From positions 2,852 through 66,851 of the forward strand of contig CAWFPN010000010.1 of the NCBI GenBank assembly GCA_963817685.1: a stretch of 64,000 bases of DNA, read 5' to 3'. Positions 1 to 64,000 of this stretch are shown here, one piece after another. A program made the translations under genes and the position numbers. How positions within the stretch are numbered: position 1 is the first letter of the stretch; each line of letters starts with the position of its first letter. The stretch is from an uncultured Verrucomicrobiae bacterium. Its GTDB lineage: Bacteria; Verrucomicrobiota; Verrucomicrobiia; Palsa-1439. The notes under the pieces are model-generated. The model saw nothing but the letters and a program-made list of their open reading frames with translations. It was not told the origin of the DNA and ran no database searches.

Positions 1-1873
1 TCTTTTGCGCCTGGCGCAGCTGTTCCTCGAGTTGCTTGCGTTCGGTGATGTCACGCGCGATACCCAGCACACCCGTCACCTTGCCGTCCTCAACCTGAGG
101 TGTAACGGTGAATTCGCCCGTCACGTCGTGCCCGGCCTTGGAACGGATCCTTACTTCATAGGGCGGCGGGGTTTCACCTCGCAGCACGCGCTCCACCATT
201 TGCAGGGCCAAAGGCAAATCGTCTGGATGGACAAGAGGAGCGTAGGGTTTCGCGATCCACTCCGCGACCGGCCAGCCGGTGATTGCCTCAAAGGCGGGGT
301 TCAAAGATGTCACGGTCCCGTCCACCGACAACGTAAAAATTGCGTCGCGGGCCGTTTCGATCAGGCTTCGATAGCGTTGCTCGGACTGGCGCAACCCGTC
401 CTCCGCGAGCTTGCGTTCCGTGATGTCTTCGATGGTTCCGACAAAGCCGCAGAGCGTGCCGTCCTCCGCCAACATCCGGGAGGCCCGCCCCTGGATCCAG
501 CGAACGCCTCCTGGGGCGACCAACCGGCCCTCGGTCGAGTATTCGCCTTCTCCACGCACGAAGCAACGCCATTGACTGGCCACGCGCTCCCGGTCTTCCG
601 GATGCAGTGTTTTCAACCAACCTTCTCCCATGCATTCCGCCAGACTCAAGCCAAGGATGGCCCGATAGCGAGGATTGGCGTACGTCCGCCGCCCGTCAAC
701 ATCCGCCATGAAAACACCCAGGGGCGAACTGGTGCTTAAGGCCCGGAACAATCCCTCGCTTTCGCGCAACGACTGTTCGGTTTGTTTCTGCCGGGCGTCG
801 CGGCACTCCAGTGATTCGGCCATCTGGTCGAAGGCCTCCGCCAGTTGCTTCAGTTCGTCTGGACCGTTGGTGACGCCCGTGCGCGCGCTAAGATCACCGG
901 CACTGAGCTTCCGGGTAGCGTACAAGATGGGGTGGATGCGGCGGATCACAAAGATGCCGGCCGCAGCCTTCGCAATCAGGAGCACCAGCAGGGCCGCGGC
1001 CGCGAGCAATTCAAACGTGTGCGCTAGGGTGTGGTCAGCTTGCGCAAAAACCACCGAGGTAGGAACTCCCACACAGACGACGCCGCTGGCCGCTTCCTCG
1101 TGACCGGTCAATGGAATAAACGCGTACAGGCGGCGGATACCGTCGTTGCCCAGCGACTCTGTTGTTCCACCCCTGTCGTGTGTCAGGGCGGCTTCGATCA
1201 GGGATTTGTCCTCCGCCTCGTGTCCCACCCATTTCTGAGGGTCGGGCTGGCGTGCGACGACGATGCCCCGGCGATCCACGACCGTGAGTGACGAGCCGGG
1301 AGGGAGATTGCCTTCGGCCACCAGTTGATTCAACCAGGACAGCTCCAACGCGGCAAACACCACGCACTGGATGTCTCCCGTCTCGCCAAATACAGGGTAC
1401 CCGCAGTTGACCGAGGATTGTCCGGAAATGGAACCAATCTGATAATCGCCAACCGCAAAATCCCGCGTGGCCACCGCGTGCTGAAACCACCCACGGCCGG
1501 ACGCTGATACCGGCGCTTTCATCGGCAGGGCGCTGCAGACAACTGTCCCGTCGGGCCTTACAACACCAAAATTGGCATATCGGGGGTCTTGTTTGAGCAA
1601 CGCGCCAAGCAGCGCGCGGCACGCATCAGCATCCAGATTGCGAAACTCGGGGAAGCGAGCGAGAGTCACCAGAAGTTGGCGTGTGTCCTCGATGGAGCGT
1701 TCGTACTTGTCGGCGGCGGTGCGCGCAAGTCGGACGGTGTCTTGCAGGGCATTTGCCTGGGCCATCCATCGTTGCTGAAAGCCGGTGTATAAGGCAAATC
1801 CAAACGATGGGATGATGCTGAGGAGCACCAACAGCATCAACCTAGATCGAACGCTGGGGAGAAATCGGCCCAT
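1..1873 (-). CDS. Membrane sensor protein, N-terminal part (TM, periplasmic Cache-like domain, TM, HAMP, 2x PAS); the 3' end runs off the left edge, so it is absent from the ORF track
   Basis: Own minus-strand translation from the ATG at complement 1871-1873: MGRFLPSVRSRLMLLVLLSIIPSFGFALYTG. HAMP-like segment PILYATRKLSAGDLSARTGVTNGPDELKQLAEAFDQMAESL. PAS ends GTIEDITERKLAEDGL and GIARDITERKQLEEQLRQAQK. The frame stays open to position 2. Listed ORFs 5..739(+) and 1035..1622(-) are shadow frames. Confidence 0.8.
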   Translation of the reverse strand, partial: MGRFLPSVRSRLMLLVLLSIIPSFGFALYTGFQQRWMAQANALQDTVRLARTAADKYERSIEDTRQLLVTLARFPEFRNLDADACRALLGALLKQDPRYANFGVVRPDGTVVCSALPMKAPVSASGRGWFQHAVATRDFAVGDYQIGSISGQSSVNCGYPVFGETGDIQCVVFAALELSWLNQLVAEGNLPPGSSLTVVDRRGIVVARQPDPQKWVGHEAEDKSLIEAALTHDRGGTTESLGNDGIRRLYAFIPLTGHEEAASGVVCVGVPTSVVFAQADHTLAHTFELLAAAALLVLLIAKAAAGIFVIRRIHPILYATRKLSAGDLSARTGVTNGPDELKQLAEAFDQMAESLECRDARQKQTEQSLRESEGLFRALSTSSPLGVFMADVDGRRTYANPRYRAILGLSLAECMGEGWLKTLHPEDRERVASQWRCFVRGEGEYSTEGRLVAPGGVRWIQGRASRMLAEDGTLCGFVGTIEDITERKLAEDGLRQSEQRYRSLIETARDAIFTLSVDGTVTSLNPAFEAITGWPVAEWIAKPYAPLVHPDDLPLALQMVERVLRGETPPPYEVRIRSKAGHDVTGEFTVTPQVEDGKVTGVLGIARDITERKQLEEQLRQAQK

Positions 1874-2151
1874 AAATCGCAGTCTTGTATCTTCCAGAGC
1901 TAACTTTCGTGTTCAAAAGATGTTATGGTTTTCATCGTTTTGATTGCGTTTTTTTCAACGTACACCCATGCGTTCATTCTGATGCAACTAGCGTGCCTAT
2001 GGGCACCTATGATTGCCAAGCTGTTATTCTCCTTGCCAAGACATGACCACCTTGATGGGTAAAGACCAGCCACTCAAAGTCTTCCGCCAGGCAAACAGTC
2101 CGGGTATTCTCTCCTTGCGCCGCTGCCTGGGTGCACTAGAATCCCATCGCT

Positions 2152-2703
2152 GTGGGAACCACCTTGCATCATCAGGCCGTATTCCTCGATCGTGACGGGA
2201 CGATTATGGAAGACGCTAATTACGTGGGAGACGTTGAACGAGTGATCCTGATCCCTGGGGCCAAGCCAGCGCTGAGGCGCCTGCGCGACGCGGGTTATCG
2301 GTTGTTCGTTGTGACGAACCAGTCCGGTGTGGGACGCGGCTATTTCACTCGCGAGGCTGTGGAACACATCCACGCGCATCTCGATGACCAGTTTGGCGCC
2401 GCGGGGGTCACGTTCGACCGCTATTACGTCTGCCCGCATCATCCCGAGGACAATTGCGACTGTCGCAAGCCAAAACCGAAATTCCTCCTGGACGCTGCGG
2501 ACGAATTCGGGTTGGACCTGACGCGCTGCTTTATGGTGGGCGACCGCACCAGCGACATCCAGGCGGGTATCAATGCGGGAACGAAGACCATTCTCGTACT
2601 CACCGGTGTCGGCAAGGAAACTCTGGCCAAAGGCGAAGCAAAGCCCGACTACGCCGCCAAGGACATCAGCGAAGCGGCCGACTGGATCCTGCGCCAATCA
2701 TGA
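2152..2703 (+). CDS. gmhB: D-glycero-D-manno-heptose 1,7-bisphosphate phosphatase (HAD family, GmhB-type)
   Basis: HAD motif I FLDRDGT, VVTNQSGVGRGYF, Zn-loop CPHHPEDNCDCRKPKP, and MVGDRTSDIQAG. Confidence 0.8.
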   Translation: MGTTLHHQAVFLDRDGTIMEDANYVGDVERVILIPGAKPALRRLRDAGYRLFVVTNQSGVGRGYFTREAVEHIHAHLDDQFGAAGVTFDRYYVCPHHPEDNCDCRKPKPKFLLDAADEFGLDLTRCFMVGDRTSDIQAGINAGTKTILVLTGVGKETLAKGEAKPDYAAKDISEAADWILRQS

Positions 2704-3341
2704 AGAGGATGGTGTTTGCCGCAGCCGCCCTGGCTCTGCTTTCCGGCGCTTTCGCGGCAGGGCAAACAAATGCGCCAGCGCCGGCATCCACGAACACGGT
2801 TGTCCGGGACGCAGGCGGACGCCTGTTCAAGCGAACATTCGCCGACTATACAGTCATGTTGTTCGCCCCGGCCGGTGAACTGTGGCGCGCGTCGTGGAAC
2901 GACACCGCCCAGACGGCCGTTCTGGAGGAACCAACCCAACGCGTGGTGATCACCACCCAGTACCTGAAGTTCCCGCTCGACCTGACGCTGAAGGAATCCT
3001 CCGGTCATCGCGATGCGTTTCTGGACAATGCCCTGCGAAAGTATTGCGCGATTCAACTGGCCCGAAGCGGTGACCCGGCCATCATTTCGCAGCCCATCCA
3101 CATCCAAAGTCGTCCGCTCGGCAGCCACTATTACCGCTACTGCCAGGTAACGGGCCGGGACAAGAAAGGGCCGCGCCGCGGGCTTTTCTGCATGGCGCTA
3201 CGAGGGCCGGCGGACAACCCGGAATTTACGGGCGACACACTGGTCCTCACCGTGGGGTTCCCCGATTCAATCCCACCCAACGAAGAGCAGCGCGCCCTCA
3301 AGATATTCGACATCGTCCTGCAGAACATCAGTTTCTATTAG
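2700..3341 (+). CDS. Hypothetical secreted protein
   Basis: Internal ATG at 2700 overlaps the gmhB stop (ATGA). Signal peptide MKRMVFAAAALALLSGAFAAGQ. The longer listed ORF 2454..3341 is an upstream extension through gmhB. Confidence 0.6.
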   Translation: MKRMVFAAAALALLSGAFAAGQTNAPAPASTNTVVRDAGGRLFKRTFADYTVMLFAPAGELWRASWNDTAQTAVLEEPTQRVVITTQYLKFPLDLTLKESSGHRDAFLDNALRKYCAIQLARSGDPAIISQPIHIQSRPLGSHYYRYCQVTGRDKKGPRRGLFCMALRGPADNPEFTGDTLVLTVGFPDSIPPNEEQRALKIFDIVLQNISFY

Positions 3342-3408
3342 AGGCCGTCGCGTTTCCCATTGAATTTCCGCGTCGATTGCAGGATGGTACGCCTGTGGAG
3401 CGCCCGAT

Positions 3409-4275
3409 GTGAGCATGTTACGGGAAACCGATCGTGTCGCCCTGGTGAAGCTGCTGTCGGATGACGACGCAACCGTCTTGCGACTGCTGGAGGAAACATT
3501 TGTGGAAATGGGGCCGGACGGCCGCCATTTCCTGCAGTCGGTCATGCAAGAGGCCGATCCTGGCGCCCGCCGGGGGGCAAAGCAACTGTTGGCGGCCCTG
3601 TTGGAACGTGAAAGCTACGAGGTGTTCGCCCGTTTCTGCGCCACGTGCCACAGCCGTTTCGATCTCGAGCCGGGCTGCTGGCTTCTGGCCAGGACCCGTT
3701 ACCCTGAGATGAACGAAGCCCCCTATCACGCGCGCCTCGACGAAATGGCCCATGAGCTGAAGGAGCGTCTGACGGGCCGCGAATCACCCCGGGCAACGAT
3801 CGAGGTGTGCAATCGTTACTTTTTCCGCAAACTGGGTTTTCGGGGTAACGATGATGATTACTATGATCCCGATAATTCCTACTTGAACCGGGTGCTGGAT
3901 CGGCGGCTGGGAATTCCAATCTCCTTATCGGTTCTGTATTTGCTGGTCGGCTGGCGGCTGGGGCTGCCGTTGCAGGGGATCAACCTGCCTGGCCAATTCC
4001 TGCTGAAATGGGGGTCCGGCCAGGCGCCGTTTTTCATCGACCCGTTCAACGAGGGCCAATTGCTGGAGGAGGAAGACTGCCAGGAGCTTTGCGAACACCT
4101 GGGCTACGGATTCACCGCGGCGTACCTGATCGAAGCCACCCCCCGCCAGATCCTCTTGCGGATGTGCGGCAACCTCCGAGCGATTTATCTCGAGAGCGAT
4201 CCAGGCCGGTCCGGGCATCTGGACCGGTTCATCGCCCTGCTGGCGAACGCGCCGGATCAGACCACCCATTCATAG
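3409..4275 (+). CDS. SirB1/YchA-like transglutaminase-fold plus TPR protein
   Basis: DYYDPDNSYLNRVLDRRLGIPISLSVLYLLVGWRLGLPLQGINLPGQFLLKW matches the Transglut_core2/SirB1 N-terminal signature as I recall it. Confidence 0.65.
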   Translation: MSMLRETDRVALVKLLSDDDATVLRLLEETFVEMGPDGRHFLQSVMQEADPGARRGAKQLLAALLERESYEVFARFCATCHSRFDLEPGCWLLARTRYPEMNEAPYHARLDEMAHELKERLTGRESPRATIEVCNRYFFRKLGFRGNDDDYYDPDNSYLNRVLDRRLGIPISLSVLYLLVGWRLGLPLQGINLPGQFLLKWGSGQAPFFIDPFNEGQLLEEEDCQELCEHLGYGFTAAYLIEATPRQILLRMCGNLRAIYLESDPGRSGHLDRFIALLANAPDQTTHS

Positions 4276-4685
4276 CGAAAACGCCAGCAACTGAGCTGGA
4301 CCTCATCACCGTTACGGAGATTGACCCATTCGAATGGCGGGTGCGGTTGTCCGTTGATAGAGACCGGGCATTGCTTCATCGCACGAAAATCGCTGCTCTC
4401 GGGGAACTGGTGATTGAGGTAGAACCGTGCATGCTCGCGCCGGATCGTCTGCTGTTCGTCGACCAGCACCAGATCGGCCCACGCCGGCTCGCTGCCGACG
4501 ATGACGCGGGTCACATCCCGACGCCGCCAGCGTTCGGGATGGCGCAGCTCCAACTCCAGGCAATCGCCCACGGCTGGTGTTGGCGGCTCCAACAGTTGGT
4601 TGGCCGCAACCGCGTCATCCGCCTTGCCTAAAAATAAAAGCCACGCGCGCACGGTAAGGGGACTTAACCTCGCTCCGACTGCCAT
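4257..4685 (-). CDS. FHA domain protein
   Basis: VIVGSEPAWADLVLVDEQQTIRREHARF...INGQP...LRNGDEVQL is an FHA-type pattern. The start is uncertain. Confidence 0.55.
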   Translation of the reverse strand: MAVGARLSPLTVRAWLLFLGKADDAVAANQLLEPPTPAVGDCLELELRHPERWRRRDVTRVIVGSEPAWADLVLVDEQQTIRREHARFYLNHQFPESSDFRAMKQCPVSINGQPHPPFEWVNLRNGDEVQLSCWRFRYEWVV

Positions 4686-4729
4686 CCCGGCACGCTGCAG
4701 GACGCGCTTTGCCCAACAACCCCCTGGTC

Positions 4730-6898
4730 CTAGGGGCTGGTGACGTGCAGTTGCAGTTGGCCAACGGAGCCATCGGCTGATTCGGCCAGGATGTAAAAGT
4801 TGTTGATACCATCGGTGGTAAACACCGACTGAGATTGGTTGATGTAGGGTAAATTCAGGGTCTCGCAGTCAATCTCATTCAGGCCGTCGCACGTGCCCGA
4901 CCACACCGAAAGCACCGTTTGAAGATTGCTTCCAATCGTGTTCACGGTGAATTGCCGCCCGGCCTGTCCAAGGTCCGGGGTAATCACCCACATCGCGCCC
5001 GCCGTGCTAAAACCGCCTCCGCCGCTAACGCTGTTGGTGCTGAATGGCCCGCAGGTCGGCGTCGGCAGGACATGGGTGATGTTGGTGATGATTGTCGTGG
5101 TGATGATCGTGTTGGTAAACGCGTCGCAGATCGTGATGCTGCCGCCATTGGGCGTGCTGCAGACAAACGAAATGCCAATATTGGTCTGCGTGCCGGTGCT
5201 GAAGTTGGTGAGCGGATTGCTGATGAAATTCTGCAGCCCGATCGACTCGGCATATCTGGCCGGGGCAAACGGATTGCCCGTCGGGTTCGAGAACGCAATC
5301 GCTTCCGCCGTGTTACAGCTGGTGTTGAGCCCCGGACAACTGATCTCGGTGGTCGGGTCACGCGAGATGGTGCGCAGCACCGCGGCGTTGGTGGGCGAGC
5401 ATTCGGCCATGACAGGGCCGTTGGTGAGGAAGTTGGCCGCGACACCCCCCTGGTTGAATTTCCGCAGCAACAGGGTCATGCTTGCGCAAGCAACGGGATC
5501 CACCCCTAATTCGATTTGTTCCGCCTGTTGGAGCAGGTTGGCCGGGAAGTTGGTGGTGACCTTGCCAATCTTGTACGAGCAGTCGGCCGGGTCCGTGCCC
5601 AACAGCCTGACGTTGGCTGTCGCCGCGATCAACTCCACCGCCAGCAGTTTGCGTTGCCGGCAGAGCTTTGAACCATTCAGCTTTTCGCTCTGGGTGCCGC
5701 TGGATTCCCCGGTGTATCCGGTGCTTCGATAGTAGAAACCAAGCGCCTCCACCAGGGCATCGTTCGCGCCCTTAAAGTTGTTGGCGGTTTCATAGGAAAC
5801 GGGCAGGCGCAAGAACCCAAGGCTGACCCCGCCAATGTTGGCTTGCAGCGCCCTCAGCAGGGTCACGCAGTTAGGGTCGGGGCTGAACGCATGTGTGAAC
5901 CAGAACCGCGCGTTGCGGGTGATGCACTGCCCGCTGGCTGGCGTGGTCGCCGCTGTGATTTCGCCCATGACGACGAGCCCGCCGACGGAGTTCGTGAGCC
6001 CGTTCACAGTCCCGCCTGCATTGAAGTGCGTCAGAATGTGGCCACTGTCGATGTTAAACTTATAAACGTCTCCCGAAACAAGGTCGGCGCTCCAAAAATT
6101 CGTCCCGTCCGGGTCAAGGTTCAAGGCAAAGAAATTACCCTCGTTCGTGACGGTGTACGTCTGGATCAGCGTCCCTGTGTCGTCCAGACGGGCGATTTGG
6201 CTGCTGTCCGCCACCAGGGTGTCCCCGTTGGCCAGAAGACGGTGGGCGTAGGCAGCGGCCCCCACCAAGGGGGTCGAATTGAAATCGGGTAGTTGAGTGC
6301 CTGTACACACATTGAAGACTTTGACGTGCGTGCCTTCGGACGTGTAGTACAAGGTGCACTGGTCCGCCCCCAGATCAACCCAGTCCGTACCCCTGCTTTC
6401 CCTGTCGGCAAAAAATTTCCCGGCCGCGTTTCCCAAGGAATCGAACTTCAGAATGGGAGTGCTGTTGGGAGCGCCGTTGTTGGGCGCATCATTAAAGCTG
6501 GCTTGTCCCACATAGGCGTTGGTTTGGGCATCAAAACAGATCGATTCCGGTTCGGCTGCGTAGCCGGAACCAAAGAGGCCGATAAACACGCCCCTGTTGT
6601 TAAATCTGGCCACGGCCTGGCTGTCGAACAGCGTCACATACAAGTTAGTGGATGGATCAAATGCCATGCCGGTGGTGAACAGATTGCTCTTGCCCAAGGC
6701 CGAAAAGGGAACCGTCAGCGTATTCACAAACGTGCCGTCCCCGTGTCGCCATTGCACCGATCCATTGCCCACGGCCACGAAAACATCGCCGCGGGAAAAC
6801 ACCTGTGCCAGCGCGCCTTGTTGGGCGGCCATGACAGACGCCAGGACGGCGATCAACGCCACCAATCCACGAAGCTTAAAAACTCTGTTCATTTTCAT
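4730..6898 (-). CDS. Secreted beta-propeller-like protein with a Cys-rich middle region and a C-terminal PPC-like module
   Basis: Signal peptide MKMNRVFKLRGLVALIAVLASVMAAQQGALA. The C-terminal FTVNTIGSNLQTVLSVWSGTCDG...FYILAESADGSVGQLQLHV is shared with the adjacent S8 protease. It lies 27 bp downstream of that gene on the same strand. Confidence 0.7.
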   Translation of the reverse strand: MKMNRVFKLRGLVALIAVLASVMAAQQGALAQVFSRGDVFVAVGNGSVQWRHGDGTFVNTLTVPFSALGKSNLFTTGMAFDPSTNLYVTLFDSQAVARFNNRGVFIGLFGSGYAAEPESICFDAQTNAYVGQASFNDAPNNGAPNSTPILKFDSLGNAAGKFFADRESRGTDWVDLGADQCTLYYTSEGTHVKVFNVCTGTQLPDFNSTPLVGAAAYAHRLLANGDTLVADSSQIARLDDTGTLIQTYTVTNEGNFFALNLDPDGTNFWSADLVSGDVYKFNIDSGHILTHFNAGGTVNGLTNSVGGLVVMGEITAATTPASGQCITRNARFWFTHAFSPDPNCVTLLRALQANIGGVSLGFLRLPVSYETANNFKGANDALVEALGFYYRSTGYTGESSGTQSEKLNGSKLCRQRKLLAVELIAATANVRLLGTDPADCSYKIGKVTTNFPANLLQQAEQIELGVDPVACASMTLLLRKFNQGGVAANFLTNGPVMAECSPTNAAVLRTISRDPTTEISCPGLNTSCNTAEAIAFSNPTGNPFAPARYAESIGLQNFISNPLTNFSTGTQTNIGISFVCSTPNGGSITICDAFTNTIITTTIITNITHVLPTPTCGPFSTNSVSGGGGFSTAGAMWVITPDLGQAGRQFTVNTIGSNLQTVLSVWSGTCDGLNEIDCETLNLPYINQSQSVFTTDGINNFYILAESADGSVGQLQLHVTSP

Positions 6899-6925
6899 AG
6901 GACACAGTCCTCTTCCATCCCCGGA

Positions 6926-9900
6926 TTACTTGACAACCACAACCGCCTGCACCTGATCAGATCTGGTGGGAACCTCGCTCACAGTCGTCGCCGTGATCAC
7001 CACGGAGTTGGTCCCCTTGGGAGCTTTCTTGCCAATGTCGATCTCCACCCGCAACATCGTCGGGTCACTCGTATAGGCACCCGGTTCCAGAGTGGCCGTT
7101 GTCAGCGTCTGCGATTCCACCATGCTCGTGACTTCCGTGCTTTCGCTTGGCTTCGCCCCCAGGAAGTATCGCGCCGTGGTGTTGGTGGAACTAAAGCTTT
7201 CGACAACCCCGAGGTCGAAGTAAGCGGGGTTGTTCCCGAGATTCTGGAACATCACGTAAAAGACGTGCTTCGAGCCGCGACCACCCGTCAAGATCACGGT
7301 CTGCTTGCTCAGAGCGTTGGTCGGACTCAGAATGTTGCGGCCAACAAACTGTTTCAGGTTCAAGCTCTTGCTGATCGAAACATCCGGCTGGCTGCCCGCT
7401 CCGGTCCCCGTCAGCGAGACAATCAATGGGTTGTTCGGGCTATTGTTGGAAATGACGAGGCTGGCCGATTCATTTGTTGCGTTAATCGGAGCGTAACGAA
7501 CGGGAATGGTGCACACCCCATTGATTGAGAGGCTGGCTCCGTTGCAGAGATTACTTACAATGAACTCACCGGCATTGGGCCCCGTCACCGTAATGTTGGA
7601 AATGACCAGCGATGCAGTGCCGCAGTTGGTGATCGTTATGTCCTGCTCCGGACTTACTGTGCTGACCGGCTGGTTTCCAAAACCGACACCGGCGGCGCTC
7701 GCGCAAATCCCCGGCGTCGGCTGCATGCCGTTGCCGCTGAGCGGAATGTTCAGGGGGCCAAAGGTCGCATTATTCGTGAGAAGCAACGTGGTGCTGCGCG
7801 ATCCAACAGCCGTGGGGGTAAAGGTGACGTTGAATGAACACGTGCTGCCGGCAGCAATGCTGCTGCAGGAGGCAACGGAACTGGTCGCATAATCATTCGT
7901 AGCCCCCCCCGTAATCCCAACACCGGTGATCGACAAGGCGACGGAACCGCAGTTGGTCACCGTAATGGTTTGAGAGACATTCGTTCCGATCTGTTGGGTG
8001 CCGAAGTCCAGACCGGTGGAACTGAGGCAAACCAACGGCGCCGACGGCAACCCAACTCCGATCAGCCGCGCGATGCGGGGACTGCCGGTCGCGTCGTCGT
8101 AGACCTCGAGTTCGGCCGTCCGGGTCCCGTTGGTGGTCGGAGCAAACGCCACGCTGATGGTGCAATTTGAACCTGGCGGAACCGTGCTGTCCTGGCAGGT
8201 CTGGGACTGGATGACGAAATCCGCGGCGTTCGTTCCCGTGATGACAACGGTGGAAATCCCCACGTTGACAGTCGTGCCGTCCAAGTAGGTCACAATCTGC
8301 GCGGGGCTGGTGGTGCCCGCTACCTGGTTCGGGAACACTACCGGGCTCGGCGACAGGGAGATCGCCGTGGTCGTGGCGTTGACGTTCAACTGCATCGGGC
8401 CTCCGGTACCGCCATTGTGCGGCTCCACAACGATGAAATAATCATTGGACCCATCGGCTGTGAAGCTCACGAAGGACGGGGAAGTGCCGCCATTGTTGGA
8501 GGCCACTTCAATGAGCGCTCCGCATTCACCCCGGACGAACACCGTCTGGGGCAGGACCTGGACTTTCCAAACAGACAGCACCGTGTCGAACGCGCTGCCG
8601 GTCGTGTCGATGTTAAACGTCGTGCCGGGCGTCGGCAGCGGAAGCTTGAAGAACTCGTCCGAACCGCCCTGGGCGGCCGACGGGCTGGGCTGGACGTTGG
8701 CGTAGACGCTCGTGTCCAGGATGTTGGTGAACGTGTATGGGAAATTCGTGACGGACAAGGCCGTCGAACACGCGTTGTTCGTGGCCATGTTCGGCACATC
8801 GGTGGGGCTCTCGCTGTTGTAGATCACCAGGGCGAAATCCTGGCCGAGGCTGGTGCCTTTGATGTTCGGCACACCGTTGCCCCCGATATTGGCGGCGCGC
8901 ACGATGACCTTGTAAGGCGTGCCGGCAACCGGGTCGACAAACACATTCGGCACGAAGACACTTTCCATGTTGTTGACGCTGTCAAACGTGCCGCCCGGAA
9001 CGGATTGGCTTCCCACAAACCAGTTGCCCTTATAGGTCTGCCCAGCGACGGTGACTTCCAGATCCAAATCATTGACCAATTCCTTCTGGGCCGCCGGGGT
9101 GCCGGGTGCATCGGTCCAGGCCAGTGTCACGCGAAACGGCAACCCATTGCTCATGACAAAACCGCTCACTTCGTAACTCTGACCCGATTGGCTGAAGTAG
9201 GTCTGTTGCGGGGCCGGATTGGTGGTCACCAGGGGCACATCGATCGCGCGCGGCGTGGATTCATCACGAATCGTACGCGGAATCCCGTCGAACATCCGTT
9301 GCAAATCCATCTCGCCCATTCCCTGCGCAATGGAGGGCAACGTGTCCATCGTGCCGGTCGTCGGGTCCTGGAACGGCAGGTAACGAGCCGAATTGCACAG
9401 GTAGGCCTTGGCCATCGCCGGACTGGGCTGGAGCAGCGCCTGGCCCAGTTCATTCGTCAATCGATTCTGGAAATACCACCAGAGAAGCTGAATGCCGCCG
9501 GCCACGGCGGGCGCCGCAAAACTGGTGCCAGAATCGCAACCGAGCGGGGGATCGAGGAAGCTCGAGCTGGACCCGTTCGGATCGTTGCATGTTTGTTCCC
9601 CGCTGACCGGCTCGATGGTGCAGTCGGATTCCTTGATTCCCAGCCTCAATCCCGTGAGCGCGCCATAGACAGAACTGCCTGGCGCGACGATCTCCGGCTT
9701 GAACCGCCCGTCCAACGTGGGGCCAACACCTGAAAACGACGCGACCTGGTAGGAGTCCGCCTGGTCCGAATTAGCCGCGCAACCGCTGCCGTCGACCCGG
9801 ACGTTGTCGGATGCGCCCACCGTGATGACGTTCTTGGCCGTCGCGGGAGCCGTCACTCGAATGTCCCCAAATCCGCCAACATTGCCCGAGGCTCCTTGAC

Positions 9901-11827
9901 CGCCGCTGGCAAACACGGCAATGAACTCCTGGTTCAGGGGAAATGGACCGGGAACATTGTTGGAATCACCCACGAGCAATGCGTCACGAACGGCTGTGTC
10001 ATAGTTGACGGCTTCAATATTATATTCGCCGCCGTTCTGCCCGGAAACCTCCAACCCGTCGCTCCAACTGTCGTTCTGGATGCGCGCCCCATTCCCGTAA
10101 GCGGACGCGATAAACGAAACTTCATCCGTAATGCAGAAAACACACGTGTCAAGCACGGCATCCAGATTACAAGGAGGGGCAAATTGATCGGCAATCGTGT
10201 GCGCGCTTTGTGAGAAAATACGGGAACTGCCGATGCGGCCGAACGGCGAGACACCCAGCCCGAGGTTGAAGACGCCGGACGTGGACACCACGATGTTCGT
10301 CCCGCCGCCTGTGTCGAAGAAATTCGTGCAGGCCACGGCCGGTGGATCCTGGTTGAGGATGCAAAACTGCTGCGTCGTGATGAGTAAATTCGGGAGAGAA
10401 ATGAAGAACGTCTGGGTGCCCACGCCCGAGCACGCAATGCTGATATTGGTGCAGGGGAGCGTCCCAGGCGGAGGGTTCCAGTTGGAGAAGCAAACATTCG
10501 TGGTCACCTCTCCATTGCCGCCCGTACAGGGGAAGGCATAGCTGAATGTCGTCTTCGGATACGAGTCTTCCGTGCAGGTAACGGTCTGATTGGGGGCGGT
10601 GTAATAGCCGGCGATGATCGAGGCCACGAATGTGCCGTGCCCGCAGAAGTCCTCCCAACCCGCAAAGTTGTTGTTCAATCGCGGACAGCCAAAGGTATCC
10701 CCAAATTGCACGTCTCCGGAGGTGCCGTTGGCCAGGAACAGCGGGTCCGGCTGCAGATAAGCCACGCGCGTGGCATTCCCCCGATTGCCAAACTCGAAGA
10801 AAACGGGATTGGGGAACAGGGGAACGGACGTGTCGAGTCCCGTGTCCGCCACGTCGATAATCGGATAGGCATCCTGGTTGGTGAACGATGACAGACCGCC
10901 GCTGACCACATTGGTCAGGAAGTCCAAATACGTAAGGCCGCCGACCAACGGCGAGTGGCCGGGAAGCTGGTTCGTCTGGCTGGCCAGAATCAAGTCCTGT
11001 TCCTCGTCAAACAGCCGTCTCGATTCGATCTTCTCAATCCAAATGACGTTGGGCAATTGCGCAATGGCCGGAAGGTCGGACGCCTGAACGCTCAACTGCA
11101 AAACCTGTTGGCGCAGCAATTGATACGACCCCGATTGTTGCCCGTGTGAATAGGCTTCCAGCGCGCCGACCGCCTGGGGCACCTCCGGACCGTCAACCAG
11201 CCCCACCCGAATGTCAACGCCGCCCCCGGACTGGACGGCAGAGGCGAGGTCCTTGGAAATCTTGTACGCGGGACGATACGGCCCAATCCATTGGATCGGC
11301 CCCTGGGGGTCGAGTTGTCCACGGAGTTTCTGTTCCGCTGCCGCATCCAGCCAGATAATGTAGGCGTTGTTGGGAACGTAGGAGATGATGGTCACGCCTC
11401 CCACCGCGTTCACCCCCGCCAGCCAGTCGGGCCGCACAGGTCCCCGGAATTGCAACAGACGCAAACGCTTGCCCGTCGTCTCAACCTCCCGCACCGCGCC
11501 CGGGCTCGACGAGTCGCCCACGGTCGTATCGACCGACGCGGCATTCAGCTCGATCCGGTTGAAATAGTCGGCCCGCGCCGCGCGACCGCCAAAGTTCTTG
11601 GCAACATTCTGGATCTGTGCTTCGGTGCCCTGGACCACCCAGTACGAACCGTAGTCGTCGATTTTTTGGATTCCCTGCTGTCGAAGCTGGGCGATCGATT
11701 CACCGGCCTTGGGGTAGATGATGGCTTTATGGTGGTCAGCGGCCCCCTGAGTCTGCCCCTGAACGCCCAAGGGCAACACGAGACCCAAAATACACAGCAT
11801 CCAGAAACATCCTCGCAAGACTCTCAT
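6926..11827 (-). CDS. Large secreted subtilisin-family (S8) serine protease with PPC-like module and three choice-of-anchor-D/ASH-type Ig repeats
   Basis: Catalytic Asp IIDVADTGLD, His CGHGTFVASIIAG, oxyanion Asn QNDSWS, Ser SGTSFAAPAVAGG. Start moved to the internal ATG (complement 11825-11827), giving signal MRVLRGCFWMLCILGLVLPLGVQG. Ig repeats such as LDFGTQQIGTNVSQTITVTNCGSVALSITGV...STCSFNVTFTP. Confidence 0.85.
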   Translation of the reverse strand: MRVLRGCFWMLCILGLVLPLGVQGQTQGAADHHKAIIYPKAGESIAQLRQQGIQKIDDYGSYWVVQGTEAQIQNVAKNFGGRAARADYFNRIELNAASVDTTVGDSSSPGAVREVETTGKRLRLLQFRGPVRPDWLAGVNAVGGVTIISYVPNNAYIIWLDAAAEQKLRGQLDPQGPIQWIGPYRPAYKISKDLASAVQSGGGVDIRVGLVDGPEVPQAVGALEAYSHGQQSGSYQLLRQQVLQLSVQASDLPAIAQLPNVIWIEKIESRRLFDEEQDLILASQTNQLPGHSPLVGGLTYLDFLTNVVSGGLSSFTNQDAYPIIDVADTGLDTSVPLFPNPVFFEFGNRGNATRVAYLQPDPLFLANGTSGDVQFGDTFGCPRLNNNFAGWEDFCGHGTFVASIIAGYYTAPNQTVTCTEDSYPKTTFSYAFPCTGGNGEVTTNVCFSNWNPPPGTLPCTNISIACSGVGTQTFFISLPNLLITTQQFCILNQDPPAVACTNFFDTGGGTNIVVSTSGVFNLGLGVSPFGRIGSSRIFSQSAHTIADQFAPPCNLDAVLDTCVFCITDEVSFIASAYGNGARIQNDSWSDGLEVSGQNGGEYNIEAVNYDTAVRDALLVGDSNNVPGPFPLNQEFIAVFASGGQGASGNVGGFGDIRVTAPATAKNVITVGASDNVRVDGSGCAANSDQADSYQVASFSGVGPTLDGRFKPEIVAPGSSVYGALTGLRLGIKESDCTIEPVSGEQTCNDPNGSSSSFLDPPLGCDSGTSFAAPAVAGGIQLLWWYFQNRLTNELGQALLQPSPAMAKAYLCNSARYLPFQDPTTGTMDTLPSIAQGMGEMDLQRMFDGIPRTIRDESTPRAIDVPLVTTNPAPQQTYFSQSGQSYEVSGFVMSNGLPFRVTLAWTDAPGTPAAQKELVNDLDLEVTVAGQTYKGNWFVGSQSVPGGTFDSVNNMESVFVPNVFVDPVAGTPYKVIVRAANIGGNGVPNIKGTSLGQDFALVIYNSESPTDVPNMATNNACSTALSVTNFPYTFTNILDTSVYANVQPSPSAAQGGSDEFFKLPLPTPGTTFNIDTTGSAFDTVLSVWKVQVLPQTVFVRGECGALIEVASNNGGTSPSFVSFTADGSNDYFIVVEPHNGGTGGPMQLNVNATTTAISLSPSPVVFPNQVAGTTSPAQIVTYLDGTTVNVGISTVVITGTNAADFVIQSQTCQDSTVPPGSNCTISVAFAPTTNGTRTAELEVYDDATGSPRIARLIGVGLPSAPLVCLSSTGLDFGTQQIGTNVSQTITVTNCGSVALSITGVGITGGATNDYATSSVASCSSIAAGSTCSFNVTFTPTAVGSRSTTLLLTNNATFGPLNIPLSGNGMQPTPGICASAAGVGFGNQPVSTVSPEQDITITNCGTASLVISNITVTGPNAGEFIVSNLCNGASLSINGVCTIPVRYAPINATNESASLVISNNSPNNPLIVSLTGTGAGSQPDVSISKSLNLKQFVGRNILSPTNALSKQTVILTGGRGSKHVFYVMFQNLGNNPAYFDLGVVESFSSTNTTARYFLGAKPSESTEVTSMVESQTLTTATLEPGAYTSDPTMLRVEIDIGKKAPKGTNSVVITATTVSEVPTRSDQVQAVVVVK

Positions 11828-11918
11828 CCGTTGGCTCCTCCACGCTTCTCTACATGAATCAATCGGTGCGGCTGGTAAGGGGGAAGGTATCAAAAGACAT
11901 TTTCACATTGCAACCAGA

Positions 11919-14327
11919 ATGTTCGGCATCCCCCGTCCCTCCCATGAATCCCGCAAAGAATTCTTCCTTCCACGCGACCCAGATGGTACACCTTTCAGCG
12001 TGGCGCAGGAGTTTGCAAGCGTTTTCTCAGGTTCGCCTCGCAGACGGTGCCCCGTCCTGTTGTTGACCGGCATCTGTCTGGCATCGCTTTTCATCGGCGC
12101 CACCCGTTCCCCCGCAACCGGCTCCGACAGCGACACCCCTTCCGCCTCCCAATGCGCCAGTGCGGGACGCGCCGCTTTCGACAATGGCCAATTTGACGAG
12201 GCAGTCGCACAATGGCGCACCGCGGCGCGGTTGTGCGAGGCAAATGGCGACGACACCGGCCGGATGGAGGCGTTGATCAACCTCGGCAACGCCTACGAAT
12301 CGCTGGGACAACAAACCCTCGCCGTGTCCGTACTCGAAAAGGCCGTCCATCTGGCGGAATCCTCCGGGGACAACACCCGTCTGGCCCTGGCCAAAAACAG
12401 CCTCGGCGCAGCCGGCACGTCCGCCCGCCAATTCGGTCCCGCCGAGCAGGACCTGCGAGAAAGCCTGGCCATGGCACGCGGCAGTCATGACACAAAGACC
12501 GCCGCGTCGGCCCTGAACAATCTCGGCAACCTGCTGGCCGATCAGGGCAAGACCGCCGACGCGCTGGATGCCTTCCAGGAATCCGCCTCGCTCGCCCAAC
12601 AGACCACCAACGATCTCCTCGCCGCCCGCGCGCTCGGCAACGCCGCCGCCACCGCCCTCCGCGCCGGGCAAACCGCCGATGCGGCGCGGTTGAACGGCGC
12701 CGCGCTCGGTCTGCTCCGCGATTTGCCGCCCTCGCACGATCTGGCGTTTCTCCTGGTCGGCGCCGCACAAACCGATTGGCAGTTGAACCAACACAGTGCC
12801 GAAGCCGCCTGCCGGCAGGCCCTGCTCATTGCCGAAAAAATCAGCGACGAACGCGCGAAAACGTACGCCCTGGGCATGCTCGGCCGGATCTATGAATCGC
12901 AGCACGACTACGACAAGGCCTTGTCAGCCACGCGCCAGGCCGCGTTCATCGCCCAACAAATCCAGGCCCCCGACGCGTTGTACCGCTGGGAATGGCAGAC
13001 GGGCCGCCTGCACAAGGAACAGGGCGACCGCGCCGCCGCCATCGCCGCCTATCGACGCGCCGAGCAATCCCTCCGGTTCATCCGCCATGATCTCGGCTAC
13101 GGTTCCTGCGCCGCCTGCGCGCCCTTCCGCGAAGCGGTCGGCCCGCTGTACCTCGAACTGGCCGACCTGTTGCTCCAGCAGGCCGAGTCGCTGAAGGACG
13201 AACAGGCCCGGCAACAAACGCTGCTCGAAGCCCGCGACACAGTCGAACAATTGAAGTCCGTCGAACTGGAGGATTATTTCGAGGACGAATGCGTCAGCCT
13301 GTTGCGCGCCAAAACCACCCGCATCGAAACCATCAGCCCCACCACGGCCGTCATTTACATTATCACCCTGCCCGACCGCACCGTCCTGCTGGTGGGATTG
13401 ACCTCGGGCCTGACCCAATTCAGCCTGCCCGTCGGCGAAGCGGACCTCACCGCCGAGATCCGCCTGTTCCGCACCCACCTGGAGAAACGGACGACGAACG
13501 AATACCTCGCCGAAGCGCAACAGCTTTACCGCTGGCTCATCACCCCGATCAAGGACACGCTGGCCGCCCACCACATCGACACGCTCGTCTTCGTCCCCGA
13601 TTCCGCCCTGCGCACCATCCCGATGGCCGCGCTGCATGACGGCGACCATTTCCTGATCGAACAATTCGCCGTCGCCGAAACACCCGGCCTGACACTGATG
13701 GCACCGCGGCCCATTTCCCGCGACCACATCCATGCCCTGACCGGCGGCCTGTCCATCGCCACCCAGGGGTTCCCGGCCCTGCCCTACGTCAGCGCGGAAT
13801 TGCAGCAGGTCCACGCGCTGTTTGGCGGCCCGGACCTCGCCAATGCCGACTTCGTCATCCCGAAACTCGAAAAGGATTTTTCCGATGAACAATTTTCCAT
13901 CGTCCACTTCGCCACCCACGGCCAATTCGACCGCAACGCGGGCGACAGTTTCATCCTGACCTACGACGGGAAACTGACGCTCGACCGTCTCGAAGACATG
14001 ATCCGCCCCGGCCAGTACCGCGGCCAGCCGGTGGAACTGCTCACTCTCAGCGCCTGCCAGACCGCCGCCGGCGACGACCGCGCCGCCCTCGGCCTGGCCG
14101 GCGTCGCCGTCAAAGCCGGCGCCCGCAGCGCCCTGGCCACCCTCTGGTTCGTCAACGACGAATCCACCGCCACGCTGATCACCGATTTCTACAAGACCCT
14201 GCGCAACGAAAAAACCTTCTCCAAAGCCAAAGCCCTCCAACAAGCCCAGATCAAGCTGATCGCCGACCCCCGCTACGACCACCCCTGCTACTGGGCCGCC
14301 TTTGTCATGATCGGCAACTGGCTCTAA
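11919..14327 (+). CDS. Secreted TPR-repeat CHAT-domain (caspase-like) protease
   Basis: N-terminal hydrophobic segment RRRCPVLLLTGICLASLFIGA. Multiple TPR-like repeats (ALINLGNAY, ALNNLGNLL). CHAT C-terminus FVPDSALRTIPMAAL, IVHFATHG (His), LLTLSACQTAAG (Cys), YWAAFVMIGNWL. An alternative GTG start lies near 11999. Confidence 0.85.
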   Translation: MFGIPRPSHESRKEFFLPRDPDGTPFSVAQEFASVFSGSPRRRCPVLLLTGICLASLFIGATRSPATGSDSDTPSASQCASAGRAAFDNGQFDEAVAQWRTAARLCEANGDDTGRMEALINLGNAYESLGQQTLAVSVLEKAVHLAESSGDNTRLALAKNSLGAAGTSARQFGPAEQDLRESLAMARGSHDTKTAASALNNLGNLLADQGKTADALDAFQESASLAQQTTNDLLAARALGNAAATALRAGQTADAARLNGAALGLLRDLPPSHDLAFLLVGAAQTDWQLNQHSAEAACRQALLIAEKISDERAKTYALGMLGRIYESQHDYDKALSATRQAAFIAQQIQAPDALYRWEWQTGRLHKEQGDRAAAIAAYRRAEQSLRFIRHDLGYGSCAACAPFREAVGPLYLELADLLLQQAESLKDEQARQQTLLEARDTVEQLKSVELEDYFEDECVSLLRAKTTRIETISPTTAVIYIITLPDRTVLLVGLTSGLTQFSLPVGEADLTAEIRLFRTHLEKRTTNEYLAEAQQLYRWLITPIKDTLAAHHIDTLVFVPDSALRTIPMAALHDGDHFLIEQFAVAETPGLTLMAPRPISRDHIHALTGGLSIATQGFPALPYVSAELQQVHALFGGPDLANADFVIPKLEKDFSDEQFSIVHFATHGQFDRNAGDSFILTYDGKLTLDRLEDMIRPGQYRGQPVELLTLSACQTAAGDDRAALGLAGVAVKAGARSALATLWFVNDESTATLITDFYKTLRNEKTFSKAKALQQAQIKLIADPRYDHPCYWAAFVMIGNWL

Positions 14328-14447
14328 CGGCCGGCTGATCGTTCTGGCTTGAAAATTCCTTCAAAAAAGTTAAACCTATCTTTGTTGGTCAGACGGGAAA
14401 TATGGGACGCTTTCCGCTGACCCTGATAGCCGTATGAATGTCAGAGC

Positions 14448-16520
14448 ATGACGCTTATGAAGCGGGCGTTACAATCGGTCTTCCTCGTTTGCCTCGTCAG
14501 CTTGCTTTGCACCGGCGCCTATGCTGGCCCTTACACTTATACGCTGATCGCCCAGACCGGCGGGGAATTCACCAATCTCGGATCATCCGCGGCGCTGAAT
14601 AATCTCGGCACGGTGGCGTTTTCCGGGGTAACAACCGACGCAGGCGCGGGCATCTATGCGGGCGGCGGTGGCCCGGTGACGGTCATCGCGAACACGAACT
14701 CATTCAGTTTCCCCAGCTTCGGTCCCTTGCCGGGTATTGACGACTACGGATCGGTTGCCTTCGAGGCCAACTACACAAGTTACTGCAATAACGGCTCCGG
14801 GTATAAATTCGGCTACAGCGGGATTTTTACGGGCACCGGCACCAACGACATCCAGGGGGCTTATTCGGGGCAAACCCAGGCGGGCGACTGCGAGGGCGGT
14901 GAGACGTATCCGTACTTCCAGGCATTCGGCAACCCCGTCATCAACAACTCCGGCACCGTTGCTTTCAGTGTGTACGTCAATTGTTGCTCGGGCAGCCCGG
15001 GCCCCTACAACCCCGATCTGGTCGAGGGCAAACTGGGCTACGGAGGCAGCTTGTACCCTTCGACCGGCATCGATGGAATCGGAGCATACGGTGTCCTGAA
15101 CAATGCAGGCCTGGTCGCCTTTTCCGACGGCACCACAGTGTACACCGGCAACGGCGGACCCCTGAATATCATCGGCAGCGGAGTCAGCCCGGCGCTCAAC
15201 GATGCCGGGACCGTGGCATTCCTGACGATGAGCCCGGCGGTCGTGGTCGGTAACGGCGGGCCGCTGACCACCATCGCCGACACCAGCGGCGCGTACAGCA
15301 ACTTCGGTGTCGTGGTCAACACCGGCTCCGGCACGTACATCTCGGGGAACGCCGTATCGATCAATAACTCCGGGTCGGTGGCCTTCCTGGCCAATCTGCG
15401 CTCCGGCGGCAACGGGATTTTCACCGGACCCAATGCCGTAGCCAATCGCGTGATCGCCGCAGGTGACGCCTTGTTTGGCTCGACCGTGTCAAACGTGGCC
15501 TTTAGCGCGAACCAGTTGAGCTTCTATGGGGCGGTGTCATTTTCCGCGGTCCTGGCTGACGGGCGGACGGTGATTGCCCGGGCCGATCCCGCCGCCCTGC
15601 AGCCGCCCGGCCCCGCCGCGCTGAACTTGGTCTCCAACAACGTCCTGCTGAGTTTCCCCACGCTTTCGAACTACCTCTACGAAATCCAGAGCACACCTGA
15701 CCTAGTCTCGGGAGTGTGGAGCACCATTGCCAGCAACCTGCCCGGCGTGGGCGGTGTGCTGACGTACAGCGATCCCATCAGCCAGGTCTCTCAACGGTTT
15801 TATCGGGCCGCAACCACAGGAGTGCATGTGCGCGTCCCGATTTTCGATAATACCGCCGACGCGCAGTACTCCAACGGCTGGTTCAGCAGCGAAAATGGCG
15901 GGACCGGCTTCGGAAGCTGGACGCTCCAACCGCCCTCTGTGGTCGGAAACACCAATGACGGCTACTTCCTTGGGTCATCAACGAACAACGCCTTCGGCGC
16001 CCCGCCGGGAATCGATGTGAAGGGAATTTCGTGGGGGATGTATGCCAACGGCAGCAACTACGCGACCGCCTTCCGCGGCTTTTCCTCGTTGACCATCGGC
16101 AGCACTTTCAAAGTCGACATGGACAATGGGTTCATCGACTCGGGCAATTCCGACGGCTTCGTGCTGCGCAACGGCAATGCCAACGGCAGCTATTCCAACT
16201 ACAACACGAACGCCCGTTTCGAATTCCTCTTCCTGGGCGGCGGAGACAGTTACGCCGTCGTCGATGCCGGCGGCTACAATCCCATCGGAGTGCCGTTCAC
16301 AGGCACCGGCCTGCACCTGGTCTTCACGCTCGGCACCAACGATACCTACACGTTCCAGGTCATCGACAATGCCACCGGCAACACCGACACCAATATCACC
16401 GGCACCCTCAGCGGCGCCCCCGCTAGCACCATTGACAGCATCGCCCTCTACAACCGCAACGCCGGCGCCGGCCCGCTCAACGACGCCTTCTTCAATTCCC
16501 TGCAGATCATCGGGCCATGA
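14448..16520 (+). CDS. Secreted NxxGxxAF tandem-repeat protein with RFYR-type beta-sandwich and a ~225-aa C-terminal domain of unknown function
   Basis: Signal peptide MKRALQSVFLVCLVSLLCTGAYA. Six NxxGxxAF repeats (NNLGTVAF, DDYGSVAF, NNSGTVAF, NNAGLVAF, NDAGTVAF, NNSGSVAF). VWSTIASNLPG...QRFYRA. The C-terminal domain is shared with the next gene. Confidence 0.8.
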   Translation: MTLMKRALQSVFLVCLVSLLCTGAYAGPYTYTLIAQTGGEFTNLGSSAALNNLGTVAFSGVTTDAGAGIYAGGGGPVTVIANTNSFSFPSFGPLPGIDDYGSVAFEANYTSYCNNGSGYKFGYSGIFTGTGTNDIQGAYSGQTQAGDCEGGETYPYFQAFGNPVINNSGTVAFSVYVNCCSGSPGPYNPDLVEGKLGYGGSLYPSTGIDGIGAYGVLNNAGLVAFSDGTTVYTGNGGPLNIIGSGVSPALNDAGTVAFLTMSPAVVVGNGGPLTTIADTSGAYSNFGVVVNTGSGTYISGNAVSINNSGSVAFLANLRSGGNGIFTGPNAVANRVIAAGDALFGSTVSNVAFSANQLSFYGAVSFSAVLADGRTVIARADPAALQPPGPAALNLVSNNVLLSFPTLSNYLYEIQSTPDLVSGVWSTIASNLPGVGGVLTYSDPISQVSQRFYRAATTGVHVRVPIFDNTADAQYSNGWFSSENGGTGFGSWTLQPPSVVGNTNDGYFLGSSTNNAFGAPPGIDVKGISWGMYANGSNYATAFRGFSSLTIGSTFKVDMDNGFIDSGNSDGFVLRNGNANGSYSNYNTNARFEFLFLGGGDSYAVVDAGGYNPIGVPFTGTGLHLVFTLGTNDTYTFQVIDNATGNTDTNITGTLSGAPASTIDSIALYNRNAGAGPLNDAFFNSLQIIGP

Positions 16521-18073
16521 ACACTAAAACTGCATTGAGGAGCAACCCAGCCACGCGTTTCATCCCGCTTTTCACGCTTTTCGGGATCCTTTGGTTTTCA
16601 ACCCAGCCGGTGACAACCAGCGCGCAACTCATTCCAGTAAGCCAGTGGCGTGAAGTGTACGCCGAGGTCTGCAATACTTCTACGGGTGGATATCTCAATC
16701 TCAACATTTCGAGCGGTCTTGGGCTGTTTAACCAAACCGTAGATGTCGCGGGCGACGCCGAATACCCTTGTGGAGATATCAACCAGAATGCACGAGCGAC
16801 GCAGTTATCGTGGATTACCCCGTCGAGCATTTTTGCGACGGGGAACCAATGGGAAACATACGGGAACGGCTTCTCCACGTTCAACGCGACCTGCGATGTC
16901 GCGGTTGCCTGCTATTATAGCCTGACGGGATCCGTCTCCAATCCGGAAGGCTTCGTGGAACTCGATGGTCCAACCAACGTGATCGGCATTGTGTCCAACG
17001 GCGTCTTTGCCTTTTCCGGAGTAATGACGCCCGGCCTCTACGCGATTAGCGCCGGGGTGACTGGCCAGAACTTCGAAAATGGGACCTTTAGTTTCGACCT
17101 GGAATTTCCTCCGGCACCTCCTCCGCGGATCAGTTCCGTGACCGTGCAAGGCAACGACGTGCTGCTGCAGTGGGCGGCGCCTCCGGGGACCAATCTGGTG
17201 CAGGCATCCAACGGCGCGGCCAATGGCGGTTACTCCAACAACTTCGTCACCATCAGCCCGCCCATCATCATTCCCGGCATCAACCTTCCGGTGGCCACCA
17301 ACTACCTCGACGCCGGCGGCGCGACGAATTTCCCGGCCCGCTACTATCGCATCGCTTCCAGCACCCCGCCGGTGCCCAAGCCAACGCTGGCCGGCGACAA
17401 TGCGGCGGATCCGGGCTACACCAACGGCTGGACCACCGGCAGCTTCGGCGGCAGCGGGTTCAGTGTCTGGACGTTGACGGCCAGCGGCGTGATTGGCAGC
17501 GGCAGCAACGGCTTCTTCATCGGCTCGTCGGCGAACAACGCGTTCCAAACATCGCCGGGCATCGATACCAACGGCGTCTCCTGGGGCCTGTATGCCAATA
17601 ACAACAATTTCACCGCGGCCTATCGGCAGTTCGCTACGTCACTCCCCGTCGGCGGCGCGTTCCAGGTCGCCATGGACACGGGGTTCATCGACCCCGGCAA
17701 TGCGGACGGGTTCGTCCTGCGCAACAGCAACGCCAACGGCAGCTACACCAACTTCAACACCGGCGCCCGGTTCGAGTTCCTGTTCCTGGGCGGCCAGAAC
17801 AGTTACGCCGTCGTCGACGCCAGCGGCTACAATCCCGTCGGAGTGCCCTTCACCGGCACAGGCTTGCAGCTCGTCTTCACCCTGGGCACGAACGACACCT
17901 ACAACCTGGCCGTGATCGACAATGCCACCGGCAATACCGACACCAATATCACCGGCACCCTCAGCGGCACCCCGGGCAGCACCATCGACAGCATCGCCCT
18001 CTACAACCGCAACGCCGGCTCCGGCTCGCTCAACGACGCCTTCTTCAATTCCCTGCAAATCATCGGCCCCTGA
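16517..18073 (+). CDS. Secreted protein, paralogous C-terminal ~226-aa domain (unknown function)
   Basis: The ATG overlaps the upstream stop (ATGA). Signal-like RFIPLFTLFGILWFSTQPVTTSA. ARYYRIA beta-sandwich. The C-terminal 226 aa are about 75-80% identical to residues 466-690 of the upstream protein, and both end NDAFFNSLQIIGP. Confidence 0.8.
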   Translation: MNTKTALRSNPATRFIPLFTLFGILWFSTQPVTTSAQLIPVSQWREVYAEVCNTSTGGYLNLNISSGLGLFNQTVDVAGDAEYPCGDINQNARATQLSWITPSSIFATGNQWETYGNGFSTFNATCDVAVACYYSLTGSVSNPEGFVELDGPTNVIGIVSNGVFAFSGVMTPGLYAISAGVTGQNFENGTFSFDLEFPPAPPPRISSVTVQGNDVLLQWAAPPGTNLVQASNGAANGGYSNNFVTISPPIIIPGINLPVATNYLDAGGATNFPARYYRIASSTPPVPKPTLAGDNAADPGYTNGWTTGSFGGSGFSVWTLTASGVIGSGSNGFFIGSSANNAFQTSPGIDTNGVSWGLYANNNNFTAAYRQFATSLPVGGAFQVAMDTGFIDPGNADGFVLRNSNANGSYTNFNTGARFEFLFLGGQNSYAVVDASGYNPVGVPFTGTGLQLVFTLGTNDTYNLAVIDNATGNTDTNITGTLSGTPGSTIDSIALYNRNAGSGSLNDAFFNSLQIIGP

Positions 18074-18280
18074 ATATTCGCTGGCGCAGACGGCAAACAT
18101 GTGCGATGGTAGCGCCGGTATGATATATGCAATTGGCATACGTCAGGCGGCCGCCAGCGCCGTCACCGCAGTTGTGTGCCCCGGAAGGCGCAGACTCCGC
18201 AGGCCCCGCCTGCCAGGCGCGCCTACAGCGCTTCGTGACCTTCGCGCCTTCGTGGTGAAACTCCGATGCCCGGACAGCGG

Positions 18281-18340
18281 AAACGTCCAACCTAGTCCAA
18301 CCCAGTCAAACCTAGTCAAACCTAGTCCAACCTTAAATCC
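18281..18340. repeat. Helically phased 10-bp tandem repeat (4 good units plus 2 degenerate flanking units)
   Basis: aaacgtccaa|cctagtccaa|cccagtcaaa|cctagtcaaa|cctagtccaa|ccttaaatcc, in exact 10-bp register in the 459-bp intergenic region upstream of DUF928. Confidence 0.8.
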
Positions 18341-18453
18341 TCGAGACGGGCAGCCCATCCGCGTAATCCGTGGATATTCTAATCCGGCCCAATACGACCT
18401 AATACGGCCTTAATCATTTTTGAGAATAAGGGCGGCGGACCCGCTGAAAACAA

Positions 18454-18482
18454 TTGCAGAAAGCCGGCACCCGGTATATTAT
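18454..18482 (+). promoter_or_regulatory. Candidate sigma-70 promoter for the DUF928 gene
   Basis: TTGCAG, then a 17-nt spacer, then TATTAT. It lies ~50 bp upstream of the ATG at 18533, which is preceded by AGGAGA at 6-nt spacing. Confidence 0.35.
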
Positions 18483-18532
18483 ATATGGAGCATGGACTAG
18501 GGTAGCCATTGCAAATGAATAGGAGAATTGTC

Positions 18533-19306
18533 ATGAAGCACGGGTTACTTAAGTCATGCGCCAGTCTCGCGGTTGGCAGTACAATCATCTTTTCACTCGG
18601 CTGCGTTGCGCAGGCCGAATCTTCCACCGACCAGGCCATCGCCAGTTCCGGCGAGTTGGCCGGCGGCGCGCCGCGCGCGCAATCAGTTTGGGCGCCCATT
18701 TACCGGCCGCCGTTCCCGAACGCCCCGCGTGTCCGCGTGGACGGCCTGTCGCGCGGCGCCAACGACGCGGCCCTGGCGTTGACCGTGCTGGCGCCGGAAC
18801 ACGTCGGGCTGACGACCAAGGACCAGCCTTCCCTGTTCTGGTTCCAGTCCAAGGCGGCCAGGACCCGGTTCGAACTGACCATCGTCGCCGCCAAGGAAAT
18901 CAAACCGATTCTCGAAACGCAGCTCGATGAGCCGACCAACGACGGCATCCAACGGTTTCGCCTGTCCGACCACGGCATTAAATTGAAGAAGGGCGTCGAT
19001 TATCGCTGGAGCGTGGCGATGGTGCTCGACCCGGACAACCGGTCGAAGGACGTTGTCGCCAGCGGCGTGATCCGGCGCATCGCGCCCAGCGCGGCGCTCG
19101 TCGAACGCCTGGCAAAATCCCCGTCGGACGCCGCGGCGATCTACGCCGACGAAGGTGTCTGGTACGATTCGATGGAAGCGCTCTCGGACTCAATCGCGCA
19201 GCAGCCGCAAGACAAGGTGTTGCACGAGGAACGCGCGATGTTCTTCATGCAAGTCGGCCTGAAAGACGCCGCCGTCTACGAAGCCCGCACCGCCAGCGCG
19301 AAATAG
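18533..19306 (+). CDS. DUF928 family secreted protein
   Basis: Start set at the ATG with an AGGAGA RBS. Signal MKHGLLKSCASLAVGSTIIFSLGCVAQA. DUF928-like blocks IYRPPFPNAPRVRVDGLSRG, VGLTTKDQPSLFWFQS, GVDYRWSVAMVL...VVASGVIRRI, IYADEGVWYDSMEALSDSI. Confidence 0.8.
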   Translation: MKHGLLKSCASLAVGSTIIFSLGCVAQAESSTDQAIASSGELAGGAPRAQSVWAPIYRPPFPNAPRVRVDGLSRGANDAALALTVLAPEHVGLTTKDQPSLFWFQSKAARTRFELTIVAAKEIKPILETQLDEPTNDGIQRFRLSDHGIKLKKGVDYRWSVAMVLDPDNRSKDVVASGVIRRIAPSAALVERLAKSPSDAAAIYADEGVWYDSMEALSDSIAQQPQDKVLHEERAMFFMQVGLKDAAVYEARTASAK

Positions 19307-19329
19307 ACAGCGCCCCTTTCCTCTGAATT

Positions 19330-19390
19330 GTAGCCGCGAAACATTTTCGCGGCTTTTGGGCAACGGACCGCGAATGAGATTCGCGGCTAC
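19330..19390. repeat. REP-like double-hairpin element with GTAGCCGC...GCGGCTAC termini (copy 1)
   Basis: gtagccgcgaaacattttcgcggcttttgggcaacggaccgcgaatgagattcgcggctac. It has 8-bp terminal inverted repeats enclosing two hairpins. Confidence 0.7.
19333..19357 (+). terminator. Rho-independent terminator candidate after DUF928 (first hairpin of the GTAGCCGC element)
   Basis: 9-bp stem gccgcgaaa / tttcgcggc with loop cat, followed by tttt. It starts 27 nt after the stop codon. Confidence 0.5.
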
Positions 19391-19410
19391 AATGAGAACA
19401 CCGCAAGCGA

Positions 19411-19488
19411 TCACCCCGAGCTTGTCGAGGGGTCTCTTCCGTTCCGTCGCCTACAGCAGAGATGCCTCGACAAACCCGGCATGACACG
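19411..19488. repeat. 78-bp hairpin repeat, copy A (downstream of tpsB)
   Basis: tcaccccgagcttgtcgaggggtctcttccgttccgtcgcctacagcagagatgcctcgacaaacccggcatgacacg, about 90% identical to copies B and C. Confidence 0.85.
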
Positions 19489-19527
19489 TCTTCACTTCAG
19501 CATCATATATATGGATGGGCGCGCGGC

Positions 19528-21192
19528 CTAAAACGCGTCAACCGTGACCTTGAAGGTCAGGCCCAGGTCCTGCAAATCGTTGTTCGGCGTCTTGATGTTC
19601 TTGAAGGCGTATCCCCAGTAAAGCTGCGCGTTCACATGGCGGTTCGGCGTGAACAGCAGGCCGGCGCCCGCGCTCCATATCGTCGTCGGATCAGGCGTGT
19701 GATTGAACGTGTTCCAGGCGCCGCCGAAATCGCAGAACGGCGCAAACTGCAGCACCGCTTCGCCGCGATGATTGAACATCACCGGCAACCGCAACTCCAC
19801 CGAAGCGTCCGCGCCCTGGTCGGCCACCAACTGGTTCACCCGGTACCCGCGCACGCTGTCGGGCCCGCCGAGGGTGAACTGTTCCAGTGACAGCAGCGGA
19901 TCGGGGCTCAACTGGACGTCGCTGCGCAGGACGAGTTGATTGGGCGTGTTGAACAGCCGCTGAACGTACTGCCCCTGGCCCAGCCAGGCGAAGAACTCCC
20001 CGTTCCGTTTCGGGTCCGAATGGGAAATGCCGAACTCATCCAACCCGACGCTGAAGGTGGAACGCAACGCCAGCACGTGGTCCTGGTTGCGGTCGGTCCA
20101 TTCCTGCCCGATGCGCAAGGCGGAGATCTCGGTGATCCCGTTGGTCGAGCCCGTGCCGCTAAAGTCGAACGCCGCGTTTCCCAGGAACGCCTTGCTGTAG
20201 CGCCGTTCGAAGGTGGCGCTCATCGCGAATTCGTCATTCGGCGTCTGGTACAACGGCTGGCGCAACGTGGCGCCGACGCGATACGATTCGCTGAAGACGT
20301 CAAGCGCCGAGAACGGTTTCTCGACAATCGAGAAGTCGTCCTTGCTCCCGTACAGCCGCAGCGTCGTGTCGTAGGCCGTCACCGGCAGCATGTAGGAGGC
20401 GGACTCGTTGTCGAAATCGGAGAACTTCCAGCCGTGATTGCCGCCTTCGGCGACGCCGTAGGTGACATCGAGCGGGTCGCTGTGGCCCGTCAAGTTGCGG
20501 TCGCCGGCCAGCAGCAGGATCTCGTCCGCGCCGACGCTCGGCGGACGGTCGTTGTCCACCTGGATGGCGAACCGGAACGGATTCGGGTCCTGCACGTGGA
20601 CGTCGAGGTAGCTCTGGCCCGGCAACGCGCCCGGTTTGAGTTCCGCGTTGACCTGCGAGACGTTCGGGTCCTGCCGCAGGAGCTGCAAGCCTTCCTTGAG
20701 CCGGTCCATGTTCAGCGGCGCCGTGGCCCAGCGGGCGAGTTTGCCTTTGATGTAGGATTTGTGCAGCCAGCGGTTGCCCGAAATGCTCATGCCGGTCAGC
20801 ACGCCCTCGGTGATCCGCATCGTGATCACGCCGCCGGCGGCCGGTTGCTCCGGCAACACCGCGCCGGAATTGACGTAGCCGTGATTGATGTAAAGCATCG
20901 TCACCGCCCGGCGCGCGTCCTCCAGTTCCTCGCCGCTGATCTCCCGCCCCGTGTACGAGGCAACGACCCCGGCCAATTCCGCGCTGGTGAACACATGGTT
21001 GCCCTCAAAGCGAAACTCGCGCACATAGATCCGCCCCGCCGTGGAGAGATTGCCGGACGACAAAGGCAACTGCAGCGCCGGGACCGCGAGCGGGTCCGCA
21101 AAAGCGGGTGCCGCGAGAAAGACGAAGAGGATAAACACCAGGATTGGACTAACAAACCTGTCACCCCGAGCTTGTCGAGGGGTCTCTGCCAT
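19528..21192 (-). CDS. Two-partner-secretion outer-membrane transporter (ShlB/FhaC/HecB family, TpsB)
   Basis: Start placed at the ATG at complement 21190-21192, giving signal MAETPRQARGDRFVSPILVFILFVFLAAPAFA. POTRA segment IYVREFRFEGNHVFTSAELAGVVASYTGREIS. Beta-barrel ending FKVTVDAF. The listed 644-aa ORF is a 5' extension through intergenic repeats. Confidence 0.8.
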   Translation of the reverse strand: MAETPRQARGDRFVSPILVFILFVFLAAPAFADPLAVPALQLPLSSGNLSTAGRIYVREFRFEGNHVFTSAELAGVVASYTGREISGEELEDARRAVTMLYINHGYVNSGAVLPEQPAAGGVITMRITEGVLTGMSISGNRWLHKSYIKGKLARWATAPLNMDRLKEGLQLLRQDPNVSQVNAELKPGALPGQSYLDVHVQDPNPFRFAIQVDNDRPPSVGADEILLLAGDRNLTGHSDPLDVTYGVAEGGNHGWKFSDFDNESASYMLPVTAYDTTLRLYGSKDDFSIVEKPFSALDVFSESYRVGATLRQPLYQTPNDEFAMSATFERRYSKAFLGNAAFDFSGTGSTNGITEISALRIGQEWTDRNQDHVLALRSTFSVGLDEFGISHSDPKRNGEFFAWLGQGQYVQRLFNTPNQLVLRSDVQLSPDPLLSLEQFTLGGPDSVRGYRVNQLVADQGADASVELRLPVMFNHRGEAVLQFAPFCDFGGAWNTFNHTPDPTTIWSAGAGLLFTPNRHVNAQLYWGYAFKNIKTPNNDLQDLGLTFKVTVDAF

Positions 21193-21238
21193 TCCGTCGC
21201 TTACAACAGAGATGCCTCGACGAACTCGGCATGACACG
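21161..21238. repeat. 78-bp hairpin repeat, copy B (contains the predicted tpsB start codon)
   Basis: tcaccccgagcttgtcgaggggtctctgccattccgtcgcttacaacagagatgcctcgacgaactcggcatgacacg. Confidence 0.85.
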
Positions 21239-21293
21239 CTCTTGTTTGAGCATGACACGTCGTTGTTAGTGTATGACACGCCCTTGTTGACGA
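21231..21293. repeat. Three tandem 21-bp units starting ATGACACG
   Basis: atgacacgctcttgtttgagc / atgacacgtcgttgttagtgt / atgacacgcccttgttgacga, with period 21 (21231, 21252, 21273). Confidence 0.75.
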
Positions 21294-21322
21294 ACAACCC
21301 TGGCGCCAGGATTGCCAAGCTG

Positions 21323-21400
21323 TCACCCCGAGCTCGTCGAGGGGTCTCTGCCGTTCCGTCGCTTACAACAGAGATGCCTCGACGAGCTCGGCATGACACG
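21323..21400. repeat. 78-bp hairpin repeat, copy C (tpsA-tpsB intergenic)
   Basis: tcaccccgagctcgtcgaggggtctctgccgttccgtcgcttacaacagagatgcctcgacgagctcggcatgacacg. The arms ccgagctcgtcgagg and cctcgacgagctcgg form a perfect 15-bp inverted repeat. Confidence 0.85.
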
Positions 21401-21430
21401 GCTGTGGCGGGAACACCACGCCTGGCGGAC

Positions 21431-23677
21431 CTAAGGCTCGTCATGCGGGCTGCTCGATTCAAGCGACGGCTGCAGGTTGTCCGGTTCGATGGGCGCGCCG
21501 CCGCTGCCGGTCAGGATGAACGTGCTGATCCCGCCGTGTTGTTTGAGCGCGCAACTCTCGCGCAACTCCGACGCGGCATCCAGCGGCGTCTCCGCCAACG
21601 GAATCAGGCTGCCCACCAGCGCCAGGTACGGCGCGGTGACCTGGACGCTGCCTTGCAACCCAAACTGCGATGAGGCCGTGATCTTGCTTTGCGATTCGAC
21701 GAAGAAATCGGAGGTGATGTTGATATTGCCGCCATGGCCCGTGATCGCATCGGCGGTGATCTGGCTCTTGTTCAACGCGACCACCGAAGGATCGATTGTG
21801 ATGTTGCCGCCGTCGCCGTTGACCGCTGCCGCGCTGATCTGGCTGTTGAACAAGGAAACCGCTCCCAGCGTCGTGATCGTCACGTTCCCGCCATTCCCCT
21901 CCGCCTCCGCCGAAATCAGCCCATCGTTCAACTTGATGTTCGAACCTGACCCGCCCGTCACGTCAATGTTCCCGCCATCGCTCTGCGCCGATGAAACGCT
22001 CAAGTCCGCATCATTCTCAATCAGCAACAACCCCGACACCCCCAGCGCGATGCCACCCGCATCACCTGAACTGGTGGCCGAAGAGGCAATCGAAGCTCCC
22101 GTGTTCAAAGTCAGATCCTTCACCTGAATGTTGATGTTCCCCGCATCCCCCGTCGTCTGCGAAGAAGCCAAAACCTCCGCCCCATTCTGCAAAGCCATCG
22201 TCCCCGCATGAATGAGAATGTCGCCTCCCGGCCCCGTTACTGGGCCGCTGTCGTTGCGAGCTTCTGAAGAGATTCCAGTGAATGAGGCTTGATCCTTGCC
22301 ATCCATACTAATGGACGAGGCGGTGATGGTGATATTTCCGGCTGCCGATGGGCTGAAGGTCGAGGTTTGGATCGCCGCATCTGCAACCAGTTGAAGTGTA
22401 TCGGTGTTGATGATGAGGTTCCCTGCCGGTCCTTCATTACTGGTACCAAAGAGACTGCTATTCGCCAAGCGGATACTGGTGGCGGTGATGGTGAGATTCC
22501 CGGCAGCACCAGGTGTCGATGTTTGGACGCTAATGAGACTGTTCTCAAGGTCGAGCGAACCGGTCTTGATTGTGATATCGCCGGCGTTGCCTGTACTTGA
22601 TGCGTCATTCGGGAGTGTGCCAGTCGATATCGCTGCGCTGTTCTCCAGTTGAATCAAAGCTGCATTCAAATTAATGGACGAGCCATTGCCGGACTCGAGA
22701 TTCAGTGCGCTGAAAGTCGCACCGTTCAAGTCGATCACGCCTCGAACGTCCACTTCGATGCCCACGCCGTTCTGGGCGCTCAGGTTGTCTGCACCAAGCA
22801 CACTGCCGGGATCCATGCTCAGGCTGTCCGCGTTGACCACCAGCTTCCCCGGCCCCACGATGCCGTCACTGGAAACTTCGACATCGGCGGCATTGACAAA
22901 CGTGACGGCACCGAGTGTGGCGAACCCGGACGTATCCACCGTCGCCGACGGGTCGGTCACATCCAGCGCCAGTTCGCCGGGCGATTTGATGCTGATCAAA
23001 TTCATCCTGCCACCGGGCGCCAGAATGACGGCCCCGTCGATGGTGATATCGCCACCCACGAGGGAGAAGCCGAGTTGATCGGGCATGGTGAGCATGCTCT
23101 GGCTGACGGTGATTGCCCCCGGAGTGCCGCTGAGAAATCCAAAGGCGCTGACCGGCGCGGCGGTCAGCACGTCGTTGGCTGGATTGGCCGCATCAAACCG
23201 TCCACCGTCGGCCAGCTTGACGTAACTGGCGGTCGTAGCCGTGAACGCACCGCTGACGTTTACCTGGGCGTTCGGTCCGAACATCATGCCGAACGGATTG
23301 ATCAGGAAGAAGTTTGCCCCGGCAATGTCGCAATTGATCGCGCCGTCGATGCTGGAAGGACTGCCGCCCGTCACGCGTGCGATCACATTGTGGATGTTCG
23401 CCGGGCCGGTGAAATCGGCGGTATCGCCGGTCGCAAGATTGAACTGGCTGAAACTATGAAAGAGATTGTTCCCGACAGTCTTGCCCAGCGTGGCCGGGAT
23501 GATGTAGCCCGGCCCCGTAAGCGGCCCGCTCGGCCCGACGGTGCCGTCGAGCGTGACCGTGCCGGCAAGGCAGGTGGCGGCAAGCAAGAGCATCGCCGCA
23601 ATCGTAGGAGCGCCCTTCCGGGCGCGACATGCCAAGAATCGCGCCCGGAAGGGCGCTCCTACGGGACAATTACACAT
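21431..23677 (-). CDS. Short TpsA exoprotein (filamentous-hemagglutinin N-terminal TPS domain plus beta-helix repeats)
   Basis: TPS motif GNNLFHSFSQFNLATGDTADF. About 9 rungs such as AGNLTITATS, AGNITITASS, GGNVTITTLG, GGNITIDPS, GGNINITSD. C-terminus RESCALKQHGGISTFILTGSGGAPIEPD. Start ambiguous: the ATG at 23677 gives the Arg-rich n-region MCNCPVGAPFRARFLACRARKGAPTIAAMLLLAATCLAG, while the ATG at 23593 gives MLLLAATCLAG. Confidence 0.8.
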   Translation of the reverse strand: MCNCPVGAPFRARFLACRARKGAPTIAAMLLLAATCLAGTVTLDGTVGPSGPLTGPGYIIPATLGKTVGNNLFHSFSQFNLATGDTADFTGPANIHNVIARVTGGSPSSIDGAINCDIAGANFFLINPFGMMFGPNAQVNVSGAFTATTASYVKLADGGRFDAANPANDVLTAAPVSAFGFLSGTPGAITVSQSMLTMPDQLGFSLVGGDITIDGAVILAPGGRMNLISIKSPGELALDVTDPSATVDTSGFATLGAVTFVNAADVEVSSDGIVGPGKLVVNADSLSMDPGSVLGADNLSAQNGVGIEVDVRGVIDLNGATFSALNLESGNGSSINLNAALIQLENSAAISTGTLPNDASSTGNAGDITIKTGSLDLENSLISVQTSTPGAAGNLTITATSIRLANSSLFGTSNEGPAGNLIINTDTLQLVADAAIQTSTFSPSAAGNITITASSISMDGKDQASFTGISSEARNDSGPVTGPGGDILIHAGTMALQNGAEVLASSQTTGDAGNINIQVKDLTLNTGASIASSATSSGDAGGIALGVSGLLLIENDADLSVSSAQSDGGNIDVTGGSGSNIKLNDGLISAEAEGNGGNVTITTLGAVSLFNSQISAAAVNGDGGNITIDPSVVALNKSQITADAITGHGGNINITSDFFVESQSKITASSQFGLQGSVQVTAPYLALVGSLIPLAETPLDAASELRESCALKQHGGISTFILTGSGGAPIEPDNLQPSLESSSPHDEP
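23604..23662. repeat. Perfect 24-bp inverted repeat (11-nt loop) at the tpsA translation start region
   Basis: gtaggagcgcccttccgggcgcga-catgccaagaa-tcgcgcccggaagggcgctcctac. The arms are exact reverse complements. Confidence 0.9.
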
Positions 23678-23753
23678 GAGATGACGCAAGTGGGAGAGGC
23701 CTGAGGCCTCTCCCACCGCATGTTGCACAGATGCTTTGCCTGCTGCAGCCATC

Positions 23754-24242
23754 CTACTGGTTGATAATGATCATTACCGAGTTCGTGTTGTTGTTTGGAT
23801 TCGACTCTTTGATGATGCCCGATCCATCCGCGACATCGCAGACGAAATTGGTGCCCAGCGCAGTCCCTTGGGGAATCGTGATCGTGCCCGACCAAGAATA
23901 CGTTGCACCGGGGCCCATAAGGGTGGGGATTAAGTGGGACTCCAAGAGACAGCTTGACGTAAGGTCGTTGCTGCTGGTGCAGAGGTAGATGTAGTCGTAG
24001 AAGCTCCCGCGCGTATAGCCCGACTGGTTTGAGGTGACATCGCTGATGGGGATTTGATCGCCCAGGTTTGCGCTGTTTGTCACGGTCACCGATGCGATGA
24101 CCAGATCGGGGAGCGCCAAGGGCGGGAGAAGGGGGCCGCCGCTTCCACCGTCCTGCGCTTGTGCGCGATACGGCAACACGGTCATTGCGGCCACTACGAT
24201 CATGATTGCTGCCCAGAGGTACTGTCTGTTTCCTTGCGTCAT
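23754..24242 (-). CDS. Secreted CARDB-like domain protein
   Basis: Signal YLWAAIMIVVAAMTVLPYRAQA. PDLVIASVTVTNSANLGDQIPISDVTSNQSG...FVCDVADGSGIIKESNPNNN resembles the CARDB pattern. First gene of the CARDB-tpsA-tpsB string. Confidence 0.6.
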   Translation of the reverse strand: MTQGNRQYLWAAIMIVVAAMTVLPYRAQAQDGGSGGPLLPPLALPDLVIASVTVTNSANLGDQIPISDVTSNQSGYTRGSFYDYIYLCTSSNDLTSSCLLESHLIPTLMGPGATYSWSGTITIPQGTALGTNFVCDVADGSGIIKESNPNNNTNSVMIIINQ

Positions 24243-24753
24243 GGGAGGATTACTCCTGCGTTGAGTGTATGTGATTACTTACTTCGCGGGACGTGGAAGG
24301 TTCCAGTCATCGATGGACCCGCGATGTGATGGCGTCAACCCCAACGGGGAAAATCCGAAATGCTCCGCGCGAAGTTGCAACCCACCGGCAAACCCGAGCT
24401 TGCCGTTACCCATCGACAAGGCAGACCAACTCATGACCGCTCTCCCAAGTCACGCGTGACCCTTGCCAAAGAGCCTACCCCTCGATGGCCTCACCTGCAT
24501 TGCACTTCACCGTCCACAGCATCTCTCTCCAAATGCAGAGGACGCGATACGTATACAGAAGCCCCTACCGATGCTCAAGAAGAATGTTTACGCGCAAGCA
24601 CTCGCCAACCATACCCGATTCTCTGGCAAGTCTTTTGTGGCGAGGGAGATAAAGCGGGCGACGCGGCCAACGACGGCAGGCGGTTCGCCTGCCCTGCAAT
24701 GAGAGGTAAACGAGTGTCCTCTCAGGTATTGTCCTAATTTCGGATCATTTTCT

Positions 24754-24815
24754 GTAGCCGCAGGCTTTAGCCTGCGCTGTCGGCCCAATCTGCGCACCCT
24801 AAAGGGTGCGGCTAC
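24754..24815. repeat. REP-like double-hairpin element with GTAGCCGC...GCGGCTAC termini (copy 2)
   Basis: gtagccgcaggctttagcctgcgctgtcggcccaatctgcgcaccctaaagggtgcggctac. Same termini, length (62 vs 61 bp) and two-hairpin layout as 19330..19390. It overlaps the stop codon of the G/Y/W-rich gene. Confidence 0.7.
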
Positions 24816-25546
24816 TTGCCTGGGCCTTGACCCGAGCCTGACTCAGCCGGGGCCGGGGTGGACGGCACGGGCACACGCGACCCTGGCGCAGGAGGCGCGG
24901 GGATATTGCCCGGAGGCGGTTGCGCGGCTTGTTGCATGGCTTTGTCGAGGGCGGCGTCGGCGTTTTCACCGTAGCCGTTCAGGAACCCGCGGCGGAAATC
25001 ATCGCGCACGCCCGGAGGCGCGTTGATGACGTAGGCGCGCAGGTATTGGACAAACCAGTCCCAGGTGACGGTCTCCAGCCTCAGGTCCTTGCCCCAATCG
25101 TGACCGAGCACGAGGTAGCTGCGGTTGTCCTGGGGTTGGGCCGGTTGCTGATACGAATAGGCGCCGTCGTAGTAGTACACAGGAGGCGGCGTGGCAGAAT
25201 AGGAATAATCCGGATACTGATAATATGCGGTGCCGGGATAATACGGGTAGGAGGAGTAGTACGGCCAGCCCCACGAATAATACGGCCACCAGAGTGGGCC
25301 GCCGAAATAGAAGCCCCATCCGCCATTGCCCCAATACCCGCCATGATAATAACCGCCGTGATAGCCGCCGTAGTACCCGCCGGAATCACCATGCCAGTGT
25401 CCCCAGCCGCCGCCACCGCTGCGCTGACCGCCCCCGTCACGGCCCCAGCCCCATCCACCGCCATCGCCCCGCGCTTGCACGGATGAGACGGCCAGCAGGA
25501 CGGAAATTCCAATCGTTGCAATCAGTGAGAAGAGAGATCGCTTCAT
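24812..25546 (-). CDS. Secreted Gly/Tyr/Trp-rich low-complexity protein with a small globular C-terminal domain and Pro-rich tail
   Basis: GAGGTG RBS before the ATG. Signal MKRSLFSLIATIGISVLLAVSSVQA. GGGWGWGRDGGG...GGYYGGYHGGYYHGGYWGNGGWGFYFGGPLWWPYYSWGWPYYSSYPYYPG. C-terminal WDWFVQYLRAYVINAPPGVRDDFRRGFLNGYG. Confidence 0.65.
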   Translation of the reverse strand: MKRSLFSLIATIGISVLLAVSSVQARGDGGGWGWGRDGGGQRSGGGGWGHWHGDSGGYYGGYHGGYYHGGYWGNGGWGFYFGGPLWWPYYSWGWPYYSSYPYYPGTAYYQYPDYSYSATPPPVYYYDGAYSYQQPAQPQDNRSYLVLGHDWGKDLRLETVTWDWFVQYLRAYVINAPPGVRDDFRRGFLNGYGENADAALDKAMQQAAQPPPGNIPAPPAPGSRVPVPSTPAPAESGSGQGPGK

Positions 25547-25653
25547 CGTCAATCACCTCTACCAGATTAGACGCACAAAAGCAGGTTTCGATTCAAAAAC
25601 AATCCCGTCAAAACCGGTTCCCGCAGCCACGCAACGGGTTGCGGGCCGGTCGA

Positions 25654-25718
25654 GTTGTAGCGGCCGCCGTCCCGGCGGCGGGGTTGACAAAAGCGTCCGG
25701 GACGGACGCCACTACAAC
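25654..25718. repeat. Imperfect 22-bp inverted repeat (GTTGTAG...CTACAAC type)
   Basis: gttgtagcggccgccgtcccgg ... ccgggacggacgccactacaac, with 19/22 positions complementary. Confidence 0.7.
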
Positions 25719-25758
25719 AAATTGACCCACTACCGGGTTGTGGCACCGGTCGAAAAAC

Positions 25759-25834
25759 TGGAGCCAGCGATCGGACTCGAACCGATAACCTGCTGATTAC
25801 AAATCAGCTGCTCTGCCAATTGAGCTACGCTGGC
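25759..25834 (-). tRNA. tRNA-Thr (anticodon UGU)
   Basis: Manual cloverleaf: GCCAGCG-TA-GCTC-AATTGGCA-GAGC-A-GCTGA-TTTGTAA-TCAGC-AGGTT-ATCGG-TTCGAGT-CCGAT-CGCTGGC-T-CCA (76 nt, encoded CCA). Confidence 0.9.
25795..25834. repeat. attL core: 40-bp direct repeat (tRNA-Thr positions 1-40)
   Basis: gattacaaatcagctgctctgccaattgagctacgctggc, identical to 61764..61803. Confidence 0.85.
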
Positions 25835-25885
25835 TTTACCCTGTAAACTAAAGCTTTTATGCACGTACTTGAGGTGACTGTTTTT

Positions 25886-25898
25886 GTGTTGCAATGCT
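25886..25898 (+). promoter_or_regulatory. Candidate integrase arm-type site (left end)
   Basis: gtgttgcaatgct lies 52 bp inside attL. The same GTTGCAATG core occurs twice near attR. Confidence 0.35.
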
Positions 25899-25926
25899 TT
25901 GATGCATGGTTTAGGGTGTTTTCACC

Positions 25927-27117
25927 ATGAAAGCCACTCCAACGACCCGCAAGAATCAAAAGCTCATTCATGTTGGCGACTGTCTTTATCGTTCAAGCAT
26001 CACGGACGTTTACTACGGTATTTTTGAACGTGACGGCAGACAAGTCAAGCGCAGTCTGAAAACCGCAGACCGCGAACTCGCCAAGCGACGCCTGGAAGAT
26101 TTACGGCGCAAGGTCGAGCGCCTCACCGCAGATGATTCCAAGACGCTCCCCTTCGCTGAGTACAAGCGCGATGAAAAGACCGGCGAGATGACGGCCGAGT
26201 TGATCGGCGGACTGGCCAAGCGATGGTTTGATGCCGTGTCTGTTTCGATCAAGCCCAAGACAGTCCGCATGTATCTCAACTCAGTCAAGATGCTGGCCCG
26301 GCACTTCGGTAGCGTGACCGTCCGCGGTATCGGCCTGCGCCAGATCGAGCAATGGGCCGCGCAGCGCAGCGTCCAGTGTTCAGCTCGCACTTACAACGCT
26401 GATCGGGACGTGCTGCATCGGATCTTGGACTACGCCTGCAAGCACGGCTTGCTCCTGGAGAATCCGGCCAAAGAAATACGCCGGCGCCAATTGAGCAAGG
26501 AGAAGATCGTCATTCCGACTAAAGAGCAGTTTCGTCAACTGTTGGCGACCATGCGGGCGAATTATGGCAATGACTCCGCCGATCTGGTCGAGTTTCTCGG
26601 GTATAGCGGCTGCCGCCTCGCCGAGGTCGTTGGCGACGGTGAGCAGGGTAAGCCACCGATGGTCTGGGGCGACGTGAACTTTGAGCTTAAGACCTTCACC
26701 ATCGCAGGGAAAGGCAGTGGCGAGACCGGCAAGAGCCGCACGGTCCCGCTCTTCCCGCCGCTCGAAAGACTGCTGCTCGCTCTCAGATCGAGATTGCCGC
26801 AACCGCCCAAACCAACGGACAGGATCTTTCACATCAAGTCTGCCATGACCAGCCTGAAACGCTCCTGTCGCAAGCTGGGCCTGTCGGAGTTCAACCACCA
26901 TGCCATGCGACACTTCTTCTGCTCCAACTGCATTGAGGCGGGCGTTGACTTCAAGGTAATCGCCGGCTGGCTTGGTCATGTTGACGGCGGCGTGCTGGTT
27001 GCGCGGACCTACGGGCATCTACGGGACGTGCACAGCCGCGAAATGGCCAAGCGCATCACGTTCGACGCTGCCGCTGAAGAACCCGACAACGTCGTCCCAA
27101 TGGCGACCGGGAGATAA
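25927..27117 (+). CDS. Tyrosine recombinase / phage-type integrase
   Basis: GCRLAEV (Arg), HHAMRHFFCS (HxxR), GWLGH, RTYGHL (Tyr). Adjacent to the tRNA. Confidence 0.85.
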   Translation: MKATPTTRKNQKLIHVGDCLYRSSITDVYYGIFERDGRQVKRSLKTADRELAKRRLEDLRRKVERLTADDSKTLPFAEYKRDEKTGEMTAELIGGLAKRWFDAVSVSIKPKTVRMYLNSVKMLARHFGSVTVRGIGLRQIEQWAAQRSVQCSARTYNADRDVLHRILDYACKHGLLLENPAKEIRRRQLSKEKIVIPTKEQFRQLLATMRANYGNDSADLVEFLGYSGCRLAEVVGDGEQGKPPMVWGDVNFELKTFTIAGKGSGETGKSRTVPLFPPLERLLLALRSRLPQPPKPTDRIFHIKSAMTSLKRSCRKLGLSEFNHHAMRHFFCSNCIEAGVDFKVIAGWLGHVDGGVLVARTYGHLRDVHSREMAKRITFDAAAEEPDNVVPMATGR

Positions 27118-27156
27118 GAGGGCCAAGGCGACCGGACGGTGCTGAGCGAAGGGCCG

Positions 27157-27348
27157 TTATTCAGCGCGCGTTTCTTTCAGAAACCGTTCGATCTCGGGAA
27201 GTGGAAACAACGGTCGCCGCAACGCCCGACAAGGCCGCAACAATCCACGGGCAACAAGTCGGTCAACCGTGATTGGTGCCACACCCAAGGCTTTGGCTGT
27301 TTCCTTTCGTGTAAGCGCGAGTCGAATTTCTTTAGTGTTTGTCTGCAT
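27157..27348 (-). CDS. Excisionase/AlpA-like helix-turn-helix protein
   Basis: 63 aa. LTRKETAKALGVAPITVDRLVARGLLRP is a MerR/excisionase-type HTH. Confidence 0.65.
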   Translation of the reverse strand: MQTNTKEIRLALTRKETAKALGVAPITVDRLVARGLLRPCRALRRPLFPLPEIERFLKETRAE

Positions 27349-27366
27349 GGCGATCTCCTGTCTGGG

Positions 27367-27639
27367 TTACGACTGTTTCATGTCTCTGCCACAATCCTTC
27401 GGCGGTGAGTTGCTCCAACGTGAAGCCATACGAGCGCCGGCGGCGGAGCGAGCGCAGTGCAATGTGGAGCGCAGCTCTGCGAGCAATAGATTGACGGCGC
27501 GCAGCGAGCCGTACAATCGAAACGGCTCCCACGCAAAGTCGATGACTGATGGAGCGGAATCATTCGCCCACAGATAGCACAAGGGAGTCGTTCGACCGTG
27601 TGGCTCGTACACAAGATGTCTGAAGGACGGCGCGGGCAT
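27367..27639 (-). CDS. Hypothetical protein (weak call)
   Basis: 90-aa ORF ending 18 bp upstream of the excisionase-like gene. Its composition is more protein-like than the overlapping ORF 27378..27926. No recognisable motif. Confidence 0.25.
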   Translation of the reverse strand: MPAPSFRHLVYEPHGRTTPLCYLWANDSAPSVIDFAWEPFRLYGSLRAVNLLLAELRSTLHCARSAAGARMASRWSNSPPKDCGRDMKQS

Positions 27640-27922
27640 CCTTCGTGAAGAGCAATCGGAATGATTGGAGTCAGTGAGAGGAGACTGTGCGGACAGGGTG
27701 TGTCCGCGACTACGGACTGTCCCCGAAGGGGCTGACCGGCAATTGACGGTCGCTCCTGGCTGTCGGTGGCGAGCAACGCGTAGCCACGGACAGCGACGCG
27801 TGATGGATGCGCCTTGGCAGCGCAGCAGACGCGGCGAGCAGGACGCGACTTAAGCGTCCGCCGCGCCGGGTCTGATAGCATTCTGCCGGCGAATGACCGG
27901 CGAAGATTGCACGTGGTTGCGT

Positions 27923-28321
27923 TCAACGCGCCGTCTCCCGCAGTCCGGTTTGACTGTCGTTGCTCCGTGGGGCATTGCCTGCTGTAATCGACGGCTGGGT
28001 GTTAGCCGCAGCGCGTTTTGGTCGGCGGCGAGTGCGCGACTTGGTGGCGGCGTCTCCGCCCGCCGTCCAGCGGCCCAGGCACTCGCGTAAACGTGCTGGA
28101 CTTACCGGCACGCCGGCAGCCTTCAACTCTTCTGCCAATTGGTCACTCTTCCAGCCTTTGCGGCGCAACGTAAGCAACCGTTCGCGCAGTGGCTCCAGCA
28201 CGTCGGCGGCAGTCTTCCGCTTCCTCGGCGGCTCGCGTTGCGTCAACTGCTCCAGTTTGTTCTCCAACGCCGCGTAATCCAGCTTCGTGGCGATCTGCGT
28301 GTAATCCATGCGTGTGCTCAT
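27923..28321 (-). CDS. Hypothetical basic protein, possible relaxosome accessory/DNA-binding factor
   Basis: 132 aa, divergent from the relaxase across a 467-bp region. Contains the HTH-like WKSDQLAEELKAAGVPVSPARLRECL and an Arg/Lys-rich tail. Confidence 0.45.
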   Translation of the reverse strand: MSTRMDYTQIATKLDYAALENKLEQLTQREPPRKRKTAADVLEPLRERLLTLRRKGWKSDQLAEELKAAGVPVSPARLRECLGRWTAGGDAATKSRTRRRPKRAAANTQPSITAGNAPRSNDSQTGLRETAR

Positions 28322-28788
28322 ACTCAGTTCCTTTCACTTTTCTGCCGTCCGTGATTGGATGATTTCACCGACAACGTTTGACTCGTCATTGAACGTTTGT
28401 TCAAGCAGCCTTGGCACTTGGCGGCGAGCAGCCAAGCGCACCGGCCTCCAGCAGCCCGCAGGTCGGGCCAGGAGGGGTAAGTGTCTAGACTGCTTTCTCA
28501 TTTTCTTGCCACATCAGGCCCACACACTCTGTGCACATCTACGAACAATCAGCACTGCGCTTCCGCGGAATGTGGTTTGCATAAGACCACTCACATCGGT
28601 TGCACTGTAATTCAGCCGGCCCCATCATCTCGTGTACCTGTTACACGACATGCGCCGGCTTTCGTGCCAGACTGCGCACCGATGACCAAGAACCAGTTCA
28701 TCGCCGCCTATATCACCACACGGGCACGTGCCAAATTGTTCCCGTTTGGGAACAACTTCACACCACGGTTCCGATAACGTTCCGGGCC

Positions 28789-31700
28789 ATGTTCAGCGCC
28801 ATCCCACAAAAGAATCGAGTCGCCGCCACGACGTATTTTGACGAGCACCTGTCGCACAACGATTACTACACCCTGGGCGAAGTGTTGGCGCACGACCAAG
28901 GTGGTCATTGGATTGGCATCGGCGCGGAACAGTTGGGATTGCAGCCGGGTGAGGTTGTCAGCCGCGAAGCGTTCCTGCGGCTCTGCGATAATCTCCACCC
29001 AACGACAGGCGAACAACTCACCCCGCAACAGTTGCGGGAGCGTCGGCTCTATTTCGATTTCGTCTGCTCGCCGCCCAAGTCGGTGTCGATTCTGGCGGTC
29101 ACGATGAATGACCATCGCATCATCGAGGCACACCAGGAGGCCTCCACGATGGCGCTACGGGAGCTTGAGCAGTTCGCCGCCACACGCATTCGCAAGGCCA
29201 GCATTGAGGATCAGGATCGCATCACCGGCAACCTGGTCGGTGCAGCGTTTCTGCACACGAGTTCCCGCGCTCTGGACCCGCAACTGCACACGCATTTCGT
29301 CCTGTTCAACTGCACTTGGGACAAGTCCGAGAAGCGGTGGAAGGCGCTGCAAACCGGCGATATGTTCGGCGCGCTTAACTACGGCACAGCCGTCTATCGC
29401 AACGAACTGGCCAAGCGGCTCCACCGACTCGGCTACGGCACCCGGAAGGCCGCCAACGGGTTCGAGATCGAGGGCGTCGCGCCTGAGTTAATTGACCGGT
29501 TCTCGAAACGGTCGCAGCAACGGGATCTGGCCGTGAAACGTCAAGAGGCCAAGCTCGGTCGCAAACTGACCAAGCAGGAGATCGCTCACGTCGTCCACCA
29601 GTCCCGCCCAAAGAAGCTCAAGGGCGCCACCGATGATCAAGTACGCCGACAGCAACTTGGTGAGATCGGTTTCTTCGAGAAGCGGGCATTGCGCAAAGTG
29701 GTCGAAGCGGCCAATGGTCAGTCTGAGGATTTCACCCACTCGGTCACGATGCACGAGGCCGTTGACCACGGCATCGCACACGTTTTCGAGCGCGCTTCGG
29801 TCGCGCCGCAACACAAGCTTCTGGAAGCCGCCCTGGTCAAAGGCTGCGGCCAACTGAACCTGTCCCTGCTAAAGAATGCGCTGGCGGAACGCTCCGAGCT
29901 GGTGCGCGTGGGTTCGGAGGTCTCGACCCGCGACATTCTCACCAAGGAGCTTTCATTGATTCGTATGGTCAACGCCAGCATCGACACCATTGCTCCGATC
30001 ACCAACCGCTATGAACCGGCCCCCCATCTGGGCCCGGACCAGCGCAAAACCCTGGCACACGTGCTCAGCAGCCCCGACCGGTTCACCGGTTTTCGCGGCT
30101 TGGCCGGCACCGGAAAAAGCACGCTCCTCGTTGAACTGAACCGCGTGCTCGACAATGAAGGTTTCGAGGCCCTGTTCTGCGCTCCAACTGCTTCCGCTGC
30201 CGATACGCTACGCAAGGACAAGCTGGAAGCCGTCACGCTCGCCAACCTGCTGGCGGATCGGGCCATGCAGCGAACACTTTCCGCGCGCAGCGTGATCGTC
30301 CTGGATGAAGCTAGTGCGGTCGGCCTCGATGACATGGTAAAGGTGTTCAATCTGGCCGTAAGCGCGGGCGCTCGCGTGGTGCTCTCCGGCGACACCGGCC
30401 AGCATGCCTCCGTTGCCCGTGGGGATGCGCTCCGCATCCTCGAACAGTATTCGTCCTACCGCTTCAGCGAACTGACCACCATCCGCCGCCAGAAACCCGC
30501 TGTGTTCCGTCAGGTCGTAGAACTGGCCGCCGCCAAACAGACCGACAAGGCGTTTGCCAGGCTCGTGCAACTCGGTGCAGTGACAGAATCGCCCGTGGAG
30601 GATGGGAAACTGTACCAGCGGGCGGCCTACGCTTACCTGTCGGCCATCAATCAAGGCCGGTCGGCGCTACTGGTGTCGCCTACTTGGGCCGAGATCGAAG
30701 CGGTCACGGAGAAGGTGCGTGAAGCTCTCAAAGTTGAGGGCATCGTCAGCCAGGATGAGCACACGCTGTGGGTGTTTGATTCGCTTTCGTGGACAGAAGC
30801 GCAAAAGAGGAATATGAGCCAGTACGAACCCGGCCAACGTGTACGCTTCGTTCGCAAGACCAAGGCGTTTGATCGGGGCGAAACGGTCGAAGTCGCGGCG
30901 GTTGGTGAGGACGGCTTGCGAGTGCGCCGTCACGATGGAACGGAAGTGGATTTCATCCCGGCCGGTGCCGCCGGCTCGTTCGACGTGGGCGAAGCGCGTG
31001 AACTAAGAGTCGCCGCTGGCGATTGGCTGCTCCTACAAGCCAACCACGGCAGAGAGTTCATCAACGGCGAGCGCGTTCAGGTGCGGGAGGTCAGCGGCGG
31101 CCACATCACGCTCACCGACGGCCGGGTGCTGCCGGGCACATTCAACACCTTCACGCACGGCTACGCCGTCACCTCGCACTCGTCACAAAGCAAGACCGTC
31201 GATCACGTGCTCCTGGTCGCATCGTCACGCTCCTTCGGCGCGGTGAATCGAGAACAGTTCTACGTTTCCATTTCTCGGGGGCGGAAGGGTGTCCATGTGT
31301 TCACCGATGATACCCAACTGCTCGCTCGCCGCGTCACGGATTCCCACGAGCGCAAGGCTGCCGTCGAACTCCAAGGCCTGCGCGATGACCTGGCCAAGCT
31401 CGGCTTCCTGCGGCAACGTCAGCAAGAGCAGGACACCGTAACCCCGGCAACGACGGTAAGCCAAGATTTTCGCGCGGTGCGCTCGATGCGTCAGTCGCCG
31501 CGAGTGTTTCGCGCCACGCGTTTATCTCCGGTGCAACGGCTCGCTCAGTTGATCGAGGATGTGCATCGCTGGCTTCGCGAACGGTCCGGCGTTGAGCAAA
31601 AGGAAGTTTTCGCGGAGAAGCTCCCGCAAACCGAATCCATCAAACAGGCTGAGGCTGTCAAACCAACTCAGAAAATCAAACGGTCGCACACGGTCAACGA

Positions 31701-31794
31701 AGCTCTCCAGCAAAAACAATTCACGCGCCCGAAGCTGAGTCGGACCATTTCGCAACAAGGTGACACCGGCCACTCTCGCGGTATTGGTGTCTGA
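28789..31794 (+). CDS. MobF-family conjugative relaxase (TrwC/TraI-like) fused to a RecD-like helicase
   Basis: Start at the internal ATG 28789 (MFSAIPQKNRVAATTYF). Relaxase His triad FLHTSSRALDPQLHTHFVLFN. Helicase Walker A GLAGTGKST, DEASAV, and C-terminal YAVTSHSSQSKTVD. Confidence 0.85.
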   Translation: MFSAIPQKNRVAATTYFDEHLSHNDYYTLGEVLAHDQGGHWIGIGAEQLGLQPGEVVSREAFLRLCDNLHPTTGEQLTPQQLRERRLYFDFVCSPPKSVSILAVTMNDHRIIEAHQEASTMALRELEQFAATRIRKASIEDQDRITGNLVGAAFLHTSSRALDPQLHTHFVLFNCTWDKSEKRWKALQTGDMFGALNYGTAVYRNELAKRLHRLGYGTRKAANGFEIEGVAPELIDRFSKRSQQRDLAVKRQEAKLGRKLTKQEIAHVVHQSRPKKLKGATDDQVRRQQLGEIGFFEKRALRKVVEAANGQSEDFTHSVTMHEAVDHGIAHVFERASVAPQHKLLEAALVKGCGQLNLSLLKNALAERSELVRVGSEVSTRDILTKELSLIRMVNASIDTIAPITNRYEPAPHLGPDQRKTLAHVLSSPDRFTGFRGLAGTGKSTLLVELNRVLDNEGFEALFCAPTASAADTLRKDKLEAVTLANLLADRAMQRTLSARSVIVLDEASAVGLDDMVKVFNLAVSAGARVVLSGDTGQHASVARGDALRILEQYSSYRFSELTTIRRQKPAVFRQVVELAAAKQTDKAFARLVQLGAVTESPVEDGKLYQRAAYAYLSAINQGRSALLVSPTWAEIEAVTEKVREALKVEGIVSQDEHTLWVFDSLSWTEAQKRNMSQYEPGQRVRFVRKTKAFDRGETVEVAAVGEDGLRVRRHDGTEVDFIPAGAAGSFDVGEARELRVAAGDWLLLQANHGREFINGERVQVREVSGGHITLTDGRVLPGTFNTFTHGYAVTSHSSQSKTVDHVLLVASSRSFGAVNREQFYVSISRGRKGVHVFTDDTQLLARRVTDSHERKAAVELQGLRDDLAKLGFLRQRQQEQDTVTPATTVSQDFRAVRSMRQSPRVFRATRLSPVQRLAQLIEDVHRWLRERSGVEQKEVFAEKLPQTESIKQAEAVKPTQKIKRSHTVNEALQQKQFTRPKLSRTISQQGDTGHSRGIGV

Positions 31795-31829
31795 ACGTTC
31801 AACCAAAACCAACAACCCCCAACGAATCA

Positions 31830-32189
31830 ATGCCTCTCGCCAAAGAAAATTGCTACACCACTGCCAACAAGTATTGCGCTTGCGTCGAGTTTCATCTCGA
31901 CAAGGAGCATCGCCACGGCTTTCACGCCAACCAGTTGATCGATTACACCTTGGAACCCAACCCGGACGCCAGCGAGGACAAGAACGCGCCGCCGCAAAAA
32001 CTCGCGCTCGCCTTCTCTACCGCCGACGTGGTGATTTTGGGCTGGCGTCTCGGTCGGCTGGCCGATTTGCTCCGTGAAAATGAGCTCGCCGCGGTCCACG
32101 TCCTGCCCAAACGCTATGCTGATCTCGACCGGGGCAGACCGTTTGTCACCTCGATCATTATCACCCCGATCAACAAAGGCCAGTCATAG
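31830..32189 (+). CDS. Hypothetical protein
   Basis: 119-aa ORF directly downstream of the relaxase. No recognisable motif. Confidence 0.4.
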   Translation: MPLAKENCYTTANKYCACVEFHLDKEHRHGFHANQLIDYTLEPNPDASEDKNAPPQKLALAFSTADVVILGWRLGRLADLLRENELAAVHVLPKRYADLDRGRPFVTSIIITPINKGQS

Positions 32190-32443
32190 GGTATGAATGG
32201 GGCTGCCGCGCTAGAATTCGAACCTACCGCGCCCGATTCGTGCAAGGTTTTGCAGATTAGGGAATTGCTTTATTTGCAGGGACTTGGGTCATTTCCGCCT
32301 TAGGCGTTGAAGGTCATTAGGGGGCAAAGAGAGGCAAGAATACTGGCACCGATCCGGCACCGATTTCGCCAACATAAGTGCCAGAATTCTAATGTTTGTC
32401 TGGGCTGTTATGTGGGCCAATAAGCAACCGATCAATGGGTTTT

Positions 32444-33518
32444 TCAGTCTCCAAAGGAGATGTCCAGGGTGCGCGCGGTCATCACGCCGTGCCAATCCAC
32501 AGGCACAAGATTGAGCTTGGCCGTCGCTTCCTTTAACGGCACGTAGTTGATCCGCGGCGGATTGATGGCAACCATGACGCCGTCCTGACCTTCGGCCAGC
32601 GCCCGCACCGCGGCCGCACCGAATGCCAAGCCGAGAAATCGGTCCAGCGAAGTCGGCTGTCCGCCGCGGAGCAGATGTCCGAGGACAACGGCGCGCGTTT
32701 CCTTGCCGGTCAACTCTCGCAACTGACCGGCCACGATCTCGCCGACGCCGCCGAGCCGCTCGACATGGCCGGGATTGGCGGCTTCCCTTAACGTCACGCC
32801 GCCGCCGACCGGCTTTGCGCCTTCGGCCACAACGACAATGGAATATTGCCGGCTCCGGCTCGCCGTCTTGCGTTTAACATGCGCGGCGACTTTCGTGATG
32901 TCGTACGGAATTTCCGGTATCAGAATCGCGTCCGCCCGACCGGCGATGCCGGTATGCAACGCGATCCAGCCAGCATACCGGCCCATCACTTCGACGACCA
33001 TCACGCGCCGGTGCGAGTCCGCGGTGAAATGCAGCCGGTCCACACACTCGGTCGCAAACGACACTGCGCTGTCGAAACCGAAGGTTATCGCCGTGGATTG
33101 CAGATCGTTATCGATGGTCTTCGGCACGCCCACGACGCGCAGGCCTTTTTCATTCAACTCTTGGGCGATGGCCAGTGTGCCATCGCCGCCGACGGAAATG
33201 AGCGCGTCGAGTCGATGTTCTCTGAAACGTCGCAGGACTTCGTCGAATCCCGTGCGTCTTGAATGGATTGCCGCGGTTGCTCGTGCCCAGCATCGTGCCG
33301 CCGAGGTGCACAATGTTGCGGACGACCGGGCGCGTGAGTTTTATCAGGCCGCCATCTGGATAACTGTCTGGGTCGAGCAATCCGTCGAGTCCGTCGCGGA
33401 TGCCGAAGATTTCCCAGCCGAGATTGCGCGCCGCATAGACGGCCGCCTGAATAACAGCGTTCAGTCCCGGCGCGTCGCCGCCGCCGGTATTGATGGCGAT
33501 TCGTTTGATGGCGTTCAT
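32444..33518 (-). pseudogene. pfkA: ATP-dependent 6-phosphofructokinase, disrupted by one +1 frame change near 33251-33260
   Basis: N-terminal frame (33518 down): MNAIKRIAINTGGGDAPGLNAVI...HLGGTMLGTSNRGNPF. C-terminal frame: GFDEVLRRFREHRLDALISVGGDGTLAIA...GVPKTIDNDL...MGRYAGWIAL. The span is 1075 nt (3n+1). Confidence 0.8.
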
Positions 33519-33817
33519 ACATTTACCCCGTCGATCGTTCTGCCATTGCGCACGGTAAAGGCCGGCAATTTCGCTGGCGCGGGCGTCACTTCGATGCTCA
33601 AGATGCTGTGCCTCGGAATGACCAGAAGCCGGCCGCTTAACTCCAGCACCAAGTCATGGGCCTGGAATGCCTTCTCGATCCGGCTGGCCAACATAACGTC
33701 ATCGCCGCCTTCTGGCGGGAACTGAAAGCGGTGCACGCTGCCGTCCACGAGCCGGACGATCATCGTTTGAGTCAGAGATTTTGGTTTCACGTGTTTGATT
33801 CCTTTCTTATCGGGCAT
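33515..33817 (-). CDS. Hypothetical protein (100 aa)
   Basis: Internal ATG (complement 33815-33817): MPDKKGIKHVKPKSLTQTMIVRLVDGSVHRF. Its stop overlaps the pfk start. The upstream part of listed ORF 33515..34060 overlaps the patatin gene. Confidence 0.5.
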   Translation of the reverse strand: MPDKKGIKHVKPKSLTQTMIVRLVDGSVHRFQFPPEGGDDVMLASRIEKAFQAHDLVLELSGRLLVIPRHSILSIEVTPAPAKLPAFTVRNGRTIDGVNV

Positions 33818-35201
33818 GTGTCTGCGTTGAGTATTCGGACTGCTCCTCGGACGACAAGTCGCACAGCAGTTTCTGGTAGCTCTCGGATTCGCGCAACAGC
33901 CGGCCGGCGACCTCGCGCAAGCGGTCGACTGCGCCGGGCGGGAGACTGAATTTCGTCGGTAGATTGTCGAAGTACTCCCGTTCCTTTGAGTCAGCCAACT
34001 GCTCGAAACTGACTTCGATGCCATAGACCTTGACGGGCTCCATGCCGGTTTGCCCATCATTCAATTCGCTTTCCCACTGTTCGATCCTGTCGTAAAAGAG
34101 TTGCCTGGTTTCGAAGGAATACCGGTTGATGACATCGCCGAAAGCGAAGCCGACTTCCACGATGCCGGGCGCCCGCGCGTGTTTGTCCCAACCGAGATCG
34201 CGGTGAGTGGCAGCGTTGACGGCAATGACGACGATTTTGCGGGGGCGTTTCACCCCGAAATACTGCATCGCCGGGCGTACTCCGCCGAGCGCCAGGACAG
34301 GCTCTAACGGTCCGCGCAAGCCCAAGTTGTCGGACAGACCACCGTCGATCAAATGAAAATACGGGTGGTCCGCCGCGTCCTGATAGGTGCGCATTTCCTT
34401 CGCTTTGAGGTAGCCGCGTGACAACCGCTCTCGTTGCACCAGCGCCGTTTCCACCTGCGGCGGTTCGGTGTACCCACAACTGCCGGCGTAGTTGTTGACC
34501 GTGATCGGAGTCAAGAGAACCGGGAATGCCGACGAGGCTGCCACCGCGCGGCCGACCGGGAACGTGGAAAGATCCGAGCACATCAAATCGAATTGGTCCT
34601 GCGTAAACCCAAAATGCGATGCCGATGACATGTCGGTCGCGTTTAAGAGCACAAACGGCGACTGGTAGGCCTGCGCTAAATCGCCGAATGTTTTGCCGCG
34701 AAACACATGCCGATCATAAAACTCCGCCAGCATGTCGCTGCGGCTGAAATACGGTGACGCGAACCGCACCCAATTCAACGGCGACAGCATCCGCCACATG
34801 AGCCGGTGCTGAATGTTTTGTTTCAGAAACACGCTTTCGTAGTCACGGAAAATCTCGTCTCCGAACAGGGCGTAGTACGCCGCCGTGAAACTGCCGCCGG
34901 AGACGGCGGAAATCATCTGCACCTCATCCAGCAAGCGTTTGTGCTGGCCTTCCCAGACAATGTCGGTCCGCGCCAGTTCCTCCAGCACGCCATAGGACAG
35001 CGCCGCAGCCCGATGGCCGCCGCCGGAGAATGCCAGCACGACGACCAGGCCGTCGGTGTTCTCCACCCTGGACACTGTCTTGAGACGATAGCCGGTGTCG
35101 GGGTTGTACTGAGTCAGCCGCGCATTCACCGGGTAATGAGCGCAGCCGGCGAGGAAGAGCGCATAGAATACGAACGCAATGCAGCTACTGCTTCGCCTCA
35201 T
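33807..35201 (-). CDS. Patatin-like phospholipase lipoprotein
   Basis: Start at the internal ATG 35201 with lipobox MRRSSSCIAFVFYALFLAGC. Oxyanion FSGGGHRAAA, nucleophile AVSGGS (GxSxG), catalytic Asp IDGGLSDNLG. Confidence 0.85.
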   Translation of the reverse strand: MRRSSSCIAFVFYALFLAGCAHYPVNARLTQYNPDTGYRLKTVSRVENTDGLVVVLAFSGGGHRAAALSYGVLEELARTDIVWEGQHKRLLDEVQMISAVSGGSFTAAYYALFGDEIFRDYESVFLKQNIQHRLMWRMLSPLNWVRFASPYFSRSDMLAEFYDRHVFRGKTFGDLAQAYQSPFVLLNATDMSSASHFGFTQDQFDLMCSDLSTFPVGRAVAASSAFPVLLTPITVNNYAGSCGYTEPPQVETALVQRERLSRGYLKAKEMRTYQDAADHPYFHLIDGGLSDNLGLRGPLEPVLALGGVRPAMQYFGVKRPRKIVVIAVNAATHRDLGWDKHARAPGIVEVGFAFGDVINRYSFETRQLFYDRIEQWESELNDGQTGMEPVKVYGIEVSFEQLADSKEREYFDNLPTKFSLPPGAVDRLREVAGRLLRESESYQKLLCDLSSEEQSEYSTQTHAR

Positions 35202-35202
35202 C

Positions 35203-35763
35203 TCACGCCTCTTCCTCAGGCTGCCCGGGTTGACCCGGCGGAAACAGCCGGTAAACGGCTTCGACAACGCCACCGTCCAAGCCACACTCTGCCTGTTTTT
35301 TGCCGACGGTCTCCAGTAGCCGCCGCATGGCCGTGTTGTACACCAGGAAGACAGCCTTCCAATGCCGGACGCCCGCTTGCCAGGCGCCCTCTGCGAGGGC
35401 AGCGAATACGAGTTTGCCAATGCCGTGCTGCTGCCACGCATCCGCCACCACAATGGCGACTTCGGCCAGGGCGAATTCGTCAGCGTCGCGCACGTAGCGC
35501 CCGACGGCGACAAGTTCCGGTTCACCGCCTTTGGCATCCGTCAGAAACGCTCCCAAGGCCAAGTGGTTCGCCCCGTCGCAGTGCGTGAAATATTTCAGCT
35601 CGGATGGCGAGAGACCGATCTTGTATGTCAGAAAACGACGGTAGCGCGATTCTGGCGAGAGTTGGCCAAAGCCGGTCTCCAACCTGGATGCATCATCGCC
35701 GCAAAGCGGACGCCACACGATCTGTGTCCCATCGATCAGAGTGCTATTGTGCGCCGAGTTCAT
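35203..35763 (-). CDS. GNAT family N-acetyltransferase
   Basis: VAIVVADAWQQHGIGKLVFAALAEGA is an acetyl-CoA-binding Q/RxxGxG/A motif. Confidence 0.7.
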   Translation of the reverse strand: MNSAHNSTLIDGTQIVWRPLCGDDASRLETGFGQLSPESRYRRFLTYKIGLSPSELKYFTHCDGANHLALGAFLTDAKGGEPELVAVGRYVRDADEFALAEVAIVVADAWQQHGIGKLVFAALAEGAWQAGVRHWKAVFLVYNTAMRRLLETVGKKQAECGLDGGVVEAVYRLFPPGQPGQPEEEA

Positions 35764-35767
35764 GTGC

Positions 35768-36772
35768 CTAGAAGAAATAGCTCGCGGTGATTACGCCGTA
35801 CTTAAACTGGTTCTGTTCGCCGTCGAACTCCTTGCCCCAAAAGACGTAGGTGAACGACGTTTGGAAACGCCGGTTGCCGATGCACAGGCCGACTCCCTCC
35901 GCGGGGACAAACCACTTCTTGTCCACGCTGCGACTGTCCTCAAACGTGTTTCCGTCGAGCGTGATGTCCCGCAAGACCAGATTGGCCACAGCGCCGCCGT
36001 AAATGGAATACCCCCAGTCAGAGTTCGATTCGGGCTTCCCACTTCGACGGGGCGGCGGCATCTGGTCCATGCCGCGCACCAGTGTTGGGCCGAAGTCGTC
36101 GGGGATGTTGTAGCCCGCCCGCATCAAGCCGCCGATTTGCGCCTGAGTCAGCATATTGCCCAGCCACCCACCCGCAATCGGCAATCCCTCGACCGACCAG
36201 GCGTCGCGTTCGCCGGCGAGCCGGAACTTGTGGCGATACTCATAGGCAAGGTTCACGATCGGCTCATTCTTCAACTGGTAGCTCCAGCCTTGAGGCTTGG
36301 TGCTGCCTATCAGACCATGCACTCCGCTCTGCGTTTCTCTGCCGAGTGCCGCCGGGCCAATGACGCCCACGACGAGCTTCAATCCGTTGTAGGAATTTGC
36401 CTGCTCGACATGGAGCGAAAGCCCCCCCGCGAGAATCGCGGCATACGGCCGATCCTTCGGATCGGGGTTGTGCAGGGTCAAGTTTGACGGCGTGAACATG
36501 AGCTGGGCAACATCATAACCAACCGTGCGGCGTCCCTGCCCCCACGGCAGCCAATCGGCCAGCGGGTCAAGCCAATTGGGACCGGTATGAGCCAGCGAAA
36601 GGGCAACACCGTCCGTGTAGTTCCGATCCGTACCGCCGAACGCGTCGTTTTCAAAGCGCCCTGACACGACCCATTGCTGTGGGGCGGAGTTGGTGGTGAC
36701 TTCAACCGCCGCGAATGAGGGCAGCGCCAGCAGTTGGGCAAAGACCACAAACGTTATTCCGTGAATCCTCAT
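35768..36772 (-). CDS. Outer-membrane lipid A deacylase LpxR-family (DUF2219) protein
   Basis: Signal MRIHGITFVVFAQLLALPSFAA. FENDAFGGTDRNYTDGVALS near the N-terminus. Beta-barrel-like alternating pattern ending YGVITASYFF. Confidence 0.6.
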   Translation of the reverse strand: MRIHGITFVVFAQLLALPSFAAVEVTTNSAPQQWVVSGRFENDAFGGTDRNYTDGVALSLAHTGPNWLDPLADWLPWGQGRRTVGYDVAQLMFTPSNLTLHNPDPKDRPYAAILAGGLSLHVEQANSYNGLKLVVGVIGPAALGRETQSGVHGLIGSTKPQGWSYQLKNEPIVNLAYEYRHKFRLAGERDAWSVEGLPIAGGWLGNMLTQAQIGGLMRAGYNIPDDFGPTLVRGMDQMPPPRRSGKPESNSDWGYSIYGGAVANLVLRDITLDGNTFEDSRSVDKKWFVPAEGVGLCIGNRRFQTSFTYVFWGKEFDGEQNQFKYGVITASYFF

Positions 36773-36813
36773 AACTCACCTCGGGTATTGATGGCGATTC
36801 GTTTGACGCTCAT
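36769..36813 (-). pseudogene. 14-codon remnant of a pfk 5' end, forming a mini-ORF whose stop overlaps the lpxR-like start (ATGA)
   Basis: MSVKRIAINTRGEL* compared with the pfk start MNAIKRIAINTGGGD. There are 23 identical bp (ggtattgatggcgattcgtttga) at 36784..36806 and 33486..33508. Confidence 0.6.
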
Positions 36814-37236
36814 CGTTGAATCCTTTAGCATTTAGAGACTCGCAGTTCGCGAACGACGCCCGCCAAATGCCACCGCCACCGGTGGTCCTGAGTCATCGTG
36901 AGAAGATGCAGCACCACTCTTCCGCTCGACGTGCTCGCCAGTCTCAGTTGTTTGGCCGCGCTCATTGTTTTCTGTGCCTTTGTTCATTTTATCGACTTCA
37001 TCACGAACACGACCGCTACATACACAGCTTGCGTGCCAGTGAGCTGACACTTCTGGAATATGTTGAAGACAAGGATGTAATGGAAAAAGCGGCGCGACAA
37101 CTTGTCGGACAAAAAGTTGAACGTGCAAAAACTTGGCAGCGTTATCGCACAAGCCTGGTCGGGTGAGTCAATCGATGAGAAGTGAAGAGCTGGTCACCGT
37201 CTGGACGTGCTCCACACGCCGGAACTTGGATACGAA

Positions 37237-38728
37237 TTAAGAAGTCTCAACCGCCGGCTTCTTGAGTCCCCATTTCTTCATACGAGCCAGCAAGGTGGTG
37301 GGCTTGACGCCGAGGAGTTCGGCCGCGCCATCCGCGCCTTTGATCTTCCAGTTGGCTTCTTGGAGAACACTCAAGAGGTTGTCGCGCTCGCGGCGCTGCA
37401 TCTCGGCTTCGGTAAGGAATTTCGGTGCGTCAGCGTCACCGGGTGGTGATTCGATTCGAACCGGAGTCGGAGTCTTGGATTGGTTTGCCACCGGCAGGTC
37501 AAAATCCAGCGCCCCGCCGCGAGCCAGAATCACGGCGCGCTCGATCACGTTGCGTAATTCGCGAACATTTCCAGGCCAGTCGTAGTTTTGCAGTTTCGTG
37601 ATCGCCGCCCGGGTGCAGACGCGGTTTGGCGCATTTCAAGTCGCGCGTGGAGAGATCGACGAAATGTTTCGCCAGCGACGGGATGTCGTCGAGGCGTTCC
37701 CGAAGCGGCGGGACGTTGATCGGAAAAACATTTAGCCGGTAATACAGATCTTCGCGGAACTTGCCGGCGGCTACGGCTTGTTTCAGATCGCGATTCGTGG
37801 CTGCGATGATGCGCACATTGGCCCGCCGCGTGCGGTCGTCGCCGACGCGTTCGTAGCGTTTTTCCTGAAGCACGCGCAGGAGCTTGTTCTGAACGTCGAG
37901 CGGGATTTCGCCGACTTCATCGAGGAAGATCGTGCCGCCTTCGGCGGTTTCAAAACGACCGGCCCGGTCCTTCACGGCCCCGGTAAACGAGCCGCGCACA
38001 TGGCCGAAGAATTCGCTCTCGAAAAGTTCGCGCGGAATCGAAGCGCAATTGACACGAACCAGCGGCCCGTCTTTGCGCTGGCTGCGCCGGTGAATCTCGT
38101 GGGCGACCAGTTCCTTGCCGGTGCCGGTCTCGCCGAGAATCAGCACGGAAGCTTCGGTGGGCGCGACCAGATCAATTTGGCTGACGATGTGCCGGAGCGC
38201 GGCGCTTTGGCCGACAAGGTCGCCGAACGCTTTCGCCTCGACGACGGCTTCCTGCAAGTAGTCGTTGCGCAATTCGAGTTGCGCTTTGAGCGCGGCGATT
38301 TCCTCGTAGGCCCGCTGAAGCTCTTCTGCCCGGCGCAGTTGCAGGTGCGTTCGGACTCGCGCCAGCACTTCCTCGGCTTCAAACGGCTTGGTGATGTAAT
38401 CCACGCCGCCGGCTTCAAAGCCGGTGACTTTTTGGTGCGTATCGCCAAAGGCGCTGATGAAAATAACGGGGATGCGGCTGCTCTTCTCGTCTGCCTTCAA
38501 GCGCCGGCACACCTCATAGCCATCCATGTCCGGCATACTGACGTCGAGCAGGATCAGGTCTGGATTCTTGGCGGCGACGGATTTCAGCGCCAGAGCGCCG
38601 TCGGAAGCCGGGCGGACGCGATAGCCGTGTTTGGTGAGCAGGTCGGTCAGTAGGCGCAGGTTGGCGGGGGTGTCATCCACCACCAAAATGTCTTCCGGCG
38701 CTGAAGTCGGCTGGTTGTTTTGGCTCAT
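37237..38728 (-). pseudogene. Sigma-54-dependent response regulator (NtrC family: REC + AAA+ + Fis HTH), with one +1 frame change near 37615
   Basis: REC ILVVDDTPANL...LLDVSMPDMDG. AAA+ GETGTGKE, ESEFFGH, GSFTGA. After AKPRL the frame shifts, and the true continuation [31 protein letters not shown]...[21 protein letters not shown] is in the next frame. The span is 1492 nt (3n+1). Confidence 0.8.
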
Positions 38729-41700
38729 AACGTCTCTCCGGTTTGAGAACGCTCCCTTTCCAGCAATTTCAAAAGACGCTGATAGTCAAGCCGCGTGGCC
38801 AGCGTCTTCAAGGCCCGACCCAGCGAAGCATCTCGCTCGGCAACCTGCTCGATGAGGATTTGCGTGCGAGCCGTGTCCAGTTCGATGACGGCCTGACGCA
38901 ACTCCTGCAGCAGTTGCGCCGGCAGCGCGTCCAACTGCTCCGGATTCGGGGTAAGCTCCGGCGCCTCCGGCAGGCTCTCCTGACGCGGCGCTTCCTCGTA
39001 GATGAATTTCAGGCGCAGGTGCCGGGCCAGTGCGTCGAAGAGATCTTGTTCGCGAAATGGCTTGCGCACGAGATCATCGCAGCCGGCCGCCATAATGGGT
39101 TCTCGCTCTTCCTCCAGGGCGTGAGCCGTGAGCGCGATGATTTCGTAACGCCGCCGCCAGCCTGGGTCGCCCGAATCCGCCGGACTGCTTCCAACCCGTC
39201 CATCACCGGCATGCGGATATCCATCCAAATCAGGTCGGGATGCCATTGCTCGAACAGCGCCACGGCTTCTTGTCCGTTGGCGGCCTCGCGCAACTCAAAA
39301 CCGAGCGGTGCCAAAAGTCTTCGCAGCAGCAGACGGTTTTCCGGCTGGTCTTCGACAATCAGGAGCCGGTGACGGGGCTGCCCTTCGGCCAATCCCAAAA
39401 TGCGCCGGTGCTTCAGCTCATCGCGCTCCGCCACCGACGGAAGGATGCTCACTGGAATCTCGAAATAAAACACCGATCCCTTGCCCGGCTGGCTGGTCAC
39501 GCCAATCTGGCCCCCCATCAGCTCGACATACTGTTTGCAGATGGCCAAGCCCAATCCAGTCCCGGCTTGCGCGGGAGCCTGGTCACCCAATTGCACGAAG
39601 GGAAAGAAGATGCGCTGGCAATCCTCTTGGCTTATGCCAGGCCCGGAGTCCTCAACCTCAAATCGCACATTGGCTTTTTCGGACCCGTGGATACTGGCGA
39701 GCCTGGCGCGGAGCTTCACCCCGCCTGAATCCGTGTACTTGATCGCGTTGCCAAGCAGGTTCAGCAGCACTTGGCGCAGTTTGCCTGCGTCCACAGCAAC
39801 AAACCGGGGTAGATCTGGATCATGCTCCAAAGCGAAACGGAGGCCCTTTTCCACGGCCCCGACTCCCATGAGCGACTGCATTTCGTGCAGTAACCGGTGC
39901 AAGTCAACTTCGGACTCCTTCAGGGCCACCTGACCGGACTCGATCTTCGCCATGTCGAGGACATTGTTGATTAAATTCAGCAAGTGCTCGCCGCTGCGGA
40001 CAATGATATCCAACGTCTCCTGCTGCGGCGGCGTCACGTCCGGATCGTTCTTGAGCAGTCGGGAAAAACCGAGCACGGCGTTGAGGGGAGTGCGCAACTC
40101 ATGGCTCATGTTCGCCAGGAACGAACTCTTCGCGCGATTGGCGGCTTCGGCCCGGGCCTTGGCTTCCGCCAATTGCTCCGTTCGGTGCCTCACCATGTCT
40201 TCGAGGTTCTCCCGGTGCTTGCGCAGCTCGTCCTCGGCCAGTTTGCGTTCGGTCACATCCATCGCCGTGCCGACGTATTCAGCGACCTGTCCGTTTTCAT
40301 CGAGAACCGGATGGCCGATAGCATGGATGTGCTTGACTGTTCCATCGGGCAGCACAATCCGGTGTTCATGCTCGTACTCCCTATTTCCAGCCGCTGCCTT
40401 CAGCAGCAGTTCACGCGTGCGTTCGAGATCCTCAGGGTGGATTCGTTGCCAGAATGTTTCAGCGGTTGGCACACCGTCCTGCGGGTTTAAGCCGAAAATT
40501 CGGAACATTTCCTCGGACCAGTAAAGCGACTGGCGAGTGGCGGGGCTCCAGGCCCAACTGCCCATGTGGGCCAGCCGCTGCCCTTCCGCCAGATAAGCCT
40601 CACTTCTCCGCAGTGCATCCTCCGCGCGCTTGCGTTCCGTCACATCCATCGCGGTGCCGACGTATTGAACGACCTGTTCGTCTTGATCGAGAACCGGATG
40701 ACCAACCGCATGGATGTGCTTGACGGTTCCATCGGGCAGCACAATCCGGTGATCATGCTCGTAATCCAAGCCTCGCTGCGCCACTTTCATCTGCAATTCA
40801 CGGACACGGTCGCGATCCTCAGGGTGGATTCGTTGCCAGAGAGTTTCAGCGGTTGGCACGCCTTCCTGCGGGTTTAAGCCATAGATCCGGAACATTTCCT
40901 CCGACCAGTACAAGGGCTGGAGAGTGCCGGGGCTCCAGGCCCAACTGCCCGTGTGGCTCAGCCGCTGCCCTTCGGCCAGAGTAGCCTCACTTCTCCGCAG
41001 TGCATCCTCAGCGCGCTTGCGATCGGTGATGTCGCGCGCCACGTGGACGGCATATGTAAGTTCACCGTTCTGGTCAAATACGGGGTCAACGGAAACCGAC
41101 AACCAAGGACCTCCCTCTCTCGCCAGAACCTCCACTTCTTCATGCCTCCGAGATTGGCGCATTTTGGCGAGAGGGCATTCCGCCGGGGGCATGGACGTTC
41201 CGTGGATCAGATTAAAGCAGTGTCCCCCGACGATTTTGTCAAACGGCAGCCCGAGGAACTCCGCCGCTGCACGGTTGGCTCGCAAGATCTGGAAATCCTT
41301 GTCGAGCAGCAAAACCAAATCCTGCACCGCGTCAAAGGTAGCCTGCCATTGCGCGGCGGTATTGCGCACCTCTTCCTCCGCCCGCTTGCGCTCGGTGATG
41401 TCACGCACAAGGGCTAAGTTGTAAGCCCGGCCTTCATATTCGAAATAATTCGCGCTGATCTCGACCGGGAAAATGCGGCCATCTCGCGTTCGGTGGCGGC
41501 TTTCGAAAGTCATCGACTGCTGCGCCTTCAGGTCGCGCCAATGGTCGGACCAACGCTCCGCCGGGAACTCAGGATCAACATCTGATACGCTCATGGCGAG
41601 CAGTTCCGCTCGGGTATAACCCAGCCGGCGGCAGGCCTCCTCGTTAACATAACAAAGACGCGGCCCATCCATCAGAAAGGCGGCTTCGTGTCCTTTGTCC

Positions 41701-42518
41701 AAGGCAAAACTCAGCAGGGCGACTTCCTGCTCCGCCTGTTCGCGCGCGACCCGGGAACGCAGCGTGACGATGCCGAACGCCAAGTCGCCCGCCAGTTCCT
41801 CCAGCAGCCGAATCTCGTCCGACGTAAAAGCGTTGGGCTGGGCGCAATAAACTGCAAGACTGCCGAAGACGTTGGCGTGTTCATCCTTGAGCGGCACGGC
41901 GATGCCGGAACGAAAATCTTTCTGCAAAGCGCTCTCCCGCCAGGGCGCGAGTCGAGGATCCGTTGCGAAATCCTGAATGCAGCAGGTGTTCCCGCTCCGG
42001 ATGGCCGTTCCGGTGGGGCCGCGCCCACGCTCCGTGTCGGCCCAAGTTATGCCGAGGTTTGCGAGATATCCTTCCTCGGCTCCGGCCCACGCGACCGGGC
42101 GCACGTTCTTGGCTTCGTCGTGTTCGGCATAGCCGACCCACGCCATGCGGTAGCCGGCCTCATCGCAGACGATCCGGCAGATCTCTTTGAGCAGGCTCTG
42201 CTCGTCAGTGGCGCGCAGGAGGACTTGGTTGCAGTTGCTGATCGCTCGCAGTTCGCGATTCGAACGACGCAGGGCCTCTGAGGTTAGTTGAACGGCCTGG
42301 ATTAATCGCCTGATGGTGAAATAGAGCAGCGCGGCAGTCACGAAGACAAAGACAGTCCCCTTAATCGTCATCACAGCCGTGGGCAGATTGAGACGAGTTA
42401 CGACCGCGTCGCTGAACGCGATCCATAGAGTCGCGATCACAGCATAGCCCAGTGCAATTCGGATTGGACTCAAGCTTGAAACTCGCGAATGGAGCATTCT
42501 TCGGATTTTCATAACCAC
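38725..42518 (-). pseudogene. Hybrid sensor histidine kinase (2 TM, GAF, 4 PAS, HisKA, HATPase, REC, C-terminal helical domain), with one -1 frame change in a T-run at 39141-39143
   Basis: HisKA FLANMSHELRTPLNAV. HATPase DSGPGI...GTGLGLAI. REC LLIVEDQPENR...DLIWMDIRMPVMDG. After RATQAGGGVT the continuation (K)IIALTAHALEEEREPIMAAGCDDLVRKPF is in another frame (listed ORF 38725..39246). The span is 3794 nt (3n+2). Confidence 0.8.
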
Positions 42519-42676
42519 AACTCCTTCCCCGGCCGGGCGATGGTGGCAAATTCAGGACGAAACGTCCATCGCATTTCGGACAAGTTTTTAGACGTACAAT
42601 TTATCGAACCGGATACTTGCCAGGCGCGCTTTTTCTAAGTCGCTGCATCAAAGCATATTAGGACTTTTGGAATCCG

Positions 42677-42693
42677 CTGGCACGGCAAACGCA
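42677..42693 (+). promoter_or_regulatory. Candidate sigma-54 (-24/-12) promoter upstream of the trx-like/efflux operon
   Basis: CTGGCACGGCAAACGCA compared with the consensus YTGGCACGrNNNTTGCW. GG and GC are correctly spaced. It ends 36 nt before the ATG at 42729, and a sigma-54 activator gene is encoded divergently. Confidence 0.4.
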
Positions 42694-42728
42694 AATAGGA
42701 TCAGCGAGAGCAAAAGCAAGACGAGAAC

Positions 42729-43079
42729 ATGAACGCAACCGAAAACTACATAGAGGTAATTCAGGTGGACGAAGTGAATTTCGATTCGGAAGTGCTCCAA
42801 GCCAGGCAACCGGTCTTAGTCGCCTTCGTGACGACGTGGAGTCACGCATGCGCGATTCTGATACCAGTGCTGAATGAAATCGCGTCCGAGCGCGACGGTC
42901 AGTTGAAGGTCGTGCGCGTGAACGCGGACAGCAATCTCGACCTCAGCTTGTGGTACGACGTGCAATCCATTCCAACCCTTCTCTATTTCGTGGACGGCAA
43001 CGTCCGTGCCAAGATTATCGGCACGGCTTCCAAAGAAGCGATTCTCTCCAAACTGGAATCAACCCCAAAGGAATCATGA
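42729..43079 (+). CDS. Thioredoxin-fold protein with atypical WSHAC motif (N-terminal active-site Cys replaced by Ser)
   Basis: VLVAFVTTWSHACAILIPVLNEIA...KVVRVNADSN...YDVQSIPTLLYF aligns to the thioredoxin WCGPC region and the cis-Pro loop. Confidence 0.75.
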   Translation: MNATENYIEVIQVDEVNFDSEVLQARQPVLVAFVTTWSHACAILIPVLNEIASERDGQLKVVRVNADSNLDLSLWYDVQSIPTLLYFVDGNVRAKIIGTASKEAILSKLESTPKES

Positions 43080-43666
43080 ATAGGCTAACCTCATTTACCG
43101 ATTCGCGACTGGCCTATGCGGCCGAGTCGAAGCACACGTGGCGGAAGTTTGCGCGGCGAGTCGCCCCGAGCGTTTTGGAAATCCCGATGCTCTTCGACGA
43201 GGCGCAAGAAGCGGCGGAGACGCTGTGTGACCGGCTTCTCGTCCATCTCGGTCCGCGTTACGCCATCAAACTGCTTCCGTGGAAATTGACGGTGACGCAA
43301 TTCCCGACGCTGACCGAGATCGTCGCGCGCGAAGCGATGCGCGCTCCCTTCATGCTCGTGACGATCAACGGCGCAAACGCAGTGGCGCCGGAAGTCGAAG
43401 CCTTGATTCGGCGCTGTGCGGAGGCGATGAGTCGCGGCGGGGCGGCATTGGTGGTGCAGCTTTACGGAATTTCCAAAGGCGAAAAGGAATTGTCGCCAGC
43501 TTACCGGTGCCTCAAGCAAATCGCCGACGACGCAAAGATACCGATTTTCTCCACTGTCGTTGAACTCAAACAATCATCCCGGGGCGCTGGGCTGCCTTCT
43601 CCTCGCCGCAGCGGATCTCCTTTCGTTGCGACCCGCCTCAAACCCCACCTTAACCTATACTCCTAA
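43076..43666 (+). CDS. Hypothetical protein (196 aa)
   Basis: The internal ATG 43076 overlaps the trx-like stop (ATGA). No recognisable motif. Confidence 0.45.
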   Translation: MNRLTSFTDSRLAYAAESKHTWRKFARRVAPSVLEIPMLFDEAQEAAETLCDRLLVHLGPRYAIKLLPWKLTVTQFPTLTEIVAREAMRAPFMLVTINGANAVAPEVEALIRRCAEAMSRGGAALVVQLYGISKGEKELSPAYRCLKQIADDAKIPIFSTVVELKQSSRGAGLPSPRRSGSPFVATRLKPHLNLYS

Positions 43667-43704
43667 CCTCACCCACGCCCAGCGCCCCGAAGGAGATTTT
43701 CAAT

Positions 43705-44781
43705 ATGAATACAAACAACCTGATCAAAAACGTTTTTGCGCGGTCTTGCTTGGCGCTCCTGCTGGCCGGCTGCGGCAAGCAACCGGCAAAAGCACCGGAG
43801 CAAAGCCTGGTGCGCACCGCGACCGTTGCACCTCTGGATAACACGCGCTCGGATGGCGAGGCGTCGTACCTGGCGAGCGTCAAGTTCGACCACGAGACCG
43901 ATCTCAATTTCAAAGTGGGCGGGATCGTGGTCGCCATCGGCCCGGTCGCAAACGCGGATTGGGACGAAGGCACGCCGGTTATGGCCGGGACGGTGCTGGC
44001 TGAGTTGAAGCAGTCGGATTTCAAAAACGCGTTGGACACGGCGCGCGCGAAAGCCGATTTGGCCGGCACGACCCTGGGGCGTTTCCGGAAACTGCGCGTC
44101 GAGGACGCGATTTCGCAGCAGGAACTCGACGTGGTCGAAGCTGACTGGCGCACGGCGCAGGCGGCATTGGATCAGGCGGAGCAGAATCTCAAGGATTCCC
44201 GGCTGGTGGCGGACAAGAACGGCGTGATCCTGGCCCGCTATATCAACAGGGGCGTGACTGTGCCGCCCGGTCAGCGTGTGTTGCGCTTTGCGGATACGAG
44301 TTTGATGTCCGTCGAATTGGGATTGCCGGATCGGTTGATTGGAAAGCTGACGCCCGGTCAGGAGATTGATGTCGAGATTTCGGCGCTGGAAGGAATGCCG
44401 CCGTTTAAAGGCCGGGTGTCGGAAGTCGGCGTCGCGGCGAGCGGCGAAGGCCGGTTATTCCGCGTCGTGATCAAAGTGCCGAACCCGGACGGATTACTCC
44501 GCTCCGGCATGACCGCGCGCATTCACGTGAACGATGCCGCCGGTGTGAAGCCGGGCACGGTGGTCGTTCCGCTCTCGGCGCTCGTGACTTTTGCGCCGGG
44601 CACGCAGGTGGGCGTGTTCGTTGTGCAAGACGGCAAAGCCGTGAAGCGTCTCGTGAAGACCGGCGACATTCTGAACAGTTCGATCCTCATCACCGAAGGC
44701 TTGCGTCCCGGCGAGCAGCTTGTGACCTCGGGCGCGGCTTTTCTGTACGACGGCGCACCCGTCGAAGTCGCCGGTAACTAA
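43705..44781 (+). CDS. RND efflux periplasmic adaptor (membrane fusion protein)
   Basis: Lipobox LALLLAGCGK. Biotinyl/lipoyl-like hairpin, coiled-coil region DLAGTTLGRFRKL...AQAALDQAEQNL, and beta-barrel C-terminus. Sits immediately upstream of the RND permease. Confidence 0.8.
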   Translation: MNTNNLIKNVFARSCLALLLAGCGKQPAKAPEQSLVRTATVAPLDNTRSDGEASYLASVKFDHETDLNFKVGGIVVAIGPVANADWDEGTPVMAGTVLAELKQSDFKNALDTARAKADLAGTTLGRFRKLRVEDAISQQELDVVEADWRTAQAALDQAEQNLKDSRLVADKNGVILARYINRGVTVPPGQRVLRFADTSLMSVELGLPDRLIGKLTPGQEIDVEISALEGMPPFKGRVSEVGVAASGEGRLFRVVIKVPNPDGLLRSGMTARIHVNDAAGVKPGTVVVPLSALVTFAPGTQVGVFVVQDGKAVKRLVKTGDILNSSILITEGLRPGEQLVTSGAAFLYDGAPVEVAGN

Positions 44782-44793
44782 GGAGACATCTCG

Positions 44794-47700
44794 ATGTCAA
44801 ACCCAAATCAAAAAGAACCACAATCCGGCGGCTTGGCCCAATTCTGTGTCGAGCACCGGGAAGTGAGCTGGCTGGCGCTGATAGCGGTGTTACTGTGGGG
44901 TGGCATTGCGTACACCAAACTCGGCCAGCAGGAAGACCCGACGATTCCGCAACGCACAGCGATGCTGGTCACGGCGTTCCCGGGCGCGACGGCTTCGAAA
45001 GTGGAGGAACTTGTTTCCAAGCCGCTCGAACGAAAGATCAGCGAGCTGAAATCCATCGAGGAGATCAAGACCGAGTCGCGTCCCGGTATCTCCACGCTGA
45101 TCATCAAACAGCTTCCCGCTCCCACGGCCACCATCGACGAGGAGTGGGACAAGCTGCGTGCCAAGCTCCTGGAAGTGTCGCTGCCGGAGGGCGCGCGCAT
45201 GCCGTGGCTGAACACCGATTTCGGCAATACGATCACGATGTTGTTCGCCATCACGAGTCCGCCGATCAGCGATGCCGAGTGCGTGGCGCGCGCGAATCTT
45301 TTGCGCGACCAACTCGCGGAGTTGCGCGCCGGAGCACCCTCCACGAACCGCGCGGTTGTGGCCGTCTATTTTCCGCCGTCCATTGATCAGAATTACCGGG
45401 AAGTGCTCCTCGGCCGATTCGAGACGGCGATTCGCGCGGCCGGCTTAGCCAAACACGTGCGGACGGTGCAAGGGCATGCGTTCATTCTGGCTGACTTGGA
45501 AACGTCCGCCAGCCGGGCTGACTTGGAGAAGGTCATCGCCGATTTTACGCGACAGGTAACCGGCACCGACCGGGAATTGTATCACCCGGATTTCACCGCG
45601 CCGATCTTACTGATGGGCGACGAAGACCCGTTGCCGCAAATTCGCGCGTCTGCTCCGCCGCGGTACAGTTACAAGACGCTCGAATTGCTGGCGCGCGATT
45701 TCGAGGATGAGCTGAAGCAGGTGGACAGCGTCGGCAAAGTCACCAAGATCGGCATTGTGCCGGAAACGGTGTACCTGCTGTATTCGGATGCCAATCTGGC
45801 CGGCTATGGATTGACGCCGGAGATGATCATGAATTCGATCAGCGCGCGCAACGCCGTGATTCCCGGCGGCACGGTCCGCACGGAAGGCCACAACTTCCCG
45901 GTGCAACTCTCCGGCGAATACAAAACCGAGCACGACATGCTCGGCACAATCGTCGGCCTGAGCCGGCAAGGCGCGCCGGTGTATCTGCGCGACGTTTTTG
46001 AAGTTCGGCGCATGTACGAGTCGCCAATTCCATACAAGGTGGACGTGCTCACTCGTGACGGCGACAAACTCGATACGCGCCGGTCGGTGATGGTGGCCGT
46101 CGAGATGCGCGACGGCAAAATCATCCGCCACTTCAACCGCGATGTCTGGAAGGTGGCGGACGCGATGAAAGCCCGCAGCCCAGAAGGCATCGAGTTCCAG
46201 TTGCTCTCCGACCAGCCGACCGCCGTCGCGCATCGCATCCATCACTTCGTGCGCTGCTTCATCGAGGCGGTCGTGATCGTGATTATTGTGTCACTGTTTC
46301 TGATGGACTGGCGTTCGTCGCTGGTACTGGCGGCGGCGATTCCACTTACCGTCGCGATTACGCTGATCGGCATGCAGATGTTGGACATTCCGCTGCAGCA
46401 AATTTCCATCGCCGCGCTGATCATCGCGCTGGGCGTACTGGTGGATGTGCCGGTCGTGGCTGCGGACGGCATAAACCGCGAACTGCATCTGGGCGAGCCG
46501 CGGTTGCGGGCGGCGTGGCTTGGGCCACTGCATCTCCGGCATCCGATGCTGTTTGCCACGTTGATCAATATCTTCTCCTTCCTGCCGCTGCTGATGCTCA
46601 GTGGCGACAAGGGCGCGTTCATGAAGAGCTTGCCAGCCGTGGTCAGTATTTCGCTGATGGCAGCGTTCCTGGTCTCGATCACCTTCACGCCGCTGATCAG
46701 CTACTACGTGCTGCGGGGCCAAAAAGGCTTCGACGAAGGCGGCGAGGTCAGGTCATTCTTCCTCTTCCGGTATGTGGATAAGGCGCTCATGGCTGTCTTG
46801 CCGCGGTACAAAGCCGCGTTGGAAGGCTCGCTCAAGCGTCCGTTTCTGGTGCTGGGAACTGGCTATGCGCTGCTGGCGGCGAGTCTGCTGCTCGTGCCGT
46901 TCCTCGGCAGTCAATTTTTCCCGCCGGCCGAGCGCAACCAGTTGTTGGTGGATATCGAAACGCCTTCCACCGATTCGCTGACCAGCCTGCGGACGACGGT
47001 GGACCAAGCGGTGAACATTATTAAAACCCATGAGGAAGTCGCCAGCGCCGCAGTGTTTACCGGCGGCACTGCGCCGCGGTTTTACTACAACGTCGAGCCA
47101 AAGGCACCGGCCAACTATCTCGCGCAGATTCTCATCAACACGCGCGACGAGCACGAAGTCAAACCCTTGCTCGTGAAGTTGCGCGAGGATCTGGACACGA
47201 AAGTGCCCGGCGCGCGATGCGTGGTCAAGGAACTCGAACAAGGCCCGCCCGTCAAAGAGCCGATCCAGATCCGCATCAGCGGCGAGAACCTCGACAAACT
47301 GCGCGGCTACGCCGACCAGACCGCCGCCGCGCTCCGCGCCGCCGGTGGGTATCACGTGTTCGACGACCTCGGCCTGCGCATGCCGAACATCGAGATCGAG
47401 ATTGATCAAGACCGCGCAAATTCGCTGGGCGTGAACAACGACCAGATCGGCAAAGCGACGCTCGCATCGTTTAGCGGCTTGAAAGTCACGGAACTGCGCG
47501 AGGGCGACCGGCTGATCCCGGTGCTGATTCGCGGCCGCATCGAAGACCGCAGCGAAGCGGAAAAGATTCGCGGGCTGTACGTGCCGATCGCCAACGGCAA
47601 GAGCGTGCCCTTCGAGAGTTTCTCCAAGCTCACCATCACAGCCGGAGTTCGTCACGATTCCGCACTACAACCAGCTTCGCACGGTCACGGTCAAATCGTA

Positions 47701-48319
47701 CGCGCCGTTTGGTGTGTTGCCGTCCGAGATTTTGGATCGCGCCCGACCCGCGTTGGCGAAGATCAAACTCGATCCCGGCTACGAAATGAAGTTTGCCGGC
47801 GAGGACAAGGAATTGCGCGAGAACAAGGCGGAGATGTCGTTGGTCATGCAGGTGTGTCTCGCGCTGATTGCGTTCACGATGGTGTTGCAATTCCGGTCCG
47901 TCATCAAATCCGTGGTGGTCATGCTGACCGTGCCGCTGGCACTGATCGGCGCATTGCTCGGACTGGCGATTACCGGCTCGCCGCTGGGATTCATGGCGAT
48001 GCTGGCGATGGTCAGCCTGGTCGGCGTCATGGTCAGTCACATCATCGTGCTCAGCGATTACATCGAGGAAGCGCGGGCGCAGGGCTTGCCGCTGGAGCAG
48101 GCGCTGGTGAAGGCGGGTCTGGCGCGCTTGCGACCGGTATTGGTGACCGTGCTCGCGACCGTCGGCGGACTGATTCCGCTGTTTCTGACCGGCGGCGCGC
48201 TCTGGCATCCGTTGACGGCGGTGCACATTGTTGGCCTGCTGCTGGCCACGGTAATGACGCTGCTGATGTTACCGACGCTCTACTACGTCTTCTGCGCCAA
48301 ACTGAAATTGATCAAATAA
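44794..48319 (+). pseudogene. RND (AcrB/HAE-type) efflux permease, with one frame change near 47636-47642
   Basis: About 950 aa in frame 1 end FESFSKLTIT. The continuation QPEFVTIPHYNQLRTVTVKSYAPFGVLPSEILDRA...VMLTVPLALIGALLGL...PTLYYVF is in the +1 frame (listed ORF 47714..48319). The context atcacagccg is compatible with loss of a CA from a CACA run. The span is 3526 nt (3n+1). Confidence 0.8.
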
Positions 48320-48329
48320 GGGTCACATC

Positions 48330-49813
48330 ATGAATTCATCTCTTCTCAAACTGCCGTTTTGGCTGGTCGCCGCGCTGACACTGACCGGGTGCGCCGTTGG
48401 CCCGAACTACCGGCGTCCCGCGGTGAATGCGCCGGCCGGTTTCCGCGACGCCGCCGGCCCTGTCTCCACCAACTCGTTGGCCGACCTGCCGTGGTGGGGC
48501 GTATTCAAGGACCCGGTGCTCCAAGACCTCGTTCGCGAGGCGCTCACCAACAACTATGACCTTCGCATCACCCTTACCCGGGTGGACCAGGCCCACGCGC
48601 TGCAGGAGCAGGCACTCTCTCAGTTCCTGCCGGAGGTTGACTACGAGGGCGAGGCCAACCGGGGCCGGAATGAATTATCTCAGCACGCCTTCTCCAAATG
48701 GCGGTAAGACCATGAATAGCTACCTGGCCGGCTTTGAAGTGCTTTGGGAGATCGACCTCTGGGGTCGCGTCCGCCGGATGAACGAGGCCGCGCGCGCGAA
48801 CTTCATGGCCTCGCAGGAGGGCCGGCGAGAGGTCATGATCTCCGTGGTCAGCGGCGTTGCGCGGGGCCTATTTCGAGTTGCTGGAACTGGACGACCAGCT
48901 TGCGATTGCCCAGCGCACCAGGGATTCCTACGAGCGGACATCAAACTCTTCAATGACCAGCATGCCGCCGGCCTGGCATCCAAGCTTGAGGTTTCCCGCG
49001 CCGAACTCGCACTGCGTTCGGTCACGGCGACCATCCCGGAAATCGAACGCCAAATTGCCCTCAAGGAAGACGAAATCAACACGCTCCTTGGACGCAACCC
49101 CGGCCCTGTCGAGCGCACCTCGACCCTGCTGGCGCAGGAGATGCCGGTGGAAATCCCGGTCGGACTGCCTTCGAGTTTGCTGGAGCGGCGGCCCGACGTT
49201 CGCGAGGCCGAGCAACAGGTCCGCGCCGCGAACGCGGAAATCGGCGTGGCCGTCGGAGACTTTTTCCCGCGCATCGGCCTGACAAGCTTTTACGGCGGCA
49301 CGAGCACCGACTTCGACAACTTGTTGAAGAGCGGCGCAAACATCTGGTCGGCGGCCGCGACCGCCGCTGGGCCGGTGTTTACCGGCGGCCGATTAACCGG
49401 CCATTACCGGCAAACCAAAGCTGGCTTGGGAAGAAACAAAGCTTCGTTACCAACAAACCGCCCTCAGCGCCTTCCGCGAGGTGTCCGATGCGCTTATCTC
49501 CCACCGCCGATACGAAGACGAGCGAGTCGAGCAAACCCAAGCCGTCGATGCCGGGCGCGATGCTGTGGAGTTGGCGACGGCGCGTTACAAAGAAGGCAAG
49601 GCCAGCTACTACGAGGTTCTCGAGGCGCAGCAGCAACTCTACCCCGCCGAAAACACCCTGTCGCGGATCGAAGCCGCGCGCCGGCTCACGGTCGTACAAC
49701 TTTACAAAGCCCTCGGCGGCGGCTGGTCGCTCAAGGATGGCGAGTGGTCCAAAGCAAGCGTCGCAGCATCATCTGCCGGGGAGACCGGCGCCGGAGGGAA
49801 TCTAAAGCCATGA
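48330..49813 (+). pseudogene. Outer-membrane factor lipoprotein (NodT/TolC family) with four frame changes
   Basis: Lipobox LTLTGCAVGPNYRRP. Homologous segments sit in frames 0, 1, 2, 1, 2, with switches near 48670-48705, 48863-48866 (GGGG run), 48938-48941 and 49419-49425. Diagnostic pieces: WEIDLWGRVRR, YFELLELDDQLAIAQRT, KLFNDQHAAGLASKLEV, WEETKLRYQQTALSAFREVSDAL, VQLYKALGGGW. Confidence 0.8.
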
Positions 49814-50052
49814 CAACAACCAACCGCGCAGTTTCCTGTTTTGTCTGTGGGACAGATGTCCGTGACGGATGGTTTGCCGATATGAATACCGGCCATCAAA
49901 CGATGTTCCTGTGCAGCGCCATGTGTGCGCGGATGTTTTTTGAAGTTGAACCGCCTCCCGCCCACGATCACCGGGCGCGCCACAACTTTCAGCGCGCGCG
50001 TGCGGCGATCCTTGATGCTGCGTACAGCGCAATGAGGGAGGCAAATTCATGA
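49810..50052 (+). CDS. Small TRASH/YHS-like Cys4 metal-binding protein
   Basis: The ATG overlaps the OMF stop. CFVCG-x21-CSAMC follows the C-x2-C-x21-C-x3-C spacing. Confidence 0.45.
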   Translation: MTTTNRAVSCFVCGTDVRDGWFADMNTGHQTMFLCSAMCARMFFEVEPPPAHDHRARHNFQRARAAILDAAYSAMREANS

Positions 50053-50135
50053 CCTGGTCGTGGCCAAAAGGAACTATCGACGTATGAAGAAGCCCGAACT
50101 GATTTGTCGAGCTGAGATGTAGAGGTATTATCACC

Positions 50136-50306
50136 ATGAAAACAACGAAGCTTTTGCTATTGGGGCTGGCCCTGATATTCATGTCAGGATGTGCCGCATT
50201 TGAGACCGCCCCAAAAGACGTGGAACAGAAGCTCACTCATCCATTGGACGGTCATCTGTACGTTCCCAATTCTGTGAACAACCCCCCAAAACTAGCGGCG
50301 TACTAA
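50136..50306 (+). CDS. Small lipoprotein (56 aa; below the ORF-track cutoff)
   Basis: Own translation: MKTTKLLLLGLALIFMSGCAAFETAPKDVEQKLTHPLDGHLYVPNSVNNPPKLAAY*, with a lipobox. Confidence 0.45.
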   Translation: MKTTKLLLLGLALIFMSGCAAFETAPKDVEQKLTHPLDGHLYVPNSVNNPPKLAAY

Positions 50307-50331
50307 TTGATGGTATCGAGCGAAGCCAGTC

Positions 50332-50598
50332 ATGAAAACCAGCCCCCTGCCAAAGGAAAGTCTCCTCGAACGCTACAACTGCGGGCCGGTTAAATTATCC
50401 TGTGACTCCAACGCTTTTTATGAGCGGCATGTCACGTTCGACCAGGTCGTCGCGGAAACGGAAACTTCCGATCGCGACAAGTACGAGGCCATCGCAGCTC
50501 GCGCAGCCATAAGAACCCAAATGATTCTCGAAGAGGCGAACTGGATGAACCCGTCAGGCGCACAAACGAGGCTATCCAAGCAGGGTAGGAAGGTATGA
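50332..50598 (+). pseudogene. 5' remnant of a glycogen phosphorylase gene (first ~55 codons homologous, then unrelated tail)
   Basis: LLERYNCGPVKLSCDSNAFYERHVTFDQVVAETETSDRDKYEAIA compared with the full glgP LLARYNCGPVKLSGEPNALYERHVAFDQVVPETETSPRDKYEAVA at 54783. Confidence 0.7.
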
Positions 50599-51239
50599 AC
50601 GCAATTACTCAATTCCTGATTGCACACGGCGGTTTGATTTTGTTCGTGATCGCCTTCGCGGAACAGAGCGGCTTACCGCTGCCGGGAGCGCCGTGGCTCG
50701 TGGCGGCGGGCGCTCTGGCGGCGAGCGGAAAGTTTGATCTAATCGCTGGAATCAGCTGGGCGGCGATCGGCTGTGTAGTGGCCGACGCGATTTGGTTTTT
50801 CCTGGGACACCGAGGCAAGGCCCGCGTCTTCCGGGTGTTTCCGCATTTGAACGCGGTGCAGGTCCGGCTTGACCGCGCCACACCCGCCAAAACCGTCCTG
50901 CACGGCACACGCATGCTCACCATGGCGAAATTCCTGCCGTTCGGTACGGTCGTTCCCATGCATGCCGGCGCGTTGGAGGTCGGTCGGCTGCGCTTCTTGC
51001 TTGTGGATGCCTACTGCTCGGTGTTTTACTCGGCTGTGTATGCCGCCTTGGGATTCGCTTTCCACAATCAACTGGAACAGGTCGTGGCATTCCTGCGCAA
51101 GCTCGGCACGGTGTCGTTGGTGGCAATCGTGGTCTTGGCGGGAGGCTACATCGTCTATTCCTTTTTTAAGCACCGCCGGGCGCGACAGCATCCCGAGCCG
51201 GGCAAAGCCCGGGGGAACGCATATGTTCCATGTCTTTGA
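50595..51239 (+). CDS. DedA family inner-membrane protein
   Basis: GGLILFVIAFAEQSGLPLPGAPWLVAAGALA plus further TM segments. Its start overlaps the remnant's stop. Confidence 0.7.
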   Translation: MNAITQFLIAHGGLILFVIAFAEQSGLPLPGAPWLVAAGALAASGKFDLIAGISWAAIGCVVADAIWFFLGHRGKARVFRVFPHLNAVQVRLDRATPAKTVLHGTRMLTMAKFLPFGTVVPMHAGALEVGRLRFLLVDAYCSVFYSAVYAALGFAFHNQLEQVVAFLRKLGTVSLVAIVVLAGGYIVYSFFKHRRARQHPEPGKARGNAYVPCL

Positions 51240-51242
51240 GCG

Positions 51243-52373
51243 ATGAGCGAAACCAAAAACATTCTCGTGCTGAATGCCGGCTCGTCGAGCTTGCGGTTCG
51301 CGGTTTTCGATGAGTCACCGGCGCGCGTTCTCTCCGGCAAATTCGACCGCATCGGATTGCCGAAGTCGATCTTCATGACGCAAACCGAGCGCGCGGAAGT
51401 TCCGGTGGCGAATCACGTTGCGGCTTTGGAGCACTTGATGGAACGACTTGCCGGGATGGATCTCCGCGCCATCGGTCACCGGGTAGTACACGGCGGCGCA
51501 GCCTACCGGCAGCCGCAACGCGTGGACCACGCGATGCTCGCGGAACTGCGGCGCATTCGCGCGTTTGACCCGGAGCATCTTCCCGCAGAAATCGCGCTCA
51601 TGGAACTTCTCGCCGAAAAGTTTCCGGGCGTCCCCCAGATTGCTTGTTTCGACACGGCGTTTCACAGGACCATGCCGCGCGTGGCGCGGTTGCTCCCGAT
51701 CCCGCGCCGGTACGAAGCGCAGGGCGTGCAACGCTACGGCTTTCACGGCTTGTCGTACGAATATTTGCTGTCCCAACCGGCTCTGAACGGCAGAGTCATC
51801 CTCGCGCATCTCGGCAACGGCGCGAGCATGGCGGCGGTGCGCGACGGCCAACCGGTGGACACCACCATGGCGTTTACCCCCGCCGCCGGTCTGGTGATGA
51901 GCACCCGCTCCGGCGATATCGATCCCGGCTTGATCGCATTTCTGGCGCGGAGCGATCACATCACAGCAGCACAATTTACCCGGATGGTGAATCACGAATC
52001 CGGACTGCTGGGCGTTTCCGAAACCAGTTCGGACATGCGCGACTTGCTGGCGCGCGAAAGCAGCGACGTGCGCGCAGCCGAGGCCATCGCGTTGTTTTGC
52101 TATCAGGCGAAGAAATGGATCGGCGCGTACGCCGCCGCGCTCGGCGGACTCGACACCCTCGTGTTTACTGGCGGCATCGGCGAAAACTTGCCGGTGATTC
52201 GCGCCCGTATCTGCGATGGATTGGGTTTTCTCGGAATCGAACTCGACGAACAACAAAATGGCGGCAACGCCGGCATCGTTTCGCGCGGCCGGGTTGCGGT
52301 GCGCGTCATTCGCACCGATGAAGAAATGATGATCGCCCGGTCGGTCGGCAGAGTGTTGGGGGAAAACACATGA
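51243..52373 (+). CDS. ackA: Acetate kinase
   Basis: [25 protein letters not shown], and GFHGLSYEY. Confidence 0.85.
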
Positions 52374-54761
52374 ATAAGGAAATGCGTAAACTCGACGCGT
52401 ACTGGCGCGCGGCAAACTATCTGTCAGTCGGCCAGATTTATCTCTACGACAATCCGCTGCTGAAACAACCGCTGCGGCGCGAGCACATCAAGCCGCGGTT
52501 GCTCGGACATTGGGGCACGACGCCGGGACTCAATTTCATTTACGTCCACCTCAATCGCGTCATCAAAGCGCAAGACTTGAACATGATTTACGTCATCGGC
52601 CCCGGCCATGGCGGGCCGGGCATTGTCGCGAACGCGTATCTCGAGGGCACGTACAGCGAAGTCTATCCGAACATTTCGCAGGACGAAGCCGGCATGAAGA
52701 AGTTGTTCAAACAGTTTTCGTTTCCCGGCGGCATTCCGAGTCACGTCGCGCCCGAAACGCCCGGCTCAATCCACGAAGGCGGCGAACTCGGCTACTCACT
52801 GTCGCACGCGTTTGGCGCGGCGTTCGACAATCCCGATCTCATCGTCGCGTGCGTCGTCGGCGACGGCGAAGCAGAGACCGGCCCGCTCGCCACCGGCTGG
52901 CACGGGAACAAATTTCTCAACCCGGCGCGCGACGGCGCGGTTCTGCCGATCTCTGCATCTCAACGGTTACAAGATCGCGAATCCGTGTTACCTCGCGCGC
53001 ATCCCGCACGACGAATTGCAGAAGCTGTTAGAGGGCTACGGCTACAAACCCTATTTCGTCGAAGGCCACGAGCCGGCGAAGATGCACGAGTTGATGGCGG
53101 CCACCCTCGACAAGGTCACCGCCGACATCAAACAGATTTGGCAGCAAGCCCGGCAACGCGGTTTCAAAACACGGCCGGCATGGCCGATGATTATTTTGCG
53201 GACGCCGAAAGGTTGGACGTGTCCGCCGAAGATTGACGGCCTGAAATGCGAAGACTACTGGCGTTCGCATCAGGTGCCGATGAGCGACATGGACAAGCCC
53301 GGTCACGTCAAAGTGCTCGAACGCTGGATGAAGAGTTACCGGCCCGCGGAGTTGTTCGACGAGACCGGGAAGTTGAAGCCCGAACTCGCCGCGCTCGCGC
53401 CGACCGGCAAGCGTCGCATGAGCGACAACCCGCACGCCAACGGCGGATTGTTGTTGCGCGACCTGAAGATGCCGGATTTCCGCGATTACGCGGTGAATAC
53501 GTCCGCGCCCGGCGCGGCAACTGCCGAGGCGACGCGGGTCATGGGCCGGTTTTTGCGTGACGTGATGAAGCTGAACCTCGACAGCAAGAATTTCCGACTG
53601 TTCAGTCCCGACGAGAACAATTCGAATCGGTGGCAAGACGTGTTGGAAGTCACGAACCGGTGTTACACCGCCGAGATTCTGCCCACCGACGATCATCTCG
53701 CGCCTGACGGCCGGGTGATGGAGGTCTTGAGCGAGCACCAATGTCAAGGCTGGCTCGAGGGCTATCTCTTGACGGGCCGGCACGGGTTCTTCAGTTGCTA
53801 CGAGGCGTTCATCCACATCATCGACTCGATGTTCAACCAGCACGCCAAGTGGCTCAAGGTCTGCCACGAGATTCCTTGGCGCCGGTCCATTGCGTCGCTG
53901 AATTATCTGCTCAGCTCGCATGTCTGGCGGCAGGACCACAACGGTTTCAGCCATCAGGATCCCGGCTTCATCGATCACGTCGTGAACAAAAAGGCCGGCG
54001 TCATCCGCGTCTATCTGCCGCCGGACGCGAACTGCCTGCTGAGCGTGACCGACCATTGCCTGCGCAGCCGCAATTACGTGAACGTCATCGTCGCCGGCAA
54101 GCAACCGGCGCCGGTCTGGCTCACGATGGACGAGGCGATCAAGCATTGCACCGCCGGGCTGGGCATCTGGGAATGGGCCAGCAATGATCGCGGCGGCGAA
54201 CCGGATGTGGTCATGGCTTGTTGCGGCGACGTGCCCACTCTCGAAACGCTGGCGGCAGTGGATTTGCTGCGGCGATACTTGCCGGAGTTGAAGGTGCGCG
54301 TCATCAACGTGGTGGATCTGATGAAGCTCGAATCACCGAGCGAGCATCCGCACGGCCTGAACGACCGGGACTTCGATGCGTTGTTCACCACGGACAAGCC
54401 GATTGTGTTCGCGTTTCACGGTTACCCGTGGCTGATTCACCGGCTAACCTACCGGCGGACAAATCACAAAAATCTTCACGTCCGCGGCTACAAGGAAGAA
54501 GGCACGACCACGACGCCGTTCGACATGTGCGTGCTCAACGACCTCGACCGGTTCCATCTGGTGCGCGACGTCATTGACCGTGTGCCAACACTCGGCGCGC
54601 GGGCGGCCTACGCCAAGCAGGTGATTGACAACGCGCTCATCGAGCATCGCCAATACATTGACGAACACGGCGAAGACATGCCGGCGATTCTCAACTGGAA
54701 ATGGAGCGGAAACGGAACAGGGCGCGCCACCCGGAGTTCGACGGAGGCAGACAACGCGTAA
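52370..54761 (+). pseudogene. xfp: Phosphoketolase (xylulose-5-P/fructose-6-P), with a single extra T at about 52952
   Basis: [35 protein letters not shown], then DGAVLPI|t|[11 protein letters not shown] continues in the +1 frame (listed ORF 52812..54761). The span is 2392 nt (3n+1). Confidence 0.85.
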
Positions 54762-54782
54762 CCAAATACCCGTGCTTGAGGT

Positions 54783-57251
54783 GTGTCGATGAAGATCAAA
54801 ATGGAAAATCTGCTCGCGCGTTACAACTGTGGGCCGGTCAAACTGTCCGGCGAACCCAATGCGTTATATGAACGGCACGTGGCCTTCGATCAAGTCGTCC
54901 CGGAAACGGAAACCTCCCCCCGCGACAAGTACGAGGCCGTCGCGCGCTCCGTGCGCGATGTGCTCTCGCAACGTTGGCTGAAAACCGAGCAGACCTACCG
55001 GCAGCGCAATGCCAAGCGCGTTTATTACCTCTCGATGGAGTTCCTGCTCGGTCGCACCCTGGCGAACAACATCACCAATCTCCTGCTTGACCCTGGCTGG
55101 CACCAGTTCTGCCAATATGAGCGACTCGACCCCCTGCAGATCATCGAGCAGGAACCGGATGCCGGTCTGGGCAACGGCGGCCTGGGCCGGCTGGCGGCGT
55201 GTTTTCTCGATTCAATGGCGACACTGGCCATTCCCGGCATGGGTTATGGCTTGCGCTACGAGTACGGGATGTTCCGGCAAGACATCCGCAATGGCTGGCA
55301 GGTCGAACAACCCGACCACTGGCTCGCGCGGCCTAGCCCGTGGGAGGTGCCGCGGCCCAACGAAGCCGTTGAGGTAAAGCTCAACTGTTCGTTCGAGATC
55401 CGGGGTGGCGCGCTGCGGGTTGTCGAAGGACGCCCGTCATCCCTTATCGGCATTCCTTACGACCGGCCTGTGGTCGGATACGGCGGCCGGACAATCAACA
55501 CGCTACGTCTGTGGGCTGCCAAGACGCCGAACTCATTCGACTTCGCCCGATTCAGCAGCAGCGATTTCGTCGGCGCACTGGCCGAAACCCTCACCGCCGA
55601 GACGCTCACGCGTGTTTTGTATCCCGACGACCATACAGTGGAGGGCAAAGGTCTGCGATTCCTTCAAGAATACTTTCTTGTCGCGTGCTCGCTGGCCGAT
55701 CTCGTCCGACGTTTCCGCGCCGCCGGCAACGATTGGCCGGCGCTGGCCGACAAGGTGGCCATTCAACTCAACGACACGCATCCGGCGATCGCCGTGCCGG
55801 AATTGATGCGGCTGTTGCTGGACGAGGCAAAGCTAAGTTGGGACGACGCGTGGAATCTCACGCAACGCACGCTGGCATACACCAACCACACGCTGCTGCC
55901 GGAAGCACTGGAGAAATGGCCGGTGCAGTGGTTCACGGATCTCCTGCCGCGCCATCTCGAAATCATTTACGAAATCAATCGCCGCTTCCTCGAGGACGTC
56001 CGCACTCGCTATCCCAGCGATGCCGGGCGGATCGAGCGCGTCAGCCTCATCGAAGAAGGCGTGGCCCACCAAGTCCGCATGGCGCCCCTGGCCATTGTTG
56101 GCTCGCACAGCACCAACGGCGTTGCCGCGCTGCATTCGGAGTTGCTCAAGCAGCGAGTCGTGCCGGATTTTGCGGCCCTGTTCCCCGAACGCTTCAACAA
56201 CAAAACCAACGGCGTCACGCCGCGCCGCTGGCTGCTGCTGGCCAACCTGTCGCTGGCAGCGGTCATCACCGAGGCCATCGGCGACGGCTGGATCACCGAT
56301 CTGATGCAGTTGGAGAAGCTGAAACCGCTCGCCGATGACGCGTCGTTTCGTGCCGCGGTCCGCAAGGCGAAACGCCAGGCGAAGACGCGGTTCATCGGGT
56401 GGCTGGGAATGCCAGGGATCGATCCCGACACGATTTTTGACACCCAGATCAAACGCATCCACGAATACAAACGGCAACTGTTGAACGCGTTGCACATTGT
56501 CGTGCTCTATAACCGTCTGCGCGACAACCCGCAGCTCGATGTGCCGCCGCGCGCCTTCTTCTTCGGCGGCAAGGCCGCGCCCGCGTATTCCTTCGCCAAG
56601 CTCGTCATCAAGTTCATCAACAACCTGGCTGGCACGCTCGACGGTGATCCGATCACCCAAGGCCGGTTGAAGGTCGTCTTCGTGCCGGACTACCGTGTGT
56701 CCATCGCGGAATATCTGATCCCGGCCAGCGACGTGTCCGAGCAAATCTCGACGGCCGGCTACGAAGCCAGCGGCACGAGCAACATGAAATTCATGATGAA
56801 CGGTGCGCTGACCATTGGCACACGCGACGGCGCGACCATCGAGATGGCGAAAGCGGCCGGTGAGGAAAACTTCTTCCTCTTTGGTCTGACCGCAGAAGAG
56901 GTCGAGGGCAGCCGCGCTTGGTATGATCCGCGCTGGCACTACGACCACGAACCCGAAACGCGCGCCGCCCTCGATTTGATTGCCGGCAATCATTTCAGCC
57001 GAAACGAACCCGGCGTTTTCGCGCCCATCCTCGATGCGCTGCTGAAGCACGGCGATTACTACCGGCATTTGGCCGACCTCACCAGTTATGCCGAAGCGCA
57101 GCAACGCCTAGGCGAGTTGTACGCCGACCAACAGGCGTGGACGCGCAAAGCCATCCTTAACATCGCCGCGTCCGGCAAGTTTTCCAGTGACCGCACCATT
57201 GCCGAATACGCAAAAGAGATTTGGGATGCCAAACCATGCATAGTCGAATAA
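54783..57251 (+). CDS. glgP: Glycogen/alpha-glucan phosphorylase
   Basis: 822 aa. YLSMEFLLGR, GLGNGGLGRLAACFLDS, and the PLP-Lys region EASGTSNMKFMMNGALTIGTRDGATIEM. The start may be the ATG at 54789. Confidence 0.9.
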   Translation: MSMKIKMENLLARYNCGPVKLSGEPNALYERHVAFDQVVPETETSPRDKYEAVARSVRDVLSQRWLKTEQTYRQRNAKRVYYLSMEFLLGRTLANNITNLLLDPGWHQFCQYERLDPLQIIEQEPDAGLGNGGLGRLAACFLDSMATLAIPGMGYGLRYEYGMFRQDIRNGWQVEQPDHWLARPSPWEVPRPNEAVEVKLNCSFEIRGGALRVVEGRPSSLIGIPYDRPVVGYGGRTINTLRLWAAKTPNSFDFARFSSSDFVGALAETLTAETLTRVLYPDDHTVEGKGLRFLQEYFLVACSLADLVRRFRAAGNDWPALADKVAIQLNDTHPAIAVPELMRLLLDEAKLSWDDAWNLTQRTLAYTNHTLLPEALEKWPVQWFTDLLPRHLEIIYEINRRFLEDVRTRYPSDAGRIERVSLIEEGVAHQVRMAPLAIVGSHSTNGVAALHSELLKQRVVPDFAALFPERFNNKTNGVTPRRWLLLANLSLAAVITEAIGDGWITDLMQLEKLKPLADDASFRAAVRKAKRQAKTRFIGWLGMPGIDPDTIFDTQIKRIHEYKRQLLNALHIVVLYNRLRDNPQLDVPPRAFFFGGKAAPAYSFAKLVIKFINNLAGTLDGDPITQGRLKVVFVPDYRVSIAEYLIPASDVSEQISTAGYEASGTSNMKFMMNGALTIGTRDGATIEMAKAAGEENFFLFGLTAEEVEGSRAWYDPRWHYDHEPETRAALDLIAGNHFSRNEPGVFAPILDALLKHGDYYRHLADLTSYAEAQQRLGELYADQQAWTRKAILNIAASGKFSSDRTIAEYAKEIWDAKPCIVE

Positions 57252-57326
57252 CAACGCCCCGAATGGTGATGTTCGTTCTGCTGCTTGTGCTGTCCGGCTA
57301 CGCCTCGTCCTGCCAATGGACCGACC

Positions 57327-59283
57327 ATGATCGCTGAAGGCCAGCCAATACCGCCAGGAGTGACGTGGGAGGACGACGGGTGGAACTTCGCCCTGTACTC
57401 CCGGCACGCGACCGGCGTGACGTTGCTGTTGTACGACGGGAAGAATTTCGTGAAGCCGCTGGCCGAACTCACGCTCGATCCGCTTCAGAACAAGACGGGA
57501 CGGATCTGGCATTGCTTCGTCCCTCGCGTGGCAGGCGTGCGATACTACGCCTACCGGGTCGAAGGCCCGAGCGGCGCACTGCAGCAGTTCGACGCGCAGA
57601 AGGTGTTGCTCGATCCCTTCGCCGAGCAGGTATTCTTTCCGCCGGAGTTTTCGCGTGCCGCCGCGATGCGGGCGGGCGCGAACGATGGACACGCACCGCT
57701 CGGTGTGTTGCCGGTGAAGAAGCCGGCCACTGGGAAGTTCACGCGGATCCGGCATCCGTGGCACGAGATTGTCATTTATGAGTTGCACGTCAAGGGTTTC
57801 ACGGCCCGCGCGAACTCCGGAGTGACGAAGGAAAAACGCGGGACGTTCCTGGGCTTGATCGAGAAGATTCCGTATCTGAAGGAACTCGGCGTGACGGTGG
57901 TGGAATTGTTGCCGGTGCATCAGTTCGATCCGCAGGAGGGCAATTACTGGGGCTACATGACGTTGAACTTTTTCGCGCCGCATCAAGGCTACGGCGTGCA
58001 CGACGCGGCGGCGGAGTTTCGCGAGATGGTGCGCGCGTTTCACGCGGCGGGAATCGAGGTGTGGCTCGACGTAGTGTACAACCATACGTGCGAAGGCGAC
58101 CGGACCGGCCCGACGTATTCGTGGCGCGGGATTGACAACAGCAGTTACTACCTGCATCGGCCGGATGGACAATACTGCAACGACAGCGGTTGCGGGAACA
58201 CGCTGCGGTGCGGCCGCGACGCCGCGCGCATGCTGATTCTGGAGAGCCTGCGGCATTGGGCGAATCTCGGCGTGGACGGGTTTCGTTTTGATTTGGCCTC
58301 GGCAATGGCGCGCGATGCGCACGGCCAAGTGCAGACGGAAGATGCCGCGCTGATCAGCGAAATTACCGCGCTGGCGATCTCGCGCAGATCTCCGAGTAGT
58401 GGCCGAGGCGTGGGACATCGGGGTGAATTTGCTGGGTAAAAGATTTCCGGGCTGGCTGTGGGGACAGTGGAACGGCCGGTATCGCGATGATGTGCGCGCG
58501 TTTGTCCGTGGCGATGCCGGCAAGGTCGGCGCGTTGATGCAGCGGTTGTACGGCAGCGATGACTTGTTTCCCGACGGCCCGGGGGATGTGTACCGGCCGT
58601 ATCAGAGCGTCAACTTCATCACCGCGCACGATGGTTTTTGTCTTTACGATCTGGTCGCCTACAACCACAAACACAACGCGGCGAACGGGCACAACAACAC
58701 GGATGGCACAGACCACAATGTGAGTTGGAACTGCGGTTGGGAAGGTGATGGGAGCGCGCCGGCGGAGGTGCTCGCGTTGCGCCGGCGACAGGTGAAGAAC
58801 TTTTTCTGTCTGCTGATGTTATCAAACGGCACGCCGATGTTCTGCGCGGGCGACGAGTTTCTGAACACCCAAGGCGGCAACAATAACCCGTACAATCAAG
58901 ACAACGAGACGACGTGGCTCGATTGGTCGAAGCTGGAGAAGAACCGGGACATCTTTCAGTTTTTTCAGCGGATGATCGCGTTTCGCAAAACCCACCCGGC
59001 GATCGCGCGCGGTCGCTATTGGCGGGAGGCGGTGCGGTGGTACGGCGCGACTGGCCCGGTGGATTTTGATTCGCGCTGTCTGGCGTATTGTTTGCACGGC
59101 GCGAGCGACCTGTACGTCATGATCAACGCCTTCTGGGAGCCGGTGCGATTCCAAATTCAGCAGTCCGGCGCCTGGAACTGTGTCGTGGACACCAGCCGCC
59201 AGGATTTGGCAACGCAGGCTGTCGACGGGCTGAACTACGAGGTCGCGCCACGGTCCGTCGTCGTGCTGGAGCGCGCATGCTGA
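57327..59283 (+). pseudogene. glgX: Glycogen debranching enzyme (GH13 GlgX-type), with one +1 frame change near 58386
   Basis: YELHVKGFT, GIEVWLDVVYNHT, GVDGFRFDLAS, then ...ALAISR|a|DLRVVAEAWDIG continues in the +1 frame (listed ORF 58399..59283) with NFITAHDGF. The span is 1957 nt (3n+1). Confidence 0.85.
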
Positions 59284-59660
59284 GTACCACGAAAATCTAC
59301 GACCGGGAGTCCGGGGGCGCGGAGCATTGTCAAATGGGATATCCCACTCTGTGGCACGCCGATCTGTTCGACTGGTTATCGGAGAGATTTGAGAGTCGCG
59401 AAGTTTCATTTTGCGGTAGTTTCGGGAAGACTATCCCAGCGTGAAGTCGAGTTAGCTGCCAGTAAAATTGCAGGAAACGAGCAGTGGCGGGGTGTAGCTG
59501 GTGGGCGCACGGTATTTGTCGCAAAGCTAACAATTCGCAAGCCTACGCCGACAACGGCTTGAGCCACTCCGGCACAGGCTGATTCAGGTTCACTTGCTGG
59601 CCGTTGTCGAAAACAGCAACTTGACAAAACGGCGTTCGCAGATCGTCGTTGTCGTATACT

Positions 59661-60512
59661 TCAGTGTTCTGGCAACAAGCTGAGCAGGTTGGTTTTCACA
59701 TAGTCCCCGGCTTGCTGCGCATCATAAACCATTCCCGCACGGAGCAATGGGTTCGTGTCCGAACAAAATCCGCGGTCGGCCAGATGCGCGTCCAGAATCG
59801 CCACAAACTCCGTCCGTCCGGCAACACTGCGTTCCAATCGAAGATAATGTTGAAACGACTCGATTATCTTAGCGGGAACAACAGGTGGTTGCGCATGGTT
59901 CAGCGCCCAAAACAGGTCAAACAAATCTCGTCCGCGTCGCCGCTGAAACAGCGCCCGTAGTTTTGTTCCCAACATTTCGTGGATGTCGTAGCCCTTGATC
60001 TGCGTCCGCACCGGCGAATCTCGAAATGGAAATTCAAACGGGATTGTGACCACCGGAAGATGTGGTGTGCGCTCGGTCACATTGACCTCAACCACAACTT
60101 CCAGGTCCGCCCCCGGTTCCATGAGTGAATGAACAGCAAAAGTCATCCGCAGCACCCGCGAAGGTTTCACGGTGTTGCGGATGGCCAATTTGAGTTCGCC
60201 CCACACCGACTGTGTCGGGGCGCCCAGCACGCCGCTCAAAACGCGATTGAGCGCCTTGCGAATATGACTCTCCGGACGATTGCCGACCACGACAAGGTCA
60301 ATGTCCTCGCTGTAGCGGGACGGTGGCGCGAGATGAACCTTGTGCAGCAACGTGCCGCCGCGCATGGCAATCTGGCCCTGCAAAAACGAATCGTCAAACA
60401 ACGCGACCATCGCACGGCACAACAACAAATCCTGCTCGACTTGAACCTGGCTCGGCCACGGAACGACCGATTGATGGGCGATAACATCCCGGCGCGTGAT
60501 GGGCGTCATCAT
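59661..60512 (-). CDS. Nucleotidyltransferase AbiEii/AbiGii-family toxin
   Basis: GGTLLHKVHLAPPSRYSEDIDLVVV and RGRDLFDLFW motifs. 4-bp overlap with the upstream antitoxin gene. Confidence 0.75.
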   Translation of the reverse strand: MMTPITRRDVIAHQSVVPWPSQVQVEQDLLLCRAMVALFDDSFLQGQIAMRGGTLLHKVHLAPPSRYSEDIDLVVVGNRPESHIRKALNRVLSGVLGAPTQSVWGELKLAIRNTVKPSRVLRMTFAVHSLMEPGADLEVVVEVNVTERTPHLPVVTIPFEFPFRDSPVRTQIKGYDIHEMLGTKLRALFQRRRGRDLFDLFWALNHAQPPVVPAKIIESFQHYLRLERSVAGRTEFVAILDAHLADRGFCSDTNPLLRAGMVYDAQQAGDYVKTNLLSLLPEH

Positions 60513-61354
60513 CGTCCAAACTCCACGGTGTTGTTAATGATTTTCCACCGTTTGATTTCAGGAGCATCACCGCGCAAACCCGGAACGAGCGGCACGAAAA
60601 TCAAACCGGATGGCAGCCAATTCTGAACGACCTGGGCCAACTTGGTTGCCCGCAACTTTTCCAGCACAAAACCCAGGCGCTGGGCCGTGGCTGGCTTGTC
60701 TTCAATTTTCAGCACCCGGTGCAACTCGGCTGGGCGCATGAGCGCCAGCAGTGGGGCGATGGTTTCCGCCGCCCGGCCAATGCCGCCGATGCGCGGTGCG
60801 TAGCGAATCAAATCGTAGCTGGTTGCCACTGGCGTGCTGACCTGCAACGGCGCAAAAGCATTCGCCAATGGCTGTGTGGGTGTCTGCTCCAAGGTGCGCT
60901 TCACAAAGAACTGGACGCGAATACGACCGATTTCAAGGGTGCGGCGTGGAATCTTGGTCATCACCTGTGTCACCTGCAATGCCTGCGGATTTGAACCGAA
61001 TGAACTAGCTGCCGACTGAAGCGCCAGATAATACGGCTGCTCCAACCATTGAAAATAATCGTGCAGCCACCACGTCACCGGCGGAGCACCCACCGCACGA
61101 TGCTCAGGGCTGACAATCAGAAAAAACTGTTGTCGCGGCGAAACTCTCCTCACCCGGTTTCCCAACCGCAACAACTGTTTTCTGGCCGCCGTCACCGACA
61201 ACCCAGTTTCTTTGACCAAATCCGCCAGCGGAAAGGCCACGCGTCCCGAGGTCAGGCGTTGGTCAACGAAGGTGGCAGCCGACCCGTCCATACGGGATTG
61301 GGATTTGGATTGCGTCATTTTTTCGTTTGCAGATCGTACCGTATTTCGGTTCAC
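60509..61354 (-). CDS. AbiEi-family (type IV TA) antitoxin, wHTH protein
   Basis: GRVAFPLADLVKETGLSVTAARKQLLRLGNRVRRVSPRQQFFLIV is a wHTH. Translationally coupled to the AbiEii gene. The start may be the ATG at 61318. Confidence 0.6.
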   Translation of the reverse strand: MNRNTVRSANEKMTQSKSQSRMDGSAATFVDQRLTSGRVAFPLADLVKETGLSVTAARKQLLRLGNRVRRVSPRQQFFLIVSPEHRAVGAPPVTWWLHDYFQWLEQPYYLALQSAASSFGSNPQALQVTQVMTKIPRRTLEIGRIRVQFFVKRTLEQTPTQPLANAFAPLQVSTPVATSYDLIRYAPRIGGIGRAAETIAPLLALMRPAELHRVLKIEDKPATAQRLGFVLEKLRATKLAQVVQNWLPSGLIFVPLVPGLRGDAPEIKRWKIINNTVEFGR

Positions 61355-61611
61355 TGTGCAAACGCATTAAATTCACTCTAAGCTGCCCGGCAAGAGTGAG
61401 ATTTAGGATTTTACCGTGTCTTACGCAATTAACTGTCATCCGTTAAAATTGAATACCCAACTGCTTTATATTCACGCGGCCACAGGGATCTGAGAGGTCA
61501 CAATTAAGGTGTGGGAAATTCATCGTAGGAGGTCAGGCCCGCGAACCCGTGGTTTGGGACGGTGATCATCTTCGCAGGCCAGGCGGAACGCGCGTCGTTG
61601 ATGAAGAGAAC

Positions 61612-61638
61612 GTGTTGCAATGTTTTGTTGCAATGTTG
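61612..61638 (+). promoter_or_regulatory. Two direct copies of the GTTGCAATGTT motif (candidate integrase arm-type sites, right end)
   Basis: gtgttgcaatgttttgttgcaatgtt. Copies are at 61614..61624 and 61627..61637, 126-150 bp inside attR, in the same orientation as 25888..25898. Confidence 0.35.
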
Positions 61639-61763
61639 CGGCCGAATTTGAGTGGCTTCAGGCAAACGGCAGCAAACGTCCAACACGCAGGAAAGCCCGA
61701 TGGCTATTGGGTTTTGTGCACTCCAGCAAAGACGAGTAAATACAGGCTAAAACCGTCCTCAAC

Positions 61764-61803
61764 GATTACAAATCAGCTGCTCTGCCAATTGAGCTACGCT
61801 GGC
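61764..61803. repeat. attR core: displaced 5' 40 nt of tRNA-Thr (no 3' half present)
   Basis: Exact copy of 25795..25834. The left-flanking sequence (aaaaccgtcctcaac) is unrelated to the tRNA. Confidence 0.85.
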
Positions 61804-62045
61804 GACCGTTGATGGCGCGCGTACCGGCCTCTCCAATGTAGGAACTTGCCCCGAACTTGCAACCATATTCTGCGCTCCGGCCCACCCCGCGGCAATCGTC
61901 TTGTACGCATTCCACTGACAGACCCGTCAGCAATTCCCCTACAAGAAAATCCATGATCCACTGACAGACAGGCCCTGGGGGAATTTCGTATATGTACGGT
62001 GGCGCGAGAAAAGTTCTGGAAACCAATACTCAGGAGACAGGTATC

Positions 62046-64000
62046 ATGAAAAGTTGTCAATCGCAGTTCCCCTCACGAACATCACGGTTTAGCGGACGGC
62101 TGGTTTGGTGTGCCGCGTTGATTGCCGCGGCAGTCATGTTACCTGTGCGCACCACGCACGCCTGGAGCGAAGTCAATATCCCGGGCGACTGGGACAGTTG
62201 GAACCAGGCCGACACTTCGCATCCCTGGTTGCTGAACAAGGTCACCGCTCCCGGCACTCCGAGCGGCGTTGATTGGTACACCAACATGGTGCACGTGGCT
62301 TCTTCCGGCGGCGACACGACCACCGGTACCCATCAGTTCAAAATCGTTGGCGACCAGAACTGGGCCAACCAGTGGGGCAACAACCCGGTGGTCCTCGACA
62401 ACACCACGTTGATGTCGTGGAACGGCAACAATGCCACCGGCACATTCAGCACAGCCGGCTACTACAATTTCCGCATCCTTAACCCACCTTCGAGCGCCAC
62501 CGCCACGGTCGCCGTCATGAGAACGGCTTCCCCGCCCGTAACGCTCCAAGTGACCAGCCAAACGCCGCAATCCCCGCAGACCAATAACGTCGTCACCATC
62601 GGCTTGACCCTGGGCGCCAGCCCGTCCGCGCAGGAGAACTTCTATGTGCGTTGGACGACCAACAACTGGGGCAGTTCCATCATCTGCGTGGCGACGGGAT
62701 CGGGCACGAGCTGGTCGGCGACCATTCCGGCAATGCCCAACGGCATCGAAGTCCAGTACTACGCCTTCAGTTCCACCGCCGCGACCAACGGCAACGTGCT
62801 GACCACCAGCACGGCGGACGCGCTGACGCTGAATCTCGACAGCAACGCGGGCAGCAACTACAGCTACTTCAGCTACACCATGCCCTGGCCCGGCGGCGCC
62901 GCGGCCGGTTACCCCAGCGACCCCGCCTCCAACATCCATCACTGGAAGGAAGAAGCCGTCGTCGGCAACGGGTTCATCAATGTGATGCTCGACCAAAATG
63001 GCTGTCTCTACGACATCTATTACCCCAGCGTCGGCGACCGGCACGGGGTCAGCACCTCCAATGAAGGCTATCGCGGGCCGGAACAGTTCCCCAATTGCCC
63101 CAGCCTCGACAACGAAGCCATGGGCCAGATGAATGCCATCGCCGGCATGTGCGGCATCGGCAACGACGTGGCCGGCACCAACACCATCTATTGGTTGCAG
63201 AACACGAGCGGCACCACCTACTCCAACGTCGGCCAGCAGTGGGACAGCGATTCGGTCAACGTCATCCTGACCACCAACACCCTGACGGCGGGCGGCAACA
63301 ACATCTCGCTCAAACAGTACGACTTCTGCCCCTCCACCAACGCCCTGCCGATCGTGACCGACGGCACCCGCACCAACTTCGGCGTCTACGTGAAGCGCTA
63401 CCTGATCATGAACAACGCGTCCAGCAGCAACACGGTTGACTTCTACTACGACGCCAACTTCAACATCAACGGCGGCAACACCAACGACGCCGAGTTCTGG
63501 GACACCGTGAGCAACAACGTGACCTACAACGCCATGGTCGCCTATGACAACACCGGCCGCACCGTTCCCGTGCAGAGCAGCGACTGCGATCCCAACGGCT
63601 ACACCACCGAGTACTCGCCCTCGTTCGCCTTCGGCTGGTCGAAACAAGCCTCCCTGTACTTCGGCGTGGCGATGAAACTGGTCACCAACTCCACCACCGG
63701 CGCGGGCAGCCCCGCCGACGGAAGCTGGCGCGATCACACCGCCACCGACAACCAGGAAGGCTGGATCGGCAAACGCCTTCAACTGGCCCCGAATTCGACC
63801 AACGAAGTCGACGTGATGGTCGTCGGTTCCTGGGATGACAGCGCGGGCCAGACCGGCACCTACCAGTACTGGAACCATCCGCAGATCGCCTGGTTCTACA
63901 CGAACAGCATGGCCACGGCCCAGGCCACCACGGAAACCTATTGGTCCAACTGGCTCAGCGCCGGCGTGACCATCAACTTCCCCGATAATAACTACAACAA
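62046..64000 (+). CDS. Secreted carbohydrate-active-like protein (N-terminal CBM-like modules; possible GH15/glucoamylase-type N-domain), 3' end beyond the window; absent from the ORF track
   Basis: Own translation from ATG 62046: MKSCQSQFPSRTSRFSGRLVWCAALIAAAVMLPVRTTHAW; NIPGDWDSWNQ...HQFKIVGDQNWANQWG; GNGFINVMLDQNGCLYDIYYPSVGDRHG. The frame is open to position 64000. The listed 579-aa ORF 62139..63878(-) is its antisense shadow. Confidence 0.6.
   Translation, partial: MKSCQSQFPSRTSRFSGRLVWCAALIAAAVMLPVRTTHAWSEVNIPGDWDSWNQADTSHPWLLNKVTAPGTPSGVDWYTNMVHVASSGGDTTTGTHQFKIVGDQNWANQWGNNPVVLDNTTLMSWNGNNATGTFSTAGYYNFRILNPPSSATATVAVMRTASPPVTLQVTSQTPQSPQTNNVVTIGLTLGASPSAQENFYVRWTTNNWGSSIICVATGSGTSWSATIPAMPNGIEVQYYAFSSTAATNGNVLTTSTADALTLNLDSNAGSNYSYFSYTMPWPGGAAAGYPSDPASNIHHWKEEAVVGNGFINVMLDQNGCLYDIYYPSVGDRHGVSTSNEGYRGPEQFPNCPSLDNEAMGQMNAIAGMCGIGNDVAGTNTIYWLQNTSGTTYSNVGQQWDSDSVNVILTTNTLTAGGNNISLKQYDFCPSTNALPIVTDGTRTNFGVYVKRYLIMNNASSSNTVDFYYDANFNINGGNTNDAEFWDTVSNNVTYNAMVAYDNTGRTVPVQSSDCDPNGYTTEYSPSFAFGWSKQASLYFGVAMKLVTNSTTGAGSPADGSWRDHTATDNQEGWIGKRLQLAPNSTNEVDVMVVGSWDDSAGQTGTYQYWNHPQIAWFYTNSMATAQATTETYWSNWLSAGVTINFPDNNYN

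Follow-up and report, generated by a model that had tools for sequence, protein, structure and literature searches.

The CHAT, DUF928, TpsB and TpsA genes of this Verrucomicrobial locus are a real, undescribed gene module, widely spread among environmental bacteria and cyanobacteria, in which genes for a DUF928 protein and for a caspase-like protease that is exported accompany those for a short two-partner secretion (TPS) exoprotein and its transporter. Our literature search found no publication on the module or its function, which agrees with the remark in the preliminary description of this DNA that no functional study was known. To our knowledge, no function has been assigned to DUF928, and CHAT proteases of the exported kind have not been studied. 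The module ties CHASE2, DUF928 and exported CHAT to one very large undescribed TpsA subfamily.

Gene content and linkage across genomes

We analysed a window of 64 kb (the whole stretch of DNA presented here). Open reading frames were found where the preliminary description had placed them (Table 1), and Pfam profiles upheld its calls of CHAT (PF12770), DUF928 (PF06051), TPS (PF05860), ShlB (PF03865) and POTRA_2 (PF08479). All nine proteins encoded across positions 4730–24242 were signal-peptide-like by inspection, with a basic and then a hydrophobic stretch at the N-terminus, and the motifs quoted for them were all located (IVHFATHG, LSACQTA, YRWSV, VTVDAF, PPFPNAPRVRVDG, GLTTKDQPSLFWF, IYADEGVWYDSMEAL, NNLFHSFSQFNL and GGISTFILTGSGGAPIEP). 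The original observation was confirmed, and the interpretation placed on it was supported in part.

Table 1. Positions of the module genes, neighbouring genes and noncoding elements in the window
Feature	Position	Strand	Profile match or note
Exported TPR-CHAT caspase-like protease, 802-aa ORF	11919..14327	+	Pfam CHAT 1.4e-59 and several TPR families
Secreted NxxGxxAF-repeat protein, 690 aa	14448..16520	+	TIGR05002 3e-16; no Pfam match
Secreted paralogue of the NxxGxxAF protein, 518 aa	16517..18073	+	No Pfam or NCBIfam match
DUF928 protein, 257 aa from ATG 18533	18533..19306	+	Pfam DUF928 1.1e-35
Hairpin just 3' of the DUF928 stop codon	19327..19393	.	Inverted repeat I3, 26-nt arms, 85% complementary
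Palindromic repeat copy 1, ~80-93 nt	19411..19503	.	Between DUF928 and TpsB stop codons
TpsB transporter, 554 aa from ATG 21192	19528..21192	-	ShlB 2.1e-25, POTRA_2 1.4e-17, Omp85 4.9e-11
Palindromic repeat copies 2 and 3	21161..21415	.	TpsA-TpsB intergenic region
Short TpsA exoprotein, 773-aa ORF, 748 aa from M26	21431..23752	-	Pfam TPS 1.1e-36
Small secreted CARDB-like (Ig-like) protein, 162 aa	23754..24242	-	Pfam CARDB E=0.003, below cut-off

Relatives of DUF928 were present at 80 genomic loci, with a CHAT gene within reach in 67, a TpsB gene in 67 and a TpsA gene in 58. Among the 33 of these that were complete (at least 8 kb on both flanks), CHAT was found in every one, TpsA in 30 and TpsB in 29; 28 loci had the whole trio. 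The linkage of the four core genes is far above chance. Gene order and strand varied across Verrucomicrobiota, Beta-, Gamma- and Deltaproteobacteria and Rokubacteria, and this conserved synteny with shuffled order in several phyla upholds the proposal of a portable functional module. The preliminary description had named similar neighbours in cyanobacterial genomes, and PGAP-annotated plasmids confirmed this: in the eight plasmid loci, DUF928 was accompanied by an adjacent CHASE2 gene in seven, by CHAT in five and by an FHA-N-terminal protein in four, and one Pseudanabaena plasmid carries the run ShlB-CHASE2-FHA-CHAT-DUF928.

Gene fusions also support a portable module. In at least 29 protein clusters, a single chain combines TPS, beta-helix, TPR and CHAT, and in 28 of 29 TPS and CHAT fusion clusters the tail module of the exoprotein (described below) sits between the beta-helix and TPR-CHAT. 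For example, an Acaryochloris protein adjoining DUF928 comprises TPS (residues 24–229), beta-helix, tail module (807–902), TPR and CHAT (1486–1754).

Two further secreted genes lie between CHAT and DUF928 in the window. The NxxGxxAF repeats reported in the 690-aa protein were borne out by TIGR05002, and the 518-aa protein is its paralogue (phmmer 1e-98, over roughly the C-terminal 400 aa), the start of the second gene overlapping the first by 4 nt. The suggestion that these proteins take part in the module did not hold. In the closest relative (L001), CHAT and DUF928 are separated by a gap of 104 nt with nothing in between, and the 690-aa gene is absent; across the 80 related loci, relatives of the 690-aa protein were found in none and relatives of the 518-aa protein in only two. 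Both NxxGxxAF-type genes were inserted between CHAT and DUF928 in a lineage-specific manner.

At the other end of the locus, the assignment of the small secreted protein to CARDB is weak because its PF07705 score (18.1 bits, E=0.003) is below the cut-off of 22.7, and its orthologue from L002 had no Pfam match; an Ig-like beta-sandwich is plausible. The gene itself is conserved in the clade, with homologues upstream of TpsA in six loci (L002, L004, L007, L008, L019 and L020), and in the window 1 nt separates its stop codon from the first ATG of the TpsA ORF. Within the clade without CHASE2, it is a conserved accessory gene.

The exoprotein, its transporter, the protease and DUF928

The TPS domain of TpsA spans residues 91–269 (PF05860) and is also matched by NCBIfam TIGR01901 adhes_NPXG (1.6e-20) and by the HxuA TPS domain 4i84 (1.2e-5). 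The conserved NxxFxxFxxFN and NPxG motifs are represented by NNLFHSFSQFNL and INPFG. With a signal peptide ahead of this N-terminal domain, the protein has the sequence features expected of a TpsA in two-partner secretion, a pathway reviewed in general elsewhere (PMC5422565). The reported beta-helix rungs are present (about ten by eye, as G-[ND]-[ILV]-x-[ILV]), but the strict form G(G/A)N(I/L)TI occurs only once, and a looser expression, G-[GAD]-[NDS]-[ILV]-x-[ILV], finds six. Likewise, the C-terminal motif is there but with the spacing C-x5-GGISTF instead of C-x8, and the ORF ends 40 aa beyond its conserved Cys.

The C-terminus of TpsA is a family-specific tail of ~65 aa (~residues 707–773, coordinates ~21434–21634), conserved across 57 TpsA orthologues. 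In an AF2 model, the beta-helix stops at ~residue 706 and the tail (pLDDT ~50–68), having no regular secondary structure, is predicted to be unstructured, as is typical of a peptide bound by a partner or threaded through a pore. The tail module was detected in 7,619 representative proteins (E<=1e-30; 50% identity clusters), and the short beta-helical TpsA belongs to a very large TpsA subfamily, as yet uncharacterised, whose defining feature is this conserved extended tail. Within it, the Arg of a GRGG motif is mostly conserved among orthologues but is Ser in the window (GSGG), so cleavage, if at that Arg, cannot proceed in the same way here.

The tpsB gene lies directly 3' of tpsA on the same strand, and its product, with a POTRA region and an Omp85-type barrel (PF08479, PF03865), is the corresponding TPS transporter. 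Its reading frame is open as far as 21462, the N-terminus can be aligned to the L001 orthologue from 'RFV...PAFA' onwards, and the start codon is likely supplied by the second copy of a palindromic element. This element occurs three times in the window, against zero copies expected by chance, and insertion of the copies that separate tpsA from tpsB might disturb expression in this genome. The hairpin behind DUF928 is terminator-like and lies between two convergent transcription units.

The predicted catalytic residues of TPR-CHAT, His667 and Cys713, do not vary in any of the 56 orthologues, which upholds the earlier claim of an exported protease with an intact His/Cys dyad. Together with the PF12770 match, this invariant pair assigns the protein, as judged from sequence, to the CHAT / clan CD (caspase-haemoglobinase fold) peptidases. 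Around the catalytic Cys (residues 701–750), the residue found in the window is kept in 87% of sequences on average; a PDB search returned no chain matching the CHAT region by sequence, and TPR matches only. The true start is probably downstream of the ORF start, just ahead of a hydrophobic signal segment at ~residues 45–62. An N-terminal hydrophobic signal-like segment was present in 55 of 56 orthologues and a TPS domain in none of the 56, and a CHAT protein with a Sec signal and no TPS domain should stay in the periplasm. Several CHAT orthologues were also seen, by inspection, to have a lipobox-like Cys right behind the hydrophobic segment.

The DUF928 protein (PF06051, 123.5 bits against a cut-off of 26) is 100% identical to a 257-aa database protein (P0001), and its ORF opens upstream at TTG 18509 (18509–19306). 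Behind its signal peptide, an AF2 model (pLDDT 85.7, pTM 0.76) and a fold search show a beta-sandwich of FN3/Ig-like type and a TPR-like bundle of five helices. The best fold match in the PDB was the C-terminal domain of MtxA (4z29, E 3.7e-6, TM 0.59 target-normalised), with a sequence identity of only 16% and a function that is itself poorly defined, followed by FN3, MG and TPR domains. All that the 4z29 match tells us is that DUF928 serves for binding and is no enzyme. Such a modelled fold is consistent with the earlier proposal of an adaptor or inhibitor, and we predict a periplasmic adaptor.

CHASE2 receptors and possible mechanisms

The four genes named in the preliminary description are indeed linked, but the partner that most often joins them as a fifth was overlooked there. 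It is a CHASE2 receptor, in most cases a class III nucleotide cyclase, encoded in 31 of the 33 complete loci. Its gene typically sits between CHAT and DUF928, where it overlaps the CHAT gene's end; on the cyanobacterial plasmids, CHASE2 and DUF928 are adjacent (seven of eight loci) even without CHAT or TPS genes. So frequent a partner makes envelope signalling a more likely role for the wider family. The window has a four-gene variant of the five-gene TPS-CHAT-CHASE2-DUF928 arrangement: a search of its ORFs with 37 CHASE2 queries gave no credible homologue (the single marginal match, E 0.0025 from one query, was to a short opposite-strand ORF at 23685–23930). The CHASE2 gene is absent from loci L001–L009, L019 and L020 as well, and the window and its closest relatives have the small CARDB-like gene in its place. 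Given no CHASE2 within 64 kb, a signalling role for the window is extrapolated from relatives, and the good conservation of the four other genes in CHASE2-less loci implies that the core function needs no CHASE2 in cis.

We favour, at even odds, the following model of a dedicated type Vb system that is inherited jointly with a DUF928 adaptor and an exported TPR-CHAT protease. TpsB would export the TpsA beta-helix to the cell surface, and the conserved tail would enter the pore last and stay reachable from the periplasm. Retention of the C-terminus in the periplasm is known for FhaB, HMW1 and CdiA. Periplasmic TPR-CHAT would then dock on the tail via its TPR array and cleave it, so that TpsA is matured or released; alternatively, CHAT may be positioned and activated at the tail and cleave another envelope substrate. 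DUF928, as a non-catalytic beta-sandwich with a helical bundle, would regulate or bridge the step between tail and CHAT. In most lineages, DUF928 and CHAT would be coupled to the CHASE2 receptor in the membrane, and the state of the surface protein reported to the cytoplasm; NsrA/CyaK of S. meliloti is a precedent for a CHASE2 cyclase that receives a protein signal through an outer-membrane partner with periplasmic TPRs (PMC7529298, PMC13001267). The Verrucomicrobial clade of the window would have lost the CHASE2 gene of the locus and carry the CARDB-like secreted protein instead, its output probably being proteolytic maturation or release of TpsA and nothing more. Cleavage of TpsA by CHAT is what we infer from this arrangement; equally, the tail could serve as a plug or an anchor and undergo no proteolysis, and the TPR-CHAT of the fused proteins might in principle reach the cell surface instead of being retained in the periplasm.

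The CHASE2 linkage (31 of 33 complete loci, overlapping the CHAT gene end; seven of eight plasmid loci beside DUF928) would also fit trans-envelope proteolytic signalling, an explanation we consider unlikely, if worth keeping in view. With TpsA as a surface sensor, an event at the surface would alter the TpsB-held tail and activate a docked TPR-CHAT, much as the TPR-CHAT of Craspase is switched on by its partner, and CHAT would cleave DUF928 or the tail to yield the CHASE2 ligand. Sensing of a protein signal by the CHASE2 cyclases of S. meliloti via an outer-membrane partner lends this support (PMC7529298). In the window, the transducer would be encoded elsewhere or have been lost. However, CHASE2 is absent from the 64-kb window and from the loci of its closest relatives, where the four other genes are well conserved, and DUF928 as a substrate is conjecture. 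We are more doubtful of a new kind of trans-envelope signalling machine, with a TPS surface antenna, a TpsB-held tail that controls the periplasmic caspase-like protease, and the cleavage product or DUF928 as the physiological CHASE2 input; the window would be its transducer-less form.

The fusions, with TPS, filament, boundary motif, C-terminal enzyme and a small secreted neighbour, have a CdiA-CT/CdiI-like layout. TPR-CHAT might accordingly be a delivered protease effector of a polymorphic-toxin/CDI effector-immunity system, fused to TpsA in cyanobacteria and split in the window, with the tail as pre-toxin boundary and DUF928 as periplasmic immunity protein or inhibitor. The DUF928 model contains an Ig-like beta-sandwich, and proteins of this fold, such as chagasin, can inhibit cysteine proteases. 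We nevertheless find this improbable: one and the same enzyme forms the C-terminus in every case and is well conserved (87% mean, residues 701–750) rather than polymorphic, all 57 TpsA orthologues keep the conserved C-terminus and lack a CdiA-like variable toxin tip, split CHATs with their own Sec signal and no TPS domain have no evident way across the outer membrane, and linkage to a CHASE2 sensor is foreign to toxin systems. Quality control is just as improbable; in it, TPR-CHAT would be a periplasmic housekeeping protease degrading stalled or mis-secreted TpsA, as DegP acts on FhaB, and DUF928 a chaperone of the unfolded exoprotein. It would suit a predicted periplasmic CHAT, TPR arrays that bind extended peptides and a tail disordered in the AF2 model, but in at least 28 clusters the protease is joined to its own substrate at a single exact, conserved point, and the module is tightly coupled to a receptor, which argues for a specific regulatory step rather than bulk degradation.

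The co-inherited type Vb system and its rivals offer hypotheses open to genetics, namely tail cleavage or docking, a DUF928 bridge and a cNMP output, and tractable cyanobacteria with plasmid-borne genes are at hand (Nostoc PCC 7120, N. punctiforme, Pseudanabaena). If true, type V secretion would gain a protease-coupled and signalling-coupled branch.

Comparison with known systems

In known TPS systems, the C-terminal part of TpsA is kept at or below the pore, where it is processed by envelope proteases or serves as an anchor; for FhaB/FhaC of Bordetella, the maturation proteases are SphB1, CtpA and DegP. FhaB/FhaC, HMW1/HMW1B of H. influenzae and CdiA, with its secretion arrest, share with the window a TpsA with TPS domain and beta-helix secreted via an Omp85-type TpsB. 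However, the TpsA of the window is a very short one whose tail is different and specific to its family. The protease of the window is neither a subtilisin autotransporter nor a tail-specific protease but a clan-CD caspase-like TPR-CHAT encoded within the locus, a type fused to TpsA in some lineages. DUF928 and CHASE2 have no counterpart in those systems.

The TPR-CHAT architecture is common to the window protein and the type III-E Craspase, in which Csx29 (TPR-CHAT), together with gRAMP/Cas7-11, is the protease that cleaves Csx30; there, a protease held by a large partner cuts a specific small protein, leading to signalling. Craspase is cytoplasmic, in contrast to the signal peptide and predicted envelope site of the window protein, the window offers neither a CRISPR nor a gRAMP setting, and no recurrent CRISPR-type neighbour was found in the 80 related loci.

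For CHASE2 receptors, we know of no input identified since the domain was defined in 2003. The sole studied input route known to us is the NsrA system of S. meliloti, in which an outer-membrane barrel with periplasmic TPRs and the CHASE2-cyclases CyaK, CyaD1 and CyaD2 sense a proteinaceous signal (PMC7529298, PMC13001267). The nsrA region has FecR, TPR and a TonB-dependent-receptor-like barrel instead of a TpsA/TpsB pair; the S. meliloti system lacks CHAT and DUF928, and the window lacks CHASE2.

In the LapA/LapG/LapD system of Pseudomonas, a periplasmic cysteine protease cuts the periplasm-retained end of an adhesin and is tied to a cyclic-nucleotide membrane protein. The proposed module would resemble it in having a periplasmic cysteine protease act on the retained end of a surface protein, with a link to cyclic-nucleotide signalling. 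However, Lap combines a type I secreted adhesin and a DUF920/transglutaminase-like protease under inside-out control by c-di-GMP, while the module combines a TPS exoprotein and a CHAT protease with, in other lineages, a CHASE2-cyclase that probably signals outside-in.

Gene content and conserved linkage of the module

Two convergent gene strings occupy 11.9–24.2 kb of the window (table below) and include genes for a caspase-like protease (TPR-CHAT), a DUF928 protein, the exoprotein TpsA and its transporter TpsB. Pfam searches bore out the CHAT, DUF928, ShlB/POTRA_2 and TPS assignments made in the preliminary description, while its CARDB assignment was weak; the motifs it quoted were all present, although one spacing and the strictness of the beta-helix rung motif were slightly inaccurate. 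Judged at the sequence level, the locus qualifies as a type Vb secretion system and its protease as a CHAT peptidase. A protein 100% identical to the window DUF928 is present in the database, and the nearest named relatives belong to Verrucomicrobiota MAGs. Rfam detected no structured RNA in the cluster other than a tRNA.

Coordinates and supporting matches of features in the window
Feature	Coordinates	Strand	Evidence or remark
S8 subtilase, 1655 aa, secreted	6926-11893	-	Choice-of-anchor D / ASH-type Ig domains; divergent, adjoins CHAT
TPR-CHAT	11919-14327	+	Pfam CHAT 1.4e-59, many TPR families
690-aa secreted protein	14448-16520	+	NCBIfam NxxGxxAF repeat
518-aa paralogue of the 690-aa protein	16517-18073	+	4-nt overlap with the 690-aa gene
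DUF928	18509/18533-19306	+	Pfam 1.1e-35; 436-nt gap after the 518-aa gene
Palindromic element, copy 1	19411-19503		
TpsB	21192-19528	-	Pfam ShlB 2.1e-25, POTRA_2 1.4e-17
Palindromic element, copy 2	21161-21253		Holds ATG (21192)
Palindromic element, copy 3	21323-21415		
TpsA	23752-21431	-	Pfam TPS 1.1e-36; NCBIfam adhes_NPXG
Inverted repeat	23603-23663		Perfect 25 bp, 11-nt loop
162-aa CARDB-like protein	24242-23754	-	Pfam CARDB E=0.003, under gathering score
246-aa secreted protein	24812-25552	-	No family match
tRNA gene	25762-25834	-	Rfam
Phage-type integrase	25927-27117		
TrwC relaxase/helicase	28600-31794		

We assessed linkage in 80 loci holding a DUF928 relative (one genome per species), whose six-frame ORFs were searched with the window proteins; ORFs ran from stop to stop, so start codons are approximate. 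As raw counts over the best 80 of 221 matches, without correction for phylogeny, CHAT and TpsB were each found in 67 loci and TpsA in 58, and many loci lacking one of these genes simply end at contig edges. Where at least 8 kb was available on each side of DUF928 (n = 33), the same raw counting recovered CHAT in 33, TpsA in 30, TpsB in 29 and all three in 28 loci, confirming the clustered module proposed in the preliminary description. The cyanobacterial neighbourhood it mentioned was likewise confirmed, since PGAP-annotated plasmids show the same neighbours under curated names. Gene order and strand vary between lineages: CHAT-DUF928 convergent with TpsB-TpsA, TpsA-CHAT-x-DUF928 convergent with TpsB, TpsA-TpsB-CHAT-x-DUF928, and DUF928-TpsA-TpsB-CHAT were all observed. 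Among the hosts are Verrucomicrobiota, Beta-, Gamma- and Deltaproteobacteria, Rokubacteria and Methylacidiphilales, going by MAG taxonomic labels, a few of which are evidently mis-binned. A set of genes that stays together across phyla while its order changes is, classically, the mark of a functional module, and we consider it close to certain that the CHAT, DUF928, TpsA and TpsB genes are functionally linked.

Protease, DUF928 and the conserved TpsA tail

Catalytic His667 and Cys713 were invariant in all 56 CHAT orthologues, and the most conserved block of the protease surrounds this cysteine (residues 701–750, where the window residue was kept by 87% of sequences on average). A basic-then-hydrophobic, signal-like segment preceded the TPRs in 55 of the 56 orthologues; by inspection, several carry a lipobox-like Cys directly after the hydrophobic segment. 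None of the 56 contained a TPS domain, and with such a signal TPR-CHAT should be exported by Sec and remain in the periplasm. No solved structure matched the CHAT part by sequence. The DUF928 model, a confident one (pLDDT 85.7, pTM 0.76), comprised an FN3/Ig-like sandwich (approximately residues 70–182) followed by five helices (187–256), with best PDB matches to the MtxA C-terminal domain and to FN3, complement MG and FKBP-type TPR domains. As modelled, DUF928 is a binding module and not an enzyme. We considered and dropped a possible cleavage site common to an R/G-rich motif near the DUF928 N-terminus and the GRGG in the TpsA tail, because the DUF928 segment lies in the first beta-strand of the model and is no free peptide.

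The last ~90 residues of TpsA followed the consensus F[LF]xSxSxIxASSxFGxxGxVxIxAPxxDLSGxLxxLPxxLLDAExQLRxxCxxRxxGxxSSFxVxGRGGxPxxPxGxLPS over 57 orthologues, in which the tail Cys was invariant. When the last 214 residues were modelled with AF2 (97-sequence alignment), the beta-helix was predicted with high confidence up to approximately residue 706, whereas the 65 most conserved residues, here termed the tail, formed low-confidence coil (pLDDT about 50–68). Such high conservation in a segment with no fold of its own is to be expected of a peptide that is partner-bound, cleaved or pore-threaded. A profile of the tail region matched 13,229 representative proteins at E<=1e-10, of which 7,619 reached E<=1e-30; beta-helix repeats contribute to the scores, yet the highest-scoring stretches cover the tail and are nearly always C-terminal, in proteins of 600–2,700 aa. 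With thousands of such C-terminal matches, tail-bearing proteins form a very large TpsA subfamily whose hallmark has no Pfam model. Another profile search, with the tail alignment, returned only fragments of up to ~200 aa, and therefore no domain architectures; it did find the tail in fragments from cyanobacteria named 'filamentous hemagglutinin' or 'S-layer family'.

Verrucomicrobial TpsA members, including that of the window, end ~40 residues past the first Cys. In members from Proteobacteria, Rokubacteria and Cyanobacteria another Cys stands close to the terminus, 44–110 residues past the first; it was seen in 11 of 57 genomic orthologues (loci L038, L046, L053, L058, L062, L064, L066, L071 and L075–L077) and 34 of 35 unfused cyanobacterial homologues (database proteins P0265–P0360). 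Many of these tails have an EAxGW...G.V.L.A element between the two cysteines, and the pairing suggests a disulfide-closed loop.

Natural fusions point to the tail as the site of contact with the protease. On Acaryochloris marina plasmid pREC3, the gene adjoining DUF928 encodes a single 1756-aa chain with TPS (24–229), beta-helix, TPR repeats and CHAT (1486–1754) in that order, and a search with this protein identified at least 29 clusters (90% identity) that have both PF05860 and PF12770, the most distant at 28% identity. In 28 of the 29 listed clusters, the tail module sits precisely where the beta-helix gives way to TPR-CHAT. Unfused cyanobacterial homologues retain it in 89 of 91 cases, and all except four of these place it 39–111 aa from the C-terminus. 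Joining at the tail is strong evidence, at the level of domain architecture, that TpsA and TPR-CHAT would also act on each other there as separate chains. Two further database proteins of ~1,950 aa (P0338 and P0356) have TPS, POTRA_2 and ShlB in one chain and so resemble TpsA-TpsB fusions, although they may instead be gene-calling artefacts.

CHASE2 and other genes around the module

About 40 loci carry a ~650-aa gene between CHAT and DUF928, in most cases overlapping CHAT at its end. Pfam identified five of six tested as a CHASE2 sensor joined to a class III adenylate/guanylate cyclase and the sixth (L064) as CHASE2 only. Of the 33 loci in which DUF928 is flanked by 8 kb or more on either side, 31 have CHASE2, which also adjoins DUF928 in seven of eight cyanobacterial plasmid loci, sometimes without a CHAT or TPS gene nearby. 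No credible CHASE2 gene was detected in the 64-kb window (the lone marginal match, E 0.0025, fell in a short opposite-strand ORF) or in its closest relatives (L001–L009, L019 and L020). By predicted gene content, the window is thus not the full five-gene CHASE2 version of the module. The clade lacking CHASE2 instead retains the small CARDB-like gene upstream of tpsA (six loci). In sixteen other loci, an Ig-like protein of ~600 aa adjoins tpsA, and all three tested against Pfam had HYR or HYR-like domains. Two CHAT ORFs were unusually long: a 1417-aa frame (L016:5555–9805) spans the positions of the separate CHAT and CHASE2 genes of other loci with no intervening stop, and the CHAT match of L058:4147–8028 lies inside a 1294-aa ORF, much longer than CHAT ORFs elsewhere; either could be a true fusion or a sequencing or frame artefact. 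The idea that CHASE2 is a degenerate CHAT/caspase fold was rejected (hhalign probability 0.2% for the CHASE2 periplasmic domain versus CHAT), an initial apparent match being an artefact of CHAT ORFs that ran on into the downstream CHASE2 gene.

The tandem secreted paralogues that the preliminary description had tied to the module are homologous over roughly the C-terminal 400 aa (phmmer 1e-98); their last ~230 aa, ending NDAFFNSLQIIGP, are near-identical by eye and matched no Pfam or NCBIfam family. The pair occurs in none of the close relatives, and CHAT and DUF928 are 104 nt apart in the nearest, L001. By this comparison, the NxxGxxAF-type pair was rejected as part of the module and is an insertion private to the window genome. 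The subtilase was also rejected as a member, recurring only in L001 (same place, L001:2–2470). A palindromic, hairpin-forming element of about 80–93 nt, without an Rfam match, is present in three copies that all flank the TpsB gene (zero expected by chance); copy 2 supplies the apparent present TpsB start, and in relatives tpsA and tpsB abut without the insert. The inverted repeat near the 5' end of the TpsA ORF (codons ~30–50) sits between its first ATG and the hydrophobic signal core, and could be a translational control hairpin or may be a sign that the true start is downstream. Beyond the CARDB-like gene, the 246-aa protein has an extreme Gly/Tyr/Trp-rich low-complexity region (GGGWGWGRDGGG..., YYGGYHGGYYHGGYWG). 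The integrase gene directly follows the tRNA gene and is itself followed by that for TrwC, an order that suggests an integrative mobilisable element abutting the module.

Proposed mechanism and comparison with known systems

C-terminal parts of FhaB, HMW1 and CdiA stay in the periplasm or pore, where they are processed or used as anchors. In the most economical reading of our data, which we give about an even chance of being right, TpsB would export the TpsA beta-helix while the conserved tail could still be reached from the periplasm; TPR-CHAT would dock on the tail and then cleave it or become activated there, with DUF928 modulating or bridging this step. In most lineages the CHASE2 receptor would turn the tail event into a cyclic-nucleotide signal, and in the window, which lacks CHASE2, the output would probably be just TpsA maturation or release. 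The mechanistic steps are inferences; what was observed are the domain assignments, export signals, conservation, gene fusions and predicted folds.

A variant centred on signalling seems a good deal less probable to us, and we regard both an effector/immunity reading and a quality-control reading as improbable. The sole studied CHASE2 inputs, those of Sinorhizobium meliloti CyaK/CyaD, which detect a protein signal via the outer-membrane protein NsrA (PMC7529298, PMC13001267), fit the logic of the tail-docking model. NsrA itself was rejected as a TpsB-like CHASE2 partner: the nsrA region upstream of cyaK on pSymB (L089:4355–7905) encodes FecR and TPR repeats (ORF 4355–6520) and a TonB-dependent-receptor-like barrel (ORF 6979–7905). 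The plasmid gene table omits this region, which is split into two frames in the examined strain.

Literature searches over 8 million full texts returned nothing for DUF928 beyond a WD40 survey that mentions a CHASE2-DUF928 neighbourhood in Nostoc (PMC5587647), and found no paper that links CHAT with two-partner secretion terms, links CHASE2 with haemagglutinin-type proteins or describes a TPS-CHAT-DUF928 module. We classify the locus, from its predicted proteins, as a putative TPS system that has an exported caspase-like protease dedicated to it, together with a DUF928 adaptor and, as the ancestral or common state, a CHASE2 transducer. The window TPR-CHAT is not of the Craspase type, because it has no CRISPR context and is exported, and the locus is not a CdiA-like toxin system, because the C-terminus of its TpsA is not variable. 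The putative disulfide-closed loop of the longer TpsA tails resembles the anchor of HMW1.

Follow-up and report, generated by a model that had tools for sequence, protein, structure and literature searches.

A probable in-frame insertion of an Ssn-like hairpin repeat at the 5′ end of a verrucomicrobial tpsB gene

The tps locus and its three hairpin copies

The window, that is, the whole 64,000-nucleotide stretch of DNA that was analyzed, carries a tpsB gene and an adjoining tpsA-like gene on its minus strand. TpsB matches PF08479 (1.1e-17) and PF03865 (1.4e-25), while its neighbor matches PF05860 (1.1e-36), and the pair has the make-up of a two-partner secretion (TpsB/Omp85) system, in which a POTRA_2 domain and a ShlB β-barrel adjoin a TPS-domain partner. 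Neither tpsB, which encodes 554 aa, nor tpsA lacks a domain or is truncated, and no stop interrupts either frame; tpsB is 69–79% identical to its orthologues. The features of the locus are as follows.

19411..19488, minus strand: hairpin copy A, 40 nt beyond the tpsB stop; its private loop is shared with B and C
19528..21192, minus strand: tpsB, POTRA_2 and ShlB/Omp85 transporter, stop at 19528, reading frame intact
21136..21138, minus strand: third candidate start of tpsB, a GTG inside the hydrophobic core; product MFILFVFLAAPAFA
21161..21238, minus strand: hairpin copy B, an inverted pair of two GTCA-N4-GAGyTyGTCGA-N4'-TC units
21190..21192, minus strand: first candidate start, an ATG in the apical loop of copy B, derived from ACG
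21229..21291, minus strand: three tandem 21-nt (7-codon) units, in frame
21289..21321, minus strand: decayed duplicate of the start of the signal-peptide core (SLAILAPGLFV), comparable to L047
21323..21400, minus strand: hairpin copy C, whose stem is perfect; the single copy of the relative L047 is its orthologue
21431..23752, minus strand: tpsA-like gene with a TPS secretion domain
21442..21444, minus strand: second candidate start, the ancestral tpsB ATG, overlapping the tpsA stop (ATGACGAGCCTTAG) and followed by 84 stop-free codons

The earlier note described three direct copies of about 90% identity, each a long hairpin, and both points held. Identity over the 78 nt is 91–96% (A–B 92.3%, A–C 91.0%, B–C 96.2%), and each copy folds as one long hairpin on the minus strand, the strand of the tpsB mRNA, with energies of −47.4, −50.5 and −59.3 kcal/mol for A, B and C (z-scores of −5.6, −7.4 and −8.5; 0 of 200 shuffles folded equally well). 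These RNA hairpins are more stable than those of the opposite strand. Both arms of copy C carry GAGCTCGTCGA, giving a perfect stem where A and B have mismatches. The paired change in C is real, but it is a single event and does not single out selection on structure, as had been supposed; arm-to-arm gene conversion would explain it equally well. Copy A is already decaying, with degenerate unit motifs (ATCA for GTCA, GGGT for GAGC), and is missing from relatives at 90% and 69% identity.

Such stable stems, more stable on the mRNA strand and placed with two copies between the tpsA and tpsB bodies and one behind the tpsB stop, could act at the RNA level, through processing, stability or a translation brake that tunes TpsB against TpsA, or by ending the tpsB transcript. 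They would then resemble the Correia elements of Neisseria, which are cleaved by RNase III. We consider this quite improbable. The orthologous operon lacks the hairpins in the same-genus genome G001 and in ten other genera, copy A is both degenerate and missing from the 90% relative, none of the copies is followed by a T-run, and scans for intrinsic terminators and sigma-70 promoters at the tps hairpins were empty. Moreover, the conserved unit is a single arm with a GTCA head, as expected for a protein-bound DNA motif. The suggestion that the hairpins set TpsA:TpsB stoichiometry thus finds no support, since they are missing from most orthologous operons and copy A is decaying.

The repeat family and its GIY-YIG nuclease gene

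The genome holds about 20 full and 35 partial copies of the repeat, and 23 of 24 full copies are intergenic on a crude gene map (86% coding). This dispersed and almost always intergenic family agrees with the proposal of a REP/MITE-like element. Each arm is its own small hairpin, GTCA-N4-GAGCTTGTCGA-N4'-TC, and there are about 70 such units in the genome, mostly arranged as inverted pairs that form the 78-nt hairpins. The N4 and N4' segments are fully complementary in 69 of 110 motif matches, with 7 pair types, compared to an average of 11.3 and a maximum of 21 for shuffled pairings. When searched with a covariance model, 24 of 25 genomes of this taxonomic family contained the repeat, as did one of two genomes from other families of the order; none of 14 from other families of the class did. 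Rfam returned only sub-threshold matches, to Aggregatibacter sRNA 41 (24–32 bits against a gathering score of 97) and to a microRNA model, which are not evidence.

The single GIY-YIG gene of its type in the genome, at C18:34723-35064, lies between two arms of this family, and its orthologues in 8 other genomes are bounded by arms as well. An arm precedes the ORF in all ten loci inspected (9 genomes), and a 3′ arm follows within about 35–85 nt in nine of them; at the pseudogene locus L034 a complete hairpin stands after the broken ORF instead. The 92-aa core of the protein matches PF01541 only (E = 8.5e-15), a search of NCBIfam with the protein gave no match, and its nearest solved structures are UPF0213 proteins.

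Comparison with the Ssn nucleases and their NTS/SRM hairpin repeats, which show an NTS-ssnA-NTS layout (Chenal et al., Nat Commun 2025, PMC11893778), reveals a similar architecture. Here too, the gene for a single-domain GIY-YIG protein of about 95 residues (90–100 in the Ssn definition) has a hairpin repeat on either side; the repeat is scattered through the genome as well, almost always between genes, and it clusters around and brackets genes for surface and secretion proteins. The repeats share an oriented GTCA head, a short stem and a TC tail (CGTCA-TTCC-CGCGMAVGCG-GGAA-TC for NTS, GTCA-CCCC-GAGCTTGTCGA-GGGG-TC here). However, the arms fail the published SRM pattern, HGTCWYN(0-2)YYVSBRHN(0-5)WNVSBRGN(0-2)RNCYNB, which matched neither strand of copy B, the consensus or a variant arm, while a Neisseria NTS control did match. 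A second difference is that the inner ends of the 78-nt hairpins equal those of the nuclease cassette, and the hairpins therefore look like cassette copies without the ORF. Third, in-frame coding insertions occur here, whereas none were reported in that study, which ranks Rickettsia genomes among those with the most SRM repeats (Chenal et al., 2025, PMC11893778). The Ssn system is further defined by a protein of CDD family cd10448 that cuts single-stranded DNA beside its repeat. On these sequence features we assign copies A, B and C, together with the GIY-YIG gene, to an Ssn/SRM-type repeat system with a putative nuclease. This would extend such newly described hairpin-repeat systems to soil Verrucomicrobia, and the inverted pairs, resembling gene-less nuclease cassettes, bear on how the repeats multiply.

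Other repeat systems share parts of this picture. Like REP/REPIN-RAYT systems, the family consists of dispersed extragenic hairpins, single or as inverted doublets, with a single-copy gene flanked by its own repeats, but the associated gene encodes a GIY-YIG nuclease and not a Y1 (HUH) transposase. We rejected a RAYT/REPIN origin, as none of the four Y1-like genes (PF01797) of the genome has a family copy (model R1) within 1.5 kb. Of the features of classical MITEs, which derive from an IS with a known transposase, the family has inverted termini and also a longer form with an ORF, the ORF encoding the putative nuclease. The Correia elements (CREE/NEMIS) are also MITE-like inverted repeats; they are co-transcribed with their neighbors, whose expression signals they can alter, and are of IS-type origin, with a TA duplication at the target and with promoter and IHF sites. 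In contrast, no target-site duplication was visible in 15 flanks of copies here and no promoter was matched. A literature search for GIY-YIG together with MITE or REP returned nothing relevant.

Empty sites and frame preservation at the tpsA–tpsB junction

In G001, the TAG of tpsA overlaps the ATG of tpsB, and both the spacer and the copy are absent; P0005 has the upstream Met only. The orthologous junctions of ten other genera also lack a copy and are followed by normal short signal peptides. These empty junctions support the earlier proposal of an exapted element. L047, a closer relative with a tpsB of 79% identity, has a single copy, with ACG in its loop, which occupies the same junction and reading frame. 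In the tpsB frame, copy C translates as VSCRARRGISVVSDGTAETPRRARGD, sharing its frame with the L047 copy, and copy B as VSCRVRRGISVVSDGMAETPRQARGD. Each of the 21-nt units consists of upstream flank plus the first 8 nt of the element (TGTCATrC), while the SLAILAPGLFV duplicate matches NLAILALLSL, which is found after the single element in L047. Since G001 is empty and L047 has a single copy, the 238-nt spacer is read as an in-frame insertion into the signal-peptide n-region that was later duplicated.

There are indeed 238 nt between the tpsA stop and the ATG at 21192-21190, but they are not a non-coding spacer: an open frame runs from the ATG at 21444-21442 through C, the 21-nt repeats and B into tpsB. 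Over 84 codons here and 71 codons in L047 the tpsB frame has no stops, against 2–3 in each of the others; shuffled sequences leave a frame open with a probability of 0.075 here and 0.19 for L047. The length changes at the junction (78, 162, 21+21 and 33 nt) are all multiples of three, which could be coincidental (a chance of roughly 1–2% by our estimate). Errors of assembly could account for the B/C duplication and the 21-nt array. In a metagenome scan, the sole close relative was a C-terminal fragment that does not include the junction.

A second in-frame case is found in metH, where an insert of 26 residues, absent in G008, lies in a surface loop of MetH. This metH is broken into several frames in the present genome, and the tpsB insert is large and recently rearranged; tpsB might likewise be undergoing inactivation, its translation or export crippled by the insertion and duplication, with the open frame (the shuffle probability of 0.075 is not tiny) and the ATG due to chance. 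Yet tpsB and tpsA are both complete, L047 keeps the insertion together with an intact gene, and frame-preserving events recur. We consider inactivation very improbable.

Instead, we propose that the insertion was tolerated. In the common ancestor of this genome and L047, a single 78-nt copy (26 codons) would have entered the coding region of tpsB within the signal-peptide n-region, directly behind the ancestral ATG and its overlap with the tpsA stop. Lying in its one stop-free frame, it would have added an arginine-rich peptide where only positive charge is needed. Later, in this genome, the copy and the start of the signal peptide may have been duplicated in frame (162 nt, two additional 21-nt units included), and copy A may have been added behind tpsB, at a distance of 1.7 kb. 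After the duplication, the loop of copy B would have changed from ACG to ATG. We consider this whole account, an Ssn-type insert, an in-frame duplication and a later loop ATG, to be likely.

This behavior recalls the Rickettsia palindromic elements (RPEs), reportedly described by Ogata et al. in 2000. RPEs are short palindromic repeats of about 100–150 bp that lie in frame in protein-coding genes and are translated as extra peptides. The tpsB insert is similarly an open-frame palindrome, 78 nt long, absent from G001 and present in L047, and both it and the metH insert occupy a tolerant region (the TpsB signal peptide and the MetH surface loop). RPEs are longer than the 78-nt element, and the likeness drawn here is one of behavior. 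By this analogy, we describe the tps repeat as an Ssn-type repeat that behaves like RPEs. We know of no RPE that supplies a signal-peptide n-region or start codon, and a literature search for in-frame palindromic elements in signal peptides found nothing useful. With its three stages, in which the site is first empty, then occupied by one in-frame copy, and finally home to a duplicated copy that has gained an ATG, the locus would be a stepwise, dated case of a selfish hairpin that enters a gene without killing it and later becomes part of it, with the signal-peptide n-region as a tolerant landing zone.

Candidate start codons of tpsB

The earlier note placed the tpsB start in the loop of copy B, where CAT replaces CGT (ACG to ATG on the coding strand). 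This substitution is confirmed. The plus strand reads CCAT in B and CCGT in A, C and most other full-length copies of the genome. No copy other than B has a minus-strand ATG here, which makes the loop ATG a derived feature that B alone possesses. It is one of the 3 of 78 positions at which B and C differ. Its location in the loop also holds, since its bases form the weak A-U, U.G and G.U pairs that close the apical loop of B. As C, A, L047 and the family consensus all have ACG, this codon was not the start when B and C were duplicated.

The loop ATG is, however, not the only plausible start, because the ancestral ATG (21444-21442) is retained, in frame and stop-free, and in-frame GTG codons are found at 21399, 21237 and 21138. 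Initiation at the loop ATG would give a product of 554 aa with a normal 32-residue signal peptide (MAETPRQARGDRFVSPILVFILFVFLAAPAFA|DP). The ancestral ATG would give a long n-region with a charge of +10, cleaved at AFA|DP; at 96 residues this n-region far exceeds that of any orthologue. The GTG at 21138 would yield a product without a charged n-region, unlike every orthologue, and its choice by a crude gene finder carries no weight, as the gene finder simply maximizes the codon score. No Shine-Dalgarno sequence lies upstream of the loop ATG, but since this genome uses such motifs weakly (at ~24% of crude gene starts compared to 11% in a control region), their analysis cannot tell the starts apart.

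If the spacer were untranslated, the loop ATG of B could be the sole start, fixed by selection after the insertion had severed the old one. Such an origin would fit a derived ATG that is unique among about 20 copies, a canonical signal peptide similar in length to those of the orthologues, and the database gene call (P0002, 554 aa), which starts at this codon. About 3 of 234 possible substitutions make an ATG, and with three differences between B and C we estimate the chance of gaining one at about 4–5%. Against it, an untranslated spacer needs neither an in-frame, stop-free ancestral ATG nor indels in multiples of three, the B/C duplication is older than the ATG, and a stem of −50 kcal/mol immediately downstream must open for initiation. 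The L047 insertion has ACG in its loop, and tpsB therefore worked without the loop ATG. We regard the sole-start reading as somewhat unlikely.

Thus, the loop ATG is a derived and plausible start, one candidate among several. For the codon used by the cell, we infer roughly equal probabilities for the loop ATG and the ancestral ATG, each a little short of even, with a clearly smaller share for another start or a failing gene. Under either main start, the residues beside the hydrophobic core (ETPRQARGD) are predicted to derive from the element. The idea that the repeat was exapted as 5′ coding sequence thus stands insofar as the element encodes the charged n-region, but not with the loop ATG as sole start.

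A more far-reaching version would treat the ~400-bp arm-GIY-YIG-arm unit as an autonomous mobile element, with the nuclease in the role of transposase and the 78-nt derivatives still moving. One of these would have entered tpsB, where the change from ACG to ATG turned selfish DNA into a start codon and n-region captured by selection. We consider this unlikely.

Gene callers differ at tpsB, with a call of 554 aa here and a signal-less 524 aa in a relative. Because of this disagreement, annotated starts beside such repeats should not be trusted.

Hairpin copies around tpsB

A repeat search of the window confirmed the observation in the earlier note of three hairpin copies (A, B and C) around tpsB, with matching coordinates and 91–96% identity over 78 nt. 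Its interpretation, that a repeat element was taken over as 5' coding sequence, was partly supported.

Features of the tpsA–tpsB region
19411-19488: hairpin copy A (repeat search of the window)
21161-21238: hairpin copy B (repeat search of the window)
21323-21400: hairpin copy C (repeat search of the window)
21431-23752, minus strand: TPS-domain gene (tpsA)
Stop at 19528, minus strand: POTRA_2/ShlB gene (tpsB)
19326-19490 and 21100-21398: weak RF02901 matches (sub-threshold)

Each copy folds as a single long hairpin, with energies on the tpsB mRNA strand of -47.4 (A), -50.5 (B) and -59.3 (C) kcal/mol and z-scores of -5.6 to -8.5. Folding also bears out the placement of a candidate tpsB start ATG (21192-21190) in the loop of copy B, where it closes the apical loop via weak pairs. 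The three copies share a private loop, GTTGTAAGCGACGGAACGG, with the copy at L047, the locus of a closer relative, and this loop occurs in no other family copy, which argues that copy A arose by local copying. Copy A is not at the corresponding site in a 90% relative or in the same-genus genome G001.

The "empty" sites of copy A at two related loci (L048:975-990 and L049) read TGTCAGGCCGGGCTT, which agrees at ~13/15 nt with the beginning of copy A (TGTCATGCCGGGTTT), its unusual GGG included; this may be what a deletion left behind, or a target similar to the end of the element. A second double-hairpin repeat, ATTGTAGCCGCGAA..TTCGCGGCTACAAT, unrelated to the family, adjoins copy A at 19327-19393. 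Pieces of it occur at ~5 other places in the genome, and none in the same intergenic region of G001 and L048. The DUF928 gene at 18509-19306 is convergent with tpsB, a pairing kept in G001 and L048, where the stop-to-stop gap is only ~12–36 nt versus 221 nt here.

The alternative in the earlier note, that the hairpins act through the mRNA, fared less well, as operon comparison, motifs and signal scans gave no support for a conserved RNA-level role. The hairpins are missing from most orthologous tps operons, the motifs of copy A are degenerate, and sequence scans found no terminator or promoter signals at the hairpins. In Rfam, all three copies give only low-scoring hits, to Aggregatibacter sRNA 41 (RF02901, 24–32 bits versus a gathering score of 97). 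That "sRNA" could, in turn, be a similarly shaped hairpin repeat.

The repeat family and the linked GIY-YIG gene

We searched the 4-Mb assembly with nhmmer and a covariance model (R1), and found the dispersed repeat family that had been proposed, with ~20 full-length and 35 partial copies and the consensus TGTCACCCCGAGCTTGTCGAGGGGTCTCTTCCGT..ACGGAACGACAGAGATGCCTCGACAAGCTCGGCATGACA. Full copies were intergenic in 23/24 cases on a crude gene map (86% coding), often 15–110 nt from a gene end. Within the taxonomic family of this genome, the covariance model found the repeat in 24 of 25 genomes; it also found it in one of two from other families of the same order, and in none of 14 from other families of the class. 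In a pattern scan the group was identified as Verrucomicrobiia MAGs of peat, bog and soil origin.

The 5' arm has the form GTCA-CCCC-GAGCTTGTCGA-GGGG-TC and the 3' arm, in reverse complement, GTCA-TGCC-GAGCTTGTCGA-GGCA-TC. At the apparent mismatches of the long stem each arm pairs within itself, and is therefore its own small hairpin. N4 and N4' are fully complementary in 69 of 110 motif matches genome-wide, with seven pair types, versus a mean of 11.3 and a maximum of 21 in shuffled pairings. We infer that the functional unit is the ~29-nt arm, two of which make up the 78-nt element in inverted orientation.

One small GIY-YIG gene of the cassette type lies among element copies in this genome (C18:34726-35001), with PF01541 as the only domain match of its protein and orthologues in eight other genomes. 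Ten such loci in nine genomes were inspected: L027 (G000, the genome holding the window, C18:34622-35239, outside the window), L028-L034, L042 and L043. At every locus a 5' arm ends 15–25 nt before the ORF, or up to ~50 nt if part of a complete hairpin. A 3' arm starts ~35–85 nt after the conserved core at nine loci; at the tenth, the pseudogene L034, its place behind the broken ORF is taken by a complete hairpin. The cassette and the 78-nt hairpins share their inner ends (..GGGTCTCTGTCGT / ACGGCAGAGAT..), so that the hairpins look like the cassette with its ORF deleted. The GIY-YIG reading frame extends across the 3' arm, its stop codon being the TGA in the terminal ATGACA. L034 (TAA) and L043 (TAG) are pseudogenes. 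None of the four Y1-transposase-like genes in the genome has an element copy nearby.

Ssn is a single-domain GIY-YIG single-strand nuclease with oriented hairpin repeats (NTS in Neisseria, SRM in general) on both sides; the repeats are dispersed, seldom inside genes, and clustered near surface-protein genes (Chenal et al. 2025, PMC11893778). The GTCA head, stem and TC tail are common to NTS and the arms described here. However, these arms fail the published degenerate pattern (PMC11893778), which an NTS control passes. On architectural grounds we therefore class the repeat and nuclease as Ssn-type, as putative members of the Ssn systems.

In its in-frame insertion the family resembles Rickettsia palindromic elements. 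The MetH comparison drew on loci L052 (G000 C6:17431-17509, outside the window) and L054. In the window genome, a surface loop of the MetH activation domain contains an in-frame copy of 76 nt encoding ..SRHSELVEESQLLGGTKETPRQARGD..; in genus G006 this loop holds a related insert (CHSERSEES..), and in G008 it has none. The metH coding sequence of the window genome is spread across three or more frames, a probable sign of frameshifts or assembly errors.

History of the tpsB insertion

Ssn-type hairpin repeats are already published and palindromic in-frame insertion is a known behaviour; what is new is that the repeat lies in frame within a signal peptide and may have given the gene a start codon. 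In G001 there is no spacer, the tpsA stop and the tpsB ATG overlapping (ATGAACAATAG), and the TpsB N-terminus is MNNRLRDMRSNRFVAAMALALLARPAFA/QQ. The upstream Met is the only one in P0005, from a second genome of the G001 clade. Other genera have no element copy near tpsB and short, ordinary signal peptides.

At L047, whose TpsB is 79% identical, a single copy occupies the tpsA–tpsB junction and is read in the same frame as in the window, giving the N-terminus MTNLRSARRG..SCRACRGISVVSGGTAETPRLARGDN-LAILALLSLTLSLLSTASMLA/QQP. The flanks of this copy match those of copy C. In L047 the element is followed by the hydrophobic core, of which SLAILAPGLFV, behind C in the window, is a decayed duplicate. 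Together these point to an order of events. The n-region would have received a single 78-nt (26-codon) insertion in the common ancestor with L047, followed in the window genome by a 162-nt in-frame duplication, including two extra 21-nt units (upstream flank plus TGTCATrC), and then by ACG>ATG in copy B. The loop of the L047 copy also has an in-frame GTG (L047:1787-1789), located five codons upstream of the ACG; the window copies read GTA at this position. For L047, the gene caller picked an internal ATG (L047:1889) instead, thereby dropping the signal peptide.

Candidate start codons of tpsB

The loop ATG had been taken as the only plausible tpsB start. It is plausible but not the only one, since the ancestral ATG, overlapping the tpsA stop, is kept in frame at 21444-21442 (ATGACGAGCCTTAG). 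From here 84 stop-free codons lead up to the loop ATG, against three stops in each of the remaining frames; shuffled sequences give a frame this open with a probability of 0.075 for the window. The corresponding L047 frame is open too, over 71 codons, and length changes are all multiples of three (78, 162, 21, 21 and 33 nt, the last being how much the window and L047 differ in length ahead of the element). Because the ancestral start overlaps tpsA, an insertion after the tpsA stop falls within tpsB, and the frame had to be kept. At the loop-ATG position, ACG stands in copies C and A, in the L047 copy and in the family consensus, which implies that tpsB translation must have begun upstream of it at the time of duplication.

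As the present start, the two ATGs are about equally likely. The loop ATG would give a normal 32-residue signal peptide with n-region MAETPRQARGDR, a 17-residue core and AFA/DP; it arises from ACG>ATG, as proposed, a derived change unique to B, and is the start chosen by the database gene call. However, a 27-bp stem begins directly after it, and no Shine-Dalgarno sequence was found before it, though such sequences are weakly used in this genome. The ancestral ATG is conserved, coupled to the tpsA stop and followed by a preserved reading frame, and elongating ribosomes are able to open hairpins, but its 96-residue n-region, with a net charge of ~+10, is without parallel among orthologues. Under either ATG, the residues adjoining the hydrophobic core would be element-encoded.

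A third candidate start, GTG 21138 inside the hydrophobic core, would leave the product without an n-region. The copies at 21161-21238 and 21323-21400 also carry, on the minus strand, a second-frame 25-codon mini-ORF that opens with the ATG in TGTCATGCC and closes with the TGA in GGGGTGACA (product MPSSSRHLCCKRRNGRDPSTSSG, then stop). In B it ends ~22 nt before GTG 21138, so termination-reinitiation at this codon is conceivable.

Follow-up and report, generated by a model that had tools for sequence, protein, structure and literature searches.

RESULTS

Two copies of a half tRNA-Thr gene

The window that we analysed is a 64-kb stretch of DNA from a Verrucomicrobiota-like bacterium. Its single tRNA gene, called by ARAGORN as tRNA-Thr(tgt) on the minus strand at 25759-25834, scores 72.6 bits in Rfam, which found nothing else in the window, and reads as a complete tRNA-Thr(UGU) cloverleaf. 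A repeat search of the window returned an exact 40-nt direct repeat at 25795-25834 and 61764-61803. Read directly, this repeat equals positions 1-40 of the tRNA: the acceptor 5' strand, the D arm, the 5' strand of the anticodon stem, the entire anticodon loop (25797-25803) and 2 nt more. Identity between the copies stops sharply at tRNA position +1 (25835 tttacc... versus 61804 gaccgt...), and on the other side they diverge from tRNA position 41 on (25794 versus 61763). The identity blocks of attL and attR both lie on the minus strand, attL at 25795-25834 and attR, an orphan chromosomal 5' half of tRNA-Thr, at 61764-61803. With up to 3 mismatches allowed, a 23-mer of the repeat occurs at two sites only in the window (no match in any of 100 shuffles), so that an internal third att copy is absent. 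The idea that the copy at 61764 is a second, misread whole tRNA gene was dropped because its 3' sequence (gttgaggacgg...) breaks off the gene instead of continuing it; both ARAGORN and Rfam leave 61764-61803 without a tRNA call.

We infer that the complete tRNA gene is a hybrid, with positions 41-76 (25759-25794) of chromosomal and positions 1-40 (25795-25834) of element origin. Beyond the orphan half, 61804-62045 (minus strand) reads as the former chromosomal upstream region of tRNA-Thr, which now faces into the element, toward abiEi/abiEii. Further right, a minus-strand ORF at 62139-63878 was discarded as spurious; the true gene lies on the plus strand from 62046.

Gene content of the element

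The repeats enclose genes for an integrase (int), an Xis-like HTH protein and a MobF relaxase-helicase, together with roughly 27 kb of cargo and AbiEi/AbiEii. The tyrosine integrase (25927-27117, plus strand, 396 aa; PF00589, 5e-12) starts 92 bp from the 5' end of the tRNA and is transcribed away from it. The protein is complete, aligning with its relatives from end to end, and its catalytic residues R230, H325, R328, H351 and Y362 (R/H/R/H/Y) are invariant in 17 diverse relatives. Homologues number 939 at E<=1e-20; among annotated integrases of phage and plasmid collections, even the closest share no more than 23-25% identity. The next gene, at 27157-27348 on the minus strand, encodes a candidate excisionase (Xis/AlpA-like), a 63-aa HTH_17 protein whose PF12728 match of 27.0 bits falls exactly at the Pfam cut-off. 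It is also called as a gene in loci L112 and L113, and homologues with 61-94% identity occur in 40 other loci, directly 3' of int in those listed. Its placement in a plus-strand ORF at 27139-27408 was wrong.

Three small backbone ORFs without assigned function follow (27378-27926, minus strand; 27923-28321, minus strand, with a weak DUF6471 match; 28308-28610, plus strand); they are kept together with the relaxase in L020, L026, L030, L032, L038, L041 and L059. The relaxase itself (28600-31794, plus strand) is of MobF (TrwC) type and fused to an SF1B helicase (Pfam TrwC 2.1e-70, AAA_30 1.2e-40), and its NCBIfam MobF score of 192.7 bits compares with a cut-off of 100. A 119-aa ORF, orf119 (31830-32189, plus strand), has copies with 77-85% identity 3' of the relaxase in L020, L026, L030, L032, L038 and L059, the six relatives whose retrieved sequence includes the relaxase 3' end; equally similar copies in L001-L003 follow a C-terminal remnant of the relaxase. 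The backbone from int and xis through the small ORFs and relaxase to orf119 is shared with L026, a two-ended integrative mobilisable element (IME) of 9.2 kb, and with six other loci.

The cargo block assigned by Pfam scans (32444-59283) holds a PFK fragment, patatin, LpxR, a sigma-54 response regulator, a hybrid PAS/GAF histidine kinase, thioredoxin, an RND efflux trio, a DedA/VTT protein, acetate kinase, a split phosphoketolase, glycogen phosphorylase and a split GlgB-like enzyme. Most of it resembles ordinary metabolism. At the element edge, the AbiEii toxin (59661-60512, minus strand; PF08843, 3.2e-27) and the AbiEi antitoxin (60509-61354, minus strand; PF09407, 4.7e-20; AbiEi_1) adjoin with a 4-bp overlap, the arrangement of an AbiE type IV toxin-antitoxin or abortive infection system, from which we detected no unusual departure.

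Pfam and NCBIfam profile searches found no T4SS or coupling protein genes among the element ORFs. Every element ORF of at least 250 aa has a confident non-conjugative Pfam assignment, and no unannotated ORF exceeds 238 aa, which is too short for VirB4 or VirD4. With its own integrase and relaxase but neither mating-pair-formation genes nor a coupling protein, the region 25795-61763 (equivalently 25835-61803; 35,969 bp) is an IME on the 5' side of tRNA-Thr.

These results bear out every part of an earlier sequence-only reading of this DNA that our searches could address. The 40-bp repeat and its identity with tRNA positions 1-40 were recovered by repeat search, ARAGORN, Rfam and direct reading, and the intact minus-strand tRNA does lie at the int end of the element. 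All the genes it had listed (int, xis-like HTH, MobF relaxase-helicase, AbiEi/AbiEii) were found by profile searches, and its classification as an IME rather than an ICE stands, with MobF above its cut-off and no VirB4, VirD4 or other T4SS family among the ORFs. One of the two outcomes it had named as fatal, a misread whole tRNA at 61764, did not occur.

Arm sites at both ends

The 92-bp spacer between tRNA and int (25835-25926), which we designate the P' arm from sequence reading and motif counts, contains the arm-type repeat TGTTGCAATG at 25887-25896; a second copy, at 25901-25909, is degenerate (6/9). On the element side of the other end, the P arm (61504-61763; motif count and comparison with relatives) has two TGTTGCAATG copies in tandem, one at 61613-61622 (152 bp from the core) and one at 61626-61635 (138 bp). 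The shorter motif GTTGCAATG occurs four times in the 64 kb, three of them at the element ends (0.86 expected); within the element it is found at the two ends only. Equal paired arm repeats at equal distances occur in 12 other two-ended elements, and the motif covaries with subclade (TGTTGCAATG versus TGTAACCCG).

L026 shares the arm motif with our element but targets tRNA-Arg. Its right end is 77% identical to 61610-61797. Its integrase is 79% identical to ours over residues 1-70 and just 45% over residues 71-190, a pattern that fits an N-terminal arm-binding domain followed by a core-binding domain. In the tandem arrays of L026 and L067, P arm, core and P' arm are adjacent, forming natural attP-like junctions.

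Reversed orientation throughout the integrase lineage

With the integrase alignment we found 295 relatives among GTDB species genomes and examined the best 80 (41-80% identity). A divergent tRNA gene begins 81-149 bp upstream of int at 72 of these 80 loci, and three of the other eight show the same tRNA interrupted by a contig end; the conventional tRNA arrangement was seen in 0 of the best 80 of 295. The tRNAs beside int bear 12 different anticodons, and an integrase 93% identical to ours, from an element that shares the backbone (DNA 92% identical over 3.5 kb), sits in the same orientation at tRNA-Lys(CUU). Both ends are visible in 14 relatives of 1.7-10 kb, where the far copy of the repeat corresponds to the 5' portion of the tRNA alone. 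This copy starts at tRNA position 1 in 12 of the 14 (position 4 in L086, 8 in L064) and ends at position 38-40 in 13 (position 28 in L068). The anticodon loop delimits the identity block, which ends at position 40 in our element and at 38-40 in 13 of the 14 relatives, a set that uses four tRNA species. The duplication of the 5' rather than the 3' half, as the earlier reading had it, is real and common to the whole lineage. Judged from these comparisons, reversed insertion is a fixed trait of the integrase lineage and no accident of this locus. The lineage is largely limited to Verrucomicrobiota and other PVC bacteria.

Candidate promoters for the rebuilt tRNA

Integrases that target tRNA genes normally rebuild the 3' portion of the gene. 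Replacement on the 5' side requires that the element supplies a promoter. On the tRNA strand of the 92-bp spacer, the promoter scan found no sigma-70-like match of at least 8/12. The sole sigma-70-like site from the scan of 25500-26100 lies at 26048-26020 on the minus strand, antisense within int codons 31-41 and facing the tRNA (TTGACT-17-AAAAAT). Its -35 codons (CAA GTC AAG) show 93-96% synonymous-site invariance among 28 distinct relatives, and in this copy the site is the best candidate for an element-supplied tRNA promoter. A promoter-like match overlapping the arm repeats is present in 31 of 76 relatives versus 6.4 expected; in the window element this arm-overlapping site is degenerate. 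The spacer also holds a candidate int promoter (TTGCAA at 25889-25894, 17 nt, TAGGGT at 25912-25917, with the ATG 9 nt on). In the former upstream region, a weak promoter-like pair (TTGCAA at 61862-61857, 16 nt, TACATT at 61840-61835) matches at 8/12, under the threshold of the promoter scan.

DISCUSSION

With an intact tRNA at one end, a co-oriented fragment of the same tRNA at the other and int between them, the region is arranged like a tyrosine-integrase island that occupies a tRNA gene. As in islands of reverse orientation, what has been displaced is the 5' portion, which is found upstream of the rebuilt gene. Very probably the element is a 35,969-bp IME that its own integrase placed into the anticodon loop of tRNA-Thr, rebuilding the 5' half of the gene, which is the habit of the whole lineage. 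The attP site would bear tRNA positions 1-40 oriented opposite to int, with one repeat pair on its int side (P' arm), about 52-70 bp away from the 5' end of the tRNA, and another on its other side (P arm), about 135-152 bp away from the core. The tyrosine integrase would recombine the element site-specifically into the chromosomal tRNA-Thr(UGU) gene, and strand exchange within the 7-nt anticodon loop would join the element 5' half to the chromosomal 3' half. The attL product would be an intact tRNA with element DNA upstream, and attR would keep the stranded chromosomal 5' half with the native promoter. Int together with the Xis-like HTH_17 protein would release a circle, the MobF relaxase-helicase would nick a putative oriT, and for transfer the element would borrow the mating channel of a conjugative element in the same cell. 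The part of AbiEi/AbiEii would be island stability or phage defence.

In the collections that we searched we found no empty attB, attP junction or insertion-free syntenic genome; homologues of the right-flank protein (at most 79% identity) had no adjoining tRNA-Thr, and exact-protein look-ups matched solely contigs of the same sequencing run (ERR11571142). Therefore the mobility of this copy, from recombination through excision to transfer, is deduced from its anatomy and from conservation across relatives. Given that neither excision product nor empty site turned up, it might be possible that the island arrived as proposed but is now fixed, its ends merely surviving after the capacity to excise or transfer was lost. 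Three broken cargo genes (phosphoketolase with a 1-nt indel near 52950, the GlgB-like gene and PFK), the degenerate second P' repeat and a GC content equal to that of the flanks speak for such a fossil. However, the 40-bp repeats are identical, int is full length with all catalytic residues, and no damage is seen in xis, the relaxase or either P-arm repeat; the split genes could mark an old fixed island or could be indel errors of metagenome assembly. We consider loss of mobility somewhat unlikely. Another possibility is that an IME of about 6-9 kb, spanning int to orf119, was joined in tandem at one att site by another island or a stretch of chromosome, the internal att being lost later. The minimal relative L026 has the same backbone in only 9.2 kb, tandem arrays at such sites are known from L026 and L067, and the cargo is large and housekeeping-like. 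This composite origin is nevertheless improbable: the 23-nt search left no internal core copy, GTTGCAATG is restricted to the two ends, and the 36 kb, as found, would leave as a single unit.

MobF relaxases are usually partnered by a coupling protein, and several small ORFs are unannotated, so one could think of an ICE whose conjugation genes went unrecognised. We regard this as very improbable, since ORFs of at least 250 aa are all confidently non-conjugative and the unannotated ones too short for VirB4 or VirD4; for lack of a T4SS of its own the element was not classed as an ICE. That the repeat arose by chance or by segmental duplication of half a tRNA, independently of the integrase, is a bare possibility of almost negligible weight. 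The shuffles speak against it, as do the conserved arm-site distances and the recurrence of the 5'-half repeat in 14 independent elements of the lineage, 13 of them ending at 38-40; with these two-ended relatives and arm sites, such a duplication appears effectively refuted.

Returning to integrase-driven insertion on the 5' side, one may ask how the tRNA is expressed. A PVC-restricted integrase lineage with the core flipped relative to the arms, in which at least one subclade re-expresses the tRNA from an antisense promoter inside int, is a doubtful proposal. If it were true, each member of the lineage would part an essential tRNA gene from its native promoter, transcription of the tRNA would cross the int promoter and the arm sites head-on, and expression of an essential host tRNA would be coupled to silencing of int during the integrated state.

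Comparison with known systems

The earlier reading had presented 5'-side replacement as uncommon, and rightly so: a 5' tDNA fragment is found in 159 of 3919 Islander islands (about 4%; PMC4383910, Table 1). Its implied novelty held up less well, bacterial and archaeal cases having been catalogued. Use of the tRNA 5' side has been described for bacteria (Zhao & Williams 2002, as cited in PMC6563490), and archaeal integrases of the pTN3 type are known to share it (PMC8371274). The arrangement itself is therefore not new, and the insertion here is a further case of an already documented, uncommon one. In the papers that we searched we found no report of a whole bacterial integrase lineage, or of Verrucomicrobiota, uniformly reversed.

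As far as the citing paper describes them, the reversed islands of Zhao & Williams 2002 resemble our element: both are tyrosine-integrase islands that regenerate the 5' portion of the tRNA, and in both the original 5' fragment with its promoter has moved to the far end. The anticodon-loop sublocation class (Williams 2002, as reported in PMC4383910 and PMC8371274) likewise has an identity block bounded by the loop and related integrases that use differing tRNA identities, and the 7-nt loop with its symmetric stem would here be compatible with an overlap region flanked by core sites. Compared with that class, the core of our element is reversed relative to int and arms and carries the 5' rather than the 3' half. 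In the account given in PMC8371274, pTN3-like integrases (Cossu 2017; Krupovic & Bamford 2008) also have the tRNA 5' half as attB, and there as here the element would have to drive expression of the recombinant tRNA. However, the att site of pTN3 lies inside int, so that integration splits the gene ('suicidal'), and its tRNA is said to use the int promoter, whereas our int is transcribed away from the tRNA. Assignment to the suicidal class was rejected, as the 396-aa int gene is unbroken and its start codon lies 92 bp downstream of the core. The pTN3 host is archaeal and ours bacterial, and a sequence relationship is not detectable. In its integrase, excisionase-like HTH protein and TrwC/TraI-type relaxase-helicase without T4SS or T4CP the element is like MOBF-type IMEs, and its adjacent, overlapping gene pair is like that of AbiE systems.

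Results

The element between the tRNA repeats

The tRNA-Thr(UGU) gene at 25759-25834 (minus strand), recognized by ARAGORN and by Rfam (72.6 bits), is the sole tRNA gene that ARAGORN reports in the window, and Rfam gave no further RNA families in the 64 kb. In our analysis we found that 25795-25834 and 61764-61803 form an exact direct repeat of 40 nt; a 23-mer from the repeat, searched with up to three mismatches, detected no third copy in the window, and none of 100 shuffles matched. Read against the cloverleaf, the repeat corresponds to tRNA positions 1-40, just as the sequence-only reading had it. It spans the acceptor 5' strand, the D arm, the 5' strand of the anticodon stem and the full anticodon loop (25797-25803) plus two bases, and identity is lost exactly at tRNA +1 at one end and at position 41 at the other. 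The copy at 61764 has no tRNA continuation, and this rules out the case in which it would belong to a second complete tRNA.

The genes named in that reading were all found inside the repeats by Pfam and NCBIfam scans. Between the tRNA 5' end and the start of the tyrosine integrase gene (int, 25927-27117, plus strand) are 92 bp, and int reads away from the tRNA. The xis-like HTH is an HTH_17 protein of 63 aa (27157-27348, minus strand) that scores 27.0 bits, exactly the cut-off. After three small ORFs without assigned function there follows a MobF/TrwC relaxase fused to an SF1B helicase (28600-31794; NCBIfam MobF 192.7 bits, cut-off 100), then a 119-aa ORF. AbiEii and AbiEi are encoded at 59661-61354 (minus strand). 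The cargo of about 27 kb comprises a PFK fragment, a patatin, LpxR, a sigma-54 two-component pair, a thioredoxin, an RND efflux trio, DedA, acetate kinase, phosphoketolase, glycogen phosphorylase and a GlgB-like enzyme. Since Pfam and NCBIfam gave no T4SS ATPase or coupling-protein match for any ORF of the element, and the unannotated ORFs reach at most 238 aa, the element is an integrative mobilisable element (IME) and not an ICE, as had been proposed. There is no GC contrast between the element and its flanks.

Three cargo genes are split or truncated. The phosphoketolase gene (52370-54761) consists of two overlapping ORFs with a 1-nt indel near 52950 (atctctgcatctc), the gene of the GlgB-like enzyme (57285-59283) has a break at about 58400, and PFK (32444-33313) lacks the N-terminal 75 profile positions. 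These interruptions may be assembly indels or real decay leading to pseudogenes. We also observed a 387-bp tandem duplication (86-87% identity) at 40222-41027 within a hybrid PAS/GAF histidine kinase gene, probably representing duplicated PAS modules, and a 144-nt repeat (79% identity) with one copy at the start of an 88-aa ORF (50352-50495) and the other at the glycogen phosphorylase gene's 5' end (54800-54943).

Empty site and neighbourhood

Neither an empty site nor an excision junction was found in the collections searched, in which the source organism occurs only once. In exact-protein look-ups the integrase and two left-flank proteins either had no match or matched only short contigs from the same run. 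One short-read Logan contig with an identical int (L112, run ERR11571142) begins within the 40-bp repeat; branching of the assembly graph there would produce such a start, and the contig is uninformative on excision. To the right of the element, the long ORF at 62139-63878 (minus strand) is spurious, being antisense to the true gene, which lies on the plus strand at 62046-64000, starts with a signal peptide (MKSCQ...) and runs past the window end. A metagenome scan with this gene gave 20 homologue loci with at most 79% identity, and at 0 of the 20 does a tRNA-Thr gene lie upstream; either synteny is not conserved or the matches are paralogous. To the left of the element, the junction of a ShlB-type transporter gene and a TPS-domain (two-partner secretion) gene carries an 84-nt direct repeat (95% identity; 21155-21238 and 21317-21400) with an internal 30-nt inverted repeat.

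The reversed orientation across the integrase lineage

The reversed orientation is a property of the integrase lineage. We found 939 integrase homologues at E<=1e-20, and on the contigs with 88%, 78%, 58% and 50% identical homologues an opposite-strand tRNA gene (Thr-UGU, Thr-UGU, Arg-UCU and Ser-GCU, in this order) lies just upstream of int in every one. An alignment of 17 integrases, scanned against one genome per GTDB species, yielded 295 relatives, and the loci of the best 80 of these (41-80% identity) were analyzed. They derive nearly throughout from Verrucomicrobiota MAGs, with Chthoniobacter flavus Ellin428, Lentisphaerae, Kiritimatiellaeota and Methylacidiphilum also represented; the C. 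flavus relative (L065) is 4.15 kb long and sits at a tRNA-Arg(UCU). A divergent tRNA gene is present in 72 of the 80 loci, with 81-149 bp between the tRNA 5' end and the int start. Among the remaining eight, three have the same tRNA, interrupted by the contig end; at one (L088, upstream of position 10001) int is adjoined by just the 5' half of a tRNA-Arg(CCG), suggestive of an attP or tandem array; at two (L038 and L059) int occupies a putative target other than a tRNA, upstream of an argC-like gene; and at two the arrangement could not be judged. The conventional 3'-side arrangement was found at none of the 80 loci. Their tRNAs represent 12 anticodons and are specific for Thr, Gln, Lys, Arg, Met, Ser and Leu.

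The two loci with an argC-like gene (junction upstream of position 10001) fall within the Arg-UCU integrase subclade and share its arm repeats, but no tRNA adjoins int; their junction contains a hairpin with a TTTCATA loop and may be a non-tRNA target. At four loci we noted repeats of the tRNA 3' half (about positions 41-75) on the chromosomal side, 200-8000 bp past the tRNA 3' end (L015:9494, L036:9522, L086:9636 and L042:1582). These may be remnants of conventional 3'-side elements in the same tRNA genes.

A common att layout

Both element ends are visible at 14 of the related loci (elements of 1.7-10 kb; that of L064 is interrupted by a contig end). In 14 of 14 the distal repeat consists of the 5' part of the tRNA only. 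It starts at position 1 in 12 of them (position 4 in L086, position 8 in L064) and ends at positions 38-40 in 13, the exception being L068 with position 28. Therefore the inner limit of the identity block is the 3' edge of the anticodon loop, whichever tRNA is used. The anticodon-loop sublocation class has the same inner boundary signature; the difference is that here the 5' half is borne by the element.

The window and 12 two-ended relatives have a common att layout. The int side (P' arm) carries two direct repeats of 9-10 bp, spaced by 12-13 bp, at 52-70 bp from the tRNA 5' end, and the far side (P arm) carries a second, identically oriented pair 135-152 bp inward of the end. The motif depends on the subclade, being TGTTGCAATG in the window and the Arg-UCU subclade and TGTAACCCG in more distant members, with positions constant. 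GTTGCAATG occurs four times in the 64-kb window versus 0.86 expected by chance, and three of these copies are at 25888, 61614 and 61627. We infer that the arm repeats are arm-type Int sites, and this reading is supported by the pattern of identity between Int domains: compared with the integrase of L026, a tRNA-Arg element with the same motif, identity is 79% over residues 1-70, 45% over residues 71-190 and 60% in the catalytic part, whereas with members having the other motif N-terminal identity is only 37-51%. Apparent tandem arrays at L026 and at a further locus (L067), in which the attR core is directly followed by another P' arm and int, contain several consecutive P-arm/core copies (L026:18931-19328; L067:13784-13970, 17882-18081 and 19862-20017) and provide natural attP-like junctions.

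Candidate promoters of int and of the tRNA gene

On the int strand a promoter-like arrangement is conserved, in which TTGCAA (25889-25894) forms a -35 inside an arm repeat, followed after 17 nt by TAGGGT (25912-25917) and 9 nt further on by the ATG. Three relatives (L053, L056 and L074) have a perfect TATAAT as int -10, which ends 6-7 nt before the ATG. The arrangement suggests that the int mRNA is nearly leaderless and that its promoter overlaps putative Int binding sites and is autoregulated by Int.

Because repeat identity stops at +1, the element does not carry the native tRNA promoter; the native upstream region remains at attR, where the tRNA gene's chromosomal 5' half is stranded. This region (61804-61862) has a weak promoter-like TTGCAA-16-TACATT (61862-61835, minus strand) and now faces abiEi/abiEii. 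Since it points into the operon, read-through could lead to abiEi-abiEii expression, and only while the element is integrated. That the native promoter at attR drives element genes as a general rule was rejected, the terminal genes being co-directional in just 6 of 13 two-ended elements.

For a promoter that would now serve the tRNA several positions were considered. A consensus scan found no sigma-70-like promoter on the tRNA strand of the 92-bp spacer. In a positional scan 31 of 76 relatives had a tRNA-strand match of at least 8/12, versus 6.4 in shuffles, with the -35 within one arm repeat and the -10 ending 44-48 nt before the tRNA; no such match was found in the window, where this arm-overlapping site is degenerate. 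AT-rich, -10-like hexamers adjoining tRNA +1 in relatives (e.g. TAAAAT ending at -9 in the Arg-UCU subclade) were discarded as a general promoter, as their position is inconsistent across subclades. Within 25500-26100 the single sigma-70-like site reported by the consensus scan is TTGACT-17-AAAAAT (26048-26020, minus strand), antisense in int codons 31-41. Its -35 is formed by the Q-V-K codons (CAA, GTC and AAG), which are 93-96% invariant at synonymous sites among 28 distinct relatives, whereas other invariant residues of the same stretch use their commonest codon mostly at just 45-80%. The motif is absent from more distant subclades. From its conservation, we regard this antisense site as the best candidate for the tRNA promoter of the window; it would imply that about 179 nt of leader run antisense to the int 5' end.

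A shared backbone on different tRNA genes

The block int-xis-orf182-orf132-(orf100)-relaxase-orf119 recurs in seven relatives, with relaxases 80-88% identical. L026 is one of them, a two-ended IME of 9.2 kb in tRNA-Arg(UCU); at the right end, its P arm and that of the window have 77% identity. At another locus (L113, JGI 3300041809; features at 1112-1188 and 1282-2472) an Int 93% identical to that of the window (367/396 residues) is found at a tRNA-Lys(CUU), again on the 5' side, and the DNA is 92% identical across window positions 25768-29261. The tRNA-Thr(UGU) and tRNA-Lys(CUU) genes are the same at positions 8-31 and in the anticodon stem, but their loops (TTTGTAA and CTCTTAA, respectively) and acceptor stems are different. 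These comparisons are good, if indirect, evidence of a mobile backbone and of recent target switching.

Discussion

Our results support the earlier interpretation overall: taken alone, the window contains a well-formed, fairly ordinary mobilisable island in an uncommon orientation, an example of a kind already known. The usual reason for the 3' bias of tRNA-targeting elements is that an element on the 5' side must supply a promoter. The integrase lineage described here offers hundreds of natural cases in which this promoter cost is paid, with a compact and conserved att layout in at least 12 tRNA species. Together with the lineage, the pair of 93% identical integrases on two different tRNAs makes both the promoter question and the acquisition of new targets directly testable. 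Island finders or annotators built on the assumption of a 3' fragment will place the borders of such islands wrongly in Verrucomicrobiota genomes. With the attP sites defined here, the integrases may also serve as tools in a phylum for which genetic tools are few.

Integration on the 5' side has been noted before. In Islander, 159 islands have a 5' tDNA fragment and 3760 a 3' fragment (PMC4383910, Table 1), and 5'-side integration has been called 'considerably less frequent' in an article (PMC6563490) that cites Zhao & Williams 2002 for bacteria. Archaeal pTN3-like integrases use the tRNA 5' half, and the tRNA is reportedly expressed from the int promoter; use of the 5' half is described there as 'seldomly encountered in bacteria' (PMC8371274). 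In contrast to the pTN3-like systems, int is unsplit here and divergent from the tRNA. The PDB, phage and plasmid collections searched hold no characterised close relative of the integrase: its best PDB match is a XerC-like protein (E=7.5e-6), and the best phage and plasmid integrases are 23-25% identical. In the part of the literature that could be searched, we found descriptions of neither a uniformly reversed bacterial integrase lineage nor an account at the level of Verrucomicrobiota or of the clade. In conclusion, the 5'-side phenomenon itself is already catalogued, and our findings add to it the lineage-wide picture, the conserved att layout and an apparently recent target switch.

Follow-up and report, generated by a model that had tools for sequence, protein, structure and literature searches.

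Do the broken genes carried by this mobile element record the decay of its cargo, or faults in the sequence itself? The window, a stretch of 64,000 nucleotides from an uncultured Verrucomicrobiae bacterium, holds ten frame breaks. All of them lie within 32.4-59.3 kb, inside an element whose flanking repeats start at 25795 and end at 61803. We consider it very likely that these breaks are not mutations but consensus-sequence errors, which arose where reads of mixed origin piled up on a block that is shared widely.

The element at the tRNA-Thr gene

Self-BLAST alignment revealed an exact 40-nt direct repeat (25795-25834 and 61764-61803; 100% identity over 40 nt, E = 3e-13) that equals the 5' half of tRNA-Thr. 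The two copies bracket the integrase, the TrwC relaxase, the pfk-to-glgX block and the AbiE genes, and delimit an element of 36 kb (Table 1). The original prediction was therefore correct in treating the region as an island: an att-like repeat bounds it, and every break falls within the pfk-to-glgX cargo. Among the Pfam families matched by the island ORFs that were submitted, none belongs to a T4SS or a coupling protein. With a recombinase, tRNA-derived repeats and a relaxase but without a T4SS, the element is predicted to be of the integrative mobilizable element (IME) type found at tRNA genes. PF09407 and PF08843 were found on the adjacent ORFs 60509-61354 and 59661-60512, which overlap by 4 nt. 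An AbiEi antitoxin beside an AbiEii nucleotidyltransferase toxin suggests a type IV toxin-antitoxin system of the AbiE kind.

Like known tRNA-integrated IMEs with a MOBF/TrwC relaxase, this element has a tyrosine recombinase by a tRNA gene, an exact repeat of part of that tRNA, a relaxase, a toxin-antitoxin module and cargo of metabolic genes, and it lacks conjugation machinery. In the usual arrangement, the 3' end of the tRNA is repeated. This element differs in repeating the 5' half, from the anticodon loop to the 5' end, and in having its integrase on the 5' side of the tRNA; its excision and transfer are predicted. In relatives, the pfk-to-glgX cargo block adjoins different tRNA genes, which may be an indirect hint of the predicted excision or transfer. 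The element also carries real structural changes, namely a relic of the glgP 5' end and a replaced kinase/regulator module. The relic adjoins the DedA-ackA-xfp segment and is a genuine scar of rearrangement.

Table 1 Features of the element and of its cargo block, with the placement of each frame break (+1, insertion; -1, deletion).
Feature	Position	Strand	Evidence or frame break
Intact tRNA-Thr (TGT)	25759..25834	-	ARAGORN; its 5' 40 nt (25795-25834) are the left repeat copy
Tyrosine recombinase (integrase), intact	25927..27117	+	Pfam Phage_integrase, profile positions 4-169 of 172
TrwC-type (MOBF) relaxase-helicase, one unbroken ORF, 1064 aa	28600..31794	+	Pfam TrwC 4-279 of 286, AAA_30, UvrD_C_2
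Phosphofructokinase gene (pfk)	32444..33518	-	+1 at about 33248-33263, in a loop of variable length among relatives
Conserved small ORF, patatin-like lipase, GNAT, LpxR	33530..36772	-	Pfam; orthologue test for all but GNAT
NtrC-type response regulator (REC, sigma-54 AAA+, HTH)	37237..38728	-	+1: extra G at 37615, between T and C on the + strand
Hybrid histidine kinase (GAF, PAS x3, HisKA, HATPase, REC)	38725..42518	-	-1 in the T run 39141-39143
Thioredoxin, conserved hypothetical ORF (42950-43666), RND membrane-fusion protein (MFP)	42729..44781	+	All intact (orthologue test)
RND permease	44794..48319	+	+1 at 47638-47639; window ATC-A-C-AG, CAG or AAG in relatives
Outer-membrane factor (OMF)	48330..49813	+	+1 at 48676-48677; +1 at 48862-48866; -1 between 48940 and 48941; +1 at 49422-49423
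glgP 5'-end relic, 144 nt	50352..50495	+	79% identical to 54800-54943
DedA/VTT-domain protein and acetate kinase (ackA)	50595..52373	+	Both unbroken ORFs
Phosphoketolase (xfp)	52370..54761	+	+1 at 52952-52953; window ATC-T-C-TG; TTG and CTG both Leu
Glycogen phosphorylase (glgP)	54783..57251	+	Intact (orthologue test)
Glycogen debranching enzyme (glgX)	57285..59283	+	+1 at 58387-58388; window CA-G-A-TC
AbiEii toxin and AbiEi antitoxin, both unbroken ORFs	59661..61354	-	Pfam AbiEii, AbiEi_1
Right repeat copy, orphan tRNA half, GATTACAAATCAGCTGCTCTGCCAATTGAGCTACGCTGGC	61764..61803	.	Right end of the 36-kb element

Ten one-base frame breaks in seven cargo genes

We ran our own protein-to-DNA alignment with frameshift states, using orthologues from related genomes as references, and placed each break with nucleotide alignments to relatives. 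This returned exactly ten one-base frame breaks, eight insertions and two deletions, with four in the OMF gene and one each in pfk, the NtrC-type regulator, the hybrid kinase, the RND permease, xfp and glgX. The original prediction had named the same seven genes and sites, with at least ten disruptions and about the same split between insertions and deletions. Each event shifts the frame by one step, +1 or -1, in the frameshift-aware alignment; at the nucleotide level, the alignment is ambiguous for the pfk loop and for the site in the kinase. The pieces of the broken genes are contiguous on Pfam profiles and colinear with orthologues. The PFK profile is split over two ORFs (1-83 and 76-277), XFP_N into 5-196 and 197-363, and ACR_tran into a part up to 801 and a part at 827-1020. 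The -1 break of the kinase divides its receiver domain (2-69 and 71-110; reference locus L006, 85% amino acid identity), and the OMF falls into four pieces on its profile. With four events observed against 0.7 expected, the OMF gene is a hotspot. No slippery motif or other enriched k-mer common to the ten sites was found.

The orthologue test detected no frame break in the small ORF (33530-34060), patatin, LpxR, thioredoxin, the ORF at 42950-43666, MFP, DedA or glgP. For GNAT, the sole basis is an unbroken ORF with a Pfam match. AckA lacked a reference orthologue; its ORF is unbroken and has a Pfam acetate-kinase match over the full length. The proposal that glgP and ackA are intact thus holds, for glgP by orthologue test and for ackA by ORF and Pfam match only.

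Left of the island, long ORFs cover 88% of 25.8 kb. For the CHAT, DUF928, TpsB and TpsA genes, and for the S8 peptidase at its N-terminus, alignment to metagenome relatives gave one colinear segment each, in agreement with the claim that 1-32.2 kb needs no frame correction. In the block, 10 events fall in the about 21.5 kb of coding DNA that was tested. This rate predicts about 11 events for the flanking chromosome, where none was seen (P about 1e-5), so the contrast between cargo and chromosome is strong. For the integrase, relaxase and AbiE genes (about 6.8 kb), about 3 events would be expected and none was seen (P about 0.04), a contrast that is only marginal. The sparing of these genes was right as far as their ORFs are unbroken, but it carries little statistical weight.

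Tests for gene decay

In the seven genes, we found no nonsense codon, large deletion or IS insertion, and their about 4,500 frame-corrected codons contain no in-frame stop. Amino acid identity to orthologues is 83-92% for the broken genes and 79-92% for their intact neighbours; xfp, whose only relatives are distant, reaches about 65%. A check of dN/dS for relaxed selection revealed no rise, with values of 0.10-0.20 for the broken genes against relatives, 0.08-0.15 among intact relatives and likewise for intact neighbours, although this measure is weak for very recent inactivation at a dS to the nearest relative of 0.3-0.8.

Small indels in bacteria are naturally deletion-biased and slippage-driven. 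The spectrum in the window is biased the other way and is mostly not slippage-like. Insertions outnumber deletions 8:2, and at least four of them (regulator, RND, xfp and glgX) are not copies of the adjoining base in the nucleotide alignment. Only 2-3 of the ten events lie in runs of three or more identical bases, which corrects the earlier impression that several do. Decaying genomic islands and grounded prophages are likewise bounded integrative elements with many disrupted genes. However, they show nonsense mutations, deletions, IS insertions, relaxed dN/dS and deletion bias, none of which is seen here, and their mobility genes are usually struck too, whereas here these are unbroken.

The same block in short-read and Nanopore assemblies

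The zone of errors is the block common to loci L001, L004, L017 and L030 of relatives, with homology ending exactly at the stop codons of pfk and glgX. Public data contain 7,903 close homologues of the OMF family, and the clean left flank has few relatives. A search of public data for a near-identical intact OMF copy found none, the best match having 86-87% identity.

We compared the block between assemblies of different kinds, as the original prediction had suggested for orthologous loci. The 12 MAG loci from short-read assemblies (about 28,700 aa, about 86 kb; contigs named k141_, NODE_ and the like) contain no real frameshift. The seven loci from Microflora Danica (MFD) MAGs, which are Nanopore-only assemblies made with Flye and one round of Medaka (PMC12313526), have 58 frameshifts in five loci (L030, L033, L035, L031 and L037), 52 of which are +1. 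No frameshift was found in the other two Nanopore loci (L006 and L018), so the artefact is not universal. The single stop flagged among the frameshifted loci is in the patatin of L030, a gene without a frameshift. The breaks in these soil MAGs are +1-biased and clustered, as in the window. They concentrate in the genes for RND and OMF, where L030 has 11 within 5 kb, against none in 5.2 kb of five other genes. OMF residue 186, the second OMF site (48862-48866), coincides with a frameshift site in L033.

The window resembles the known truncation of genes in Nanopore-only metagenomes (the IDEEL-test problem), where one-base indels split conserved genes that show no other decay. The share of predicted proteins that reach full length is only 57-70% in soil ONT assemblies (PMC13087279). 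The classic description stresses homopolymer indels (PMC9262707), whereas most events in the Nanopore relatives, and apparently also in the window, are insertions at polymorphic columns with both alleles retained, which points to pile-ups of mixed strains. We tested this by asking if the inserted base and its neighbour are the two alleles of one column that is polymorphic among relatives. In the Nanopore loci, this holds for 48 of 52 insertions (null rate 0.50, p = 6.5e-11). In the window, five of the seven testable insertions have both alleles of a polymorphic column (class 1) and the other two are synonymous alternatives (class 2). The glgX break, for example, lies at a column with a single base in relatives, A in L001 and G in L017. 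All seven are compatible with the pattern, but the fit is only suggestive for the window alone (P about 0.03 if both classes are counted; P = 0.10 for at least five in class 1). The implied allele pairs are three transitions and five transversions, a ratio nearer to that of random insertion than to that of typical strain SNPs.

By analogy with these loci, we infer that the window most likely stems from a metagenome assembly of long reads of the Nanopore type, with mixed pile-ups as the cause of its breaks. The pfk-to-glgX block would be a conserved cargo module of many co-occurring soil Verrucomicrobia. Because it is carried by so many of them, reads of related strains or species may accumulate there when the assembly is built or polished. 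Where reads differ by one base, the consensus would sometimes retain both alleles in tandem, giving a +1 insertion, and less often neither, giving a -1 deletion. The element-specific integrase, relaxase and AbiE genes and the host chromosome would draw no foreign reads and would stay clean. Of the two explanations first put forward, locally poor consensus is thus the one supported by the analogue, in which the same genes have +1-dominated breaks clustered at the kilobase scale.

Alternative explanations

The other explanation was genuine and recent pseudogenisation, in which unneeded metabolic, efflux and regulatory cargo gains real indels while integrase, relaxase and AbiE are selected for the persistence of the element. 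The breaks do all fall in the cargo of a bounded element, the OMF gene is struck four times, as a long-dead gene might be, the integrase, relaxase and AbiE genes are all unbroken, and the element has real scars and swaps (the glgP relic at 50352-50495 and the replaced kinase/regulator module). However, the sparing of the mobility and toxin-antitoxin genes would arise by chance about 4% of the time, and the unchanged dN/dS, the insertion bias and the non-duplicative insertions are unlike decay. The typical ratio of substitutions to indels is near 10:1, at which ten neutral indels should be accompanied by several stop codons, and there are none. In addition, all 12 short-read assemblies have the block unbroken, and breaks in it occur only in Nanopore-only assemblies. 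We therefore regard pseudogenisation as unlikely. It is equally improbable that the element is shedding its cargo by rapid single-base insertions while keeping integrase, relaxase and AbiE; if true, this would capture selection at work on the element and not on the host, together with an unusual mutational process biased towards insertions.

An artefact of read depth lower than that of the chromosome, for example with the island present in only part of the population, and with random long-read errors surviving polishing without any mixing of haplotypes, seems less probable still. It would fit the limitation of errors to the island, and long-read consensus quality drops steeply below about 40-fold coverage (PMC9262707). 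Yet the integrase, relaxase and AbiE genes should suffer equally, and the residual Nanopore errors expected at low depth are chiefly in homopolymers (PMC9262707), where few of the ten events lie. The compatibility of every testable insertion with two alleles in tandem also speaks against it, and the OMF hotspot (four events in 1.45 kb) would be left unexplained. Functional recoding, by which programmed ribosomal frameshifting or transcriptional slippage would restore full-length proteins, has nothing in its favour beyond the colinearity of the pieces with full-length homologues. The sites lack a common motif and are conserved in no orthologue, and four events of mixed sign in one gene are incompatible with a recoding signal. 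Since all short-read relatives are in frame, recoding is effectively refuted and its probability is negligible.

Implications

Taken at face value, the window would lead to the annotation of seven pseudogenes and of cargo decay in a selfish element. Consensus error from mixed pile-ups, the reading that we prefer, implies that clusters of frameshifts in long-read metagenomes can match widely shared mobile cargo exactly and thereby mimic island-specific decay. The signature of such errors is recognisable, being +1-biased, with the two alleles of a polymorphic column in tandem and no stops, and could serve to flag and repair them without reads. The biology that survives is ordinary: the element is a new member of the tRNA-integrated mobilizable elements. 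The seven genes, among them those for phosphofructokinase, phosphoketolase, the glycogen debranching enzyme, the RND pump and the two-component system, are most probably intact in the organism.

Ten frame breaks confined to the cargo block

Pfam searches revealed halves of single domains on adjacent ORFs in different frames. Using a purpose-written protein-to-DNA aligner with frameshift states, with orthologues from related loci as queries, we detected exactly ten events in the window, eight one-base insertions (+1) and two one-base deletions (-1). This is the count originally predicted, and the predicted break coordinates match the nucleotide alignments. Plain nucleotide alignment presented the pfk site as an 11- or 35-nt deletion; at the protein level this became a variable-length loop and a single +1.

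Frame breaks, adjacent alleles and split domains in the window
Gene	Change	Inserted base	Adjacent bases and alleles in relatives	Pfam profile positions on two ORFs
pfk	+1			PFK, 1-83 and 76-277
NtrC-type regulator	+1	G between T and C	synonymous Leu alternatives	
Hybrid kinase	-1			receiver domain, 2-69 and 71-110
RND permease (RND)	+1	A between C and C	A-C; relatives A or C	ACR_tran, up to 801 and 827-1020
Outer-membrane factor (OMF)	+1, +1, -1, +1		T-A (Phe or Tyr codons), C-G (Arg or Gly), T-G (synonymous Ala)	
Phosphoketolase (xfp)	+1	T between C and C	synonymous Leu alternatives	XFP_N, 5-196 and 197-363
glgX	+1	G or A between A and T	G-A; L017 G, L001 A	

The same test found no break in the 33.5-kb small ORF, patatin, LpxR, thioredoxin, the 42.9-kb ORF, the membrane-fusion protein (MFP), DedA or glgP. 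AckA is read from one continuous ORF whose Pfam match spans the full length. The original prediction that the left flank is unbroken held: at the block rate ~11 events were expected on the chromosome and none was seen (P ~1e-5). To the left of the island, long ORFs make up 88% of 25.8 kb in codon-usage ORF tiling, and in reference-based alignment five genes of this flank aligned as single colinear segments with metagenome relatives. The metagenome scan of this flank returned only two close, short contigs, and the 690-aa and 518-aa ORFs rest on ORF continuity. The mobility and addiction genes, ackA and glgP were likewise unbroken as predicted, with the sparing of int, relaxase and AbiE carrying less statistical weight (~3 events expected at the block rate, none seen; P of none ~0.04).

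A predicted mobilizable element and its shared cargo

The 5' 40 nt of the tRNA-Thr gene recur exactly beyond the AbiEii/AbiEi pair. A repeat search confined to 25-33 kb gave no att repeat; it was spotted by reading 59-62 kb and then confirmed by alignment and self-comparison. The repeat is the 5' half of the tRNA, starting in the anticodon loop and reaching the 5' end, and the integrase sits on the 5' side of the tRNA. In most elements that target tRNA genes, it is the 3' end that is duplicated. The tRNA-derived repeats, a recombinase and a relaxase, with no conjugation genes in Pfam scans of the island ORFs submitted, mark a predicted 36-kb integrative mobilizable element. The island framing of the original prediction was thus right, as the repeats bracket integrase, relaxase, cargo block and AbiE. 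G+C is ~60% over the whole window (0.57-0.62 throughout) and the island matches its flanks, so composition speaks neither for nor against recent acquisition. The closest relatives of the window are soil Verrucomicrobiia MAGs.

Coordinates of features in the window and in related metagenome loci
Feature	Sequence	Position	Strand	Remark
tRNA-Thr(TGT)	window	25759-25834	-	sole tRNA gene in window
40-nt repeat	window	25795-25834; 61764-61803		exact
Tyrosine recombinase	window	25927-27117		between repeat copies
TrwC-type relaxase-helicase	window	28600-31794		between repeat copies
pfk-to-glgX block	window	32444-59283		between repeat copies
AbiEii/AbiEi pair	window	59661-61354		between repeat copies
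Kinase/receiver segment	window	38290-42540		nearest L006, 164-2011
Small conserved ORF	window	49837-50052	+	~72 aa
glgP relic	window	50352-50495		versus 54800-54943
Paralogous C-terminal regions	window	15958-16521; 17508-18074		
84-88-nt repeat	window	19404-19492; 21155-21243; 21316-21403		three copies
Predicted secreted protein	window	24812-25552	-	246 aa
Large ORF	window	61965-63998	+	continues past right end
Shadow ORF	window	62139-63878	opposite	579 aa
tRNA-Ser and partial repeat	L001	2340-2434 and 21394-21406		
tRNA-Phe region	L004	854-1155		integrase fragment adjoining
tRNA-Leu	L012	407-491		

Four related metagenome loci (L001, L004, L017 and L030) share 82-90% nucleotide identity with the window only between the pfk stop codon and the glgX stop codon, and their similarity to one another ends at the same two points. 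L004 and L017 are 93% identical within the block, yet lose similarity at the same endpoints. The cargo block is a module common to the window and its relatives. The tRNA gene beside it differs among the relatives (tRNA-Ser in L001, tRNA-Phe in L004, tRNA-Leu in L012), and in L001 a copy of the final 13 nt of tRNA-Ser lies ~500 nt past the glgX stop (E = 0.024), which together suggests that the block is island cargo in the relatives too.

Compared with its syntenic relatives, the window carries two extra segments, a kinase/receiver module and DedA-ackA-xfp in a rearranged position. The former comprises the hybrid kinase and the regulator's receiver domain and is 90% identical to L006; in the four syntenic relatives it is absent, with ~590 nt and a different N-terminus in its place. 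The C-terminal part of the regulator is 76% identical to L006 and 85-90% to L001 and L030. This swap would reflect either intragenic recombination or a chimeric consensus. Upstream of DedA lies a 144-nt relic from the 5' end of glgP (79% identity), a true scar of rearrangement or insertion. The gene order is OMF, DedA, small ORF, glgP in the relatives and OMF, small ORF, relic, DedA, ackA, xfp, glgP in the window. The broken OMF has an out-of-frame tail that runs through a small conserved ORF with Cys pairs (CFVC...CSAMC), found also in L001, L017 and L030; gene callers could therefore overlook this ORF or merge it.

Members of the OMF family abound in public soil data, with 7,903 matches at E < 1e-50. 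A frame-corrected query found no near-identical intact OMF among 5.8 billion proteins (best 86-87% identity), and exact-sequence look-ups of glgP, MFP, ackA and one left-flank protein returned nothing on record.

Outside the block, two adjacent proteins without Pfam match (690 aa and 518 aa) have paralogous C-terminal 190 residues (81% nucleotide identity). Their genes are absent from L039, the sole metagenome relative found reaching past the CHAT gene, where CHAT is directly followed by DUF928. An 84-88-nt repeat (88-95% identity between copies) occurs twice within the 5' part of a TpsB (ShlB-type) gene and a third time just downstream of it. Directly adjoining tRNA-Thr is a gene for a predicted secreted protein, exceptionally Gly-, Tyr-, Trp- and Pro-rich with GGYYGGYHGGYYHGGYW repeats and without Pfam match. 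The large ORF at the right end has the top codon-usage score of the window, no Pfam match, and a shadow ORF.

Indel spectrum and comparison with related assemblies

Small indels that arise naturally in bacteria tend towards deletion and come mostly from slippage in runs. Here insertions make up eight of the ten events, and at least four of these insertions add a base unlike either neighbour; this spectrum is unnatural. Motif enrichment around the ten sites, as for a methylation-type error context, gave nothing significant (best ATC, p = 0.07 before correction).

Twelve related loci judged to be short-read from MEGAHIT- or SPAdes-style contig names contained no real frameshifts in ~28,700 residues. 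Five Microflora Danica loci, from MAGs built with Nanopore reads only by Flye and one Medaka round (PMC12313526), contained 58 (L030 13, L033 37, L035 4, L031 2, L037 2), 52 of them +1; two further Microflora Danica loci, L006 and L018, had none. The single stop flagged in the five is in the patatin gene of L030, itself without frameshift. Events cluster at the kilobase scale: L030 has 11 in its RND and OMF genes, against none across the 5.2 kb of five others. ONT consensus indels are known to produce frameshifted gene calls (PMC9262707), and proteins are full-length in only 57-70% of cases in soil ONT assemblies (PMC13087279).

In the Nanopore loci, 48 of 52 insertions fall at a column polymorphic among relatives, with two of the observed alleles as adjacent bases (50% when insertions were simulated at random in these alignments; p = 6.5e-11). 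Of seven testable sites in the window, five are of this both-alleles class and two of the synonymous class, with no plain duplication and none unexplained. Taken by itself, the window pattern is no more than suggestive (P = 0.03 with all seven counted; P = 0.10 for at least five in the first class). L033 has a frameshift site coinciding with the second OMF site of the window, and RND residues 465 and 570 are common to Nanopore loci; exact coincidences among independent Nanopore-only MAGs number three, against ~0.5 expected. The sites concerned in the five loci are RND 465 and 570 and OMF 186 and 269/270. From the shared signature, the window is probably an assembly of the same type.

Origin of the frame breaks

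The original prediction left two readings, pseudogenisation of the cargo and locally poor consensus. The stop-free breaks, the Nanopore-like pattern and the clean short-read loci favour the latter. Decay drew no support from selection: dN/dS (Nei-Gojobori) is 0.10-0.20 for the broken genes against relatives and 0.08-0.15 among intact relatives, a measure that cannot register inactivation in the very recent past, dS being 0.3-0.8. Nor did ~4,500 corrected codons of the broken genes contain an in-frame stop, and broken genes and intact neighbours are equally similar to their orthologues. Genuine recent decay, which would escape dN/dS, is improbable: it needs mutation of an unusual kind, biased towards insertions and not due to slippage, ten hits with no nonsense codon among them, and a chance match to the pattern of Nanopore-only assemblies. 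Low read depth across the entire island is less likely, as int, relaxase and AbiE (6.8 kb) are clean and homopolymers hold few of the events. Programmed frameshifting is excluded, since no orthologue has any site, short-read relatives are all in frame, and no motif is shared.

We infer that the breaks arose from a mixed pile-up. The consensus over the shared block would have been computed from reads of related strains or species, and at single-base differences it would sometimes retain both alleles (+1) or neither (-1). Such a pile-up would explain the match between error zone and shared block, the hotspots in OMF and RND, the genes richest in close homologues, in the window and its Nanopore relatives alike, the clean chromosome and element-specific genes, and the lack of a selection signal with the breaks. 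Several independent lines of evidence agree on errors rather than mutations, and the tandem-allele signature could serve to find such errors where reads are lacking. The frame breaks are best treated as biologically not real, and the element joins the tRNA-integrated mobilizable elements as a new but ordinary member.
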